A stretch of DNA of 64,000 nt. Source: Orbicella franksi. Taxonomy: Eukaryota. The notes beneath the pieces are model-generated. The model searched no databases, was not told the origin of the DNA, and saw nothing but the letters and a program-made list of their open reading frames with translations. A program made the translations under genes and the position numbers. Positions 1 through 64,000 of this stretch are shown here, one piece after another; within the stretch, counting starts at the first letter, position 1; every line of letters starts with the position of its first letter. The DNA is taken from contig OZ116704.1 in assembly GCA_964199315.1 (NCBI GenBank), positions 30,256,001 through 30,320,000 on the forward strand, in the 5' to 3' direction.

Positions 1-315
1 AACAAATATCAAATTGCGGCCTAGTGAACACTGGGACCCGTAGGGAGTCAGAAAGACGGCGGAAACTGAGTGTTTTAGCAAGTGCGGGAATACCTTTTTT
101 GCATTCTATACTTCTTTGGGAAGTTAATTGTAAACGTCTTTCTGACTCATTTAGCTGATATATAGGGATGGGAACCTCGTACTGTTCTGCTGCAGATGGC
201 TTTAACACTACCATCATCATGGCAATGGACTACTTTTACTTCGGCAATTGTGCGTAAAGGAGCTCCTTATAGGTCCCAGTCCTCAGAACTGTTGGCAGCG
301 AACACCCGAGACTGT

Positions 316-545
316 CTGGATTGGCCTTCACTTCAAAAGAGAAGAAAATCTGCTATCCTCACATTATTTCATAGAGCTATCCATGGTAAATCAGCATTAG
401 AAATCCCATGCTATATTAAAAGGCGCAATCATTAACAACGATCCTTTCACGGAGACAAGTTCATTGAACTTAAACCAAACACTGAGGTCTGTGGAAACTC
501 ATTTTATTGCAGAACCATGCAAGAATGGAACTCATTGCCTAGCAA
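316..545 (+). mobile_element. Degenerate 3' fragment of a non-LTR retrotransposon (L2/CR1-like RT C-terminal region)
   Basis: Reads LDWPSLQKRRKSAILTLFHRAIHG, then past a stop NSFYCRTMQEWNSLPSNV. These match the LxWxSLxxRR and NSFFxRTxxxWNxLP motifs of L2/CR1-type ORF2 tails. Confidence 0.7.
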
Positions 546-829
546 TGTTTTGCTGAGATGTGGCATAAACTTCAATATTTAAGATAGCTCTTCGTTGATA
601 GAACAATAAAATTCTAGTTAGGATGTCTACTGTATTAGTATCAATTGTATTTTTTTTCTTAGTTAAGTACACACAGTTCCATATTGTAAGTGTAGAAACC
701 TAATTTCTTATGACATTATTTCGTATTTTGCGCAAAAGGAGCAACAAACAAATGAACAAACAAACAAGCCAAGTGTCAGTTTTAATGCGTTCACCTCTGC
801 ATACAGGGGCGTTCGTATGGAAACATTGG

Positions 830-1062
830 AAGTGTGGTGACCTAACAGTTAGAGCTCTGGACCCCATATCGAGGGGTCCGTGTTGGAGTCACAGCGAATT
901 CAGTGCGTTGTGTTTCTAGGCAAGACACTTGACTCTTGCAGTGCCTCTCTCCACCCAGGTGTATAAATGAGTACCGGCCGCGGCGAATTTAATACTGAGG
1001 GTAATCCTGCGATCGACTAGCAACCCATCCGCCTCATGTTTTCATGCTACAGAAACAGGGAA
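830..1062 (+). mobile_element. tRNA-derived SINE copy
   Basis: A-box-like head followed by the core TTGTGTTTCTAGGCAAGACACTT...CTCTCCACCCAGGTGTATAAATG. The same core recurs at 35051-35330 and partly at 46090-46285. Confidence 0.7.
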
Positions 1063-1370
1063 ATGAAAATTCTGACTGTACGGGAAATTGACCTGACACA
1101 GAATTCACCTCATATGGGAACACACCAGCACTGTAGGGACTGTTCAGATTGTTTGGACATTTTCGAATTTCCCGTGGAAAAAAAAGGTCCCTTATAAAAC
1201 GGTAACTATTTGCAAGTAGAATTGCCATTGTTAATAGCTCGGTCCGTCATTCACAGATTGTTCTTTATAAACAGTGAAAAAAAGATTGCGGCCAATAAGA
1301 TAGCAATAGGCTATATGCATAGTCTCTTGTTCGACGGTTGCAGTTGAAGACCTACAGTGAGTCAGAAGTG

Positions 1371-4300
1371 TCACAGCAAAGCTAACAATTCAGGACCTGC
1401 TATCGGCAAAAGAAACGAGCCGATACGGCGAACGGTTGAAGAAACCTTATCCCATATGTAGCGAAGTGTAGGCTTCCGAACGCATCGTCCATAGATTTCA
1501 TTATCGTAGCCCTGTGAAAAATAAAATTCCCAGTCGCCGTTTCCGGCAATGATGACAAACTCTCCGCCAGGCTGGGTGAAAATGAAGGAAGCGTTGCTCA
1601 AGTCTCCTCCGACATCGATAACTTCCGGGATGAAAGAAATTGAGGCACGCAGAAATTTAAGAGTTGTTTTTCTTCTGTGGTCAAGGTAAGGGTGTTGCCC
1701 TTCATTCCCACACCGTTTTATAATCTCTCTTCCCAGGACTGGAGAGGTTATTTCTTTTACATGGATTCTGACGTTTGGAGAGTAATGCTAAGAAACAAAC
1801 AAAACAAAACAGTGAGTAAAGCCTACAGTTAGGTTAAACATCCACGCTCTTTTCAAGCTTTTGAAATGAGCCCATGAAAAGTTCTTGTTCTTTTGAAGGC
1901 CATCATGGCTTCACGTTTAAAGCACTGTACTCACCACGCCGGGAGGATTTAAAAACGAAGGTTTCACTCTGAAAACAAATTAACTGTTTTCCGTCCACAT
2001 TACGCCGGAGGATTTTGAAAACGCAACAATAATCGACCATTTTTGGACTTGTGCTTTAGGAATACTCAGTCAGGGAAATCACATTACTATCTTGATGCCA
2101 TCGTTTTCGAAAAGCTTTGTTTCAAAACGTTTTCCATCCACACGAAAACGGAAAGATGACGTTTTCAAACTCTTCTCGTTTGAAGAGCGTTTGGAATTTC
2201 GAAAAGCTCCGTTTAGTGTGGACGGTAAGCCTAACCGTAGAAGCAAGGCTGCGTTTTCAAATTCATCCGGCGTAGCGTGAACGGCGTCTACAAGCTGATC
2301 GTGGGACGTTGTTGATAAATTACCATGCGTTTGCAAATTACCTTTCCACTTACCGTAACTTTAGAGAATTATCGCTTGGGTTTGTTTTCTCGCTGGTTCT
2401 TAACAACCATACACTGATATAGGTTATTGATTAACACAAAATAGATGAAAGACAGCGAACAAGCAAGCGAGAAGGTAAGCCGTAAAAATCGAATACCTAA
2501 ACAAGGCAACAAAACTCGATTCCTTAATTTATTCTAAACTTAAAAGGCTGAACCCCTAGAGCAGCACTATTTCACGAAAGAGTGTTTTTTTATTTTTTTT
2601 ATTTTTTTATACCGAGCTGTAAGGTTATTTTCTGGTGCATCATTAGATTACAGACAGGAACCTGACAGTCCGTTCTCTATCTAGCTAATGGAGTTGACTG
2701 TAGAGAATAAACACCAAAACGACGTCAACTTTTTCTTGAATGTAGTCTACTAAAAAGGTTTATCGTCAATTGACATGCCAAGTTTATTATGGCATCATTA
2801 AGCTCCTAAAGATGATATAGCTGTGATTTAGCGGTGAAAAAAGGGAAAAAAAATTCAAGCGAAAATAAATAAATAAATAAGTAAAAAATAAAAGAAAATT
2901 CAACCGCAATCTTGGTATTTCTCTTCGAAATTTCCGACAAGCACCCCAATCCTTTTAATATGGGGGTTCTCCGTTCAATCCACCACGGTTTTTAATTTGG
3001 CTCGCACCCTCGACAATCGTTAGACAAAATAAATCTGTGAACTGTTAAAATTCCCTACGATGTGGTTTGCTTTTTGAACTTCATATGGAAAGATCCAATG
3101 CGTCTTGCATGAAAAGATGATGATCTTGTTTATGCCTGATTTGGTTTTGAGGTTTTTGCGGTTTAAGGAATAAATTGTCCAAATATTCATTTCTATAATG
3201 CTTGCTTTACTTGTGTTACTAACTTACAGCGATGCACACGGAATTGAAAAAAAAAAAACAAACAAACAAAAAAAACAAACAAAAAAACAAAAAAAAGAGA
3301 AAAGAATAAAATACACATTTAAGGACACAGAAGACTTGAAAACAGTATTATAAAAGATAAACCAACTGAGCACTTAACACATCCCTTTACTCTGCGCACA
3401 AATAGGGTAAATTCTACGTTAAAGACGAGAGCTTCCAAGTGTGGAAAAAAATTCTGATAGCCAGTTACTGTGGGAAGCATTTCAATTTGCTTAAAAATAT
3501 CACAATACTACCAATGCTAGTAAACAATTATCAAGGATTTAATTGTCAAAAAAAAGGTAATGAATTTGTGTACTGTCCAAATCGAATTTCTAGCTATCTG
3601 TGGTTTAGGTTGACGTGAGAGAAATTAGCATGAGGGCTGATATTGTTTGTTACTTTGTAAGCGGAAGATTTTAGAGAGACAATGTTCTTTGTTTACATCT
3701 CCTTTGCATACGCTAATGAGAAAAACCCCGATTATTTAGAGCTTAGCACAAGTTCTTAAATTTTGTTGAGATTTTCTTTTAAATAATTAAGTCATGTGGC
3801 TTCTATTACGTTTTTATTTTCAAACTATAGAAACAGTCATAGAGTAACAAAACAAACGGGTCTCGCTCCACTTCGCAAACATAGAATCGATTGTAGAAAA
3901 CAAGCCACCAGCTACCTTTAGGCGTGCATCATGCAACTGCCAAACTGAATGATTGCTACACTTAGCTTGATTAGTAATATGTTCCTTGATTAGTAATACG
4001 TTTCTGATCGTTGCTTGAAACTTATGAACTGAAACAATGCTGTCCGTTTTTAATTTGGTCGAAAAACGTAAGATGATCCCAGAAACAACGACATGCAGTT
4101 TGCATCATTGCATGTTTCATGGTGCAAAGCCTGGACATCAGTATACAGTGGAACCTCGATTTAACGAGCCTTTATATAATTAACTAAGTCTTCGATATAA
4201 CAATTTTCCTGGCCCCAGTAATAGTAAAATATATGGAAAAGAACCTCGATACAACGAAACCTTGCTAGTCCCTAGCTTGGCCCTTCGTTATATCGAGGTT

Positions 4301-4510
4301 CCACTGTATCTAGAAACAGACAGAATGTGCTATCAATAATTTGCTTACCTTTGTCACTCTATTTCGTCCAATCAAGTTGGACGATGGGTGCCCAATGCTA
4401 TCTCCTTTGTAGTGAGTGTGCGAGCCCATGTTCTTGCCGGTGTGGCGGGAGTACGCTGGCATGCCGCGCTGTCGATTGGAGTGCGATACTGTGCTGTGTT
4501 CTGTTCCCAT
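1371..4510 (-). CDS. Uncharacterised N-myristoylation-motif protein, paralog A (192 aa, 2 exons)
   Basis: Exon 1 is 4510-4349 (MGTEHS...RVTK, donor AAG|GTAAGC, phase 0). Exon 2 is 1787-1371 (acceptor TTTCTTAG|, HYSPNVRIH...GNEGQHPYL...PIAGPELLALL*), open throughout. Exon 2 is 417 nt, the same as in paralog B, and about 65% identical to it by manual alignment. Confidence 0.8.
1927..2290. mobile_element. Non-autonomous MITE-like repeat in the paralog A intron
   Basis: Degenerate inverted ends (CACCACGCCGGGAGG / TCCGGCGTAGCGTG) and internal TTTTGAAAACG-type repeats. No coding capacity. Confidence 0.5.
4146..4306. mobile_element. Tc1/mariner-pogo (Tigger-like) MITE, 161 bp
   Basis: TIR CAGTGGAACCTCGAT...ATCGAGGTTCCACTG flanked by TA on both sides. 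It sits about 40 bp inside the paralog A intron. Confidence 0.85.
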
Positions 4511-5320
4511 AGCCAGTAAACAACGTGTGGAATTTTTAAGATTCACTCATACTATTGCAAACCAGCGTTGGAAAAATCATTCAGCTCCTTCCAATCGGTA
4601 AGATGTAAGTTTGACGTCAATGGTTTCCTCGTCTCATTCAATTTACCTTTTGAATTAAGGTATATGATTATGCTAAGCTCCAGCTGGTTAACGAAAATGG
4701 AGTGGCTGTGAGTATTGCGTTTTACCGAATCGCGGCAGTGGAGCAGAGCCGGACTACGTAAACACCCTTATTTGCTACATGATACATAGAGACGGCACTG
4801 TATGCATGAGTTTAATGGCCACAGAAGGTGGGCATGATTTAAAGCATCAAGCACCCGGTTATGCACGCTGGCTGATGGAACTTAATGACTAACTACCGCG
4901 AATTTGGCGAGACAGTTTTTCGCGGGGTTATATTTTCGAGATTTCAATAGGCAAATATGAAAAGAGGGCATTAAGCGTTCTCAACTTCATTTTATTTTTC
5001 AAAAGTCTGAACTTTTTAAAATTTCTAGATAAACTGGAACAAGCAAAATGCATTTTTAAAATGGAACATGCAAAGGGCATAACGTTATTTCACAACAGAA
5101 TACAAAATGGAACTCACCAGGAAAACCAGTTCACAGTTTGTGTAGTTGTCGACAGAAATCTTGTATATGTTGTTGCAATTACATGTTAATCATTTTTTTC
5201 CCGTGATTTGAATTTTCTATATGGGTGTTAACAGTTTCGCCGGCGAGGATTCTTATTTTGCGATGACAAATGGATGCATATGGCTGAACAACGTCGAGAA
5301 GCTGAAATAATAGGAACTTA

Positions 5321-5520
5321 AAGATATGGTACGGCGGCAGATAGTGAAGATCACTTCCGGTGATGTCATGACGCTCTTACCAGCACGGCTTTCCCGCCGT
5401 AGCCTTGCTTTCTACTACGGGAAAGTACCTGGTTTCACGTACTCTTCACTACGTGAGTACAAGCCTGCTGTTTACTTCTCATTTTAACACTTTTTCACTG
5501 TTTGAACAGCCTAGTTTGAA
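5321..5520 (+). repeat. Dispersed repeat, copy 1 (copy 2 at 31671-31889)
   Basis: About 200 bp nearly identical to 31671-31889 (AGATATGGTACGGC...GATAGTGAAGATCACTTCCGGTGA...GAACAGCCTAGTTTGAA). Both copies begin after TTAA. Confidence 0.8.
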
Positions 5521-5786
5521 TATAAAGTTCTCAATCATAAAAATCAGTTCTAAGATCATTGTTTTTTTTGTCATTTGTACAGAAAATTTGAACGATTTTC
5601 ACACCTACCGCGCGGTGATCAATTCAGTCATATTAGTATCGAACCGAACAGCTGTAGATAAGAAAGCTTCGTATGTTCTATAATTGTTAGCTATAATTGT
5701 TTATTACTATTCAAAATGCATTTTATTATAATCAAAAGCTTTGTATTTCCGCCCGAGCCTCTAAATTTCGCAGCTTCCACGAAACC

Positions 5787-5817
<31 letters not shown>

Positions 5818-6505
5818 AGCAAACAACGCCAAAATTCTCCAACTGTCGTGAAACTATTCGACAACAAATTCGGCCAAGTTGTAATCTTTCGACTTCGTTT
5901 TGTATTATTGGAAAAGTACTGTCCTTCATTACAAGGTAGCGAGAAAACGTGTTGAATATGTGTTTTAATCAATGCTTGTCTTGTTGATAAGATACAAGTG
6001 ATAGCAGCGTATTTACAAGGCAGATACAGCACCAACTATGCTATGTATGTATAAAGTACATTGCGGACTAAACTAACACAGAGAATAGCAACTCGCCAAA
6101 AGGTTTAACCGCGAGCCCATAATTCAAACTCGTGAACTGGGCAATCCATACACATGTATCACATCACTAATGAAATGATTTTGGAAAACCTATATACAGG
6201 AACTTTTTATATAACTGAGAAAATTACTTCATTGTGATCGGCTGAGAGCAGCAATTTATTGTTAATATTTATTTATAACGCGCGCGCTTTCGTGATTTTC
6301 CTAGTCAAACATAACAAATATATAATCGTACAGAGGTTCGAGTAATTATGGATTTCCACTACTCAAAATATTGGAAAAATTTTTTCAAACTGCACTTACC
6401 TAAAGGCTCGTGCAATTTTGAGAGAATTTTCAAATATCATTCGTAGTGTAAATACTTAATTGCACTCGCATTTGTACGATTACCTAGTACACACATCAAC
6501 ATTAA

Positions 6506-7191
6506 GGTCCCATTAACCGATCTTTTCGAGCCGTTCCTAAGGAGAATTTATTCTCATATAACCTCATCATTTTTAGTTAGTTCAGAGTTATTTCATGTGT
6601 TTTAACTTTTTCGTGATCAGTAACACTAGTGATGACGTCATCAGGCCACGCCTATGGTCATGTGACTAATACAAGAAAAATACAAAGGCTCCCAGGCAAA
6701 TTACTTTATCAGGATTTTTTTCATTGATTTAATATTTTAATTTAAATCTTCGTTACGCTATACATCGATTTTGTTTCATTTCTAAAAGGTCAGGTTTTGA
6801 GAGGATTTCAAAATATTGAAAAGTTCGTAATTTTCTGAAAAAAGTATGATTTCGAAAAAGGAATGCATAGCTATGTTTTCAACATTGGCTTTAATCGAAA
6901 TTCGTCGAAAAGGGTTGGATTTGAGGAAAAACCGCGTTTCCCTTAGCATTTAAAGAAACCGGAAGTGCGCCCGATATCTATTGAAAAGTTACCCCTTATT
7001 TTGTCTTTGCTTGTACTTTTTCTACTTTACATTTTGTGAAACACAAGGAAAAACATTTAAAATGTAAGCGAATCTGCAAGTTTTTGAGTTGTTAGTATTT
7101 TCCGCGGTCAGGCTGACGTAAGTAACCGGAAGTGAAATTTCACCTCCTTAGCAACGCGCGCGAGCGCGCGCATGAATCGGTTAATGGGCCC
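6506..7191. mobile_element. Non-autonomous DNA transposon with TTAA TSD (Kolobok-like termini)
   Basis: TTAA|GGTCCCATTAACCGAT...ATCGGTTAATGGGCCC|TTAA. The TIR is 16 bp with 1 mismatch and the termini are RR..YY. Confidence 0.8.
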
Positions 7192-7257
7192 TTAAGTAAG
7201 ACTACTTATTATATGGCTAGCTCCGTGAGCGGGCAAGATGAATCAAACCCTGCGCTG

Positions 7258-7288
<31 letters not shown>

Positions 7289-7465
7289 TATCTTGCCCGC
7301 TCGGGACTACCCGCCGTGTCCTGCAAGAAAAATTTCCCCGAAAGCCATAAAATAAATCCTTTATTGACCAAGCTTGTTCGGTGAAGATGGCTGGATATTG
7401 GCCTAGTTCTTTTTTTGCGAGTTTATGCACCTCGATTCCGTCTCGGTCCATAAACGCGCAGAAAA

Positions 7466-7498
<33 letters not shown>

Positions 7499-7529
7499 AC
7501 ACTCGGTCAATAACCCATACATCGTTACT

Positions 7530-7727
7530 AATAGACCACGTTCGATATTTCAATATTCTAACAAGGCTCCGAGGCTTTCGGGTCAAAATTGTAATTTTTT
7601 AAAGTTTCTTTTGTCTCTCAATTCCCAAAAGAGACTTGGAGACAAACAAAACGCCACCAAATATAGAAGTTTGTCCTGAAAGCCTCGGAACCATGTTAGA
7701 ATGCTGATATATCGAACGTGGCCTATT
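7530..7727. mobile_element. Short MITE just 3' of paralog B
   Basis: TIR AATAGACCACGTTCGATAT...ATATCGAACGTGGCCTATT. Confidence 0.75.
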
Positions 7728-7777
7728 GAAAGCAGCAGCAAAAACTTTAAAAAATGTTGCAGTTACTGTACATTTGG

Positions 7778-10700
7778 TTATGCAGCTGCCAAAGCAAGAA
7801 GCGAAGGACCAAAAATTGGCAAGAGGAACGAGCCAACACGGCGAACAGTTGACTTAACGCCATCCCAGATGTAGCGAAGCCAGGGCTTTCGCACACAATG
7901 ACCAGAAATTTCGCCTTTGCAATCCGGGTAGAAAAAAAACTCCCAGTCTCCTTTCCCAGCGACTATGGCAAACTCTATTCCTGCCTGGGCGAAAAGGAAA
8001 GATGCGTTCTGCATATCTGCACCGGCGTCCAAGGCGAGGGGAACGAAAGAGATTGCAGCTCTCAGAAACTCCAGTGTTGTTTTTCCTTCTTCGCTTAGGT
8101 AAGGGTGTTGACCTTCGTTTCCGCATTCCGCAATAAGAACTTTACCAAGAGCAGGGACAGTAATCTTTGACATAGGATATATATACGGGAATTGCTGTTT
8201 AGGGTAAAGAGGAAAAGATTTAAATTAGACAAAAATTTCAGGTCAACTGTTTCACACTCAGTTGATGATAATAATAACAAAAAATGATAAATGACTTTCG
8301 GTAAGATTATAACGTTAACATGTTAGCAATGGTTACGGGGGGGGGGGGGGGGGGGTTTCCCTCCGTCATCAGAGGTCGAAACTTTCTCGCCTGTTTACCT
8401 GTGTCTATAGTTACAGTCAGATTATTATTTTTTTCTCCTGTCTCTACCAATGTCCAACCTGAAGAAAACAACAGCTGAATAGCTATTGCGTTTTTTGTCC
8501 TTCTTTTTTTTTTCAATATTGCCAAACTGATCAGTTGTAATTTTATTAATTTTGAACAATGCCTGTTTCTTGTTAGCAGATGTTTTCTATTCGCATCGAT
8601 TCACAACCTGAGATAATTTGTCTCTACTTGTTTTATCGAAATCCTGGCAGTCTGAGCAAAAGACCAAAAATCACGGAAGGACGCTTATCTTTTATTTTCT
8701 CCAATACTACACTTTTTTCTCAATGTTACTGCAACGGCATTCAACTGCCTCGTCACGCTGTTTACGTTCCAGGAAGCAGTTCATATCCACCATAAGAAAA
8801 TCAAAGTACAGTAAGAACAAATCCGTAGATTTCTCGGTGCATGATGATTGACATAAGCTAACCTTTGCCTAAAAGGGAATTACTCTTTTCATAAAAAAAT
8901 AGTTCCGTATAGCGGACATGTGTGGCTTACGGGTATTAGTCTAGTTAATAGACTTCTAGCAAAAAGTGTTAAACAAGGAAAAGCGAAAAATACAGACGGA
9001 TCCTGGGCTCAAATTCGGGTCCAGATTGGAGCGCGAGTTTTAGCCATTGTAACACGTAAGGGACCTCTTTCCGAGGAGGAAAATTACAAAGCCCTTCCGC
9101 CATATCTTAGTTGGCTAGCAAATATACTAATATCAGCAAACATGCGACATACTCTCTCGCAAACTGCAAACTTCTCGGATACCGACTTTTGGTGTGGCCA
9201 CACAAATACACAAATAAAATGACCAATCGATAAAAGGTCACGCAAATCCTCTTAGTCGATTGATCATCGATTATCATTATCGATCAATGAATTGATATTG
9301 ATTAGTATCAATTGTCATCGATTATCGATTTTCATCGAGTTCGTATTAGCCTTCTCTGCAGAGGTTCATTGTGCTGGCGGGGAAGGAAGCCGGATTGCGT
9401 GACGAAACTTGAAAGCGTCCGCGTGGGAGACTTAGTTCGTATATTTGGCGACTGCTCTTACCTTACTTCCGATTCCTGAAGCAATAGCTGAAAGCCGGAT
9501 GCTCTCGCAGGCTATGCAAGTGTCTAAGTGTCTCAAATTGAACCCATGTCACGAACCGTATTCACTAGCCTATTAGTTAATAATTTCCTCTTATTATATC
9601 TCTCAGTTAGAACGCGCGCTGTGATTGGTCAATTTAGCGGGCCGTACTCTCCTGTACGGCCCGCTAAAGTTTTAAGTTGGTTTTGTTGCCAAACTGTTTC
9701 GTATTTATCGTCAAGTGTTCTTAACTTTTATAGCAAGTGAAAGTTTAAAACTTTCATATACTCTAATTTGTGTAATAAAGCGTGCTAAGGACTTCAACAA
9801 CAACAACAAACATTTTAATAGCTGACACAATTACTGGTAACCCAGTAGTTTACATTGTGGGCTATATAAAAAAAAAACAATTTCAAACTGACTCGTTTTA
9901 TTTTCGAGGTGCGTCAGAAATATGAAGCCTTTCCGAGTCCGCGTGAATAGAAATCGTTTCCGAACCCGTCAGGCACACAGTAGGGATATAATAAATATCT
10001 TACTAACTTAGTCTTCTCGGTCCGCTTCGCGCTTGGGCCATAAATCGAAGGGGAAAAAACTAGGTCCGTAACTTACAGTACGGAGCTCGAGCTCGGTTAG
10101 TAAGAGGTATTTAATAACTTCCAAAAGATTCCGTGTAACCTTATCACTGTTAGGAGAACAATCACGCACATGGAGACATTTCATTTCGGAGTTGTTTTGC
10201 AGTTTTTTATGCCCCTTATCTGGATCTCTAGCGTAAGTTTTCGTTTTCTCTTCTTGATTTTATTCAGTTGTTGTTTTTCCTTGCGATTTTTAGCTATTAC
10301 TTTTTGTTACACACATCTCTGTAATTTTTGTAGTATTCAGCGAATGGTTCAACTAGTTTAAGATCTTCAGTAATCAGCAAATAAATCATCAAAACAACAG
10401 ACAAACGTGGGTGGTTGATCACGGCGAACTTCGGGACGATACTCCACGAGCACTCGGTTCGGGAACGTCGCGACAACCCAATTCGTTGGAAAAAACAAAC
10501 AAACAAACAAACAGACAGACAAATGGGCCCAAAAGGTTTTGTCTGTGAGAGGAATAATCTGCGGTTATCAAAATCTTTAGAGATTTGTGAGTTTGCGGTG
10601 TCCTCAGAGAGTTTTGGGATGATTAAATCTGCTGCATATCGTTTTCACTGTCACGCAACAAAAAAATACATCAAAAACTAGTCACTGGATAAAGGCAAGA

Positions 10701-11377
10701 AATACTAATGGTATAGGAGAAACGTAAAGAACACACTTCTTAAACTTTTAGGTCTCTGGGTTTTCCTAAACTTCAGATATTCGTTGAAATGTTTTGCGCA
10801 AATTTACAGAGCCTAGTATGAAGCCGCCATGTTGGTGGAGCTCCTTGCTTCACCAATATGGCGGCCGGAAGATAGTGTAAACATCTGGAACTTACTTTGG
10901 CTATCTAGTCGACTGATTATCTGAGCTAAACCAAACAATATTTACACAAACAATTTTCCTAATACTTTAACTCCTAAAATGGCTAGAAATTACGAGATAA
11001 GTGTATATTTTTCGACAAACGCGATCTTAGCTTTGTGTCACGCACCGCCCTAACTCCGAAATTCAAAATGCGTTGGTTCCAAACTAAGCACGCTATTGAG
11101 AAAAGTTGTAAACAGAGATAAATTTAGATTCCCTTATGCCTGATGAGGATAAAAACTTTCGTGGCTCTTTAGTTTAGGATTTTGAAATGTGATGACATCA
11201 CGTGAAAACTATCTATTGCTGGTTTTCAGTGTCACGCAATTCAAAATAGATCAAAATAAAAATCAAAACCGGTCAATAGATAAAGCTCGGAATCTGGGAA
11301 ATGAAAGAAGGTAAATATGCAAAGACTTTCGCCAAAATTCTGGTCACAGCAATTTTTCTTATGCGAGATATGCGGAG

Positions 11378-11409
<32 letters not shown>

Positions 11410-14400
11410 CTGGTGCCCATCCGTATGGGGGTGTCTACAAAACGAAGATCGAAGACCGAAGATCGAAGACCGAAGATCGAAGACCGAAGACCGAAGACCG
11501 AAGACCGAAAAACGAAGAGCTCATATAATTTTAGGCCTTTCAAACTCAAGGCAGTTATAATCATCGATAATCAGGCTTAAGTACTTTATCGGACGCTATC
11601 ACACGCGAAACCGACGGGGTCTTCGTTTTGTAGTTTAGGCCGGGTCAAACTACAAAACGAAGACCCTCGCTCAAACGCTCTTTAAGACGCCAAAAGACGC
11701 GAAACCGACTGGGTCTTCGTTTTGTAGTTTAGGCCGGGTCAAACTACAAAACGAAGACCCACGCTCAAACGCTCTTTAAGACCCCAAAACTCTTTTCCAA
11801 ATTTCGATCTCACACGATCAGGCGTTTTCTGTTAGGGGTGGACCATTAGATTTTTGATTGGGGGGGGGGGGGGGGTGGGTTGTGCAAATCCCAAAAAAAT
11901 ATCGATCATATGCTTCTAGTTTAAATAAAATATCATGCACATTTGTTATGATTTAAAAAATGATTGACAGGCCTAGCACGACTCCCACTGTTTCGTGATA
12001 AACGGTCTTTGACCTTTAGAGTTTAGCTCTAACAAGTATGTCTTTCAGAGATTTTCCTCTCCTGTAGGAGATGAAAGGAGGGTCTCTGTATATTTCTCTA
12101 AGCAGAGGTTGATCTTGGATTAAATGCCATTTGCTCATTAAAATGCTTTTAAGATTGGGCACTGATGGATTATATTGTGTGACAAAAGGCAATAATCTCT
12201 TTTGCAATTTTGGTTTCTGTTGTAGTGCCGACTTCCTGTTTTTAAATTCGATTTCTGCGAGGACTTTGTTGACCAGTTTCTCTGGATAGCCTCGAACACG
12301 CAAATTTGATCTGAAATTTTTGATCTTTTCTTCAAAACTTGTTTTTGAAGAGTTTGTTCTCAGAAGCCTAAGTGCTTCACCTTTTATAAAACCTTTTTTC
12401 ACACCTGGAGCGTGACACGAAGAGAAATGCGTGTATTGAAATTTCTCAGTCGGCTTGATATCAAAGATTGAATCTTTGTTAAATCTCTCGCCTTTGAAGA
12501 CAGTAGTGTCTAGGAAATTTATTTCCTTCTCTGATATTTCAGCCGTGAATTTAATGGTAGGATGGTGCCTGTTTGCTTCTGAAATAAACTGATCTATTTC
12601 CTCTCTGTTTGTGTTCCACAACGAGAACACGTCATCTATGTATCTCTTCCACTCAATGGGTTTTATCTTGCTTTTACCGATAATTTTAGATTCTACTGCG
12701 GACATAAAAATGTTCGCGAAAGCAACTGCCATTTTTGTCCCCATTGCGGTACCATGGGTTTGGAGATAGTTCCTTCCGTTGAAATGGAAGGAGTTCTCCT
12801 GAAGTATAAGTTTAAGCATGTTGCGGAGTGAATTTGTAGGAATGGGAGTGTTGTTCTTATAGAAGTCTTCGTATGCTATGCATACAGTGTTTATCCCTTC
12901 CTCTTGGGGGATATTGGTGTACAGGCTGGTAACATCCATTGAAACATTGAATCGTATTTTGTTGGACTTTTGTCCTTTCTATAAAGTTAATGAAATCTGT
13001 GGTATCTTTGAGGTACGATTTTTTGCGCTTTGGCAATAGGCTGGAGGATGTGGTCTATAAATGATGATATACGTTCTGTCGGACCTTCACAGCCCGAAAT
13101 TATTGGTCTTCCAGTAAGAGTCGGTTTGTGAATCTTTGTTAGTGTGTAAAACACTGGTATGCGCGGTGAGTTAGGTGTTTGAGAAAGCCATTCTTTGGTC
13201 TTTGCGTCTATGTGACTTCCTAAATGGAGTTCATTAATTAAATCTTTGACCTTTTGTGAGGTCTCCTTCACCATTGGTGTTTACAGGGGCATGTAGTTCT
13301 TTCTATCATCAAGTTGAGTTTGGCCCTCTGTTATCTTATCTTGTTTGTTCATAATGATTTTAAGAACACGAGAGAAGTGCTAGAAGCACTTGGCTGCGCC
13401 TCGTGCTTCTCTATGCACTTCTGTCGTGTTCTAAAAATCACCACGTGCTTAAATAACTCAATAATGCATTCGGATACGTTTTTTATTTCTTTAATAATGA
13501 ACTCGAACTGACCAGTCACACCCCGCGCATTTTATAAAACGTGATGAAAACGCACCATTTGTATTTGTATTAGAGAAAATTTACTACAATTTATCTCGAT
13601 TGGCTGGCTTTCAGTGTACGCATTGTCATAGAAACTGAATTAAGCGCAAACACAATGGTTTATGGCGGAAGAACAGGGTCTTAAGTAATCTAAGTTGGCA
13701 GAAGAACAGACAGACGCCGAGATTTCTAAAACAGTTTCCTCGACTGTAAGCACTTTCGGATCAGGATCCTCAAAATTGGCAACTTTCTCGAAATTATTAA
13801 CTTAAAATGAGGGCGGGGCATTTGTTTGTTGTCTTTTTGTGTCTGTTAGTTGGTTGCCAAAAGTGTCTTCAAAAATGTAACTCGGTAGATCGCGTTTTAA
13901 CCACTGAATGAATTGTTTCTTGCGTCAGTTGTTGAATGATACGCCCTGTAGATCGGGAATTAAAAAGTAAAATGAAACTGTAAAGCACACATTTTATCAT
14001 AATATTTCCCCGGGAGGAAATTAAGTTAGTTGATCATCAGACATCTTAGGAGGTTCTCGTTGAAAGTTAAAAAATAGATATTGTTAAAACATAAAAAGTA
14101 CACACGGTATATTATAATGAAATTTTTAAGACGCATTTTCGAAATATCGCAAAATCTACAGTCCGCTGCAATGCGGCAGCAAAAAGAAAATAATCTCGAG
14201 GTTCTCGTGGCTCATGTTCATATTTCAAAGTCTTGCGTAAGTCAACATGTCAAAACTTTTTTAACCGAGTAGTAAAATTAAATTTAACATCTCATACCAA
14301 ACATTTTACACGTCAAGTTTTCGAGCCTTTTGAAAACGCTAGAATTAGAATGTGGGAAACTTGCATTTAAATGTTCACATTTTGGTGGATTATTGTATAA

Positions 14401-15975
14401 ACGACAGTATTATAGACGCCGTTGTTACGGCAATCATTTTGTTACTATCGTAGAATACCATAACTATGGAATTATATTTTATCATGAGTTCGTTTCGGTT
14501 AGCATTATAAGATGTACGTTTTTAATCATAAAGGTAGTAAATTTAAATTGAACATCTCATACCAATATTTTATACTCACGGTTTCAAGACTTTTGAAGAC
14601 GCTGGAATTAGAATGTGGGAAACTTGCATTAAAATGTTCACATTTTGATTGATTATTGTATGAACGAAAGTATAAAAGACGCCGTTGTTACGGCAATCAA
14701 TCTGTTACTATCGCACAATACCGTAACTATGGAATTATATTTTATTCTGAGTTCGTTTCCGTTAGCATTATACGATGTACGTTGTAAATCTTAAAGCATT
14801 AACTCACTCGAAAATATCAGATCAAAGCTTAACGACAAGCCGGATTGTAGTCTGGATATTCACTGGCGCTGAATATTGACCTAGACAAGTTTGTATTTTT
14901 GGCACCCGAAGAATTTGTTGTTCCCCACAGGATGCCATTTTCTGTAGCATTACTTTCGTTTAATCCACATTGTCTGCTCAACATAAATATATACATGTAT
15001 ACGCGTTTCTCATGTCAGTTTCCCTTTGCTATTCCGGCAGCACAGCTCTTGGCTACCTATACTATTTTTCGGTCTAGTCTTCGAGCTTTGATCTGACAAC
15101 CTTTATGGAAAAAAAATTCTTGGCCATGCCCTACTTGGAAGGATACGCCTGTATATCAGGACAAGGAAAGGGAATGACATTCGGGTTTCAAATACAATGA
15201 ATATCGACTATACTTGGATTGAATTGTTGTAAAAATTATTTTTGATACTGTTATTCAACTGAAAAAAGGCAATAGGGAATCGGAGTATAAGAATAAGATA
15301 ATCTTTAATTTCATTATTCGTCACGCTTTCTTCAAGGAAACTGTTTGAGCGAGGGTCTTCGTTTTGTAGTTTGACCCGGCCTAAACTACAAAACGAAGAC
15401 CCAGTCGGATTCGCGTCTTTTGGCGTCTTAAAGAGCGTTTGAGCGTGGGTCTTCGTTTTGTAGTTTGACCCGGCCTAAACTACAAAACGAAGACCCAGTC
15501 GGTTTCGCGTCTTTTGGCGTCTAACAAAGCGTTTGAGCGAGGGTCTTCGTTTTGTAGTTTGACCCGGCCTAAACTACAAAACGAAGACCCAGTCGGTTTC
15601 GCGTCTTTTGGCGTCTAACAAAGCGTTTGAGCGAGGGTCTTCGTTTTGTAGTTTGACCCGGCCTAAACTACAAAACGAAGACCCAGTCGGTTTCGCGTCT
15701 TTTGGCGTCCAACAAAGCGTTTGAGCGAGGGTCTTCGTTTTGTAGTTTGACCCGGCCTAAACTACAAAACGAAGACCTAGTCGGTTTCGCGTGTGATAGC
15801 GTCCGATAAAGTACTTAAGCCTGATTATCGATGATTATAACTGCCTTGAGTTTGAAAGGCCTAAAATTATATGAGCTCTTCGTTTTTCGGTCTTCGGTCT
15901 TCGGTCTTCGATCTTCGATCTTCGTTTTGTATACACCCATCCGTATGGGCACCAACATGGTGGCCGGAAACTAAC

Positions 15976-16021
<46 letters not shown>

Positions 16022-18075
16022 CTCGAGGAACTCTAAAACATTAAAATAATACTTTTTCTAAGACATGAACTGTTCAGATAGCCAAGTTCCCCGAAATAAG
16101 TCACTTTTTTAACCATCATGACAGCCCTCTAGGCCATCATGTAAATGCCTCGTCACGCAAAAGCTTAGAAATTCACGCGTAGTGTATCACAAAACCAAGA
16201 ACCCATTCGGAGCGAAAATTTGTATGAATATTAGTTTTCAGCTGCTCTTATACATTATTTAAGTAAAATTTCAGGAAGATCAATAGTTTTGTAGTTCGAA
16301 TTTTGGTGACGTCATGTGAAAACCAGCTATAAATAGACAAGCTTTTCGCAATAGCTGTTGTGTGACGTTGCGTCATGATATGTCGCCGAGTTGTTGTTTT
16401 TGAACAGGTAACATTTTAATGTTCGGATGGAATTTCAGTTCGTGAGGCTCTACCTCGACTCCCGCTTTGTGGGATTCTCCTTCCAATGCGACTTATGTTT
16501 CTTCACTGTTATTTGTATAACATGAAGAGTTTGTCCTCAAAAGCATGATTTTCTCGCGATGGATTCCACTGAAGCCCGCGGTCGAAACTTATAATCTGAC
16601 GTTATTAAGAGCTTTAGGGCTCGCAATACCGCGGTGTTCTTAGAGACTGTTTCGACAAATGCTACGGTGCCTCAAAGAAACTGTTCGTTTGGTTTTCGAA
16701 ATGCTCTTATTTGCAGTTCACTGTTAATTTAAGATAAGAATTGTAATAGGAATGTCAAAATTCGAACCATACCCAGAAAGCAAACAGAAACAAGTTTTCA
16801 TTTTTAGTGCAACAATCGCAGCCACGAAATACATGTACCTTAACCTAGAAATGTAAAACGATACAAGTGCCCGCAATACTGACTAATACAGTGATTTCAG
16901 GGGCTTAATGTACTGACCAGCAAAATTACTCTAAAAACCTCACGGATAATGGATGACGTCATTTGCATATTATTTGCATATTATACATTGTGGTCACCAT
17001 CTGTCTTCTCATTGGCTAAAAACCTACAGTTAATTCTGGGAAACAGCGAAACGTACAGATTCTTCACTAATCTTGCAGATTAGTGAATAATCAAGGTCTC
17101 GGTTAGTGTTATCAGCCTCAGCCTTCGGCTTCGGCTGATAACACTTACCTCGACCTTGCTTATTTCGGATATCACAAGAACCTCATCCAATAATTGTTTA
17201 TAATCTGCACCACAACATAAACCCCTAGATTGCTTACGCACTCTCCGGGTTAATGAAAGAACTCACTGACGTCATTGTTGAATAATCGGCGAGGAAAATC
17301 GAGTGGCATGACATCAATTATACAAAGATTGCATCGCCACTCTTTCATTGAGTAGAGTCTGGTAACTACAGTGTATGGGCAGCAAAAATGGCATGCGAAG
17401 CTGCACGAATGAGGGTGAAAAACTTGCGACAATTTTACTCAAAATAAAATTTTTGGAAGTTTGATTGATTTCCTTGCCTGTCGCCAGCGACAGGCTTGAA
17501 TGCTTTTTTAACTGCCGCTTCCGAAAATTATTTAAAATCGACGGGTAGGCAGGTGTTAATTTGAACCTTTGACTCACGAAGGGAAAGCAACACAAAACAA
17601 TTCAAACGTAATTATTAAAACGTTTCAAATAATGAAGCTGAATTTTTGCTAACATTATGATTTATATGCGATTTTAAACCTGATTGGTTATTGCCGCGGT
17701 GTCAATGCCGTGTAAGTCATTAAACTTCCTATATATTGTTCTTGGTTTTACAGTTACACTACGTAGATAAGTAGATATTCCTCTTACCTCTGCAAGTCTT
17801 GTGCGGCCAATATAGACCGACCCAGCTTGACTGTTATGTGTGTAGGAACCCAATTCTGCTCCCGTGTGGCGCGAGTATGCTGGTGTAGCTCTTTCAAGAC
17901 CCTGCTGATACTGATCATGATAATCAGAGTATGGCACCCCCGTCCTTGAAGTCCAAGATGTGTTGTCCATGGCTTGATAGCGTGAGCGTGTTGACTTCGG
18001 TCTTCCAGAACTCTGCTGATACTGGTAATCAGAGTATGTCCTCCGCCTCTCTGAAGTTGAAGATGTGTTGCCCAT
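7778..18075 (-). CDS. Uncharacterised N-myristoylation-motif protein, paralog B (234 aa, 2 exons)
   Basis: Exon 1 is 18075-17788 (MGNTSS...PAYSRHTGAELGSYTHN...RLAE, donor GAG|GTAAGA, phase 0). Exon 2 is 8194-7778 (acceptor TTTACCCTAAACAG|, QFPYIYPMSKITVPALG...PSLLALAAA*). Structure and phase match paralog A. The 9.6-kb intron join is inferred from that parallel. Confidence 0.75.
10636..11216. mobile_element. MITE-like element
   Basis: Ends ATATCGTTTTCACTGTCACG...CGTGAAAACTATCTAT. It abuts the next element. Confidence 0.6.
11960..13325 (-). pseudogene. Penelope-like retroelement reverse transcriptase, 5'-truncated and frameshifted
   Basis: ORF 12987-13274 has KIHK...RPIISGCEGPTE. After a frameshift near 13020, ORF 12016-12939 has DVTSLYTNIP, GTAMGTKMA, RYIDD and a PLE-type tail YRRGKSLKDILVRAKL*. 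No GIY-YIG domain follows. Confidence 0.88.
14270..14797. repeat. Tandem duplication of a 265-bp unit
   Basis: 14270-14534 and 14535-14797 share TAGTAAA...AACATCTCATACCAA...GAATTAGAATGTGGGAAACTTGCATT...GACGCCGTTGTTACGGCAATCA. Confidence 0.85.
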
Positions 18076-18168
18076 CGCTTGATATACTGCTAATGAACGT
18101 AAAATTTTACATCATCCAAGACGCTGCTCTTTTACCCGAAATTCGTACACGCTAATGTCACGTGCAGG

Positions 18169-18172
<4 letters not shown>

Positions 18173-18218
<46 letters not shown>
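18173..18218. repeat. (TA)23 microsatellite
   Basis: Perfect TA run about 100 bp upstream of the paralog B ATG. Confidence 0.95.
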
Positions 18219-18223
<5 letters not shown>

Positions 18224-18639
18224 TTGCATAATCACTGATCTCTGATTGACAATTAACCGCAGTTTACGTCTCCCCTTTGGGGCTTTTGCGGTCAAGATCA
18301 TGTTTCCATTATATTATTCCACAAACTTTCTCATTCGATCTTACATTATTTGCAAAAGGTCTTTTTCTAACTGCGTAGAGATGTCATTGAGTGTAATCCT
18401 ACAGCGGCCTTTATTTTACTTTCAGCAGCGGACGAGAAAAACAACGCCGCGCTAAAGTATTTCGCGTCATCAGTTAATTGGACTTTGAGCGCACTTCAGA
18501 TTACTTCTGTATTTGAAACTTATCTGATCTCTCTGTCAGGTCAAAGGCAAGAGAACACAAAATAATTGTAGCTCAATATACGACATGTGCTCCAATTGAC
18601 GTAAGCGAGCTTCAGTATACATTGTGTTTATAGCAACGC

Positions 18640-19160
18640 CAGTAAATACTTCCGTAAACTTTAAAGGGATTTTTCCCTTGGTCACGAGGGGCAGCAGTAG
18701 ACAATAGAATTTTATCTGAAATGACCTTCGTCTGAGCAATCAAAGAAATCGAGCTTGCGATAAGATACCACAACGTTGAATAAACATAAATTATTAAGTT
18801 ATGCCAGCAAGAACACTTTCGTAGTCTTTGAAGGGATTTTTCCCTCAGCTAAGAAGGGCACCACTTCACCGATAGCACTTAACTTAAAATGACTGACCTG
18901 TGCTTCAATTAAAAGAACTAAACTTTCGGTATTAAGGATTCTGTCGCGTTCAATAAAGACTTATATATTCCGTTGTCTACAAAGGGATTTTTCCTTTGGT
19001 AACGAAGGACGGAAATACACAATAGAATTCTAGCTAAAATGAATGTTTTCTCAGTTAAAGGAACTGAGCTTTCGAAAAGATCCTACAGCGCTAACTGAAT
19101 TATGAAAACAAGAAAATATTCCGTAATCTTCAAAAGAATATTTCGTTGGTCACGAAGGCC
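18640..19160. repeat. Degenerate satellite of about 150-167-bp units (3-4 units)
   Basis: The anchor AAGGGATTTTTCC recurs near 18664, 18831 and 18982, and in degenerate form near 19133. Confidence 0.6.
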
Positions 19161-19465
19161 GAAGATAGTTCGGTCACGAAGATAGTTTGGTCACGAAGAC
19201 AGTTTGGTAACGAAGATAGTTCGGTAACGAAGATAGTTTGGTCACGAAGATATTTCGGTCAACGAAGATAGTTTGGTCACGAAGATAGTTCGGTCAACGA
19301 AGATAGTTTGGTCATGAAGATAGTTCGGTCACAAAGATAGTTCGGTAACGTAGATAGTTCGGTCACGAAGATAGTTCGGTAACGAAGATAGTTCGGTAAC
19401 GAAGAAAGTTTGGTCACGAAGATAGTTTGGTCACGAAGATAGTTTGGTCACGAAGATAGTTTGGT
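19161..19465. repeat. 17-bp minisatellite (GGTMACGAAGATAGTTY), about 18 copies
   Basis: Head-to-tail units with no spacers. Two units are 18 bp. Confidence 0.95.
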
Positions 19466-22400
19466 CTCTCGCTAGACGATGAGCGGGAGACCAAGCTATA
19501 GCTATTTCAGCGCACCGTGATCGGGAAGAACCCATCTTCTGAACATCGACTTGGAATCTTGCCGCGTTAAGGTGTCTCGTCACAGTGTTTTTTCTGGATC
19601 ATACCAAGCATTTTCAATCAGTTATGAAAATTACACCAGTACTGTGGAAGCTCTCGTAAGCGGACACCCACGGGACGCGAAAAAGCCTAACTGTGCTGGA
19701 GCTGTCCTCTTACGAGAATGGTTCTCGTAAGCGGCCACTAGAGTTGTGAGAGAAAGATGGCCGCCTACGGGAGCTCGCTAAGCTCACAAAAAACATCGGG
19801 AATACAAAAATATCACCAAATTGTTATTTATTTATTTATTGAGGAAATTCACGAAATTGCAACTACTGAAGGTAAATTTAAAAGAGGGTTGGGATAGATA
19901 GCTAAGCATTTTTCCTCATTTCGGAAACCAAATTCTGTTTGTTTTCATGTTACTTTTCAAAATTCTCGACATCTTGTTTCAGCTGTCTTCTACATTTTCT
20001 AGTTGCCTTTTTACTTTTATCTAGTGGTAAGTGCTAGTCATGACGTGACATCGCTTGCGAAATGACGTCATCAAATTTACGTTAATTTTCGACTTTGAAC
20101 CTCAGAATTTTAGAAATGACAGCAGCTGGTATGTACGTAATAAGCATCTCCCTCCCTCGTCCAACCCCCAACCCGCTCCCCCACCCCCACCCCCAAAAAT
20201 AACAATGACACAACGACAACAACAACAGCTATAACGAGCTAAACAGATAGCTTCATTTTGTATCCTTTAAGAAGAAGGGATAAATGTATAAATCCTTATG
20301 TTTTGAGGCCTTTGTTTGTTGGTTACACAGCATTTTTTCAGGTGAGCCAAACTTTTAGAATTGTTCTAGATGACAAAAATGTTACATACATAGGAACGTG
20401 TGCCCTGATGGTATATTATTTTCAAAGTTCACAAATGGTTTTCATAATCACTTACGGTAGTTTTTCATTACCGCAGGCACCACCGCTTTCCCGAAATCCC
20501 CCTCCGCCCCTATAATTATTGAGAGAACAGAGAGATCATGTTAAATCCCCCATCACTCTCACCCTTTCATCTCTAACCGCCTCTCCTACCCGTACCTCCT
20601 CTTACTCCCCTTTGGATGCTTGTAGACCTGCCTAGCAAGTAATTTCGACTTCTCAAATTTAGCCAGTGAGGCATGTCGAAAGAAGTGAAGTTAAGATGAT
20701 GTAAAAAAAAAAATGGAATGGGCTTCTACTGGTCGAGTTCATTAAAAAAATAAAAACAAAACAAACGAACAAAAAAAAAGTGGATGCAAAGTTCCATTCT
20801 AAGCGAATTTGTTGTATTTTATCAAGAGAGAAAGGAGGGCAAGAGAGTTTGTTTCCCAAATATACCTCTATTGGCGTTGTTTAATTTTTGATTTAAACTT
20901 GACTCACTTTGGGAGTGCTACTATCTTTAGTTAAGATAATTTATGTATCTTATTGTATTCTTGTAGATTCCCTTTGGCGCACACGCATTTAATTCTGAAT
21001 GTTTAGGACAAAGGTACGACACTTCGTGCAAGCGAACCTCTCCTTACGGCCGACTTATAATAAGGGCACTCATCCATGTCTGCCCTTTTGGTGTCATGTA
21101 CTTAATAGTGTATCCATGTTATCCAAACTATTGCAATGCCCTAAAATCTGATTATATGAGGCAGCCCGATTTAAGCAGATAAATGAAATAATGCGCTGAA
21201 TGGGTAGATCTTTGCTTCGAATCTCAAAGCGAAAGATGATGGTAGCCATCACTTTATACCCACTGTCAGTGTGTGTTTTTCTTTTTTTAAGGGAGCTATT
21301 CCAAATGTATGGAATATCTCATATGTCTATTTTAACGAGGGTAATATTTTGTAAGTGTCCTCGTATCATCGTGTCTCACGCATACCCATACCAGTGGGAA
21401 TCAAACTGCAAGGGAACAGAGCTTGGTTATCGCATTCATAGTCCTGATTACTACAGAGGTAAAAAGAAAATGTTTAGCTAGGCTACTCTTTCACTTGACT
21501 GATGACCTTAAATTTTTTAAAATCTGTTTAAGACAGCAGAACTCCCTACGTTGTAACTTACCGTATAGTCCACATTCAGTAGGGTACGTTCATGGAAAAA
21601 TAAAAGAAAGATCGGAGATAAATAAACAAATGAAAACACCAACAAAATAACAAAAAGATAAAAGTTTAAGCAAGGTTTTCAGAAATGGCGAGACTCTCAA
21701 CCTTCAAAGTTAAGGGCTTAGTGGGAACAACACTTGTCCCTTGTTGCTGTTGCTTGTTTCGTTTTTTTTTTTTTTTTTTTTTTAAGTATTTTGCTTTCTT
21801 AGCTGTTTTTTCCATGAGGCTAGTTATGATATGCACGTTTTTGATATGCATGACAACCATGAGCGTGGTGGAACGTTTTGGGAGTCAACAAAATACAGTA
21901 AGTAATAAACCGTTTTCTGTTGTCTACTGAACTCGGTAGCGTATTATGAGTCAGATCAATTTTGCTAAGTTCAAGGTAATGGTTATTTATTATAATGCTT
22001 AACCGGTTTTGAACATATAACAACGTCGAGAATATGATTAAGTTAAGTTTCTCCATTTTTCTTTACCTCTTAAGATTCTTGCAGGTCCCTTTTTATCCGT
22101 GGAGGAAAGGAAAAAAAAAAAAAGAAAGAAAGAAAGAAGGAAAGAAAGAAGACTGAGAAAACAAAAACACATGAACATTCGCGAAGATTCAGTCTGATTT
22201 TGTTTCTTTAAGGTACAAACAGAATCCTGTATGGAAGTCCATGTTCCAGTTTTGGAATACATCATGCGAATCAAGGGCTTTTTTTTTGGTGAAATAGATG
22301 AGATAACACAAGGAATCTTGTCCGCAAATCCGATGGCCTGCTTGTTTACAATCTTTGATTTTATGCGTGCTTGTGAACGATATTTGTTTAAAGTGTTTCT

Positions 22401-23098
22401 TGTACGTGATATCGTAGATTTGGGTTATGCTTAGAAGAGAGAGAGAGGGAGAAGAGAAGGCTAACAAAACTCAAAAACAAATAAAATAAAACAACTAAAA
22501 CATGTAAAGACATGAATGACCATCGCAGTGATAAACATAAAATAAGATTAAAAAAACAAAAACAAAAACGCTACTATTAAAAAGGTCGCGGTTATTCAGA
22601 AACGCTTCTTTTTCTAAGGGAGTTATTACGATTAGTGACCTCCTTTCTGATGCTTAATCTTCCTAAAGGGCGTTAAGGTGTCGACTTCGTCTCGGTAATA
22701 TTCACAAATGTTCACTTCGCCTTGGGCGAATAATTGTAATTAGTATATTCTCAGCTCCGACTATTGCATTTCTAGCTCTCTGATTGGCTCAAAAACTCCG
22801 ACTATGAGCCATTAGTCGGAGTTTTACCTTATATGGAAAACAGTGCGCCAAGTTTAAAAATTTTCCGCTCTGTAAAATTGTTGAAATAAAAATCGGCGGC
22901 AAAAACCCGATTAAGAATATACTAAAACAATTATTCCATTCGACCTTGTTGGATATGAAGTGATCATAACCAACTCGCGCTACGCGCTCGTTGGTTATTT
23001 ATCACTTCATATCCAACGCGGTTTCATGGAATAATTGTTAAATAGAAAACGATGCGAGAACCAATCAGATTCACGGCGACTGCATGAGTGGCGACTTA

Positions 23099-23504
23099 GG
23101 CCTAGTTCAGACGTCGTGCTTCTGCCGTGCCGAACTAAATTCAGAAATTAAGTTCGACAAAAGCACGGCAGAAGCACGGCGTCTGATTCAAACTTTTGAA
23201 TTAAGTTCGGCAAGTAATTAAGTTCGACAAGCTCTGCCGCGCTACACGACTCTGGCACGGCAGCGATTCAAACGTCGTGCTTCTGCCGCGCTAAACAAAA
23301 TTCATAAATTGTAATAATGTATTTTGGCGAGATTGCGTTCCCACGGGGAGTTAGCAGGAGAATTGCTACGAGGCATCAGTGTATCCTAAATTTGGTTCGA
23401 CTCTGGCACGACGTCTGAATCAGAGTTGTTTTCCTGCCGTGCTACAGTCGAACCCAATTGCAATTTAGTTCGCCACGGCAGAAGCACGACGTCTGAACTG
23501 GGCC
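23099..23504. mobile_element. PIF/Harbinger-like MITE, copy 1
   Basis: TTA|GGCCTAGTTCAGACGTCGTGCTTCTGCCGTG...CACGGCAGAAGCACGACGTCTGAACTGGGCC|TTA. Confidence 0.8.
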
Positions 23505-23726
23505 TTATACTTGTTATCGCACGGTAATTGTTTTTTACTTCTTAAATCCTCCCAGTCCCTCTTTGGCCGTCACAGAAAAGAAAAAAAAAAAATTCGAAAA
23601 AGAGCCTGAATTCTAAAATTCTTCCATAGTTTTTAGAGGGAAACGAAGCCCGGCAAACATCAAAGGCGCAAACAAAGATGCCAAGATTTATGTTGGAAGG
23701 TCCACGACAGTGCACAATCTTTTGTT

Positions 23727-25249
23727 GAGGCCTTCCAAGGGGTTTGAGCGACAAGCGACATTGCGTCAAAATGTGGCGACAATTTGTTACCAAAGTACCG
23801 ACAGCCGAGGGAAGTCGACATGAAAGGAGCGACAATTTGCGAAAACGACAATCCATTTTTCATTTCGACAAAGCGACAACTGCACTTTTTTTCTTCGACA
23901 GCGACATGACTGTCATGACTTAACAAGGCCAGCGTGACTCTTTTGGAGCTCTATTGATTGCGTTCATGGTAGATCAGTTGTACAAATATTAACAAAAACA
24001 AACCATCATTCATTCCCTCCCTCCCGTTTTTCCTCGGGGGGTGGGTACGGCTACACGTAGGCTACCTTTATTAGGGTATTCAGGTTATTTTAGGTGATCT
24101 AGGGTCGGGTGAGAGTCGGCCAATTGTTTGCCAAGGGCAAACATAAGAAAGACAAGAAAAAGACCAACAAGAAGAGTAGAAAGAAGGAAAGGGTGGAAAA
24201 GGGTTACGGAAAGAAAGACAGGAAAGGTGAGTTGGCGCTTTTCATAGTTAATCGGTTTTCACGGTCTCAAATATTTAGCTTTGTTGACCATTGTTTGGCA
24301 GTCCTTTTTTATAATATGGATGATTGTATCGGATAGATAAAGCATTAAGTCATTAAGTTTATATGGCGATCAGCGAACATGAGCGAGCTAGAAACTTGCA
24401 CTGCACTCTGTGTACACGTGGACAGATGACATTGATTTTGGAGCGTCTTTTTGCTTCTCGATATTGTTTATTTATTTCTTAGCACACTAATCTCTCAACC
24501 TTAACTTGGTGCAGTGTTTGGCAGTTTATTTTTCCAATCATAGACCATTATACTATTGACGATTCATCATAAAATTATGAAGCATCTACGGCGAACAGCG
24601 AGTTCGGATCAGTTCGCAGCCTGCAGTCTGTGTGAGTGTACACCGACTGTGCGCTGGAGATAAAATTAATTTTTTTGCCTTTTGACGAATACGTTTACAC
24701 AGAATGCTATATTAATGATTAACATTGCTGCATGTCATTGATAATAAATTATGGAGACAAAATTGAAATACTTGCAAACACCTGACCTTATCTAGCACTG
24801 GGGCGCATGCGTGTGTGTTTTATTTTATAATCATCCCGCTTAAAATATATTTATTCATAAATGTGTCGGTCGCGGGGTACAGTTGAAGTCGTCATAGCAT
24901 TTAGCCCCAAGCCCCATTAACATAGATGTAGACATCTGGAATATTGAACTTTTGTTGATGGTTATTATCGAAAATAGAGTTTTACAAAAATGTTAAACAT
25001 TTTATTTAAAATTGGAGGTTATAGCGCCGAAATAACCCTGCATCGTCACACGTATACTCGTCAAAATTAGTACGTTAAGATTACGAGCGGCCTTATTTTA
25101 GAGAAACGTCAGAGACAAATTTTTGTAGCGACAACGACATATGAATTTGTACAGAAAAACGACAGCGACAATTTCCTCCGCTGGTTAGGCGACAAAGGTA
25201 CACAGAAGGATGCGACAAGGCGACAAGACTACCCCCCTTGGAAGGCCTC
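23727..25249. mobile_element. Unclassified non-autonomous DNA transposon, 1523 bp
   Basis: Perfect 16-bp TIR GAGGCCTTCCAAGGGG...CCCCTTGGAAGGCCTC, subterminal GCGACAA repeats at both ends and apparent TSD TTTGTT. Confidence 0.75.
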
Positions 25250-25620
25250 TTTGTTTTGCGTTCATACACTATGCATGAATTACGTAACCAGAACGTTTCC
25301 ATTGGTTAGTTCCTCAGAGTAAACAGCTATTGTGTTTTGTTCACAAAGAACTTTGTCGGGTTTCATAAACATGCCCCTTTTTTTTTTACTGAATCACTCT
25401 ATGCTTAATTAGAATAAAGTAATGTTGCGTGACCTTTGAATTGGTATACAAATGAATCCAAAGTTGCACAATACTGTATTCTGTTAACACTGTACCCCGT
25501 GATTGATAGACTATTATTCGTGCGTGATGACCAGAGAAAGAAGCTTGCCAGCAGTCTAAGCACTATCGCCGGGTCAAGATTTGCTTGCAGCTGGGCTTGT
25601 GTTTACACATGCGATCAATC

Positions 25621-28600
25621 ATGATGTGGATTGCTGTGATATTACTTTGTGCTGTATCGTATCCATCAAACGGTGCGAGAATGCTCGGGGTGGTTGGAAC
25701 GGACTCAAAGAGTCGCTATGCGAACATGAGGAATTTAGCTGATGAACTGTGTTCGCGTGGGCATGAGGTTTGTTATGTTATTTGTTATTCTTAAGGAGGA
25801 AACGAAGATGAATTTAGAAGTCTTTACTACGACTTCGGAGAGCCTGATAACTGAGTTACGATAGCGCGCGTCAAAATGTGTGGTCAGTGAAAGGATTTTA
25901 AAGCCTGGCCACCTTTAGACTTTCTGAAAAGTCCTTCGTCTTATTCAGTTTATTCAATACTTCGTCGCTCGCTCGGCCGCTTGGCGACCTTAAAACGGCC
26001 GCTTGGCGACCTTAAAACGGCCGCTTCGCGACCAAACATATTCTACCCTGAAATTCATGAGGTCGACTTGTGGCAAGTCTATATATGGCCACCTCTGCAC
26101 GCGATCTTCGAATACACGCATCAAAGATCATCTTTGAATACACTTTTGCCGCATACATCAAAGGTGGCGAAGGTCGTTTTTACTCACCTGTGAACGCATT
26201 GATTTGCGTAGAATGCAAAACAGCCGTAATTTTTGCGAACGCAAGCGACGGTCAATATTCGAACGAAGGTCTGGAGCAGGAGGGAGGGGGTGACTCTGTT
26301 GTTTTCCGGTATTTATTCGTGACCGACTCATCGCTACCAGTGTGACGTCACATAGCAACGAGTGAGCGCTTCGAGTAGCTTATTCCGATTACGCCATTTA
26401 AGAAGGACAACAGAGTCTAAGAAAGACAAAAATACAGGCCTAATATCGCTTTTGTTCGCTAACTAAGTGTAGGTGTGTGCAGTTTGTTAATGCTTTTTGT
26501 CTGTGTGCATTATTTGTTTTAGTTTTGTGCGCGCGTTATCGTGTAACCTTGTTGAATTTTGTTGCGGGTAACTGACGGAACCGCCATCTTGAAAACGAGA
26601 TGAGAGCCCGGGGTGTGGGGGATGGGTACTCTCAGAAAAGCTGGGTGGGGGTGTGCGGCCCGCTTCCCAAAACCCTTACCCTATTTATGACCAAAATCTG
26701 CGATATTCCTTACCCTATTTGTGGTCTGACCAAATATTCAATACCCAATTTATGACCCGACCAGTAAATCAAAACCCTGTTTCAGACCTGCGTTATAATA
26801 AGTTCCCTATTTCAGACCAATGTTGAATTACCGTAAACATAATTTGTGATGGGCTTTTGTTAATTTTCTTTTCGATAATGATGAAAACGTGGCTTCTTCT
26901 TAAAAACATACCCATATCAACGCTAGAGTCCAAAAACCATACCCTATTTATGACCAAAATGGCCGAAATAGGCTAAAATCGATACCCTATTTATGACCAA
27001 AACGGGTGAAAAACCATACCCTTTGGGGCCGGACATACCTATATAGCTCATATAAGGGAGTACCCCACTCCCCCCCCCCCCCCCCCCTCCGCGGCGGATG
27101 AGAGAAGTCAACGTAGAACGTTCGCGTTTTCTCTCTTAACCCTTTGAATACCAACTACGCATCCATGCGTAATTATAATGGTCGTGCTATTTGTACCACT
27201 TGTGACGTCATCAATTTCAATGCCATTAGAATGATATTCTTGAGAAGCGATAGTAGTGCTAGGCTAGGCCTTTCCGCACAATGGTCAGGTTTAGATATCG
27301 ACGACATTCCGATGTCGCAAATCGAAAAACAACGTTATCAGTTTTGGTGCAAAAACGGTGGTAAAATGGTCCACTACGCCTATGATTGATCAAGGTCCAT
27401 TTCTAGGCTTCGCCCGTAATTAACATCCAACTTTTCACGGCAGCCAGAAAGAACATACAACGCAAAAGGTAGCCAGTGTAAAAAAAAAAGTCCAAATTTT
27501 GGCTTATGCGGATGCCCGGAATTGAAATTTTGCTCAATTTTGTACCTAATCCTCAAAAAATCTCTCCTTTAACAAAAAAAAGAGCTTTCTTAGCAAAACT
27601 TAGGCTTATTTAGCGTCATGGCAGCTAAAAAACCTGACTAAACGGTTAAAAACGGTATTTTTTGGCGAAAGTTTGGTATTCAAAGGGTTAAATGTCGTAC
27701 CAATAGTTTTGTTAATAGGAGGTTTTATGCGTCGATAGTATACGTTTAATCCGCGTGTATCGCTGTGTCAATTGAACCAGCCGTTCCTCTCATCACTCCG
27801 TTTGAGTGTTGAGATGTTGTTTATTTCTTGATTTCCACCAAAATTTCCCTGCGATGTGATCGGTTTTTGTATGTTTTGGAGAACTTTTGGTGGTAGTTAT
27901 CAGGCCTATGAATTCAGTTCTTTGTGTTTTAATTGTGTCCGCTTTATGGTGATATTTGTTGGCTATTAAGGCCCAGTTCAGACGTCGTGCTTCTGCCGTG
28001 CCGAACTCAATTGCAATTTAGTTCGACTATGACACGGCAGAAAAACAACTCTGATTCAGACGTTGTGCCAGAGTCGAATCAGATTTAGAATTTACTGATG
28101 CCTCGTAACAGTTCTCCTCCTAACTCCCCGTGGGAACGCAATCCCGCCAAAATATATTAATATAATTTATGAATTTTGTTTGGCGCGACAGAGGCACAAC
28201 GTTAATTCAAAAGTTTGATTCAGACGCCGTGCTTCTGCCGTGCTTTTGTAGAACTTAATTCCTGAGTTTGGTTCGGCACGACAGAGGCACTGCGTCTGAA
28301 CTGGGCCTTAATCGTACAGCAGCTTTATTTGTTGGCTTTTGTTGTGAAGGTTTGTTGGCTTTTTTTTGGGTACGTTCTCGGTCAGTGGGCACGATCGAAA
28401 AAAAGGGCCGAGCAACAAGCGGGTTCTTGTAGAGAAAGAGACGGAGAGCTTGGAACAGGCTAATGATCATGCTGCAACTGTCCTGCATTGCCATGTTGTA
28501 ATGGCTCCTATTTCTTAAGCCTCCAAGAATTTCAAGGCTGCATTGTAGTCTTTTCGTCCCTTTAAGTTCTCATTATATTCCAACTAAAAAACAACCCTCC

Positions 28601-31600
28601 ACTAAATGTCACTAAATAGATATTGCTGCATAACACTCAAAATAAATGAAAGCAAATGCTAAGTGTTAGAGTGCAGAAATGCCGTAAAGACAATCTGACA
28701 TTTATTCTTATTATGCCTATTAGCTCTTTTTATTTATTCTGCTTTTATAATCATCTCCTGCTCTTCACAGGTCCACATAAGCCTATATGTGCCATTTAAT
28801 CCATCAAATATTGTCACTTGCATGTCTTTGTCTAATAGCATCACTAAATGCTCCAGCTACAACTTTGAAATATTCTCTAGTGAAGTGGCATTCCCCTTTT
28901 TTTAAATCTTCAAGCAGATTCTGCACATTGCCAAAAATATTTGAAGGATAATAAACACAACAGCTTCCATTTGACTTTCAAAATATGGTCGATATTTGTC
29001 CTTGGACATTATCTGTTCCTATCTTCTCGGAATGGATAATGTCCACAGAGTGGACACCGAATGAAGGCTACTTTTCATAAAACCTGCATTACTAAATAAA
29101 GGAATGATTGATTGACTGAATCAATATTTCTCCCTCGGACTCCGGAGGTCCATAAGTTTCATTCTCCTCCAGTGTGCTTAGCAGCTATGCTCCCATTCTG
29201 ACCATATATGGCCATACATGCCCTGCCTGATCCATTGTTAGTGGTTTTATTTGTGGTTAGTGTGATAACAGTCAGCGCTGAAAACCTTGATGTTAGCTCC
29301 AGAGAATTTCCCCTCTTTTGCTCTGTTTTGCGTCTTCATAGCTCAATGTTTAGTTATCCTGTGTAAAAATGGTTGAATTTCACTACCCTAGCTTTTTCTG
29401 CAGTATGGTATCAAAGTCAATAAGGTTGGTGGCATCTATTTCAGTTGCTGATGTAACAGAAAAATCACATTTTTTTAACTTCACACCAATTAAGTGAAAC
29501 TATCGTAAATTTGGGATCTCATATTCCAAATTAAGCTTGTCAATTGATTTATACTGGCAATCAAGCTGTGGTAAACCTTTGTATGACTCTGTTCCTTTAA
29601 AGGAAATATCTTGGGCTGTCATTATCAATGGGAGTTTAATAAAGAGGTGTGGAAAAGTGCTTAAGGTGGCTCCCTAGAGTAATTACGAACAACCCTCCCC
29701 ATAGAACACGAGTTATAAGAGGAAACTTAGTTAATTTCTCTTACAGTTTTCCCCATAGAGATTTACCAGTATGGGTACTGTTAAAATAAGGCTTATTTTT
29801 GGATTAAGGGCGTTACCATGGCAACATCTCATCTAATGACAAGCAGATATATTCCTCATTTTGACCTAAACTCTTTAGTATTTATACTTTCCTTCGGTGA
29901 AATTTTTTCATACTTCGCCACATCATGGAAATTATATTGCTTGACATTTTGAATCGGTAAACACTCAAGGTTGTTCAGACGGTTTTTCCAATATTCTGTA
30001 ATTAGTCATTATTCTAAATATATTTATAATTTTATAAAAGAAGCCCGTTTCCAGTAAGCAATAACTACGCCATAGGGCGCTATGCCCACACATGTACACA
30101 ATGCGAACAATTTTTTTATGTTGCTTTCCATTTCTATTCTTTTCAGGTCTTGCTTATTGTTCCCAGTAATTTACCATTTCCGCCGTCGAAGACAGTAAAG
30201 CATTCGATTTACGACAATCCTTTGGAGATGGACTACGCTGAGAAAAACATTATACCCAAGTGTCTTTCTGGATCGCGATGGGAAGTTATTCAGCAATCTA
30301 AAATGTGGATAGATGTCTTGGTGAGCTTCTGTATATCAATTATAAAACACGTGAAGAAGCACCAAGAAGAACTTAAAGAATTCGATTTGTTATTTGGTGA
30401 TTCACCCCCAGCTTGTCACGTGATCATCGCCGAGTTTCTCGCCCTTCCCCGAATTGATATCGAACCAGCCTTTCCAATGAGACTGAAACCCGAATTAAGT
30501 CTAGTGTCATATATTCCCAGCCTATTATCCTCAAATAGTGCTGAAATGAGCTTTATGGAACGACTTCAAAACTTATTTTTTTTTGGAGTCATGAAGAGAT
30601 CAGAAATGTACTTTTCTACTCGTTACGGGGAGCTTAAAACAGAATTCAATATTATGCCAGAAAGACATTTCCAGGTCTCCATTCATATGGCGGAGATGAC
30701 CATTGTCATGGGCCACTTTGCACTGGAATATCCTCAACCACTTTTACCAGGTATTAACACACAATTAACAACTACTTCATATAATAAAATATGTGCAAGT
30801 AATGTAAGTCATCGATCTAGTGGAAACTAAGTAACGCAACCATCCTATGCTATTGCTTTTAATTCCCACGAAAAAATGGAGAAATATTGGACAAATTTGC
30901 AGGTTCAGTGGTTGACCAAGCTGCATGCAAATATTTCTCCAATATTTTCGGTATGTCTCCAATACGGTCCAAACAAGCAGTTCAACAAAGTATTTATTAT
31001 CATAGTTCTTTTCAATCTACGGCTAAATTGATGAATTTCTGTTATGTATTCTCGGCAAACGCGCGCGAAGGGTAAGCAAATTTATTCACGTTTCGCATGT
31101 CGCTGATGTTAACATTTAACTGAGTAATTTCCTCGAAACATGAAGGTAAAAAGATTTCTACCTAACAAAAAAACCTGTTTATTTTCTGTAATGAATTGAA
31201 AAGCAGTTCGCCGAAATCAATTCGTGAGCGTCCATCTTAGCGGCCCGTATTGCAAAAATTGGAAACCAACCAGACTTCTCCTTTACTTTGCAGACCATTC
31301 AGCCATATAATTTTTATTTATTATATGTAACACATCTACGGTTTGATATTTTTACCCATTCATGTCTCAAATCACAGACACTAAACTAGTGGGACCGTTA
31401 ACAGTGAAACCCCCAAGGTCACTTCCACAAGACCTTCAGCAGTTTATCAGTGGAGCAGGAGACAAAGGGATAATACTGTTTTCATTAGGAACACTCGGGG
31501 ATGAAGTGTTGCAGAAACACCAGGTGGACATGTTGGCCGAAGTTTTCGGAAGACTGGAGCAGAGAATAATATGGAGATTAAAAAGTAGGTCCTGTAAGAA

Positions 31601-34600
31601 ATTTGCTCTAAAAACAATAAGAAGAAACTTCTTGAAAAATGACAAAGGGCTACGCAGTGCAATAGGGACTTTAAGATATGGTACGGCTAGGCTGTAGTAC
31701 GGCTGCAGATAGTGAAGATCACTTCCGGTGACGTCATGACGCGCGTACCAGTACGGCTTTCCCACCGTAGCCTTGATTTCTACTACGGGAAAGTGCCTGG
31801 TTTCACGTACTCTTCACTACGTGAGTATAAGCCTGCTGTTTACTTCTCATTTTAACGCTTTTTGCACTGTTTGAACAGCCTAGTTTGAAGTAATAATTTT
31901 AGTAATTTTAATTCATCAATTAGCCTTGTGGCCGATTGTTGGGGTGGGATGGGTAGCGTGCACCACGTAAAACGTGATTCACCTACCTCAATTCTCTCAT
32001 AACATCAGAGCTATTTGACGTATCGAATGTGGTTTAGCGTTGTCTGTACTCTTATCGACAACGATATGCGTCATCATAGTGGTCAAAATGTTGTGCACCC
32101 ATGAGGCGCAGCCGAGTGAGACCACTAAAGCCTGCGTCATCAGGAAAGAATGTTTTGTAGCTCAGCGACGGCAAATGGCCATGAGTTGTGGTAAGAAAAC
32201 AAATTTTCCGTGTAGCTCGGCGACCCTCAGATCTGTGGTCAGAAAATAAATTTTCCGAGTTGTAGCTCAGCAAATTCGTGGTGGCCATAATTGGTTGTCG
32301 GAAAACAAACTTTCCATGTTGTATAACTCGCCAAAAGGCCGTGTTTTGTGGCCAGAAAGGTTAATTCACCTTTTTCATTTGTGAAAAAGAGATGAAAATT
32401 CGAACAATGTAAACAAACACAAAACATTTGACGACGCGCTACAAACGTTGGCGTGAAGGGGTGAAATTGTCAGGTTTGCAAATTCAACGTATTTTTGAAT
32501 TAAGAATTGAAAACAAACAAACAAACAAACAAAAAAAATCAAATCAAAATCAATCAAAATCAAAAACACCAGAGTAAAATTTAAGAGTTGTCGTGAGAAA
32601 CAGTTATTGTAAGTAATATTTGGACCTTGAATGAAAATACACACGTGAAACATACACACTCCTAATTAAGATTGTGTCGTATCGAGGTTTCTGCCCCTGC
32701 CCTAGCTGACCACCAAGGTAAATACAAACCGGGAGTGAACCGAGCAGGGGTGACATTGTATGTGACTACTGTGTCAGAGCTAACTGTTGTATGTGAGATT
32801 GTCTCACTAGTTTTATTATGGAAATGTGCTGCGTTTGGTCAAGTAAATCTTCTTAGGAAATATTAAAACAGTTCTGTCATGAGGGTTTAAAGCCAACTTA
32901 AAATTTAGATCTTTTTTTTCTAATTGTTTTAAACTTATTTATCCAGTTCATACTTATTGTTGACAATCACCGTCACTGAAAAAGCCCGCGCGCCCCTCTT
33001 GTATACCGTAAATACTCGAATTAACGCCTCCTCCCAATAAGCACCCCCTTCGAATAAGCGCCCCTCCTATCTGCCACAATTTAAAATAAGCGAGTACTAA
33101 GATCGACAACTGAGGATGTATTGCACTGGTTGTGTTTCATCACAAGCAAGTGATTATCGACTCATCAAGCACTGCGCATTGACCGTCACAACGGATGGTA
33201 GTGAAGATCTCCTGATTCATTGCCTAATAAAGGCCGACCAACCTTGTGCAGTAGGCCTAAACCTGCTAAAGGGGTCGCATTACAAAGTTCGTCAAGAAAT
33301 ACACGATTCTTCTGAGACTTCTAAGGAACTGACACATACAGGAGACCATGACCCTGGAAATACAAATATCAGAACAAACGATCAAATCTGACCACGTTTG
33401 GGAAAAATTAAGTAAGCGTCCCTCCATGCACGATTAAGCGCCTCCTTCGAATAAGCGCCCCTCGTCTTCTCCCAAATTTGAAATAAGCGCCCCGGGCGCT
33501 AATTCGAGGATTTACGGTAGTTTCCTAACTCCACGTAATAAATTCTTTTTCCATTGAAGGGCATATTCCAGAAGATCTTTCCTCGAACATCAAAGTTCTC
33601 CCATGGATTCCACAGAATGACTTATTAGCCCATAACAGCACCAGAGCCTTTATTTCACACACAGGTCACAACAGCTTATATGAAGCAGCTTTTTATGGTG
33701 TGCCACTGGTTTGTGTGCCAATTTACGGTGACCAACCTAGTAACTGCATCCAGGCTCAAACGGTTGGGATGGCAATTGGTGTCGATTTAAAGACGCTGAC
33801 TGGTGATGAAATGTACCAGTCAATATGGCGAATCCTAGAGGAACCAAGGTAATTTTGATTCTTTGCTGTCACTTTGCTGAAACTGTTACATATCGATTGT
33901 CATATATTTCTCTTCATGAAACTAAAAATAGAATCAGTATATATCCTTTACGCGTACGCGATGAGCCATATTTCAATAAATGAGTTAGATACTGTGAAAC
34001 TGTTGGAATGAAGAACGAATACGCAAAAATATTTAGCCACAATCTCGCTCACAAGGTGACAGATGATCATCGTTTATATGTATTTCAGGGATCGAAATTC
34101 CTAGTTTGATATTGTTTAGCTTTTTATCATCTTGTCATCATTCTGGAAGTTGCAAAAGGTTGTTAAGATTTTATGTTTATTAGTTTCAATTTAGCTTAAG
34201 TTTTAAGCAACGTTTCGATGGGAACAACGTCTCATAATGAAATGATACCTTTTGGGGTGAAAATAAATTTAGGTTTCGCCCGCGTACGGGTTTTGGTGCC
34301 TTTTAAGAGTCAAAATGGAACCCTTTCCCAGAGACGTATGATTCCTTGGCAATAGGTTATCGACTACTACCACAGTCGCGTTCATATTCAATTATGGTCA
34401 GATTTGTAAATCAATAACTTCGAATTTTAAGCCTTGAAAGTCTTCGGTCTCTTTATTAATCTGTATGTGTTTGCCTTTTCTCTTTAGCTTTAAGGGTAAC
34501 GCTACTCGCATCTCGCGATTGATGCGTGACAATCCGCGACCTTCCGTTCAGCAAGCCGCTGACTGGATTGAATATGTTCACAGACACAAAGGAGCCAAGC

Positions 34601-34776
34601 ACCTCAGACCGGAAGTGTATAATCTCCACTGGTGCCAATATTACCTCTTGGATGTAGTTGCATTCCTTTTAACTGCAATTTTTGCATTTTGCTTTGCAAT
34701 TAGAGTGCTTTTTAGACTGTCGTGGAAGATTGTTACCAGGCTTGCGAAGGGTAATAAGACCTCGAAGCAAGAATGA
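25621..34776 (+). CDS. UDP-glycosyltransferase (UGT/GT1 family, membrane-bound type), copy 1, 511 aa
   Basis: Exons 25621-25767, 30147-30750, 31378-31584, 33560-33848 and 34488-34776, all GT-AG and in frame. It has a signal peptide, the UGT signature WIPQNDLLAH...FISHTGHNSLYEAAFYGVPLVCVPIYGDQ, and a C-terminal TM helix with a basic tail. Confidence 0.93.
26605..27090. repeat. Dispersed repeat with internal ACCCTATTTATGACC modules (second copy about 47625-47940)
   Basis: Multiple ACCCTATTTATGACCAAAA modules and an end CCCTTTGGGGCCG...ATACCTATATAGC shared with 47625-47940. Confidence 0.7.
27140..27687. mobile_element. piggyBac-like MITE, 548 bp
   Basis: TTAA|CCCTTTGAATACCAA...TTGGTATTCAAAGGG|TTAA. 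Confidence 0.88.
27970..28307. mobile_element. PIF/Harbinger-like MITE, copy 2 (inverted relative to 23099-23504)
   Basis: TTAA|GGCCCAGTTCAGACGTCGTGCTTCTGCCGTG...GTCTGAACTGGGCC|TTAA. The interior is the reverse complement of the copy 1 interior, with deletions. Confidence 0.8.
31671..31889 (+). repeat. Dispersed repeat, copy 2 of 5321-5520
   Basis: Near-identical sequence, located in intron 3 of UGT copy 1. Confidence 0.8.
33006..33517. mobile_element. pogo-like deletion derivative with a transposase C-terminal remnant
   Basis: TA|CCGTAAATACTCGAATTA...TAATTCGAGGATTTACGG|TA with subterminal AATAAGCGCC repeats. The internal frame CALTVTTDGSEDLLIHC resembles the CGxxxxxDGSEDxxI motif of pogo transposases. 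Confidence 0.7.
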
Positions 34777-35050
34777 GAACTGCTTCAAAGACAAAACATT
34801 ACACTGTTAGTAGTTGTGATTTAATTTTACAACCATGGCTTCTTTGGTGCTTGTTTCCAAATTTTTGTCAACAATGCAATCCCATTGAGACAAGGAGGAC
34901 TGAAATGGGGGAGAAGGGGAGGTGTGTCTTTGCACAAGGAACTTGAAATTCCTATTGTAACCGCTTTTCGGCAGACATGCAACTTCATCCTTTCTTTTCT
35001 TTCTTTTCTTTTTTTCATAATTAAAGACAACTTTGGTTATCGTTTGTTAA

Positions 35051-35330
35051 AGGCGCGGTGATCTAATGATTAGTACGCTGACTACGGATCAAGCCGTCCA
35101 CGTTCGAGCCCTGGTCGGGGACATTGTGCTGTGTTCTTGGGCAAGACACTTTACCCTCACAGTGCCACATAGGGGTATAAATAAGTACCTGCGAATTTAA
35201 TGCTGGGGTAGCCCTGTGATGGACCAGCATCCCATCCAGAGGAAAGTAGAAATATTCCTGGTTGCTTCATGCTCCAGAAATTGGAGATACATGCCGGCCT
35301 GATGGACCACTTGGCTCGTACACAGACTTG
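35051..35330 (+). mobile_element. tRNA-derived SINE copy
   Basis: A/B-box-like head (GGCGCGGTGATCTAATG...GTTCGAGCCC) plus the core shared with 830-1062. Confidence 0.75.
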
Positions 35331-35678
35331 GTCTTAGCTATTTTGTTTGTTTGTTTGTTTTTTTACTTTATTTTGATTTTGTTTTTCAAATTGAAGAAAT
35401 CCAAGAGAGCAGATTGCGCCAGTTAGAAATGATTCCATTCAGTTTTACGACATATTACGCCAGTATTTTATGTTATTGATTGTGAGACGTGCTATGAAGC
35501 TGTCAAGTTACAGGGTGATTGGTCTCTGAATCTCAGAAGATCAAAAAATAAAAAAAAAATGTCTGGTCTGAATCAAGGCCGAGTCAGTTAGAGTTGGTAT
35601 CACACACAAGGTAATTAGCATACCGGAGTGTTACTGTAGATAAGGGTATCTGTAAATACTATTAGACAAACGTCTAAC

Positions 35679-36510
35679 GAGTGTATCTAAATGTCCAGAG
35701 TCGAGGGTAACATGTCGAGGGTCGAGGGTAACTTAAAAAATATATTTAAATAAAGTGAAAAATAAAAATACAGTATATATGAAATAAATTGCTGAAGAAA
35801 TAAAGACAGAACTTTTTTTAAAGAGAAGGGATGGCAATGTCTGTTTTATCCACTTGTCACGCGACGTTTTGGTCATAGAAATGATCTCCATTAACTGCAT
35901 TTACTATACTCGTACGCTCAAAAGACTACAGTTACACCCTGCTTTAGAGCTGGTGGTCTAGTATTGCCCAGTTTCCAATAAATACCAAACAAACTAGAGA
36001 GAACTGTTTGAAATTATCCAATGTTATCTTGGGTAGTCAATGAACAAGCAGGAAGGCATTGAGGGCTAAGATAAGATGACAGACATGCCATACCCTATTC
36101 TTTAGTACTTCACATAACCCTATTTCAATCCACTGTGTTTACGTTAATTTTGTTTGCTTGGCGAGTATTAGAACAAGCCATGAAAACAATGAAAACAAAG
36201 ATAGTTACTGGTTTATAATAATGTTCTACAGTCCTAAATGGAGATAATAAGCGTAAATATCGAGAAATGAAAATTGGCGTGCATGTGTCACGCAACGCTT
36301 TACTCAAAAAAAAAAAAAAAAGCTGGAGAAAGAAAATTCTCTCTTGATATCTTCAGCAATTTATTTCACATATACTATATTTTTATTTATTTTATATTTT
36401 TTTATTTTTCACTTTACGTTAATATATTTTTTAAGTTACCCTCGACCCTCGATATGTTACCCTCGACTCTCGACATTTTACCCTCGACTCTCGACTCTCG
36501 ACAACTAGAT
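35679..36510. mobile_element. Mutator-like non-autonomous element with long TIRs
   Basis: Inverted arms of about 140-190 bp containing GTCGAGGGTAAC/TCGAGAG repeats, flanked by the direct repeat AACGTCTAAC (35669-35678 and 36511-36520). Confidence 0.7.
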
Positions 36511-37560
36511 AACGTCTAACATAACGACGTTAGAGAGGTTAAGCATGACGTTTACAGCAAACGGCAAACGGCAAAAATTAAAATGTTGTCGCCTCTCTTC
36601 AGCTGTGTGTACAGTAGAGTGAAACTATTTGTATTTACAATGAATAGTAGGAGACGTTATTCCATTTTTGTGTGCTTTATTTACGGATTAGAAGAAAAGA
36701 ACTCAAAATCAGAAGTTATCTATCAATAATTCTAATACGTGTTTGGGTGATAATTGATGAAATGACGGGTTATTAAATAAACGGAACATTTATCTTGCTA
36801 ACACATCTGCGTGATCTCTTGATTGTATTCACACATTCTTGACTACAGCATTCACAGGAGATTAGCAGATCAGAATCGCTGACACGAGCCATGTTTATGT
36901 TTGAATGCTTTATAGTCCGGCGCAATTTCCATTACTACAGATATTTTATGTGTGTTCTATTCCTTTCATGAAATTACAGGTTTGCAGCACTTAGAGTTAA
37001 TTGAAAGAATTCGTGAAAAGAGAATGCATAATACTCGTGTGAAAGTTCGAAATGGTGTAAAAAAACAAGGTTATCACCAAGATTATTCAATTTCAAGACA
37101 AATATCAAAGGCCGCTTTAATCGGCTCAGACAAGCCAGACACCAGATAGTAAAGGGCTCTTGATTCCTGTTTCCGGAGCATGATATGATCAGAGCCCTGA
37201 TATTCAAAACACGAATATGGTAACCAAGTATAAAAATGAATTTGGGCCCCTTTCACCCCTACTTATTGAGTGCAAAACATTACCAATGAAGGAAACTTTA
37301 CCCCAAGAAGAATTGCAACATTTGTTAGATGGCCTCGATCGGATTTAGGTGATAGTTCGGAACTGATGCGTTCTTTTTCGACAGATTACCATGCTGACCT
37401 ATACTGTAGTGCATAAGTGCTCAAAGTATTGCGTTACTGGGCGTTACCAAGCTTCACATTTATAGTCCCGCCTGTCTTCTTCACACTGAGTTTTCCGCAA
37501 TACTGTAGCTGCACTTTAGCTCACTGCTAGGAACATACCACGCACGGGTGAACGTTGGAC

Positions 37561-40500
37561 ATGTGGATAACTGTGATCCTAATTTACATCGCAATTCCTC
37601 TAATTAGTGGAGCGAAAATACTCGGTGTGCTAATGACAGAATCCAAGAGTCATTACTCGAACTTGAGGAACGTGGCAGACGAAATGGCATCGCGAGGTTA
37701 TGAGGTTTGTGATCTCACTGAGTTGGTATCAATGTGTAGCATTGGAGTTACATGTAAGACTGATCACTCAACACGCAATTTTTGTAGTCGTAAGGTGTCG
37801 TAGGTAAGACCATGCACTTATTTGGGGTTCGGTAAGTTGTTTCTATGCGGAAGATTAGGGCGATGTTAATTGGCGTAACTGTTCCATCACCGCGTTTGGA
37901 AAATTAGCGTGCTATAAAAGGCTTGGGGCTAGGGGACAAAAATATATTTTACAGCTATTATGGAGTTCTCATGAATTAATCGAAATACCTTACTTTATTA
38001 GACTGCCTAGGCCGCTAGAGGCCAGGCTTGTTTCATGTTCTGCGTTAGAAATTAAGTTGATTCAAGGGTCATTCAAGGGTCAATAACCACGCGGCCTGGG
38101 CCCGAGCGCGGTTCGCCAAAAGAATGAGGATCGAGGACAACCCGCTCCGGAAGGATTCTACTGTGGTAGTTGTGTGTAGTCATCATCACTATTCTCACTC
38201 CCTTGGTTTCATTTTTATCTTTTTCAGGTAACTTTAGTTGTCCCATCTACCATATCTTTTCCAGCGTCGATCTCAGTGCAGCATTTAGTTTACAAATACC
38301 CTTTCGACGAGAAACATGTAGAAAAGACATTAGTACCAATGTCGCATTCTCGATCGCTCTCGGAAATTGTAGATGATCACAAAATGTGGATGGATTTCTT
38401 TATCACCTCGTGTAGAGCTTTGATAACTTACGTTAAGCTTCATAGGGAAGAACTAAGCAAATTCGACCTAATGTTTCGTGACACTCCTCCAGAATGTGGA
38501 GCTATCGTCTCCGAGATGCTGGGTATTCCAAGAATCGACATCAGACCAGGAATGGCGATGCGACTTTACAAAGATATAAGCGTGGTGTCATATATCCCTG
38601 ATATGTTCTCCTCGAACTCTGATAGAATGAGCTTTGTGGAACGAGTTGTTAACTTGATTTCTCATACTCTGACGTGGGTAACAATTTACCAATATTACGC
38701 ACGCTTCGACGAACTAAGGAAAGAATTTGGCGTACAGGAACAAAGATCGTTCGAGGACTCTCTTAACAACGTAGAGGTGGTCATAATCACGGGTCATTTT
38801 GCTCTGGAATATCCTCAGCCAATTCTACCAGGTAAGAGCTATTATTCAAACAGTTAGAGGTTGTCACTTGGCGCTGGTGATGTGGAGACGGCTGATGTGG
38901 TATGATCGCTAACGTCGAGACACCAGTCGTCCATAAAATCTGCTCTCAACCAACATTGACACCGAGTTGAATTTTTTTTACTCGTGTCCCTTCTTCACCT
39001 TTTTCATGGTCCGAGAAGGAAATCAACTTTTAATAACTAGATCTTAAGCATAACCTTTACCACCATGGTGGCTGCACGACTCGTGCTGAGGAACTTTTTT
39101 TTTAAATCTGTACATATCTTATTGTAACAACATCGACACAAAAATGTTCGTTAATCTATTGTTTTAAATCAAAGCTACCAAACTAGTGGGACCATTGACA
39201 GTGAAAACTCCAAGTCCACTTCCAAGAGACCTGGAGCAGTTTATCATTGGAGCAGGAGACAAAGGGATAATCCTGTTTTCATTGGGAACACTCGGGGATG
39301 AAGTGTTGCAGAAACACCAGGTGGAAATGTTGGCCGAAGCTTTCGGGAGACTGGAGCAAAGAATCATATGGAGATTAAATGGTATGTTAAGACATTATAA
39401 GAATAGCAGATTACGTTTTATCCTCAGGACACATGAATTCTAGCGATCTCGTCGACTGCAATCTATGAATCAAGGAGCTTTTAATTCGGTATTTTATCAA
39501 ACAAATAAAGATGCCCGGACAGTGCTCTGTTCTGTTGTAAAGCACTCAGGAAGTGGTAGAGCACGAAAGTGTAGGGAGAAACACGAGTAGTCGAGTGTTT
39601 CTCCCTACTTCTTGAGTGCTCTACCGCTTCCTTAGTGCTTTACAACAGAACAGAGCACAGTCGAGGCTTCTTTGTTTGTTTGTTATAAAGAATCCATTAA
39701 TTTACCCAAGCATTCGACTGAATTTTCAAACCGAACTTTATTTTCCAAACGAGGAAAAGTGGCGTCACTGTGCATCTGTTCTCTGATAAAGCACGCGAAA
39801 ATACGCCAATCACAATCATTGTTAGGATTATTCAAATAATTTCCTTGGCTAACGAGACAACAGCTGTCAATCACAACCTGAATTTCATTGAGTTAACCTT
39901 TCGGTTTCGGGTAGCTTTCGAGAGAAGAACGATTGCTTCAAAGTTCGCTTCTTCGCTTGATTTTTTGAATAAGGATCTAAAGGTTTCTAGTCCAGAGGAA
40001 CCCGGCCGCATTGGGGCTTATGAAAACGTGCACTTTTCCAGTGGAAATTACGAAACAAGGAGCTCAAAGCCCGCGGATGAAAATGGGAAATGCTAAGTTG
40101 TAATTGAATGGAACTACAGTTACTTTACGACTTGCAGCGAGATTGCCCGAACTAGCCTCAAAGCTGGAAAGACTAAGACTACTCCTAATGGTTCTACTCT
40201 GAGTACAGGAGAGAATATCTGAGCAAGCTTTAAACTGATCGCTCGTCGAGTGAGCGTTTTAATTGTTGAGGTTCACTTCGCTGAGACTACCGGAGATCGC
40301 TAGTAAGCAAAGGAGCGTTACCACATTGCATGTCATTGTGTTGTTTTAGCATTTGTGCAAAAATAAAGCTTCCCGTCATAAACAGAGACAGCTCAATTGG
40401 CATTTTCTGTCGTTGTTTTCCTTAACTATAATTTATAATTTATAAATTTGTGAGCCAGCTTACCGTCATCAACCCGCGCGTCTGTTCTCTGATAAAGCAC

Positions 40501-40605
40501 GCTTTTTCAGCCAATCAGAACGCGCGTTATATGCAAACGTTATTATAAAGCCTCTTATACTTGTAATGATCTGCGAAACGATCGCTGGATGAAGGTCTTC
40601 TGTGT

Positions 40606-40638
<33 letters not shown>

Positions 40639-41753
40639 TTGTTTTGCTGTTTTTGCTTTGTTCTTTTTTCATATTAAAACTGAAGGCAGTTCCTAGCAAC
40701 CAGTGTTCTTTTCACTGACCCTACTATTCACGTAATCTGGGACTCTTCCTTCTCCATCAATGAACCCTTTCGCTCCTCCTGATGCCGAGGAGTTCTTAAA
40801 ATACGAAAGCAAGAATCCCGAACATCGATCCTGCTACTGAACTGACAGGATAAGCCGACCTCCTAGAAACAGGATCTAGATTTCTGAGAGAAACGTACGA
40901 ATCTTCTATATAATTATGCATCAGTATAATTGTAACACTTTACTCCTGTTGCTAAGTCTAAGCTTTGTAACTCCAGAATGTCTTCTTTCCTGAAGGTTAT
41001 GTTCCAAAGGGTCTTCCTCCAAACGTCAAAGTTCTTCCATGGATTCCACAGAATGACTTATTGGCCCATAACAGCACCAAAGCCTTCATCTCCCACACAG
41101 GTCACAACAGCTTATATGAGGCGGCTTTTTACGGTGTATCACTGATCTGCATGCCGCTTTTTCTTGACCAGTTTAGTAACTGCGCCCAGGCTCGATCAGT
41201 TGGCATGGCAATTGGTGTTGACATAAAGACTGTGACTGGTGATGAAATATACCAATCCATAAGGCGAATCATTCAAGAACCAAGGTATTTTCAGTTATAA
41301 CTTTAACACCCCCTGCGTTGATGCAGCTAGGTTATCCGAAAGAGACTGACATTGACTCAAGCCAAGATATTGCCACTGCCCTAACAGAACCACCAGCTAT
41401 GCAAGGCTAAGAAGGCTAAGGCCAGATCCTTTCTCCTAATGTTTGTGTGTGCATTCCTTTTTAGCTTCAAGGGTAATGCTACACGCATCTCGCGATTGTT
41501 GCGTGACAATCCGCGGACTTCCGTCCAGCAAGCCGCCGATTGGATTGAATATGTCCACAGACACAAAGGAGCCAAGCACCTAAGACCGGAAGTGTATAAC
41601 CTCCACTGGTACCAATATTATCTATTGGATGTACTTGCATTCCTTCTAACTACACTTTTTGCATTTTGCATCGCAATTACAATGCTTTTCAAACTGTTGT
41701 CCAAGATTGTTACCAAGCGTGCAAAGGGCGATAAGATTTCAAAGCAAGAATGA
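37561..41753 (+). CDS. UDP-glycosyltransferase copy 2, 510 aa
   Basis: Exons 37561-37704, 38228-38831, 39175-39381, 40996-41284 and 41465-41753, all in frame. It has KSHY with the catalytic His, the signature WIPQNDLLAH...PLFLDQ, a TM helix and the tail KGDKISKQE. Confidence 0.94.
39493..39689. repeat. Imperfect palindrome/hairpin repeat of about 195 bp
   Basis: The arms GTGCTCTGTTCTGTTGTAAAGCACT...GTAGGGAGAAACAC and GTGTTTCTCCCTAC...AGTGCTTTACAACAGAACAGAGCAC are reverse complements. Confidence 0.85.
40608..40637. repeat. (GTT)10 microsatellite
   Basis: Direct reading, in intron 3 of UGT copy 2. Confidence 0.9.
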
Positions 41754-43123
41754 GAGCTATTTCTAATGAGCACAGTTAAAAGATGCGGACAAAACTTTCG
41801 TTTGACACTAAGTTATTACTGTAATGAGGACGGTGTTTAGAACATCGTGTAGGATTGTTTCCAAGCGTGAAAAGGTCGGTCTTAGCTCGAGGCAAGAATG
41901 AGAGCCGTTTCCAGTAAGTTAAATTTGTAGGCACAGGGGCAGATCCGGGATTTTTCTTAGTAAGGGGTGCACCACTAAGGCATGGCGTAACTGACTGGTG
42001 AGGTAAACAAATTTCAAAAACAACTACGAAGAAAAAAGCTTCATCTCAAGGGAGGGGGGGGGGGGGGGGGGGTTGCGCAGCCCTTGCTCCCGTCTTCTAG
42101 ATCTACCTCCGAGGCACCTATAATGAGTCATTTGACCCTAAGAAATGGTTTTCACCAGGGTAGAAATACTCTCCTTCGTTACTTGGGAAACTGACGCAGC
42201 GCTTCTCCTTGAAAATGTTGCGAGACGACACAAATGAGGGAGCCGTGAGATAGACATTTAGGTTACATCCCCTCCTCCCTCTCTTCGACGTCCTCATGGA
42301 GTCTGCCATGCCAATAGTCGAAGCATTGCAGCTGCTACTGTTGAGTTACTGTAGGTGACACGCGTACAGGCCAACAGAATTGATTTCTTTGCAAAAGTAG
42401 GTAAAACTTAATAAAAAAAAAAGCTTTCTCCTAACTGTTCCGTCTAAACATTAGTTTTTTGTCTTATCAACGTTTTTGATTTTGAACTACAATGTAGAAG
42501 AGAGAGAACCAGAATCGTCCGTATAGTGCAAGGCATCAAAAGGCCGCCATGTTTTAAAACAATCGGCCTTTACCTACTAGTGAAGGCATTCCACTTCCAT
42601 CTACTCACTCCGCGTTTCCTTTAAACGTATCGTGCTTTGTTGTGTGCATGCCGTTCGATTTGCGATCATTTTGCATTTGGTAAAATTGCTGCTTACTAAC
42701 GTCCAGAAACGACCTGCTTTACCCCCTTCCACCCTTACCCCGCTAAACTTACAGTGAATATCACGACTTTGGGTGCATTCCTTGGGATGATCCAGATCAG
42801 GATCAAGGAATCGATGAATCCACGCTGGCGAAGGATTCATCGATTTGTTTGATGCACTATGTTCTAATCCGGGTGATCCTAAAGAATCGCATCCTTTCCC
42901 CCGTTTAAGTTTAGCTGTCACGGGGTTATCATGTGCGACTTTTTGTGGAGTGGTTGAGTCGCTTGGCAAATGGCCTACTTAACAGTTGTGATTTACATAA
43001 GACCCCGACGTAGCCATACACGTGGCAAAGATGATATAATATTCGGTGCCTACTCTCAAGAGCTGCATGCCATTTACATGCCCAACTGAGCAGCTCTGTG
43101 AAGGTGTCGGACAATTATTAATC

Positions 43124-46100
43124 ATGTGTATATGGATCACTGTTATTCTGCTTTGTACTGCGTCTTATCCGTCTAATGCAGCCAAAATACTCGGCGTGTT
43201 GATGACAGAATCGAAGAGTCGTTACTCAAACCTCAGAAATGTGGCAGATGAATTAGCATCACGAGGACATGAGGTTTGTGAACTTACTTATTGAGATTGT
43301 GCATTGAGTATCCATGATCTGAATGGATAAGCTTCATCATGGTGTACAGCCTAGCACCTGTACAAGATGTATGATTGAATATTACGTTTTGTTGTTTTGC
43401 TGTCACATCCAGATTTATAAAATATTTGGTAACAGTTGAGTAGGTTGTTTGTATGCAAGGCTATTTTTGACCATGTGGCAATTTTTCGCATAATTTTATA
43501 GAAAATCATCCAACCATTAAGTGGCTTTCTCAATTAGTATCTATCAAAACTAATATGTGACAACAATGATGTTTTTCTAAGGAGTCCTTGAGTACGATTC
43601 ATGGCTGATTAAAGTAGTGATGTTTTTAAGTTCTGCCTCAAAGTTGCACTAGTCTGCTTTGCACTTAACATCACAAGCAATGGATATTTCCGCGAGCTGA
43701 CAGGATTAACTTAGTCCTGCGCTGTGATTGGGTACACGCGCGGACCATAAGAACTATCCTGTCCATTCGGGTTTCCCCGAGAAGTTTCCCTCGTTGGTTG
43801 TTGTTAACCTCATGCAATGACCCTTTACCGACTAAGTCTACTCAGTGAAGGTTAGATATTGTCCTCTTTCTTTCTTGCGTGTTTATGGACCTCCACTGTG
43901 TCACGGTTCATAAACATAAAAGAGCTCTTGGCCACCATCAGCCATCTTGATCATAACCCATACTCAAACACGAAATGTAACAGAAGGTTGCGTGAACTTC
44001 AATCTAAAGAGGTAACAGGAAATGCAAAAATAAATAAATAAATAAATAAATAGATGATTAAAAGAGGCGACTGAAAGAATGAAGGGAAACTGTGGAGCTC
44101 GGTAGGTAAAGTCAGTTGCGTTTCTCTTTTGAAAAGAATTCACACGCGTGGTATGGTATGGCATCAGTTATTTTTTGACTAGAAATTTAGATTAAACTTT
44201 TAGTCAATAAGTTTTGTTTTTTCTTTCTTTCTATATCTTCAGATCACTTTAGTTGTTCCATCCATCTTACCATTTCCAGCGTCGCACACAGTGAGGCATT
44301 CCGTCTACACCTACCCTTTCGAAGAGGATCATCTGGAAAAAACTATAGTACCAAAATCTCATAATCGACCTCTTTGGGAAATTTTCCAGGATAATAAAAT
44401 GTGGATAGATAACTTTATCATGCCATGCAGAGCTTTGATTATTTACGTTAAGCTACACAGGAAAGAACTGAGAAATTTCAATCTAATGTTTTGTGATTCC
44501 CCTCCAGAATGTGGAGCTATCGTCTCCGAGATCCTGGGACTCCCAAGAATCGATTTAAAATTGGCAGGCGCGATGAGATTTTTCAAAGATATAAGCGTGG
44601 TTTCATACATTCCTGATATTCTGTCGTGGAACACTGATAAAATGAGCTTTGTAGAGCGGGTTGCAAACTTGTTGTATCACGTGCTAATGTCTGCTACAAT
44701 AATGTACAATTATGCTCTCTGTGACGGACTTCGGAGAGAATTCGATGTACAAGAGGAGAGATCTTTCCAGGACTCTATTAACAAGGTGGAGATGGTTATA
44801 ATCATGGGTCACTTTGCATTGGAATATCCTCAACCAATTTTACCAGGTACGAGATAATAGTGAGGCCGGATAGAAGCCCAGACTGGGAACTGCTCCTCAA
44901 AGCGGTTTTCCACAAAACAACTCAAACGGTTGATCGTAACATAATACGGCCTAAACCATGCAAAACTGTAATTTTAGCAAGTGCTGTTTGAGGGCAGGGT
45001 GTTTCGTAGAGGGCCGCAAGGCCCCTCAAAGATTCAGAACGATGATAATTAATCTTCAATAACTGAGGAAGTCTATATCACAAAGTGTTTCACAGAAGGG
45101 TCTTCAATTGACAAAATATCACATAAAAATGAAAACAATTAAGGAAAATTACTACGAACTTACGAAAACCTCAGATCTAAAATTGACCAAAAGTAGCTAT
45201 TAACAGGTGGGGCATGTAATGCGTGTGTAGTCAAATACCATTTCTTGAGTGATTGGATTTGATATTCTTATAGTAATTCAAATTCTCCCCTGGCCCAAGC
45301 TGGCTGGCTCACTTCAAGCGGCTTTTATGGTTAGACCAGGAATTACCTAACTCACTTTTTTCTCAATTACATCAGCTCCGTGAGTGGCTGCCCATTGTTT
45401 CCGTGTTTTACGTAATGATTACATTTGAAACTATAGTTTAAGTTTACCTCCTGTTTTAAGCACAGCCACCAAACTAGTGGGACCGTTAACAGTGAAACCC
45501 CCAAGTCCACTTCCACAAGACCTGCAGCAGTTTATCAGTGGAGCAGGAGACAACGGGATAATACTGTTTTCATTAGGAACACTCGGGGATGCAGTAATGA
45601 CGAAAGACCAGGTGGACATGTTGGCCGAAATATTCGGAAGACTGGAGCAGGGAATAATATGGAGATTAAACGGTAAGTTAAGGTATAAGGTGTTAACTCA
45701 TCTAGGGAGAGAAATAAGGAGCATTATAACTGTTAGTGTGCGGTCTCATAACGCAAAATCATGTATGTTAAACTTGGCGTGCGCTTTTGCCGAGATTGTC
45801 CTCGGTCACCATCAATGGGCCTGCCATAAAGCGCGTTACTGAGTTAAAATATATTGGTGTTATCTTTGATGAACACCTCAGCTGGAGCGAACATGTTAAA
45901 GCTATTGTTGGTTTCTAAGGCTGGTAGGCGGATCGGTATGCTAGGCCGTGCGTGCCGATATATCACTTTACATAGTGCTAATGCCATTTATATTTCAATG
46001 ATTGCACTGATTATAAAAGTATATCAGCATACAAAGATTCCGGCAAAATCAGTATATTCTTCATGGGAGAGTGAAATTGTGTTTACTTTACTCTCGCAGT

Positions 46101-47109
46101 GCCTCGCTCCAGCCAGGTGTATAAATGGGTGCCGGCGACCTTAATACTGTGGGTAACCCTTCGATGGACCTGCATCCCATCCAGAGGGGAGTAGAAATGC
46201 TCCTAGTCACTTCATGCTACAGAAACCGGGATAAGTTCTGGCTTAATGGGTCATTTGGCTCGAATGCAGACTTAACCTTTACCTAATGTATCACTCGGTA
46301 CATGAGTATATCCATGAGTCTCTATGAGTACTTCCATATATGAGTACTTCCACGAGTATATCCCTAAGTATCCATCTTAAACTCAATTGTGTCGCTATAA
46401 TGTCTTTTTCCCAAAGGATACATACCGATGGATCTTTCCTCAAACGTGAAAGTCCTCCCATGGATTCCACAGAATGACTTATTGGCCCATAACAGCACCA
46501 AAGTCTTTATATCGCACACAGGTCACAACAGCTTATTTGAAGCAGCTTTCTACGGTGTGCCACTGGTTTGCGTACCGATATTCTTTGATCAATTTAGTAA
46601 CTGCGCGCAGGCTCAATCGGTTGGCATGGCAATTGGTATTGATATCAAGACAGCGACTGGTGATGAAATATACCATTCGATAGGGCGAGTACTCGAACAA
46701 CCAAGGTAATTTTACTCAATTTGTATAGTCACCTACTTCGTCAATAAATAACTATTTCATATGGCATCGCCATTTAATCCTACGGACCACAAATGAACTG
46801 TTTTATCTGTTTTAACTTTTTCTTCATAGCTTCAAGGGTAACGCTACTCGCATCTCGCGATTGTTGCGTGACAATCCGCGAACTTCCGTCCAGCAAACCG
46901 CTGACTGGATTGAATATGTTCACAGACACAAAGGAGCCAAGCACCTCAGACCGGAAGTGTATAATCTCCACTGGTACCAATATTACCTCTTGGATGTACT
47001 TGCATTCCTTTTAACTACAATTTTTGCATTTTGCTTTGCAATGAGAGTGCTGTTTAGGCTGTTATGTAAGATTGTTGTCAAGCAAGGACCAAGACTGGAC
47101 TTCCAATAA
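43124..47109 (+). CDS. UDP-glycosyltransferase copy 3, 509 aa, altered C-terminus
   Basis: Exons 43124-43273, 44243-44846, 45466-45672, 46417-46705 and 46830-47109, all in frame. It has KSRY, the signature ...PIFFDQ, and ends KIVVKQGPRLDFQ*. Confidence 0.92.
45805..46005 (+). mobile_element. Frameshifted L2/CR1-like RT fragment in intron 3 of UGT copy 3
   Basis: VTINGPAIKRVTELKYIGVIFDEHLSWSEHVKAIV, then a frameshift, then SKAGRRIGMLGR. This matches the KYLGVxxDxxLSWxxHI...KA motif of non-LTR RT thumb regions. Confidence 0.75.
46090..46285 (+). mobile_element. 5'-truncated SINE copy
   Basis: CTCTCGCAGTGCCTCGCTCCAGCCAGGTGTATAAATGGGT...CATCCCATCCAGAGGGGAGTAGAAAT...TTCATGCTACAGAAACCGG, shared with 830-1062 and 35051-35330. 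Confidence 0.7.
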
Positions 47110-48613
47110 AAGCCTTTAGGCCGTTTCGCGACCGTACTACCATGACAATGCAATACGCATACATAGTATTCAGCAATTTTACGTTTTAACCTTACCTAGC
47201 TTAACATTTTTTGACCTCGCGTTTTAAACGAATTTATCCCTTTTTAAATTTAGTTTTTTTCCTATATTTGATGGTGACATCTAGTTAATTAGTTGGTAGA
47301 AAAAAACCAGACTTCAATACTGAAGATACTACAAGAGAAATGAAGCTACCACTCTAGAATGTTGTTCGAATAAAGGTATTATCGTTTTTAAACATAATTC
47401 AGTGTCGCTGTGATTCTTAGATATATAAGGTTCAGTTGATAAAGGAGAGTGCTTGACAATCCAAGTGGGCCTCAACCAACGCGAGGTTATACGGTTCACA
47501 AAAGATTCCCAAACCTCTGGCGCCCAATTCTACGTATAAATCTACTTTTCGTCCTATTGTTTCTACCATCCTCGTCCTATTGCTTCTACCATCCATCCAG
47601 GAACATCCAATTACAACCTTCATGACCAAAATCTGCGATTTTCCCTACCCTATTTATGACCTGATCAAAATTTTGATACCCTGTTTATGACCGTTGCGGT
47701 TGACACAGTTGCCCTAAACATAAGTTATGAAGGGCCTTTATCGATGGTCTTATCCATAATGATGAAAAAGCAGCTTCCTCTAAAAACATACTCAATTGAA
47801 ATCTAGATTGCAAAAACAATACCCTCTTTATGACCAAAATGGCCAAAATCGATACTCTATTTATGACCAAAACGGCTGAAAAACCACACCCTTTGGGGCC
47901 GCATATACCTATATAGCCCATACATGGGAGAACCCCGCGCGTAATTGACGTACATTTTGGCAAACGTTCGGGTAAAAACCTTACCAAATAACTGGCTAGC
48001 AGACATAACTGAAAACTGGTTAGCTTGGTTGTTTCCGAACAACTGGCAACTCTCGGAACTAGGCAGCTTTAGTTAAACGCGTTACGCGATAAGCACCATT
48101 GCGATATATAAATTCAAATGCAGCACGCGCGCAACATTGAACGTAAACGGCGCGCGTCAAACTTGACAATTAAGATAAGCTGACTGTTCAGCGAAAAAAC
48201 GTCTTTGATTACATTGATTATTTGAGTTTCGCTGCACAGAGGTGTACATTAAAATATGTACTTTTAATCATAAGGCGATCTCACTTCATGCAAGGAGATT
48301 TGGAGATCCTAAATAGAAGCAAGAGCACGCAACGAGTGAAAAAATACACTGCTTTTCATCCAATGGGAACGAAAAGTAGCCCTAGTATGAGAATGCAACA
48401 AAACTGCATTTTCGCAAAACCGCTCTACTGTTTCGCCCTTTTATTACAGGCCAATTAAAGTACCCGTGATGCAATAGCAGAGTCGTTGCGTGACCTCAAC
48501 ATAACAATTGAGGCTTGAGCTCTGCAACCGATTCACTGGTTGCAATTCTGTTTCAACAAACTAACAAGGCTCACTAAAAAAACTGGAACTTTACGTATTT
48601 ACGATTATCTATC

Positions 48614-51600
48614 ATGTTGTTCGTTGTTATCTTGCTCTTTACTTTTTGTTATCCGTCCAATGGAGCGAAAATACTCGGTGTGCTGGTATCAGAATTCAAG
48701 AGTCACTACTTAAACATTAGGAATGTGGCCGATGAATTGGCATCGCGGGGTCATGAGGTTTGTAATCCACAGTTTATGTGCCCGTAATACTGAAAATTTG
48801 AATTGATAGGCTTGAGAAACGTAGAGAACTTCAAACATATTTAACATGTAAGATACATGTTGGGAAAATGTTACGTAACAGTCGAGTACGGTTAGTTTGT
48901 ATGCTGCTCAGGCTAAGAATGCTCATAACTTACTATTCCCTCATAAATTTTAATAGAAAAGCATTTGATAGATTGGTGCACTACAGGTCGTGTGTTTCGT
49001 GATAAAGTAAGCCTAGAGAATCTCATTGACATAACCGAGTGCTGTAAGCATGCAGCTCCAGAGGGAAAGAGACGACCGTAGTCAGTCGTGCGTGAATGTT
49101 GAACCGGGTAACAACCTTTCGATTTTACAGCTACTTAGTCATGCAATATATCTCATATTAACCAAGCTCAGGGAGAGAGGATCGCGAGAGTCGGAACATG
49201 TCACCGATATTCTCACGAGGATTCCGCCGATATCGGCTCGATTTCGTGACCTGTCGCCAGATTTTCAGACACTTCATTTGCCTGCAACACTCATCAACCC
49301 TCGCTTATGTCATAAACAATGGAGTGGAGTAAGCTAACGCAAGCTTACATATGCACTGACGCACAAAGCCACCCTTGCATGACTCCCTAATCTCAACTCA
49401 AAAAGTTGTTTGACTCGCTCATCGTATCCTTATTCGCGTACGGCCTATAGGTCTGAGGACCTGCTTGCCAGAAGTACCTGAATCGAATTGATAACTCGTT
49501 CTGTAAACAAGCCTACCAATACGGATATTCAACCAAGACTGACTTCAAAATATGTTCATCTTATTGCTATACATAAGACTGTAGATTATAAATTGCATGT
49601 ATTCATCTTGCTTTCATTCAGGATTTGACTGTAAAGACTCGCGTCTGCTTGATCTGACGTTTTTCAATGACAAAAAATGTTATTATTATTATTGTTATTA
49701 TTATTATTATTCAAATAATGTTTTTCACCTTAACATTTACCTTTTTTTGTTTTCTATTGCCAGGTCTCTATAGTTGTTCCATCTGTCCTGCCGTTTACTC
49801 CATCACCCTCGTTTAGGCATTCTACTTATAAATTTCCTTTCGGCAAGGATCACTTGGTAAACACTTTTGTTCCGAAATCGCATAATCTATCTTTTTTCGA
49901 GGGTGCAGAAGACAACAAAAGGTGGATGGACTACTTTTTCATTTCATGTAGAGCTCTGCTGAGTCACGTTCAACAGCACAAGGATGAACTAAAGAAGTTT
50001 GACTTGATGTTTTGTGATTCACCTCCAGAATGCGGCGCTGTCGTCTCTGAAATCCTTCGACTGCCGAGGATTGACATCAAACCTGCAGGTTTTGGGATGA
50101 GATTTAATCTAGTTCTAAGTGTGGTTTCTTATATCCCGTGGATATTTTCATCTAACAGTAATCAAATGAGCTTTTTCGAGCGGGTTGAAAACTTGTTTTA
50201 TCACACACTGATTTCAGCCTCATCTTGGAGCTATTACGCGCGCTACGACGGACTCACGGTAGAATTCGGCGAAGGAGGCGAAAGATCTTTCCAGGAAGCA
50301 ATTAATATGGCGGAGATGACCATCATCATGGGTCACTTTGCTCTGGAATATCCTCAGCCAATTTTGCCAGGTAAGAGCCAATGAATAACTGACCGCATGA
50401 CAAACCGTCAAACACACATCCGAGCCCCCAGCTCTATTTAAACTGAGTGACGAAGGCTTCGACACCGATCGTGCCCTCTAAATCGCGGCCGTAAGCAATG
50501 CCTATCCTTTTTTCTGGACGAATAATGTCTCGCAGTCTACTCAATCTCAATCGAGTGAAGAATAATTTCATGTAAGGAATCTATCCTCTGACTATTTGCT
50601 TTTAAGACCCTCAAAGCTAGATTCCGTGAACAAACATATTTAACGATTTTTTTCCCCCAGATCTTTTCTGCTGACCTGTTGTACAAGGTATATCAGAATT
50701 CCCAGAGACCTAACAAGCCGCACAAAGGTATTGAACTTTACTGTCACATTCACACTACAACGTTTCTGTTTTGAATCACAGCCACAAAATTAGTGGGACC
50801 ATTGACAATCAAACCCACAAATCCACTTCCTAAGGACCTGGAGCAGTTTGTCGACGGAGCAGGAGACAAAGGCATAATCCTGTTTGCATTAGGAACACTC
50901 GGGGACGTCGTATTGAAGAAATACCAGGTAGACATGTTGGCCGAAGCCTTTGGGAGACTGGAGCAGAGAATCATATGGAGATTGAAGGGTAAGTTTATAA
51001 ATGTGATCACTGCATTGCAGCCTAACTCCCTCTCTGCCCTCTTTTTGTAAACTTACAACACCCTCTACCATACAAAATTCAATCTCCTTATACCCACTGA
51101 CTTCAGTGATGACTTGAGAGCCCATTAATTTGAGGATTCTGATACATAACATCATTAGAGCCACAAAGGTCGCCAGAGAATGTACTGCCTTTATATATAA
51201 ATATGTTTTGTATACACCAATGTGATAACGCTGCCCCCAAAATGATCAAAGATTTTGTCAAACTAGGCAAGCATTTTCTGGTACATAAAACGTCACTTGC
51301 TGATTTGCATAAGACACGAAAGGAATTGGACAGTGCTTGTCACCGAAGCAGAATTTCCAGCAGTCTAGAATTTTCTACCCCTACACTCCACCCTTACTTT
51401 ACTATTATATCCAACAATTGTTTGGTCCAGGATCGTGCGACGAAGGTCCTCTGTTTCCTGTATTTGAATTGAAAGAGTACACAAGGTTTCAGTCATTGGA
51501 GATTTCACGAGATTCTAAACGTTGATGGGCGATAATATGACTAGTGAAATTTATCCCCATTCACCCCTCTTTAAGGTCGAGGGGGTGAGGGGGGGTAGGG

Positions 51601-52550
51601 GGGGGTGGGATTTACCTCTTAAGGAGATTATCTCTGTCTTCTTTTTAAGTTTTCTCGGACTCTAAAATATTTTTCTTTTCTAAAGGATATATTCCAGACG
51701 ATCTTTCCTCGAACATCAAAGCTCTACCATGGATTCCACAGAATGACTTATTGGCCCATAACAGCACCAAAGCTTTCATATCACACACAGGTCACAACAG
51801 CTTATATGAAGCAGCTTTTTATGGTGTGCCATTGGTTTGTGTGCCTATTTTTGCTGACCAGCTTAGTAACTGCGTCCAAGCCCAATCGGTCGGCATAGCA
51901 ATTGGTATCGATATAAAAACTGTGACTGGTGATGAAATATACCATTCAATAAGGCGAATTCTCGAGGAACCAAGGTAATTTTATTCCTTGCATTTCATTT
52001 CATTTCATTTCATAACCTCTAGAGATCTTATAGAGACCAGGCAAGATTTTCCAGTTTTATCAACTGAATCTAGAAAATCATCTTTCATCTTCTTTTTTTG
52101 AGAGCCGAGGATGCCGTGAAGTTGTGAGATCATTCACCGCTCTGCGCCTCCATATCAAAATACCTGAACAAAACGGAGTTCTAGTTTTAAACACACCGTT
52201 TATTGCAAATCCATCATCATCCGTTCCCCTAATATTTCTGCAACCTTAATTTCTTTTTAAGATTCAAGGGTAATGCTACACGCATCTCGCGATTGTTGCG
52301 TGACAATCCGCGAACTTCACTCCAGCAAGCCGCTGACTGGATTGAACATGTCCACAGACACAAAGGCGCCAGGCACCTCAGACCTGAAGTGTATAATCTC
52401 CACTGGTACCAATATTACCTCCTGGATGTACTTGCATTTCTCTTAACTGCGCTTTTTGCATTTTGCATCGCAGTGAGAATGCTGTTTAGACTGTTGTGCC
52501 AGATTGTTACCAAGCGTGCAAAGGGCGATAAGGTTTCGAAGCAAGAATGA
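48614..52550 (+). CDS. UDP-glycosyltransferase copy 4, 511 aa
   Basis: Exons 48614-48757, 49764-50370, 50782-50988, 51686-51974 and 52262-52550, all in frame. It has KSHY, the signature ...PIFADQ, a TM helix and the tail KGDKVSKQE. Confidence 0.94.
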
Positions 52551-54406
52551 GAACTGTGCCTGATTAATAAGCTCAGTTAAAAAATGTGGGCAACAACTTT
52601 TAATTGTTGCTTTTTTCTTTGTAATTAGAATGCTCTTTAGACTGTTATGCAAGATTGTTGCCAAGCAAGCAAAGGTTGCTTGTAGTTCCAAAGAAGACAT
52701 AAGCCTTTAGGCCGTTTCGAGAACATAATTATTGCCATATGAATTTTTAGCATTTTAACCCTACCTACCCTATTACACCTCATTTAAGTCTATTTTAGAA
52801 ATATTAAGGCAAACACGCAGTTATGGTGATTTCGTCAAAAGCCATCTTATTGCAACTCTCGCAGTTTGGCGCAGCTAAAAGTTTGGATAACTTGCGTGGA
52901 ATGTAAACATTTACATTGTAGCATTTATATTAGGATTCATGCAAAGTCACCCACTGATATGAGGGCAAGATCAAATAAACAACATTTGGATCCAAAAATA
53001 AATAGGGAAAGCTCAAATAAAATGGAAGAAAATTACAACAAATAAAAGTGGCAAGTGATGGTGGCCTGAAAGAGTATAGAACATACTTCATTTATTCCAG
53101 AAGCAAACTACACATAAAATTCAAAACTGGAAATAAGGAAAAAAAGGGAAAGATGCTTCTAGAAAAGGAAGTCAAGAGCGGGTTATCCCTGTATGTTGTG
53201 GAAGAGTCTATCGACAAGTAATCAAGGGAAAGACTGTAAACTGTAAACAATCGAAACGTGTTGAATCAGGTAAATCGATCAAATACTTTTCTAATTAACG
53301 ACAACTGGGAAATACAGAACGTTTTGAGATAAAGAACTTTGTAAATCCATAAAACGAAATGGAAATGGGCCTTTTTTTCTTTGTTTTCGAAAGATAAATT
53401 TTAAACAGCATTAAAACACGATCTAACATCGGTACTGATGAGGTTAAAAACTAGCTATAAAATTTTAGTATTTTCTTCGAACTGATCTCTTAGCTCTGGC
53501 ATAACTAAAAAACTGGTACTTGACGACAAAAGAGAGGCTTTTTCCATGAAATAAAGCAAAAACTACAGAAACACCGTGACCAAACAACTGCGTGTGATGC
53601 AAACAAAGTGAGCTTTGAGAGGGAAACGAATTAAATAGGCTTCATACTTGAGTAATCGAGAACGTTTTGCGATAATGAGTTTTAGAATGAGTCCTTGTAG
53701 GCAACTAACGATTGTCAAAGTGAGTATTTGTTTCACGGGCTTTCATTTCTCATTACAGTGAAATTACTATCCTATCACTTCACGGATATCATTTTTAGTC
53801 ACGGCTTTATCACACTGATAACCACATATAATATATAATAAATACTTTTTTCATTTAGTGTATACCACACAAGTGAATAGTGCTTTTCGCGCGCTCTGAT
53901 TGGTTAACTCCGAGGTGATTAGCAAGTACTATTCACCTCCAAGCAGCCGGCGCGAGAGATTTAAAAATTTCCGACCGCTTGTCACACATAAAATAAAGTT
54001 TTGGTCTGCTAATTATTCAGCTTGTCTGGTATATACTAAAAAAATTATTCACTTCAGTGTAGGTGAAAGTGATGGATATTTACCGAGCCGCAAGGTATAA
54101 TCACTTTGGGTTCATCAGAGTAATCGGACTGAACAAACACACAGTATACACGGTATACTGAATAGCTAATGCATGCGCGCAGAGCACAAATCACTGTTCA
54201 TTAACATTCACTGGGCGGGAAAATTATTGATGTTTCAATGCTTGAGTAACGAAGCATGCCTGTCTCCGCATTGTGCTGATTACAGGGTATTGTTCTTTCT
54301 TAGTATAAAGAGGATTGGTCTCAAAGGTATAATCACTTTGAGTTCAGAGTAATCGGACTAACAAACTGCTTATCGAAGACAACCTCAGCAGCTTTACCAT
54401 AGCGTC

Positions 54407-56693
54407 ATGACATTTCTGCGTAACTTCTCGATTGCCTGTGCCCTTCTTGGGATGTGTTTAGCAGTGAGCTTCGCTTACGGTAAGAGCTTACACACAGGTA
54501 CAGATATTTGAGGCAGAATTCGTTTCACGATAATATGCGCGCGAAAGATTTGGTGTTGATACAATGACGGTTATTCTGCAAACATGGTCAACGCCTTTTA
54601 GATATTAGTGCATCTTAGCAAGAGCTAACTGTAAATGTGTAGAGTATAGGATGGCCTGATCTGATCTTTTATATCGCCACAATGTGACGTTCATCATAAG
54701 CGTGACCCCTAAGAAAAACACACACACTTTTCCAAAATTCAAACGGCGGTACGTTTTTGTCATGATAAACAAGTCGTTTTCTCTTTATACGTTTGATGCG
54801 TTAATGCGTATTTTTTACGATTGCAATTGCCCGTTCGCTCTATCGGGTCCGTAGCTAGTACGCCGGAGGCAGGAGGCAGCGTGGAGGCAGCGTGGAGGCA
54901 GCGTGGCCGAGTGGTTAGGGCGCCCGACTTGAAATCCGGAAGTCGCAGGTTCAAGTCTCGTTCTGACCACTTAGCTGGAGTTGTTTCTCGGTAGACCCTA
55001 GTTCAACTCCTCGGTCATGCTTGTAAATAGCCAACTGGTCTGCCTTCCGCCGGTTGGGATTTTTAATCCTATTACGTTTAGTTGATATATTTGTTTCCTT
55101 CATTTAAAGTGGCATGCCTGTGAACTAGCTAGGTGTAGCTAAGCGCATTGACCACTATAAACAACAACATTTGAACATTTGAACGCCATCATAAACGCCC
55201 TGAAAACCTTGGATGAGAATTTTTGCATGCCTCAGTCATAATTTTAACTCAATTAGCGGCTAAATAAACGCTTGTAACTTCCAGAACCAGATCTGGACAA
55301 TATGTGCAATGTCCGTTACCGTAACATTGGCTGCTACAACGACTTTCACATGAGGCAACGACCCCTACCTGATCGATTGTCGCCCAAAGAGTCAGAATGT
55401 CTGAAGCTGAGAGACCTCAAGGTGATACTGAATAACGAGACACTGATGAAAGCCTGGAACGACAACATGTATGAATTTGTTTGCCGCTGTGCTGAGGCGG
55501 CAAAGAAAGAGAAGTACAACTTCTTCGGGGTGCAAAATTGTGGTAAGTTACCGAGATCTTGCATGCTACGCCTATGAATTTTGTCGATGATTTTAATTTG
55601 TTTCTCGCGGAGCAGACGGCCAAAATTAATTCCAATCAATTGGTCTGGTGCGCTTAGAAATCCAGAGCGGTGTTGTGAGTTAGACATCAAGTACAACGTC
55701 GTCCCTCTTTCGTCCGTCGAGCCTAACCGTGAATAAACCGCGACGAAAAAAACGGACAGCGACAGAGCCGTAGTCTATTGCGAGTGGTTAATTCTTTCAC
55801 ATCTGCTATCACCGGTGAAGTTTACCTGAACAATATCGCAGACAATGATGGCTTTGTTTCCTGGATCAACTATTGACGATGTAAAGAGTTAACGTTGTCA
55901 TATGCATATTGACAAAAGACGCTGCAAAATGCATTCATTTCAACATGTCCCTAAAGGATTAAAAAAAACCCACAATTTGTGATAATTGGTTTTAATATAA
56001 ATAAATACTTTGCCGACACGGGACAGAGAACCGGGTGCGAGCGTAGTATGCTTAGGCTCATGGTTGGTACGCTTGTAAAAAGAGACAGTTGAGAAACTTG
56101 TGACATTTTACGGTCAGGCTTGCCTCTCGCAACTTCGGACAAGGTTTATATTTTGTTCTTGTTATGTAAATAGTGCTATCTAATTTATCTTTCATTCTGT
56201 TGTTAGTATAATAAACTTTAAACCCAAAGGTAGCGCCACTGCGTTTGGTCGGGGGTCATAGTTCCTATTTTTCCATATTAGAAGCTTTTGGGGTCGATGT
56301 GCCCCTCTTTGACGCACGTAGGATGTGTTTAGATGTACCTTTTATCCACTTTGCTCGAATCTTATGTTGTCAATTAAAACCGTCATATCTTAGGCGTGGC
56401 TGACCAACGCGCCCATGCCTTAGAACCTTGGAGTGTGAGCGGTTGTCAACTCGCTAACTGTCATCTAGTCTATGCGCGGTTCAAAATTATTTGAGAAAAA
56501 AATTTTTTTGTTCTCTTCCTTAATAGGCGAATGCTGGGCCGCAAAAGGAGAATTTCTGGTGAATGTGAATGGTTTAAGTGATCAGTGTTTGACTTACGAC
56601 GCGGAGGATTGTGCCTTGAACTCCAAAGTATGTGTTGGAGAGAAATACACCATTTACGCGTACAGTGTTGTAGCCAGTCGATTTGGAAAGTAA
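54407..56693 (+). CDS. Secreted cysteine-rich WSC-like domain protein, 165 aa
   Basis: Exons 54407-54479 (signal peptide MTFLRNFSIACALLGMCLAVSFAY, donor G|GTAAGA), 55285-55542 (IGCYND...RPL...CRCA...FFGVQNCG) and 56527-56693 (ECW...CVG...YAY). Both introns are phase 1. Confidence 0.8.
54865..55185 (+). mobile_element. tRNA(Ser)-derived SINE of a second family, in intron 1 of the WSC-like gene
   Basis: Head GGCAGCGTGGCCGAGTGGTTAGGGCG...CTTGAAA...GGTTCAAGTC has A and B boxes but no paired acceptor stem. It has a unique body and a short ACATTTGA repeat tail. Confidence 0.75.
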
Positions 56694-57453
56694 AATTAAA
56701 GGATCATTGCTTTCATGAAAGCTTTCAGTGTATTGTAGTCCTTGTGTGATTTTGTTTTTCTTATTATATAGTTACACCAAGTTACACTATGACGCTTGGG
56801 GAAACACTCCAACGGATCGGAATTAATAAGAAATGCGCTCATGTCATCTCGCGTACGGAGAGGAAGGAAGGAAGGATTTACAGCCGTTGTGGTTTTCTTA
56901 AACTCTCTGAAATAATATCGATTCCCGGACGCGATGTTTACGTTTGATAGCCGTCAACGCTGATTTTTGTCGTCATGGGACCCGTCATTTTTAACCAATC
57001 AGAATGCTGCGTTCATGGGCGAACGCGCTGTACTCGAAAAATAATGCTTTCCGTGCAGGCTCTCATTTCTCGTGTCAAGCTCCTCACGGGCTATCTTCCG
57101 TCGCCGACTCGTCTCTCGTGGCTTCTCCTTGCTCGTGCCGCGGCCCACGAGAGCCTGGGATGGAGGGAGTGGGGGAGGGAAAGGTTAAAGGAGAAAAAGG
57201 AAAACGGTTTCAATGTTTTTCTCCGCGCAAAAAGAAATACTGTGTCAGTTCCCGCTCTCAGATTCCCCTACCCGCTGCTCCACGCCTCTGACCGAGCTAT
57301 TAACAAAGTTCATACTACAGAAATCATTGCAAGAAAATAAATTTATTTCGTGCAGTCTTCAGGTACCTAACAGTGCTAAAATATGTCAGTATGATAAAGA
57401 GACCCTAACGCTACTGTGTTCAATATCAACTTTCCGGCCGCTGCCTGTATTCA

Positions 57454-59303
57454 TCACTGCCGAACATTGTACACGAAGAGACTAAATCCCTCGCCAACAC
57501 ACAAACTGGATGAAACTGTGCATGGTTCGTAGTCGGAAGACATACAACCCTCCCCCAAGCCGTCGATGTTGAAAGTGAATTCTTCCGAAGCCCAGCATTC
57601 CCCTGAAATTAAATAAAAAGAACAGTGAATAATTGGAAAGCCTATCCATATACCGGCCGCTTTATGTGGGTGGCAGAAAGTAGGCAGCAGAGTGGTGTAA
57701 AGTTTTTGTCTAACTATGGGTCTCAGCGGTTCTTTTCCAGTTCTATTTCAGTTCCATATCAAATTCGCAATATTGTCTTCTGGGATGCACGCATGCATAT
57801 TTAACGTACCATCTTAGAGAACCTGGCGATTTTACTAAAAACTCTGAGCTGGATCTAGCTGAACTCACTGTTTATGATCTTGTAGGTTTACTTCACAACC
57901 ATACCGTAAAACTGCAGTCCAAAAAACATGTAGCCCTGAGCCTTCGCTTGTTCGGCACAACGGCACACAACATCCTTCATGTACGAGTCCAGATTCTCCC
58001 AATCAATTCGTTTGCCGCTAAATTTGTACGATTTAGGATCGCGGTCGGTGAAAAGCAGATTCGACAGTGGACGATGGCCTCTTGCATGTTTATCGTTGTA
58101 GCAACCGAGTTTTAAGTAGCTGGCACCACAGGACACTATCAAAGAAAAGAAAATGTACTTTAGCCAACTAAATTTTAGAAGTAAAAAGTCTGGTTTCCCT
58201 TAGCAGAACTTGGAAAAATTAACCTGTATTGATTATACTAACAACAAGTTTGTTGAGGATGGGTTGACAAGTAAAACAAAATACTTCTTAGTAACATAAT
58301 TCGTATCCTTGCAAATTACAACTATTTGTTCTAAAATATTAATTTTATAACCTGCGATACGCCAGAACACAAAGTGAACGCAAAGGTATGACCAACACTG
58401 AGTCAGACTGAAATCTCCCACCAAACTTCTTGATATATAGTTCGTAACTTATCTAATGACGCGAGCCTCTTTATCTTGCCGCCAAATATTAATTTCTGGC
58501 TAATTGGCTGTGCCCGCTAAATTACATAGTTCATGATCAGTTGTTATGATCATAGAGATTATCAAGAAAAGTTAAATAAAAGTTCTAAAGGCTTGGAATT
58601 TATTTACACTTCATTATAACTACATGCCTAAGGTATACGATTTTTGTGGGGAATTTTTAAGCTGTGACCAGCTATAACCGGCGTTGTTTCATTATTTAGG
58701 AATTGAAAAAAAACCAAAACAAAACTAAACTAAACAAAACAAAACGACAGAAAAAAAAAAAAAAAAAAACGAAAGAAAGGAAAACATGGCGTGCGTAGAA
58801 TTGTTTGTATAACTCGTTGCTTCCATCAGCTTGTTCACCGACTTATCACTTCAAATAACAAATAAAGCACTCTCTTACTTTTACAACTAAAAATAATTAT
58901 TTACGTTAGAATTCGGGTTCATCTACGGGGTCACGAAAACCATTTTGGAAAATCATTTTGGTTAAGTTTGGGCGCCAAACAAAATTCATTTCACATCTTA
59001 GGACAAATATACTCAAGCCAGTAAACAATTCACCTATTGTTAGCCTACAGCTTAAGTAACTTGTAAACGACCCTGTTTCCCAAATTTATTGCAGATTCCT
59101 CTAAATTTCTTTAATTGAATCAGCAAATAGTTGATTGCGACAACACGGGCGAAGATCGGGTGCTTTGTAGTATTTTTCTGCATGGATATACATTCTAGAA
59201 AGGATGTTTCCTTACCGTAGCGTTTTCCAGGATATGCTAGCGCTTCCGCCATAAACAGTATCCCACAAAAGACGAAAGCCACATATAAAGCACTGGAAAG
59301 CAT
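57454..59303 (-). CDS. Secreted cysteine-rich WSC-like domain protein, 155 aa
   Basis: Exons 59303-59216 (signal MLSSALYVAFVFCGILFMAEALA, donor G|GTAAGG), 58135-57905 (LGCYND...RPL...IDW...CRCA...GYMFFGLQFYG) and 57602-57454 (ECWASEEF...CVGEGFSLFVYNVRQ*). Both introns are phase 1. Confidence 0.85.
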
Positions 59304-59760
59304 TTTTCAATAATTCTTTCTCAGAGAGTGGTCTACTTTCCAACTCGAGTTCGGTCTGTAAATGGCCGGGGTGTACTTCTATTCTCTACATAAAATGCTT
59401 GTTGTTCGGAGATTCTGATTGGCTCTGGCCCTGTCAGCCTTCCAGATTTGGGCATTGTTATCCGTTAATCTAGTGAACACTTGAAACAGCACTGTCAGGG
59501 CCTAAGGGGCCTAGTTTGTTTCCCCATGTTGATAAACATCACCTCCAAAAATAAAAGGCGCTTAAAATTTAATGTTACTTGGGGAAGACGGCAAAAATCG
59601 ACGCCTCTATAACAGTATACCTTTGCTTTGAAGTTCCAACGAACTAAGTAACTTCTCTCTTAATGAAACCCTTGTCGTTTGCTTCACTGTTAGATAATCT
59701 CAATTTTGGCGCCAAACTTCGGCCCTCAAAAACGGGGTAAAATGGTCGAGGGAAAAAACA

Positions 59761-60172
59761 ATGCAAATGAACCTCTCCACTATGGCCCCCTTGGGGACAC
59801 AGGGAATTAGTGGTTGTAGAGAGGTGCCGGACCGTTATGGGGAGGTAGGTGTGTGACATGACGCTGTGTTTTCGGGGGTGCAACATTACTTTTCTTTTAA
59901 AAATGTTTATTTTGGAGACCAACGAAGCGTGGTACAGATCAAGTTTGGTGACCTTTTACAATGAAAAAAGTGGGGTTTTGTATACACCGTTCGTCAGTCA
60001 GTGGTTAACTGGCTTTTGTCGAGAGGCTATTTTATCGGTCGGGACGCGTTTTATTGGCTGTTGCCTTTTTGAAGGTGGCCGTTGTAGAGAGGTAAAAATA
60101 AGAGTGAATGTATGGACTGTCCGTCGGGACCATGGCCGTTGATGAGAGGTGACCGTTAATGGAGGTTGACTG
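59761..60172. mobile_element. Probable pogo/Tc1-type MITE
   Basis: Right end GGAGGTTGACTG|TA with repeated GGCCGTT...AGAGGT motifs. The left end is degenerate. Confidence 0.45.
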
Positions 60173-61006
60173 TAGTATTCTAGGTCAATGTTCGTGTGTG
60201 ATGATTGTTATTTACCCAAGGTTTGAAATTTGATGTACCAAAATAGGCGTGCTGTTGAGCAGTTTACAATATCACCAATCGTCCGCGAGAAGAGCATATT
60301 TTTCTTTTCCTTAAGAAGCTGGACTTCGTGAACTGCTTCTGGGTAAAATGCATGTTAGAGGATACATAAACGCACACCAAGCGAGACATTACAGTTCTCA
60401 TCTAAACACTTGTATTATATAAGAAAATCGTGTAAAGGGTTAGTTTTCCAGTCGACACAAATTTTATTGTAGGATGTTAAATTACACAAGACCAGCCTGA
60501 TAAATAACGTCATTTGAGTTGTGCCGTTATATATGTAAAAGACACTGCACTATCAGGTAATATTTACTTCCATTTCTGATATTTCTCTGTACAATTCTTG
60601 CCGTGGAACGAGCTATTGACTACAGAACATTTCTGTCATTATTTCGGCTCGCTAAATTCTGACTTCCATTCAGGTCTCGGGATTGTCCAAAATCTCCTTG
60701 GCTCTACTCTAAATGGATTGCTAAACACGTCATGTTATTTGCACTGAAATATCGCAATTTACAATAAATTATCTTTCATAGGACCTGGAGTTGATCTTAT
60801 AGCGCAGGTTAAAGTGAAACAAGTAAACAAAACAAGGATAAAGACATTTGGACGTGTGGTCATCGTTCGAAATAGTTTCCAGTTTCCCAAAGCGTATTTC
60901 TGGCAATTTCTAACAAGATGTAACTTGTTCTTGGTAGCTATTTGCAAGAAAGATCTCTAGATATCAGCCACGAATTACGAAAATAAAATTCCGCCATTTT
61001 TTCCCC

Positions 61007-63411
61007 TTAGAATCCCAGAGGATGAAGCGGAACCGTGTTCATATTCTTGATGACTTCCGCTGCTATTCTCGACATCTTAGTGTCATTGGAGAGCTTGTTA
61101 GAGTCGTGTAGGGAACCAAGGTTCTGTCTTACTCGGTCGAAAGCCTAAAAAAAAAAAGAAATACAAATAAACCAGAATTAAGATAACGTAGTGAAAGAGA
61201 ATGAAAGAGAAAGGATGCCATGAGTAGGTGACTTTACCTCATCGCAGAAGACGGTTGCTATCATTGCTTCGTGTTGAGCACTTTCTATGTTGGTATTGAG
61301 AGATCGGGATGCCCTGAATGTATAAAATTAGAAAAAATAAGAAGAAAGGAAAAGGTCTGAAGGTCAGTCCATCACTTCAACTAAAACAGGTCTGAACTTG
61401 TTTTTACCTGGAAAGCACGGCAGCCATGCCATAAATATCAATAGCAGCATCCGCGAGCCTCTTAAGTAAGAACTGCTGGTCTGTAATACATAGTGTGAAA
61501 CATTAAATGAATCTACACTAAGTAAACGTTCACAAGACTTTCAACAAAATCCAATGTGATAGTGTTCACGAACAAAACAAAACAAAAAAGTACATGTAGC
61601 ACCATTAGCATGAAAAACAACAACAACAACAACAACTACAACAATTTTGCGGCGAACAATACTTGCTTGCAGTTACCTCTAATTCCTTTCCCGTGTCTAA
61701 TCAGTATCTTCTCTACTGTCGCACCGAAGTCGCCTGTAGCTTCTGCCGCCTAAACAACAATCAAACAACGCAACCCAAGTTACATTTACCCAAGAACACA
61801 GATTTCAATGATTCTGGCGGGTTAAACACCAGTACGAGTATATGGTCTTGCTTGCATTTTCAGGCCCACCCTCCTTTTTTTACTCTGCTTCGTATCTCCT
61901 TACCCCCTCTCCCCGACCTTATACTTTGCCTCTGCCATTCCCCCTCCCAAACTGAATCTCAGCCTCCCCTCTCCTTCTCCTCTATCTTTCTTTCCCACTC
62001 CCGCCATTTGTGTCGATCTCCCCACAACCATCCATCCGTGTCTTGATCCCTCACTGCTCCCCTCCCCACCCACCCTTCACCTCCGGCATCTCTCTCCTGT
62101 ACCCTCCCACATCAAGTAGCAACTCTACTTACAAGCTTAGCTGAAGATGCCAGATCTGGATGAACATGTTCCGCTAAAGAAGGGCCTGACTTTATGCCCA
62201 CAGCCCTGGATCGTAAAACAAACAAATAACAAATAACAAATAAATAAACAAACAATAATGAGGCATTAGTCAGAAATAAAATAAATATCAGTAGTCCAAA
62301 ATGGATCCGTGACTGCGTGGCACAGTGTAAATAGTTCAAAAGTTACAATAGTAATTGAAATAGTGCCAAGAAAATCAATTATTTAGCCGACGTTTTGGGC
62401 CTAGCCCTTCTTTAGTGCTGTGTTTTTAATCCTTAGGGTGCGTTTCTTTAAGAAAATCCAAGATTGGATTCTTAAATTGGAAAGAATCCGAAAAAAGCAT
62501 TTTGCGTTTCTTTACTAAACAGATCAATCCAAGATCACCCGGATCATGGTGCGTCAAAGGAACCGAAAAATCCACCCTGGGAGTGGATTCTTCGGTTCCT
62601 CAGATTAAAGAAAGCATCGTTGCCATGCTCAGGGCATTTTATAGGTCGGTGGTATGCCTTTTTGAACTAAAGAATATTTGACCGCACACTTAACAGCAAT
62701 ATCAGCTACCTCTCGCATTCCTGAATAATGCAAATTGAGCAGTGATACCACTTTGCAGCCACGACCTTTACCTTGCGAATACACGAAAAAGCAATTCCCA
62801 AGGACCCAGGTTTCACTGTAATTGCAAACTCACTCAGAATAACAAAGACAAAGACAAACAAAACATTTAACCCCAAAGTGGCAATACCTGCGTGATCTCT
62901 TGATTCCCTCTGACAAAATGAGTCCAATATTGGCAGGATTTGTTAGCTTCTTCTGAAGTGCTCTTAGGAATTTTCCCGCATCCTTAAGATAACGAAAAAA
63001 TAAAAAGTACTTATTAACTACGAAAACCACTGATCGGCTCCCAGTATCGTGCGAGTTTCTACGAATAAAACAAAAAATGACTTCAAAATAAACTTGCTAA
63101 CTAACAAGGACTGTAAATATTCAAAGTTCCATCTAATTTAAGAACACAGCAATTTTGAGCCTCTGCTTTCGTACATTTTTTTAATTCCACCAACTTGTAC
63201 TGTTTTTTTTTTTTTCTTTTAGTTTTTTTCGTGTAAAGTTAATTTAAGCCCCACACAAGCCTGTTTTTATGAATTCAACTCACCAAAGGGACACTTCATT
63301 TAAGCTTACCTGAAGACCAGTCAGAGAGACGAATAATCTCAAAATGTCATTGGTCCCTTCGAATATTCTGAAAATTCTAAGATCACGCATGACGCGCTCA
63401 GCTCCACAATC
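61007..63411 (-). CDS. ACADVL: Very-long-chain acyl-CoA dehydrogenase, last 7 exons (the gene continues beyond the window)
   Basis: Exons 63411-63310 ([24 protein letters not shown] with the catalytic Glu), 62982-62888, 62205-62133, 61749-61677, 61480-61408 ([15 protein letters not shown]), 61313-61238 and 61144-61007 (ends HPLGF*). All are in frame. The motifs match VLCAD better than ACAD9. Confidence 0.93.
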
Positions 63412-64000
63412 CTTTCAAGGATTAAAAAAGAAAAGAAAAGAAAAAAATTGTCAGCACAGTCGAACCTACATGTACTCTAGCAGAAAGTAAGTACACTCTA
63501 GAGACAGAAGGTAGCACTAAATAGTAAAGAGCGCTAACAAACTTGCGACTCTACACAAACTAAAAAAATAATAAACTGGTAAATAAGCAAAATTTTAACA
63601 CTATGTAAAAGAGCTACCCAAGTAATTTAAAACTCTACTGTACCATGAAAGTTCTGGATTTAATGTGAGTTACAGATAATTGCTTCTTTGTCCCCTTATT
63701 TTTTACATATCATAGGCGAGAACTCTTCTGAGTGAACTACATTTTTCTGATCATCTGGGTGTATTCGCGGACACGAGTTTCTATTACATGAATAAATGAA
63801 TAGCAAATTTTGGATGTAGAGAAAGCTCTGGGCCGGGTTGTTCGAAAGCCGGTTAACGCTAACCCAGGATTCAAAGATAACCGAAGTATTTATTTGTCTT
63901 GTGTAAATGTGTTTTGCTCTACTTATTTGTTTCGTAGTTTGAGATTATTCAAACTCAAAACTGAAGGACGAACAATGTAAACAGAAAACCTCACCGAAAA

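What the first reader, a model, noticed from the sequence alone, without database searches (positions are those of the whole stretch)
1371..18075. Tandem pair of an unrecognised N-myristoylated protein family
Seen: two minus-strand genes with the same two-exon, phase-0 layout and equal 417-nt last exons that are about 65% identical in protein. Both start MGxxxS (MGTEHS, MGNTSS) and both appear intact. Established: Gly2 with Ser6 is the N-myristoyltransferase consensus. I recognise no known domain in the 192/234-aa products. Inference: a lineage-restricted membrane-targeted family. Tandem-duplicated, lipid-anchored small proteins with amphipathic tails are a pattern seen in innate-immunity effectors. 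This is the best candidate in the window for an undescribed system.
Basis: partly seen in the sequence, partly recalled or inferred. Interest (0 to 1): 0.75.

Follow-up and report, generated by a model that had tools for sequence, protein, structure and literature searches.

The report
Coral-only lipid-anchored small protein family
Two neighbouring, expressed coral genes belong to an undescribed protein family, named so far only in stony corals, that has a conserved signal for a fatty-acid (myristate) membrane anchor and a compact domain matching no known fold; its function is unknown and nothing yet links it to immunity.

Summary
Two minus-strand, two-exon, phase-0 genes encode proteins of 192 aa (A) and 234 aa (B). 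Each has a 417-nt last exon and GT..AG intron ends. They are 57% identical over 178 aa, and 63-64% identical in the last exon. Intron-less transcript contigs confirm both splice junctions.

All full-length family models retrieved begin Met-Gly, and about 22 of 27 have Ser at position 6. This holds in Acropora, Montipora, Porites, Oculina and Stylophora, so N-myristoylation is a well-supported inference.

The genome has five loci: four intact and one probably a pseudogene. A and B are old paralogues (dS saturated), and their tandem order is kept in another coral. A is under strong purifying selection (dN/dS 0.08-0.19). B is less constrained (0.42).

The tails are hydrophobic, not amphipathic. 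No evidence supports the immune-effector idea.

Best reading: membrane-tethered cytosolic adaptors of unknown role.

The parts
4349..4510 (-). Gene A exon 1 (54 codons). Starts MGTEHS (Gly2, Ser6). Ser/Thr/His-rich and basic, probably disordered linker ending in the conserved I-G-R-x-R-V motif. GT donor at 4348-4347.
   Evidence: Read. The exon end is confirmed by the RNA contig joint. It is 94% and 89% identical to orthologues in L012 and L008.
1371..1787 (-). Gene A exon 2 (417 nt including TGA). Holds the conserved alpha/beta domain and a hydrophobic C-terminal tail.
   Evidence: AG acceptor at 1789-1788. Covered by the RNA contig. Orthologues are 92-96% identical with dN/dS 0.10-0.18.
1788..4348 (-). 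Gene A intron (2561 nt, phase 0, GT..AG).
   Evidence: Joint 1787->4349 skipping 2561 nt in run X1.
4511..4775 (-). Gene A 5' UTR as far as the RNA contig reaches. It contains short upstream ATGs.
   Evidence: X1 record 1 maps 4349-4775. Sequence read.
995..1370 (-). Gene A 3' UTR as far as the RNA contig reaches. Its distal part (995-1200) differs at 14 positions from the window and borders a high-copy repeat.
   Evidence: X1 record 1 maps 995-1787 (tables 3 and 8).
17788..18075 (-). Gene B exon 1 (96 codons). Starts MGNTSS. Contains an internal tandem duplication of about 105 nt that re-copies the N-terminal segment (second copy reads MDNTSW).
   Evidence: Self-similarity of 18084-17980 to 17979-17869 seen through L006. 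The exon end is confirmed by the spliced contigs L006/L007.
7778..8194 (-). Gene B exon 2 (417 nt including TAA). Same domain plus a hydrophobic tail (Kyte-Doolittle 19-residue mean 1.84).
   Evidence: 98% nt identity to L006/L007. All of its sampled 31-mers are held by 18 runs, 4 of them on record as RNA.
8195..17787 (-). Gene B intron (9593 nt, phase 0, GT..AG), enlarged by mobile-element insertions including a reverse-transcriptase-like ORF at 12016-12939 (minus strand).
   Evidence: RVT_1 E 4.6e-5, below the gathering score.

Best explanation
A and B are two ancient paralogues of a small protein family. Every named member found so far is a stony coral.

Each protein has three parts:
- An N-terminal Met-Gly-x-x-x-Ser signal. 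After removal of the methionine this should be myristoylated co-translationally by N-myristoyltransferase.
- A variable, probably disordered, Ser/Thr/Tyr/His- and Arg-rich linker. It ends in a conserved hydrophobic-Gly-Arg-x-Arg-hydrophobic motif just before the phase-0 intron.
- A compact domain of about 110 aa with the order strand, helix, short helix, long helix, four-stranded antiparallel sheet, then a long C-terminal helix whose end is hydrophobic.

The most likely working model is a cytosolic protein held on the cytosolic face of a membrane by the myristate, helped by the hydrophobic C-terminal helix (in B hydrophobic enough to be a tail anchor). The orphan domain is then presented as a binding or adaptor module.

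Shown here: gene structure, transcription, splicing, family membership, conservation of the motif, purifying selection and the lack of any known relative.

Inferred: lipidation, membrane localisation and the adaptor role.

The conserved Cys/His residues are not invariant across paralogues, so an enzyme or an obligatory metal site is less likely than a binding module.
For: Gene models and splicing.

Family and range:
- 70 hits by word-indexed search, all named ones scleractinian.
- 70 representatives among 1.84 billion proteins by exhaustive phmmer.
- Profile searches add only unnamed or scleractinian hits: Montipora, Porites, Oculina, Desmophyllum, Acropora, Stylophora.

Met-Gly start:
- About 27 spliced or annotated full-length models start MG, and about 22 of them have Ser at position 6.
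- The two other intact paralogues in this genome start MGGNSGS and MGSDQS on their own upstream exon.
- Sequences that do not start MG are ORF-caller read-throughs from the intron.
- There is no N-terminal hydrophobic signal peptide (sequence).

Domain:
- Invariant or near-invariant residues were identified.
- The AlphaFold2 model of family member P0153 has pLDDT 91-97 over residues 31-130.

No known relative:
- Pfam: nothing.
- PDB profile search: E 1.1 only.
- Foldseek against PDB: best E 0.2-0.4.
- Swiss-Prot AlphaFold models: nothing.
- ESM Atlas: TM 0.5 or less.

Selection: dN/dS for A is 0.08-0.19 and for B exon 2 is 0.42. A against B gives 0.15-0.18 with dS about 2.

Tails: Kyte-Doolittle means are 1.1-1.8 and hydrophobic moments are low.
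Against: - No lipidation or localisation data exist. NMT substrate status is predicted from sequence rules recalled from the literature, not from a predictor run here.
- Gene A has Glu at position 4 and few basic residues near the N-terminus, so it has no obvious second signal apart from the tail.
- The hydrophobic tail is not universal. Only 95 of 224 family sequences reach KD15 of 1.6 or more, and pocilloporid subfamilies have other tails.
- A few members have Tyr or Gly at position 6.
- Two raw-read polyA RNA runs under the same species label as X1 (organism A) gave essentially no reads on gene A at about 12% sampling, so its expression is low or conditional.
- AlphaFold-cluster hits to two non-family proteins (E 1.8e-4 with TM 0.61, and E 0.05) hint that the fold may exist outside corals.
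Confidence: 0.6

Rival explanations
1. Innate-immunity effectors. These would be lipid-anchored small proteins that act on membranes of pathogens or infected cells and diversify by tandem duplication.
For: B evolves faster than A (dN/dS 0.42 against about 0.1). Against its closest relative B shows 19 nonsynonymous to 2 synonymous differences. Pocilloporid relatives exist as many distinct 90% clusters. Expression of A seems conditional.
Against: - The tails are not amphipathic.
- There is no signal peptide, so the proteins are cytosolic.
- The genome has only five loci with no large expansion.
- A is strongly constrained.
- The A/B duplication is ancient, not a recent arms-race burst.
- The 19:2 ratio does not differ significantly from neutrality (my binomial estimate, P about 0.09).
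- In the tree most of that divergence lies on the relative's terminal branch (0.078 against 0.006).
- No immune domain or motif was found.
Confidence: 0.1
2. Tail-anchored membrane proteins. The C-terminal hydrophobic helix would be a true transmembrane anchor inserted post-translationally, and the N-terminal glycine would play a secondary or different role.
For: B's last 19 residues average KD 1.84, above the classical 1.6 threshold. The segment is preceded by Arg-Arg and lies at the very C-terminus. The model extends the last helix into this segment.
Against: A's tail averages only 1.1-1.4 and contains Pro, Gly and Glu. The tails are only 15-18 residues long and are interrupted by Pro-x-x-Gly-Pro. 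Many family members lack a hydrophobic tail or carry a zinc ribbon after it. Model confidence in the tail is low (pLDDT 46-60).
Confidence: 0.2
3. Soluble cytosolic proteins that are not lipidated. On this view the Met-Gly start is kept for another reason, such as methionine removal and N-terminal stability, and the family is simply an orphan domain.
For: There is no experimental lipidation. Some members have position-6 residues that do not fit the consensus (Tyr), and F at position 3 in the MGFKHY members is by recollection unfavourable for NMT.
Against: Gly2 and Ser6 are conserved together in about 22 of 27 independent full-length members across both major coral clades, while the rest of the N-terminal linker is highly variable.
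Confidence: 0.15

Closest known systems
N-myristoyltransferase substrates in general (for example Arf GTPases, recoverin-type calcium sensors, MARCKS; named from established knowledge, not tested here)
   Same: Met-Gly start with a small residue at position 6 and no Pro at position 7. Small cytosolic proteins. The linker has basic residues, and a myristate plus a second hydrophobic or basic signal is the usual logic for stable membrane binding.
   Different: No sequence or fold relation to any of these families. The folded domain is an orphan.
Tail-anchored / doubly anchored small membrane proteins
   Same: A hydrophobic segment at the extreme C-terminus, preceded by basic residues. B passes the Kyte-Doolittle threshold.
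   Different: A's tail is below the threshold and is broken by Pro and Gly. The tail is not conserved across the whole family.
REDD1/DDIT4 (PDB 3lq9) and a Leviviricetes hypothetical protein (PDB 9hq8): the best structural rows
   Same: Two-layer alpha/beta sandwich with helices packed on a four-stranded antiparallel sheet.
Uncharacterised AlphaFold DB cluster entries A0A6J8E9Y4 and A0A210PXK3 (by accession prefix I recall these as bivalve proteins; unverified)
   Same: Foldseek E 1.8e-4, TM 0.61, rmsd 2.5 A over 108 columns for the first. E 0.05 for the second.
   Different: Only 20-21% identity. They were not found by any sequence search here. They are also unnamed, so they add no function.

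Membership tests
N-myristoylated proteins (NMT substrates) | Initiator Met followed by Gly at position 2 | tested here: met
   A starts MGTEHS and B starts MGNTSS. All of about 27 full-length relatives and both other intact paralogues in this genome start MG.
N-myristoylated proteins (NMT substrates) | Small uncharged residue (Ser/Thr/Ala/Gly/Cys/Asn) at position 6 and no Pro at position 7 | tested here: met
   Ser6 and Thr7 in both genes. In the family, about 22 have Ser6, 3 have Gly6 and 2 have Tyr6.
N-myristoylated proteins (NMT substrates) | Covalent myristate on Gly2 and G2A-dependent membrane binding | not testable with these tools
   This needs metabolic labelling or mass spectrometry.
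Tail-anchored membrane proteins | A single hydrophobic transmembrane segment within about 30 residues of the C-terminus and no signal peptide | tested here: inconclusive
   KD19 is 1.84 for B and 1.12 for A. The segments are short and contain Pro and Gly. Model confidence there is low.
Any Pfam family or solved structure family | Significant profile or structure match | tested here: not met
   Helical hydrophobic moment is 0.24 (A) and 0.11 (B), with high mean hydrophobicity.
   dN/dS is 0.08-0.19 for A and 0.42 for B. One close pair gives 19 nonsynonymous to 2 synonymous differences, not significant. No challenge data were available.

The most novel reading that the evidence does not exclude
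A and B are founding members of a stony-coral-specific protein family with a previously unseen fold. The family would be lipid-anchored to a coral-specific membrane system, such as the symbiosome or the calcifying-cell membrane, or to a signalling platform. B-type copies would be diversifying. This would be a new membrane adaptor system that arose with the Scleractinia.
Probability: 0.15. Interest if true: 0.7.

Novelty: new variant of a known kind. Interest (0 to 1): 0.42.

Why it matters
Coral genomes hold many 'dark' genes that recur in stress and symbiosis screens but have no assignable function. This family is compact, conserved across the deepest split of reef-building corals and transcribed. 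It has a clear, testable biochemical handle: Gly2 myristoylation. Its confidently predicted domain has no structural neighbour.

This makes it a tractable entry point into coral-specific cell biology and a candidate new fold. It is not yet evidence for a new defence or signalling system.

Tried and rejected
- Pfam on both last exons and on three full-length relatives: nothing.
- PDB profile search: nothing.
- Structure searches with two models in PDB (Foldseek and VIA-align wide), AlphaFold clusters, Swiss-Prot models and ESM Atlas: only family members, two unnamed weak hits and noise.
- ESM Atlas feature search: best score 0.82, to zinc-dehydrogenase fragments. This is below the tool's trust level, so I rejected it.
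- Literature searches by eleven accessions or locus names and by keywords: no paper on the family.
- A Cys/His catalytic or zinc site: rejected as a family-wide feature. Cys26, His32 and Cys102 (numbered within gene A's exon 2) are each replaced in some intact paralogues, for example Asn for Cys102 in this genome's C7 17-Mb copy.
- Weak OTU-protease rows in Foldseek (E 0.5 or worse): treated as noise.
- The prokaryote-style promoter/terminator scan is not meaningful for this eukaryotic gene.
- Positive selection on B: the 19:2 count is suggestive but not significant (my binomial estimate), and most of that divergence lies on the relative's branch.
- No complex prediction was run, because no binding claim is made.
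Full report
OBSERVATION

The window contains no N. On the minus strand, gene A consists of exon 1 at 4510..4349 (162 nt) and exon 2 at 1787..1371 (417 nt including TGA). Gene B consists of exon 1 at 18075..17788 (288 nt) and exon 2 at 8194..7778 (417 nt including TAA). Both introns begin GT and end AG and lie between codons. The products are 192 and 234 aa and start MGTEHS and MGNTSS.

BLASTP of A against B gives 57% identity over 178 aa, E 2e-72. The last exons alone are 63-64% identical. The extra length of B comes from a tandem duplication of about 105 nt inside exon 1 that re-copies the N-terminal segment. In the window the second copy reads MDNTSW. In a close relative it still reads MGNTSW.

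TRANSCRIPTION AND SPLICING

For gene A, a 1232-nt contig from a polyA RNA run (X1) maps to 995-1787 and 4349-4775. It has a single joint that skips 2561 nt, with ends CT..AC on the + strand, which is GT..AG on the gene strand. This confirms junction 4349/1787. It also gives a 5' UTR of at least 265 nt and a 3' UTR of about 376 nt.

A second run (X2, organism B) holds an unspliced contig across exon 2 and the intron. That is either DNA or pre-mRNA. Two raw-read polyA runs under the same species label as X1 gave almost no reads on gene A at about 12% sampling. Expression of A is therefore low or conditional.

For gene B, two intron-less contigs (L006 of 1025 nt and L007 of 973 nt, from two runs) align to 18085-17788 and then directly to 8196-7660. 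They encode P0173, which is 232 aa and 92% identical to B. A processed retrocopy cannot be formally excluded, but cDNA is the simple reading. In addition, 18 runs hold all sampled words of B exon 2, and 4 of these are on record as RNA.

FAMILY AND RANGE

The window's own genome is 497 Mb, and the window lies at C7:30.256-30.320 Mb. The genome has five loci with the domain:
- Genes A and B.
- An intact two-exon copy at C7:17.12 Mb, starting MGGNSGS.
- An intact two-exon copy at C2:14.29 Mb, starting MGSDQS.
- A C14:20.1 Mb copy with substituted conserved residues, a frameshift in the tail and no Met-Gly exon within 9 kb upstream. This copy is probably a pseudogene.

The word-indexed search found 70 relatives. 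An exhaustive phmmer search of 1.84 billion representatives found only 70, of which 50 have E of 1e-10 or less. Two profile searches added more, but no named relative outside stony corals. Named sources are Oculina patagonica, Desmophyllum pertusum, Porites evermanni, Acropora millepora and A. cervicornis, Montipora capricornis and M. foliosa, and Stylophora pistillata. All are annotated 'uncharacterized' or 'hypothetical'. Most unnamed hits come from coral metagenome or transcriptome assemblies. Only about a quarter of proteins in these databases carry names, so 'stony corals only' is the best current reading rather than a proof.

Divergent subfamilies exist. One is a two-domain form of about 243 aa from Tara Pacific samples. 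Another has a C-terminal zinc ribbon with the spacing CX2CX3NX6CX2C. Neither is present in this genome.

EVOLUTION

The order B then A is conserved on a contig of another coral (L012), with both genes intact.

In a maximum-likelihood tree, A groups with its orthologues, including an Oculina gene (support 100/96). B groups with its orthologues and then with Montipora genes (98/88). Acropora sequences fall nearby. With dS of about 2 between A and B, the duplication is old and probably predates the complex/robust split. The node joining the A and B clades is weakly supported (85/66).

Nei-Gojobori estimates for A are dN/dS 0.08-0.19 against three orthologues at dS 0.18-0.29. B exon 2 gives 0.42 at dS 0.23. 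The L012 copy of B has changed near-invariant residues (GNGDWEF reads GNRNWKF), which fits relaxed constraint or divergence of B-type genes.

Against its closest relative, B shows 19 nonsynonymous and 2 synonymous differences. This does not differ significantly from neutrality (my binomial estimate, P about 0.09). In the tree most of that divergence lies on the relative's terminal branch (0.078 against 0.006).

THE LIPID SIGNAL

Among the retrieved sequences, those that are spliced transcripts or curated gene models all begin Met-Gly (about 27 sequences). About 22 have Ser at position 6, 3 have Gly and 2 have Tyr. The many sequences with other starts are prokaryote-style ORF calls that run from the intron into exon 2.

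The remainder of exon 1 varies widely in length and sequence, apart from a hydrophobic-Gly-Arg-x-Arg-hydrophobic motif just before the intron. Joint conservation of Gly2 and Ser6 in an otherwise fast-changing region, across both major coral clades, is good evidence that the N-terminus is a functional N-myristoyltransferase substrate. The substrate rules are established knowledge that I applied from memory. No predictor was run.

There is no signal peptide, so the proteins should be cytosolic.

THE DOMAIN

A first model of A's exon 2 was moderate (pLDDT 74). A second model, of the full-length relative P0153 with a 70-sequence alignment, is confident in the core: pLDDT 91-97 over residues 31-130. 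P0153 is an orthologue of this genome's C7 17-Mb copy.

The order of elements is one strand, helix, short helix, long helix, four antiparallel strands, and then a long C-terminal helix whose confidence falls towards the hydrophobic end.

Invariant or nearly invariant positions cluster in four motifs: C-G-N-E-G-x-H, T-T-L-x-F-L, N-A-x-F and G-x-G-D-W-E-F. The conserved Cys and His residues are each replaced in some intact paralogues. I therefore do not propose a catalytic or obligatory metal site.

No Pfam family matches and no PDB sequence matches. Structure searches gave the following:
- Foldseek against PDB: best E 0.2-0.4.
- Swiss-Prot AlphaFold models: nothing.
- ESM Atlas: TM 0.5 or less.
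- AlphaFold clusters: two family members, plus two unnamed proteins at E 1.8e-4 (TM 0.61, 21% identity) and E 0.05.

From their accession prefixes I recall the two unnamed proteins as bivalve entries, but I could not verify this. They are a lead that the fold may be older than corals.

THE TAIL

The last 18-19 residues are hydrophobic, with Kyte-Doolittle means of 1.1-1.4 in A and 1.7-1.8 in B. Their helical hydrophobic moment is low (0.24 and 0.11).

B's tail could be a marginal tail anchor. A's is weaker and is broken by Pro and Gly. Across 224 family sequences, 95 have a tail window of KD15 1.6 or more, and a short Ala-Leu/Ile-Thr motif recurs in 56. The tail is thus a feature of some subfamilies, not a family-wide one.

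INTERPRETATION

The best-supported model is a cytosolic protein tethered to a membrane by N-myristate. In A/B-type members the hydrophobic C-terminal helix would assist, and the orphan alpha/beta domain would be presented as a binding module. Lipidation, localisation and partners are inferred, not shown.

The immune-effector idea remains possible, especially for B-type genes, but it has no positive evidence here.

No paper mentioning the family or its accessions was found.

EARLIER NOTES

Earlier notes of this scan on the same window describe a foldback transposon at 11429-15938, inside B's intron. I saw a reverse-transcriptase-like ORF there. This explains the long intron but does not bear on the genes' function.

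VERDICT

This is a real, expressed and conserved tandem pair of an undescribed, apparently coral-restricted family of N-myristoylation-signal proteins with a domain of no known fold. It is of moderate interest. It is a good target for a simple lipidation and localisation experiment and for a structure determination.

Noticed in passing
window 12016-12939 (-), within 8195-17787: The intron of gene B holds a 307-aa ORF with a weak reverse-transcriptase match (RVT_1, E 4.6e-5, below the gathering score) and a neighbouring 95-aa ORF. It is a retroelement remnant that helps explain the 9.6-kb intron. It overlaps the scan's separate note on a foldback transposon at 11429-15938.
   Followed up: partly
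window 17869-18084 (-): Exon 1 of gene B contains a tandem duplication of about 105 nt that re-copies the start-codon region (MGNTSSTS... then MDNTSWTS...). In a close relative the second copy still begins MG.
   Followed up: partly
window 4511-4775 (-): The 5' UTR of gene A, as defined by the RNA contig, carries three short upstream ATG-initiated ORFs. These are a possible sign of translational control.
   Followed up: no
window 801-1134, 2137-2303, 4141-4307, 5310-5643: Summed contig depth in the RNA runs is very high here (up to about 13,000, against about 15-22 on the gene). This indicates multi-copy repeats or transcribed mobile elements in the flank, intron and intergenic DNA of gene A.
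   Followed up: no
L012:12969-13052: In another coral's syntenic contig, a relic fragment similar to the C-terminal tail of exon 2 lies between the B and A orthologues. No such relic is present in the window.
   Followed up: partly
G000:C14:20125135-20125500 (L004/L026): The fifth family locus in this genome has substituted conserved residues, a frameshift in the tail and no Met-Gly exon within 9 kb upstream. It is probably a pseudogene.
   Followed up: partly
proteins P0072, P0204-P0227; P0138, P0185, P0191: Divergent subfamilies in other corals, probably pocilloporids. One is a two-domain form of about 243 aa that falls into many distinct 90% clusters in Tara Pacific samples. The other has a C-terminal CX2CX3NX6CX2C zinc ribbon. 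Both are absent from this genome.
   Followed up: partly

Follow-up and report, generated by a model that had tools for sequence, protein, structure and literature searches.

Four tandem UDP-glycosyltransferase genes

The window, by which we mean the whole stretch of DNA analyzed (64,000 nt), carries four intact UDP-glycosyltransferase (UGT) genes in tandem, here called copies 1–4. Spliced models give each gene five exons, a product of 509–511 aa and introns that all run GT..AG, with no further UGT copies in the window beyond these four, which are also the only genes of the KSxY type (described below) genome-wide. The gene models are as follows:

25621..34776, + strand: UGT copy 1, Arg type, 511 aa; exons 25621-25767, 30147-30750, 31378-31584, 33560-33848, 34488-34776 (open frame, PF00201 on exons)
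37561..41753, + strand: UGT copy 2, His type, 510 aa; exons 37561-37704, 38228-38831, 39175-39381, 40996-41284, 41465-41753
43124..47109, + strand: UGT copy 3, Arg type, 509 aa; exons 43124-43273, 44243-44846, 45466-45672, 46417-46705, 46830-47109
48614..52550, + strand: UGT copy 4, His type, 511 aa; exons 48614-48757, 49764-50370, 50782-50988, 51686-51974, 52262-52550

Exons 2–5 of the four copies score 39–97 bits against the PF00201 profile (curated cut-off 19.5 bits), including 97.4 bits for exon 4 of copy 1 and 85.9 bits for exon 4 of copy 3, and the donor-binding signature WIPQNDLLAHxxxxxFISHTGHNSL[YF]EAAFYGV...P....DQ is kept in all of them. Reading the sequences by eye, we noted hydrophobic N-termini and a C-terminal helix (YYLLDV...LFRLL) in each copy; the C-terminal tail of copy 3 is unlike the others in lacking their K-rich KGDKxSKQE stretch. 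By fold family, copies 1 and 3 are assigned as family-1 UDP-glycosyltransferases, presumably ER-anchored, an assignment which does not assure a canonical mechanism for either.

An arginine in the catalytic-histidine column

The residue in question lies in a KSRY motif in copies 1 and 3 and a KSHY motif in copies 2 and 4, with all four codons found where the original prediction had placed them. Its claim that the partner aspartate, the DQ motif and an open frame persist in every copy was likewise borne out by the spliced models and the alignment. The positions of the catalytic dyad are:

25714..25716, + strand: copy 1 Arg32 codon (CGC), motif KSRY, catalytic-His column (sequence, alignment)
30399..30401, + strand: copy 1 Asp134, dyad partner, FGDSPP (alignment)
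37651..37653, + strand: copy 2 His31 codon (CAT), motif KSHY (sequence)
codon starting at 38480, + strand: copy 2 Asp133, dyad partner, FRDTPP (alignment)
43220..43222, + strand: copy 3 Arg33 codon (CGT), motif KSRY, catalytic-His column (sequence, alignment, spliced RNA)
44495..44497, + strand: copy 3 Asp135, dyad partner, FCDSPP (alignment)
48704..48706, + strand: copy 4 His31 codon (CAC), motif KSHY (sequence)
codon starting at 50016, + strand: copy 4 Asp133, dyad partner, FCDSPP (alignment)

When the four proteins were aligned with 29 full-length UGTs, the Arg of copies 1 and 3 shared its column with the His of EYSHW and DGSHW in vertebrate-like UGTs, no other His being found there. The partner Asp of all four copies falls in the column of UGT1A1 D151, where vertebrate-like UGTs have the D of LTDP and FSDA. 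An animal UGT N-domain profile matched the SH to a G-H motif close to the N-terminus in two solved bacterial structures of GT1, 8h5d and 7vm0 (E 1.6e-5). Sequence searches of solved structures using exon 1 and exon 2 gave no match, and the human UGT2B enzymes are represented in the PDB by C-terminal domains only. As judged from these alignments, the Arg of copies 1 and 3 sits at the catalytic-His position, and the positional homology assumed in the original prediction holds.

Copies 1 and 3 are both transcribed and spliced. RNA contigs of copy 3 span the joints of exons 1-2, 2-3, and 3-4, and those joined across exons 1-2 read CGT at the Arg codon (record 9 of run X3 covers 43134-43271 with 0 differing letters). 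Support for copy 1 consists of exon 2 words, present in RNA runs of ~9 studies, and a spliced exon 4-5 contig identified by a copy 1-specific base; the Arg codon read in RNA is that of copy 3. A copy 2-specific mRNA contig was also present in run X1, whereas the raw-read run X23 yielded no reads for copy 3 and carries no weight either way. The RNA joints of copy 3 further revealed a pair of acceptors at its second intron:

45461..45465, + strand: tandem acceptors of copy 3 intron 2 (aag/cacag, 5 bases between; RNA joints)

Splicing to the upstream AG lengthens the message by 5 nt and leads to a stop after five codons. This joint (44846>45461) was observed in the polyA run X6 and the in-frame joint (44846>45466) in run X1, and the tandem AG is kept in the copy 3 orthologs of two other corals.

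Conservation and history of the arginine state

Orthologs were rebuilt from contigs of other corals, since most hits of the protein searches were single-exon-length ORFs on genomic DNA. In three other corals the frames of the copy 3 orthologs are intact, and dN/dS is 0.15–0.31 for these Arg-type genes versus 0.13–0.17 for the His-type copy 2 orthologs; the acceptor-binding N-domain is under purifying selection, with an omega of 0.12–0.27. Of the copy 3-type first exons found among database proteins, 9/9 have Arg, as do the copy 3 orthologs of three other coral assemblies; the motif is KSRY in 6/6 copy 1-type first exons from other sources and KSHY in all seven copy 4-type first exons of other corals (7/7). 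The Arg codon varies between CGT and CGC among orthologs with the residue unchanged. One copy 1 ortholog shows an apparent frameshift in exon 1, which may be an assembly error. Across these comparisons, Arg is fixed over several corals in both the copy 1 and copy 3 groups, in genes under purifying selection.

The exon 1 core of copies 2 and 3 (A-KILGVLMTESKS-x-YSNLRNVADE) is identical in protein save for the His/Arg difference, and its 24 codons hold nine synonymous differences and one replacement. Given these synonymous differences, the identity is attributed to selection, and recent gene conversion as its source is ruled out. The 3′ part of the genes has behaved differently, with dS between paralogs of 0.27–0.53 in the C-terminal exons versus 0.85–2.2 in the N-terminal half, indicating C-terminal homogenization among the paralogs, so that the donor motif owes some of its conservation to the His-type neighbors.

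Within the KSxY clade, we count at least three His/Arg changes at this site. The copy 2 ortholog of another coral (locus L030) reads CGT (Arg), a copy 1-like gene of another coral carries Cys at the catalytic site, and Oculina has one His gene and one Arg gene. A single clade of non-His genes (Arg and the one Cys) is rejected (p-AU 7e-62), which rules out a single origin of the Arg state. Conversion from copy 3 is an unlikely source of Arg in the L030 copy 2 ortholog, given that its codon is CGT, in contrast to the CGC of that species' copy 3, and that its flanks are of copy 2 type. Orthologs that differ in His/Arg otherwise keep 88–95% identity in exon 2. The original prediction had proposed that the change recurred; recurrence stands, whereas a His-to-Arg gain in copy 3 does not stand as the necessary direction, as an Arg-to-His reversion in copy 2 fits these sequences equally well. 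Arg is found in the earliest-branching of the three copy 2 orthologs with known state.

We did note that copy 2 here and its L030 ortholog form a natural His/Arg ortholog pair, one nucleotide apart at the catalytic codon.

Candidate chemistry and comparison with known UGTs

In animal chemical defense, conjugation is chiefly the work of UGTs, whose textbook mechanism rests on a His-Asp dyad. Given that the Arg is genuine, long established, transcribed, and maintained by selection, copies 1 and 3 probably have altered chemistry rather than being dead genes. The reading we prefer, to which we give about even chances, is that both are active UGTs in which the His of the dyad has been replaced by an Arg kept by selection, and which act on a base-independent, probably anionic acceptor. 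The guanidinium, salt-bridged to the Asp, would be poor at taking a proton from a neutral hydroxyl, so the likeliest acceptors of the two enzymes would be nucleophiles able to react without first losing a proton. Two precedents favor this reading: UGT2B10, with Leu at this position, shows that some acceptors can do without the His (PMC7781194), and in the plant enzyme UGT73P12 an Arg next to the dyad, Arg32, binds an active-site carboxylate (PMC6851746). As for the acceptor class, which we infer purely from sequence, anionic or acidic compounds (carboxylates, acidic enols or phenols, thiolates) would be favored because the residue is cationic, with the Arg holding the acceptor anion beside the anomeric carbon. 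His/Arg switching would then amount to a one-nucleotide switch of acceptor chemistry in a fast-diversifying detoxification or metabolite-tagging cluster. Weighing against an active Arg enzyme are the slightly higher dN/dS of copy 3 than of copy 2, its missing K-rich tail, the early-stop form of part of its mRNA, the Cys in one copy 1-like gene, and the apparent exon 1 frameshift in one copy 1 ortholog.

It is unlikely that copies 1 and 3 are instead conventional O-glycosyltransferases, sharing the chemistry of copies 2 and 4 on different aglycones, with the base supplied by Arg and Asp together, by Asp on its own, or by some other residue. That close orthologs alternate between His and Arg is easiest to understand if both states give similar chemistry, the Asp is always retained alongside the Arg, and an arginine next to carboxylates serves as general base in other enzyme families. 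However, the pKa of guanidinium is very high, and replacement of the His kills O-glycosylation in the animal UGTs tested, as in UGT1A1 H39D (PMC1885805) and in the insect SfUGT33F28, where a His-to-Leu change abolished O-glucosylation and did not create N-glucosylation (PMC7781194).

We consider it unlikely that the two are dead pseudoenzymes with a non-catalytic role, whether in UGT oligomers, where they would act as partner or regulatory subunits, or in binding a UDP-sugar or an aglycone, a reading raised in the original prediction and now disfavored. The general base is absent, and in copy 3 the cytosolic tail is altered, the splice form is partly non-productive, and dN/dS is marginally raised; set against this, the Arg is itself conserved with no drift, the donor-binding motif and Asp are intact, and the acceptor-binding N-domain is under purifying selection. 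The suggestion of N-glycosylating specialists, modeled on human UGT1A4 and UGT2B10, fares worse and is in our view very unlikely. Both human N-glucuronidation specialists are characterized by their missing His, according to PMC7781194 (citing Kerdpin 2009). The analogy is nonetheless weak, as the human enzymes have a neutral Pro or Leu rather than a cation, glycosylation of a tertiary amine yields a product that already carries a positive charge, so that an Arg would be ill-placed beside this quaternary ammonium, the insect His-to-Leu change described above gave no N-glucosylation, and copies 1 and 3 are not orthologous to the human enzymes. Finally, duplicates that are decaying or silent, and a codon misread in sequencing or assembly, both anticipated in the original prediction, have nothing but the missing His in their favor and are of negligible likelihood, being refuted by the intact frames and splice sites, RNA for both copies (with the Arg codon itself in spliced copy 3 RNA), Arg orthologs in several independent assemblies, and dN/dS well below 1.

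In one small coral clade the residue alternates between His and Arg in frozen surroundings. If the Arg enzymes are active, as we prefer, they would represent a second way of working for animal GT1 enzymes, with pollutants, or acidic metabolites made by the coral or its symbionts, as candidate substrates, which would bear on coral chemical ecology and on the prediction of UGT function from sequence. If inactive, the copy 1/copy 3 type would be a conserved family of UGT pseudoenzymes.

Loss of the catalytic His also occurs beyond this cluster. In this genome, ~7 of ~25 UGT genes are without it, five of them having Gln, a residue also seen at the column in Nematostella (GGSQY; Nematostella vectensis 'UDP-glucuronosyltransferase 1-2', P0218), and the annelid Owenia fusiformis has UGTs with Arg there (P0033 and P0138, motif NSRL). 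The five Gln-type genes and the annelid Arg make the case of copies 1 and 3 less singular. In a non-exhaustive literature search, no animal UGT turned up for which Arg or Gln had been described in the catalytic-His column, and no characterized member of the Gln-type anthozoan or Owenia Arg-type UGTs was found in the searches made. Like copies 1 and 3, these genes lack the His and keep the Asp, the Owenia substitution being the identical one; unlike them, they belong to other subfamilies (~30–39% identity) and are of independent origin. More tentatively, Arg-Asp and Gln-Asp UGTs may possibly constitute unrecognized functional classes for anionic or pre-activated nucleophiles, with corals reusing one CAY/CGY transition in the catalytic codon, in both directions, to move a paralog between base-dependent and base-independent acceptor chemistry.

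Compared with the ER UGTs of animals (PF00201, CAZy GT1; vertebrate UGT1, UGT2, UGT3, and UGT8, and insect UGTs), the coral genes are alike in PF00201 on exons 2–5, an N-terminal acceptor domain and a C-terminal donor domain whose signature motif ends in DQ, and tandem clustering; a putative signal peptide and one putative membrane helix near the C-terminus, both as read by eye, would fit as well. The canonical S-H...D dyad is found in copies 2 and 4, whereas copies 1 and 3 have Arg for the dyad His. The cluster consists of five-exon whole-gene tandem duplicates, in contrast to vertebrate UGT1, which is laid out with shared exons. Human UGT1A4 (Pro40) and UGT2B10 (Leu34) resemble copies 1 and 3 in their natural loss of the His, retained Asp and donor site, and His-bearing paralogs in the cluster, but their replacements are neutral and small or hydrophobic, unlike the cationic Arg, which is of independent origin, common to orthologs of several coral species, and toggles with His. 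In plant glucuronosyltransferases of the UGT73P12 and UGT94B1 type, a guanidinium in the catalytic-His loop meets an active-site carboxylate, as with Arg32 of UGT73P12, which lies beside the dyad (PMC6851746). The plant Arg lies three residues past an intact His and binds the carboxylate of the donor, whereas the coral Arg replaces the His itself.

Arginine at the catalytic position of two tandem UGT genes

Gene models assembled from stop-free segments and conserved peptide anchors resolved four parallel five-exon UGT genes, and tblastn over the window found no UGT copy beyond these four, which we number c1–c4. Reading of the four catalytic sites, each with an ATG ~30 codons upstream and a GT donor downstream, confirmed the reported KSRY motif in c1 and c3 and KSHY in c2 and c4.

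UGT genes in the window (all plus strand; exons, product, catalytic codon)
c1: 25621–25767, 30147–30750, 31378–31584, 33560–33848, 34488–34776; 511 aa; CGC 25714–25716, KSRY (Arg32)
c2: 37561–37704, 38228–38831, 39175–39381, 40996–41284, 41465–41753; 510 aa; CAT 37651–37653, KSHY
c3: 43124–43273, 44243–44846, 45466–45672, 46417–46705, 46830–47109; 509 aa; CGT 43220–43222, KSRY (Arg33)
c4: 48614–48757, 49764–50370, 50782–50988, 51686–51974, 52262–52550; 511 aa; CAC 48704–48706, KSHY

In the spliced models, introns are GT..AG throughout, phases match and frames are unbroken. Each protein has a hydrophobic N-terminus, a first exon encoding KS[HR]Y...RG[HY]E, the F-x-D-[ST]-P-P motif (Asp at residue 134, 133, 135 and 133 in c1–c4, respectively), the donor signature WIPQNDLLAH...HTGHNS...E...DQ and, as read from the sequence, a C-terminal membrane helix, with exons 2–5 scoring over the cut-off of Pfam PF00201. 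The models thus bear out the intact frames, partner Asp and DQ motif originally reported for all four copies.

In human UGT1A1, H39 is the proposed general base and D151 its helper (PMC1885805). When the four spliced proteins were aligned with 29 full-length UGTs from a profile search (33 rows), the column of c1 Arg32 and c3 Arg33 held His in 22 rows, including the UGT2B-like and UGT1A-like protein clusters P0068 (EYSHW) and P0066 (DGSHW). The c1–c4 Asp aligned with the Asp of LTDP and FSDA in other UGTs, and the spacing from the catalytic residue to the G of RGHE was constant at 15. Searches of the PDB with exons 1 and 2 gave no match, and a full-length profile matched only C-terminal domains (UGT2B7, 2B10, 2B15, 2B17) and no animal UGT N-domain structure. 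A profile of 20 animal N-domains aligned to the bacterial GT1 structures 8h5d and 7vm0 (E 1.6e-5), with 'ggSH' on 'GEGH' and 'FDLlivD' on 'YDYVIYD'. At the level of sequence, both alignments support positional homology of the c1/c3 Arg with the catalytic His, upholding the premise of the original prediction.

Expression and conservation of the Arg copies

RNA evidence came from assembled contigs of RNA libraries. Fourteen RNA runs contain 27–37% of the words of a 4.2-kb c3 stretch, equal to the exon share there, and the c3 joints 43273>44243, 44846>45466 and 45672>46417 occur in RNA contigs, matching the model. Record 9 of run X3 starts at 43134, spans the first joint and agrees at every letter, and therefore carries CGT. 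For c1, we used exon 2 words and the exon 4–5 joint: exon 2 is 73–100% present in RNA runs from ~9 studies, and in a contig of run X1 the final 28 bases of exon 4 continue directly into exon 5, where the position matching 46864 has the A specific to c1; a neighbouring contig has bases specific to c2. In three other corals, orthologs reconstructed from contigs keep intact frames and canonical splice sites, and dN/dS is 0.15–0.31 for c3 (dS 0.21–0.80; 0.12–0.27 for the N-terminal half by itself) and 0.13–0.17 for c2. One c1 ortholog (locus L035) has a frame change within its first exon, possibly through misassembly. Spliced RNA, intact orthologs and the c3 dN/dS rule out sequencing error, decay and silence of the Arg copies; neither miscalled codons nor unexpressed genes with dN/dS near 1, the weaknesses foreseen for the prediction, were found, and simple decay of c1 and c3 is excluded.

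Copy c3 differs from its neighbours in splicing and tail. Its intron 2 ends (45459–45466) in tandem acceptors (aag/cacag) five bases apart; the upstream one, used in a polyA run, adds 5 nt and leads to a stop five codons on, and the in-frame one is used in a different RNA run. Two other corals keep this tandem AG in their c3 orthologs, but c1, c2 and c4 lack it. The KGDKxSKQE tail common to c1, c2 and c4 is missing from c3 and its orthologs, which end (47080–47109 in c3) in another short tail, KQGPRLDFQ or QGK.... Within c3 intron 3, ~140 bases (46102–46242) show many loose ends and reach a summed contig depth of 8,000–16,000 across three RNA runs. They form a dispersed repeat of very high abundance, probably a short transposable element that is either transcribed itself or included in numerous transcripts.

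Searching with the c3 first exon yielded 21 exon-1 ORFs from other assemblies, and the c1 first exon yielded six further clusters, all KSRY.

First exons by type (c3 query)
c3-type: 9 clusters; KSRY 9/9
c4-type: 7 clusters; KSHY 7/7
c2-type: 5 clusters; KSHY 4/5 (one being the window's own), KSRY 1/5 (P0196)

The coral of locus L034 combines c2-His with c3-Arg, as does Orbicella franksi; another, in two independent assemblies (L030, L031), has c2-Arg (CGT) and c3-Arg (CGC). The more distant coral of L033 (dS ~0.7–0.8) has c3-Arg, a c1-like UGT with Cys (KSCY; L036:8142–8237, contig of ERZ25067872) and a further KSHY paralog (P0163 gene, L032) in which ~125 bases split exon 1, meaning that the gene either has an additional intron or is broken. 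The Cys codon is one CpG transition from Arg. Oculina patagonica (L037) has adjacent KSHY and KSRY genes. Pao/BEL-type retrotransposon ORFs lie between orthologous cluster members in two other corals (L034:2017–7344, L032:3979–7436, L033:14753–18210). The 24-codon core common to c2 and c3 differs between them by nine synonymous changes and a single amino acid replacement, that at the His/Arg codon, indicating a core frozen by selection in which only the catalytic residue differs.

Repeated switching and other His-less UGTs

A maximum-likelihood tree on exon 2, with the trait codon left out, gave four groups (c1, c2, c3, and c4 with others; c2 and c3 weakly sister) and requires at least three His/Arg changes in the ingroup. 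Forcing the non-His genes of the KSxY clade, to which c1–c4 belong, into a single clade (Arg plus one Cys) cost 131 log-likelihood units and was rejected (p-AU 7e-62). With outgroups, an Arg and a His ancestor both cost six changes (hand count; tree minimum six), so the proposed recurrence holds as repeated switching, in which a regain of His by c2 fits as well as a gain of Arg by c3. Between paralogs, dS is 0.27–0.53 in exons 3–5 versus 0.85–2.2 in exons 1–2 (2–8 times lower in the donor-domain exons), which indicates donor-domain gene conversion; a database contig (P0165) whose exon 2 resembles c3 over the first half and c2 over the second fits this.

The 497-Mb genome holds ~25 UGT genes clustered on six contigs, and the regions upstream of every exon 2 were scanned with an exon-1 profile.

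Catalytic-column states in the genome
His: ~18 genes (SGSHY, GRSHY, GKSHF, GSSHY, GISHG, KSHY)
Gln (GGSQY): 5 genes; contig C15 at 20.51 (20510626–20510760) and 21.39 Mb, C9 at 9.62 (9.617) and 9.63 (9.630) Mb, C4 at 9.45 Mb (loci L006, L011, L017, L019, L014)
Arg: 2 genes, c1 and c3
Arg, doubtful: 1 degenerate EGSRY exon, C15 20.51 Mb, minus strand

In loci L017 and L019, several incomplete duplicates of the latter half of exon 1 are present. Downstream of the cluster, ~39 kb past the window end, lies a fifth, more distant UGT of GSSHY type (C7:30358940–30361127, minus strand). Elsewhere, a lone intronless ORF of 560 aa (GISHG type; C10:14844610–14846034) is a candidate retrogene or UGT8-like gene.

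The Gln type also occurs in Nematostella vectensis (P0015; P0218 'UDP-glucuronosyltransferase 1-2'), pointing to an old anthozoan His-less lineage. Arg with an NSR[LV] motif occurs in five distant full-length clusters (two from the annelid Owenia fusiformis), and Thr (with Asn replacing the partner Asp) and Leu were also seen; His loss is thus common among invertebrate UGTs, a subject on which our literature search found no paper.

Likely acceptors of the Arg enzymes

In UGTs, the acceptor hydroxyl is deprotonated by His with Asp assisting (PMC1885805; PMC6851746). Our comparisons show scaffold, donor site and Asp of c1 and c3 to be intact, with the Arg under selection. An Asp-paired Arg would be a weak base and a good holder of anions, so c1 and c3 most likely use nucleophiles that are already deprotonated or need no deprotonation, and anionic acceptors would be favoured over amines because Arg is cationic.

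That they are ordinary O-glycosyltransferases, with Arg-Asp or Asp as base, seems unlikely, although the Asp is kept: UGT1A1 H39D lost O-glycosylation (PMC1885805). Conserved pseudoenzymes, for which the missing His would speak, are rather less probable, the donor signature being present in both copies. Amine specialists are improbable, although UGT2B10, with a natural Leu at the His site, specializes in N-glucuronidation (PMC7781194): SfUGT33F28 lost O-glycosylation upon His-to-Leu replacement and did not gain N-glucosylation (PMC7781194), and a cationic residue favours anionic acceptors instead.

Two coral paralog lineages carry a conserved Arg in place of the His of the UGT catalytic dyad, and the site has switched repeatedly between the two residues; this variant is real and its support is good. 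Beside our preferred reading of anionic acceptors stands the plant UGT73P12, in which an Arg located three positions from the His forms a salt bridge with the UDP-glucuronic acid carboxylate (PMC6851746).
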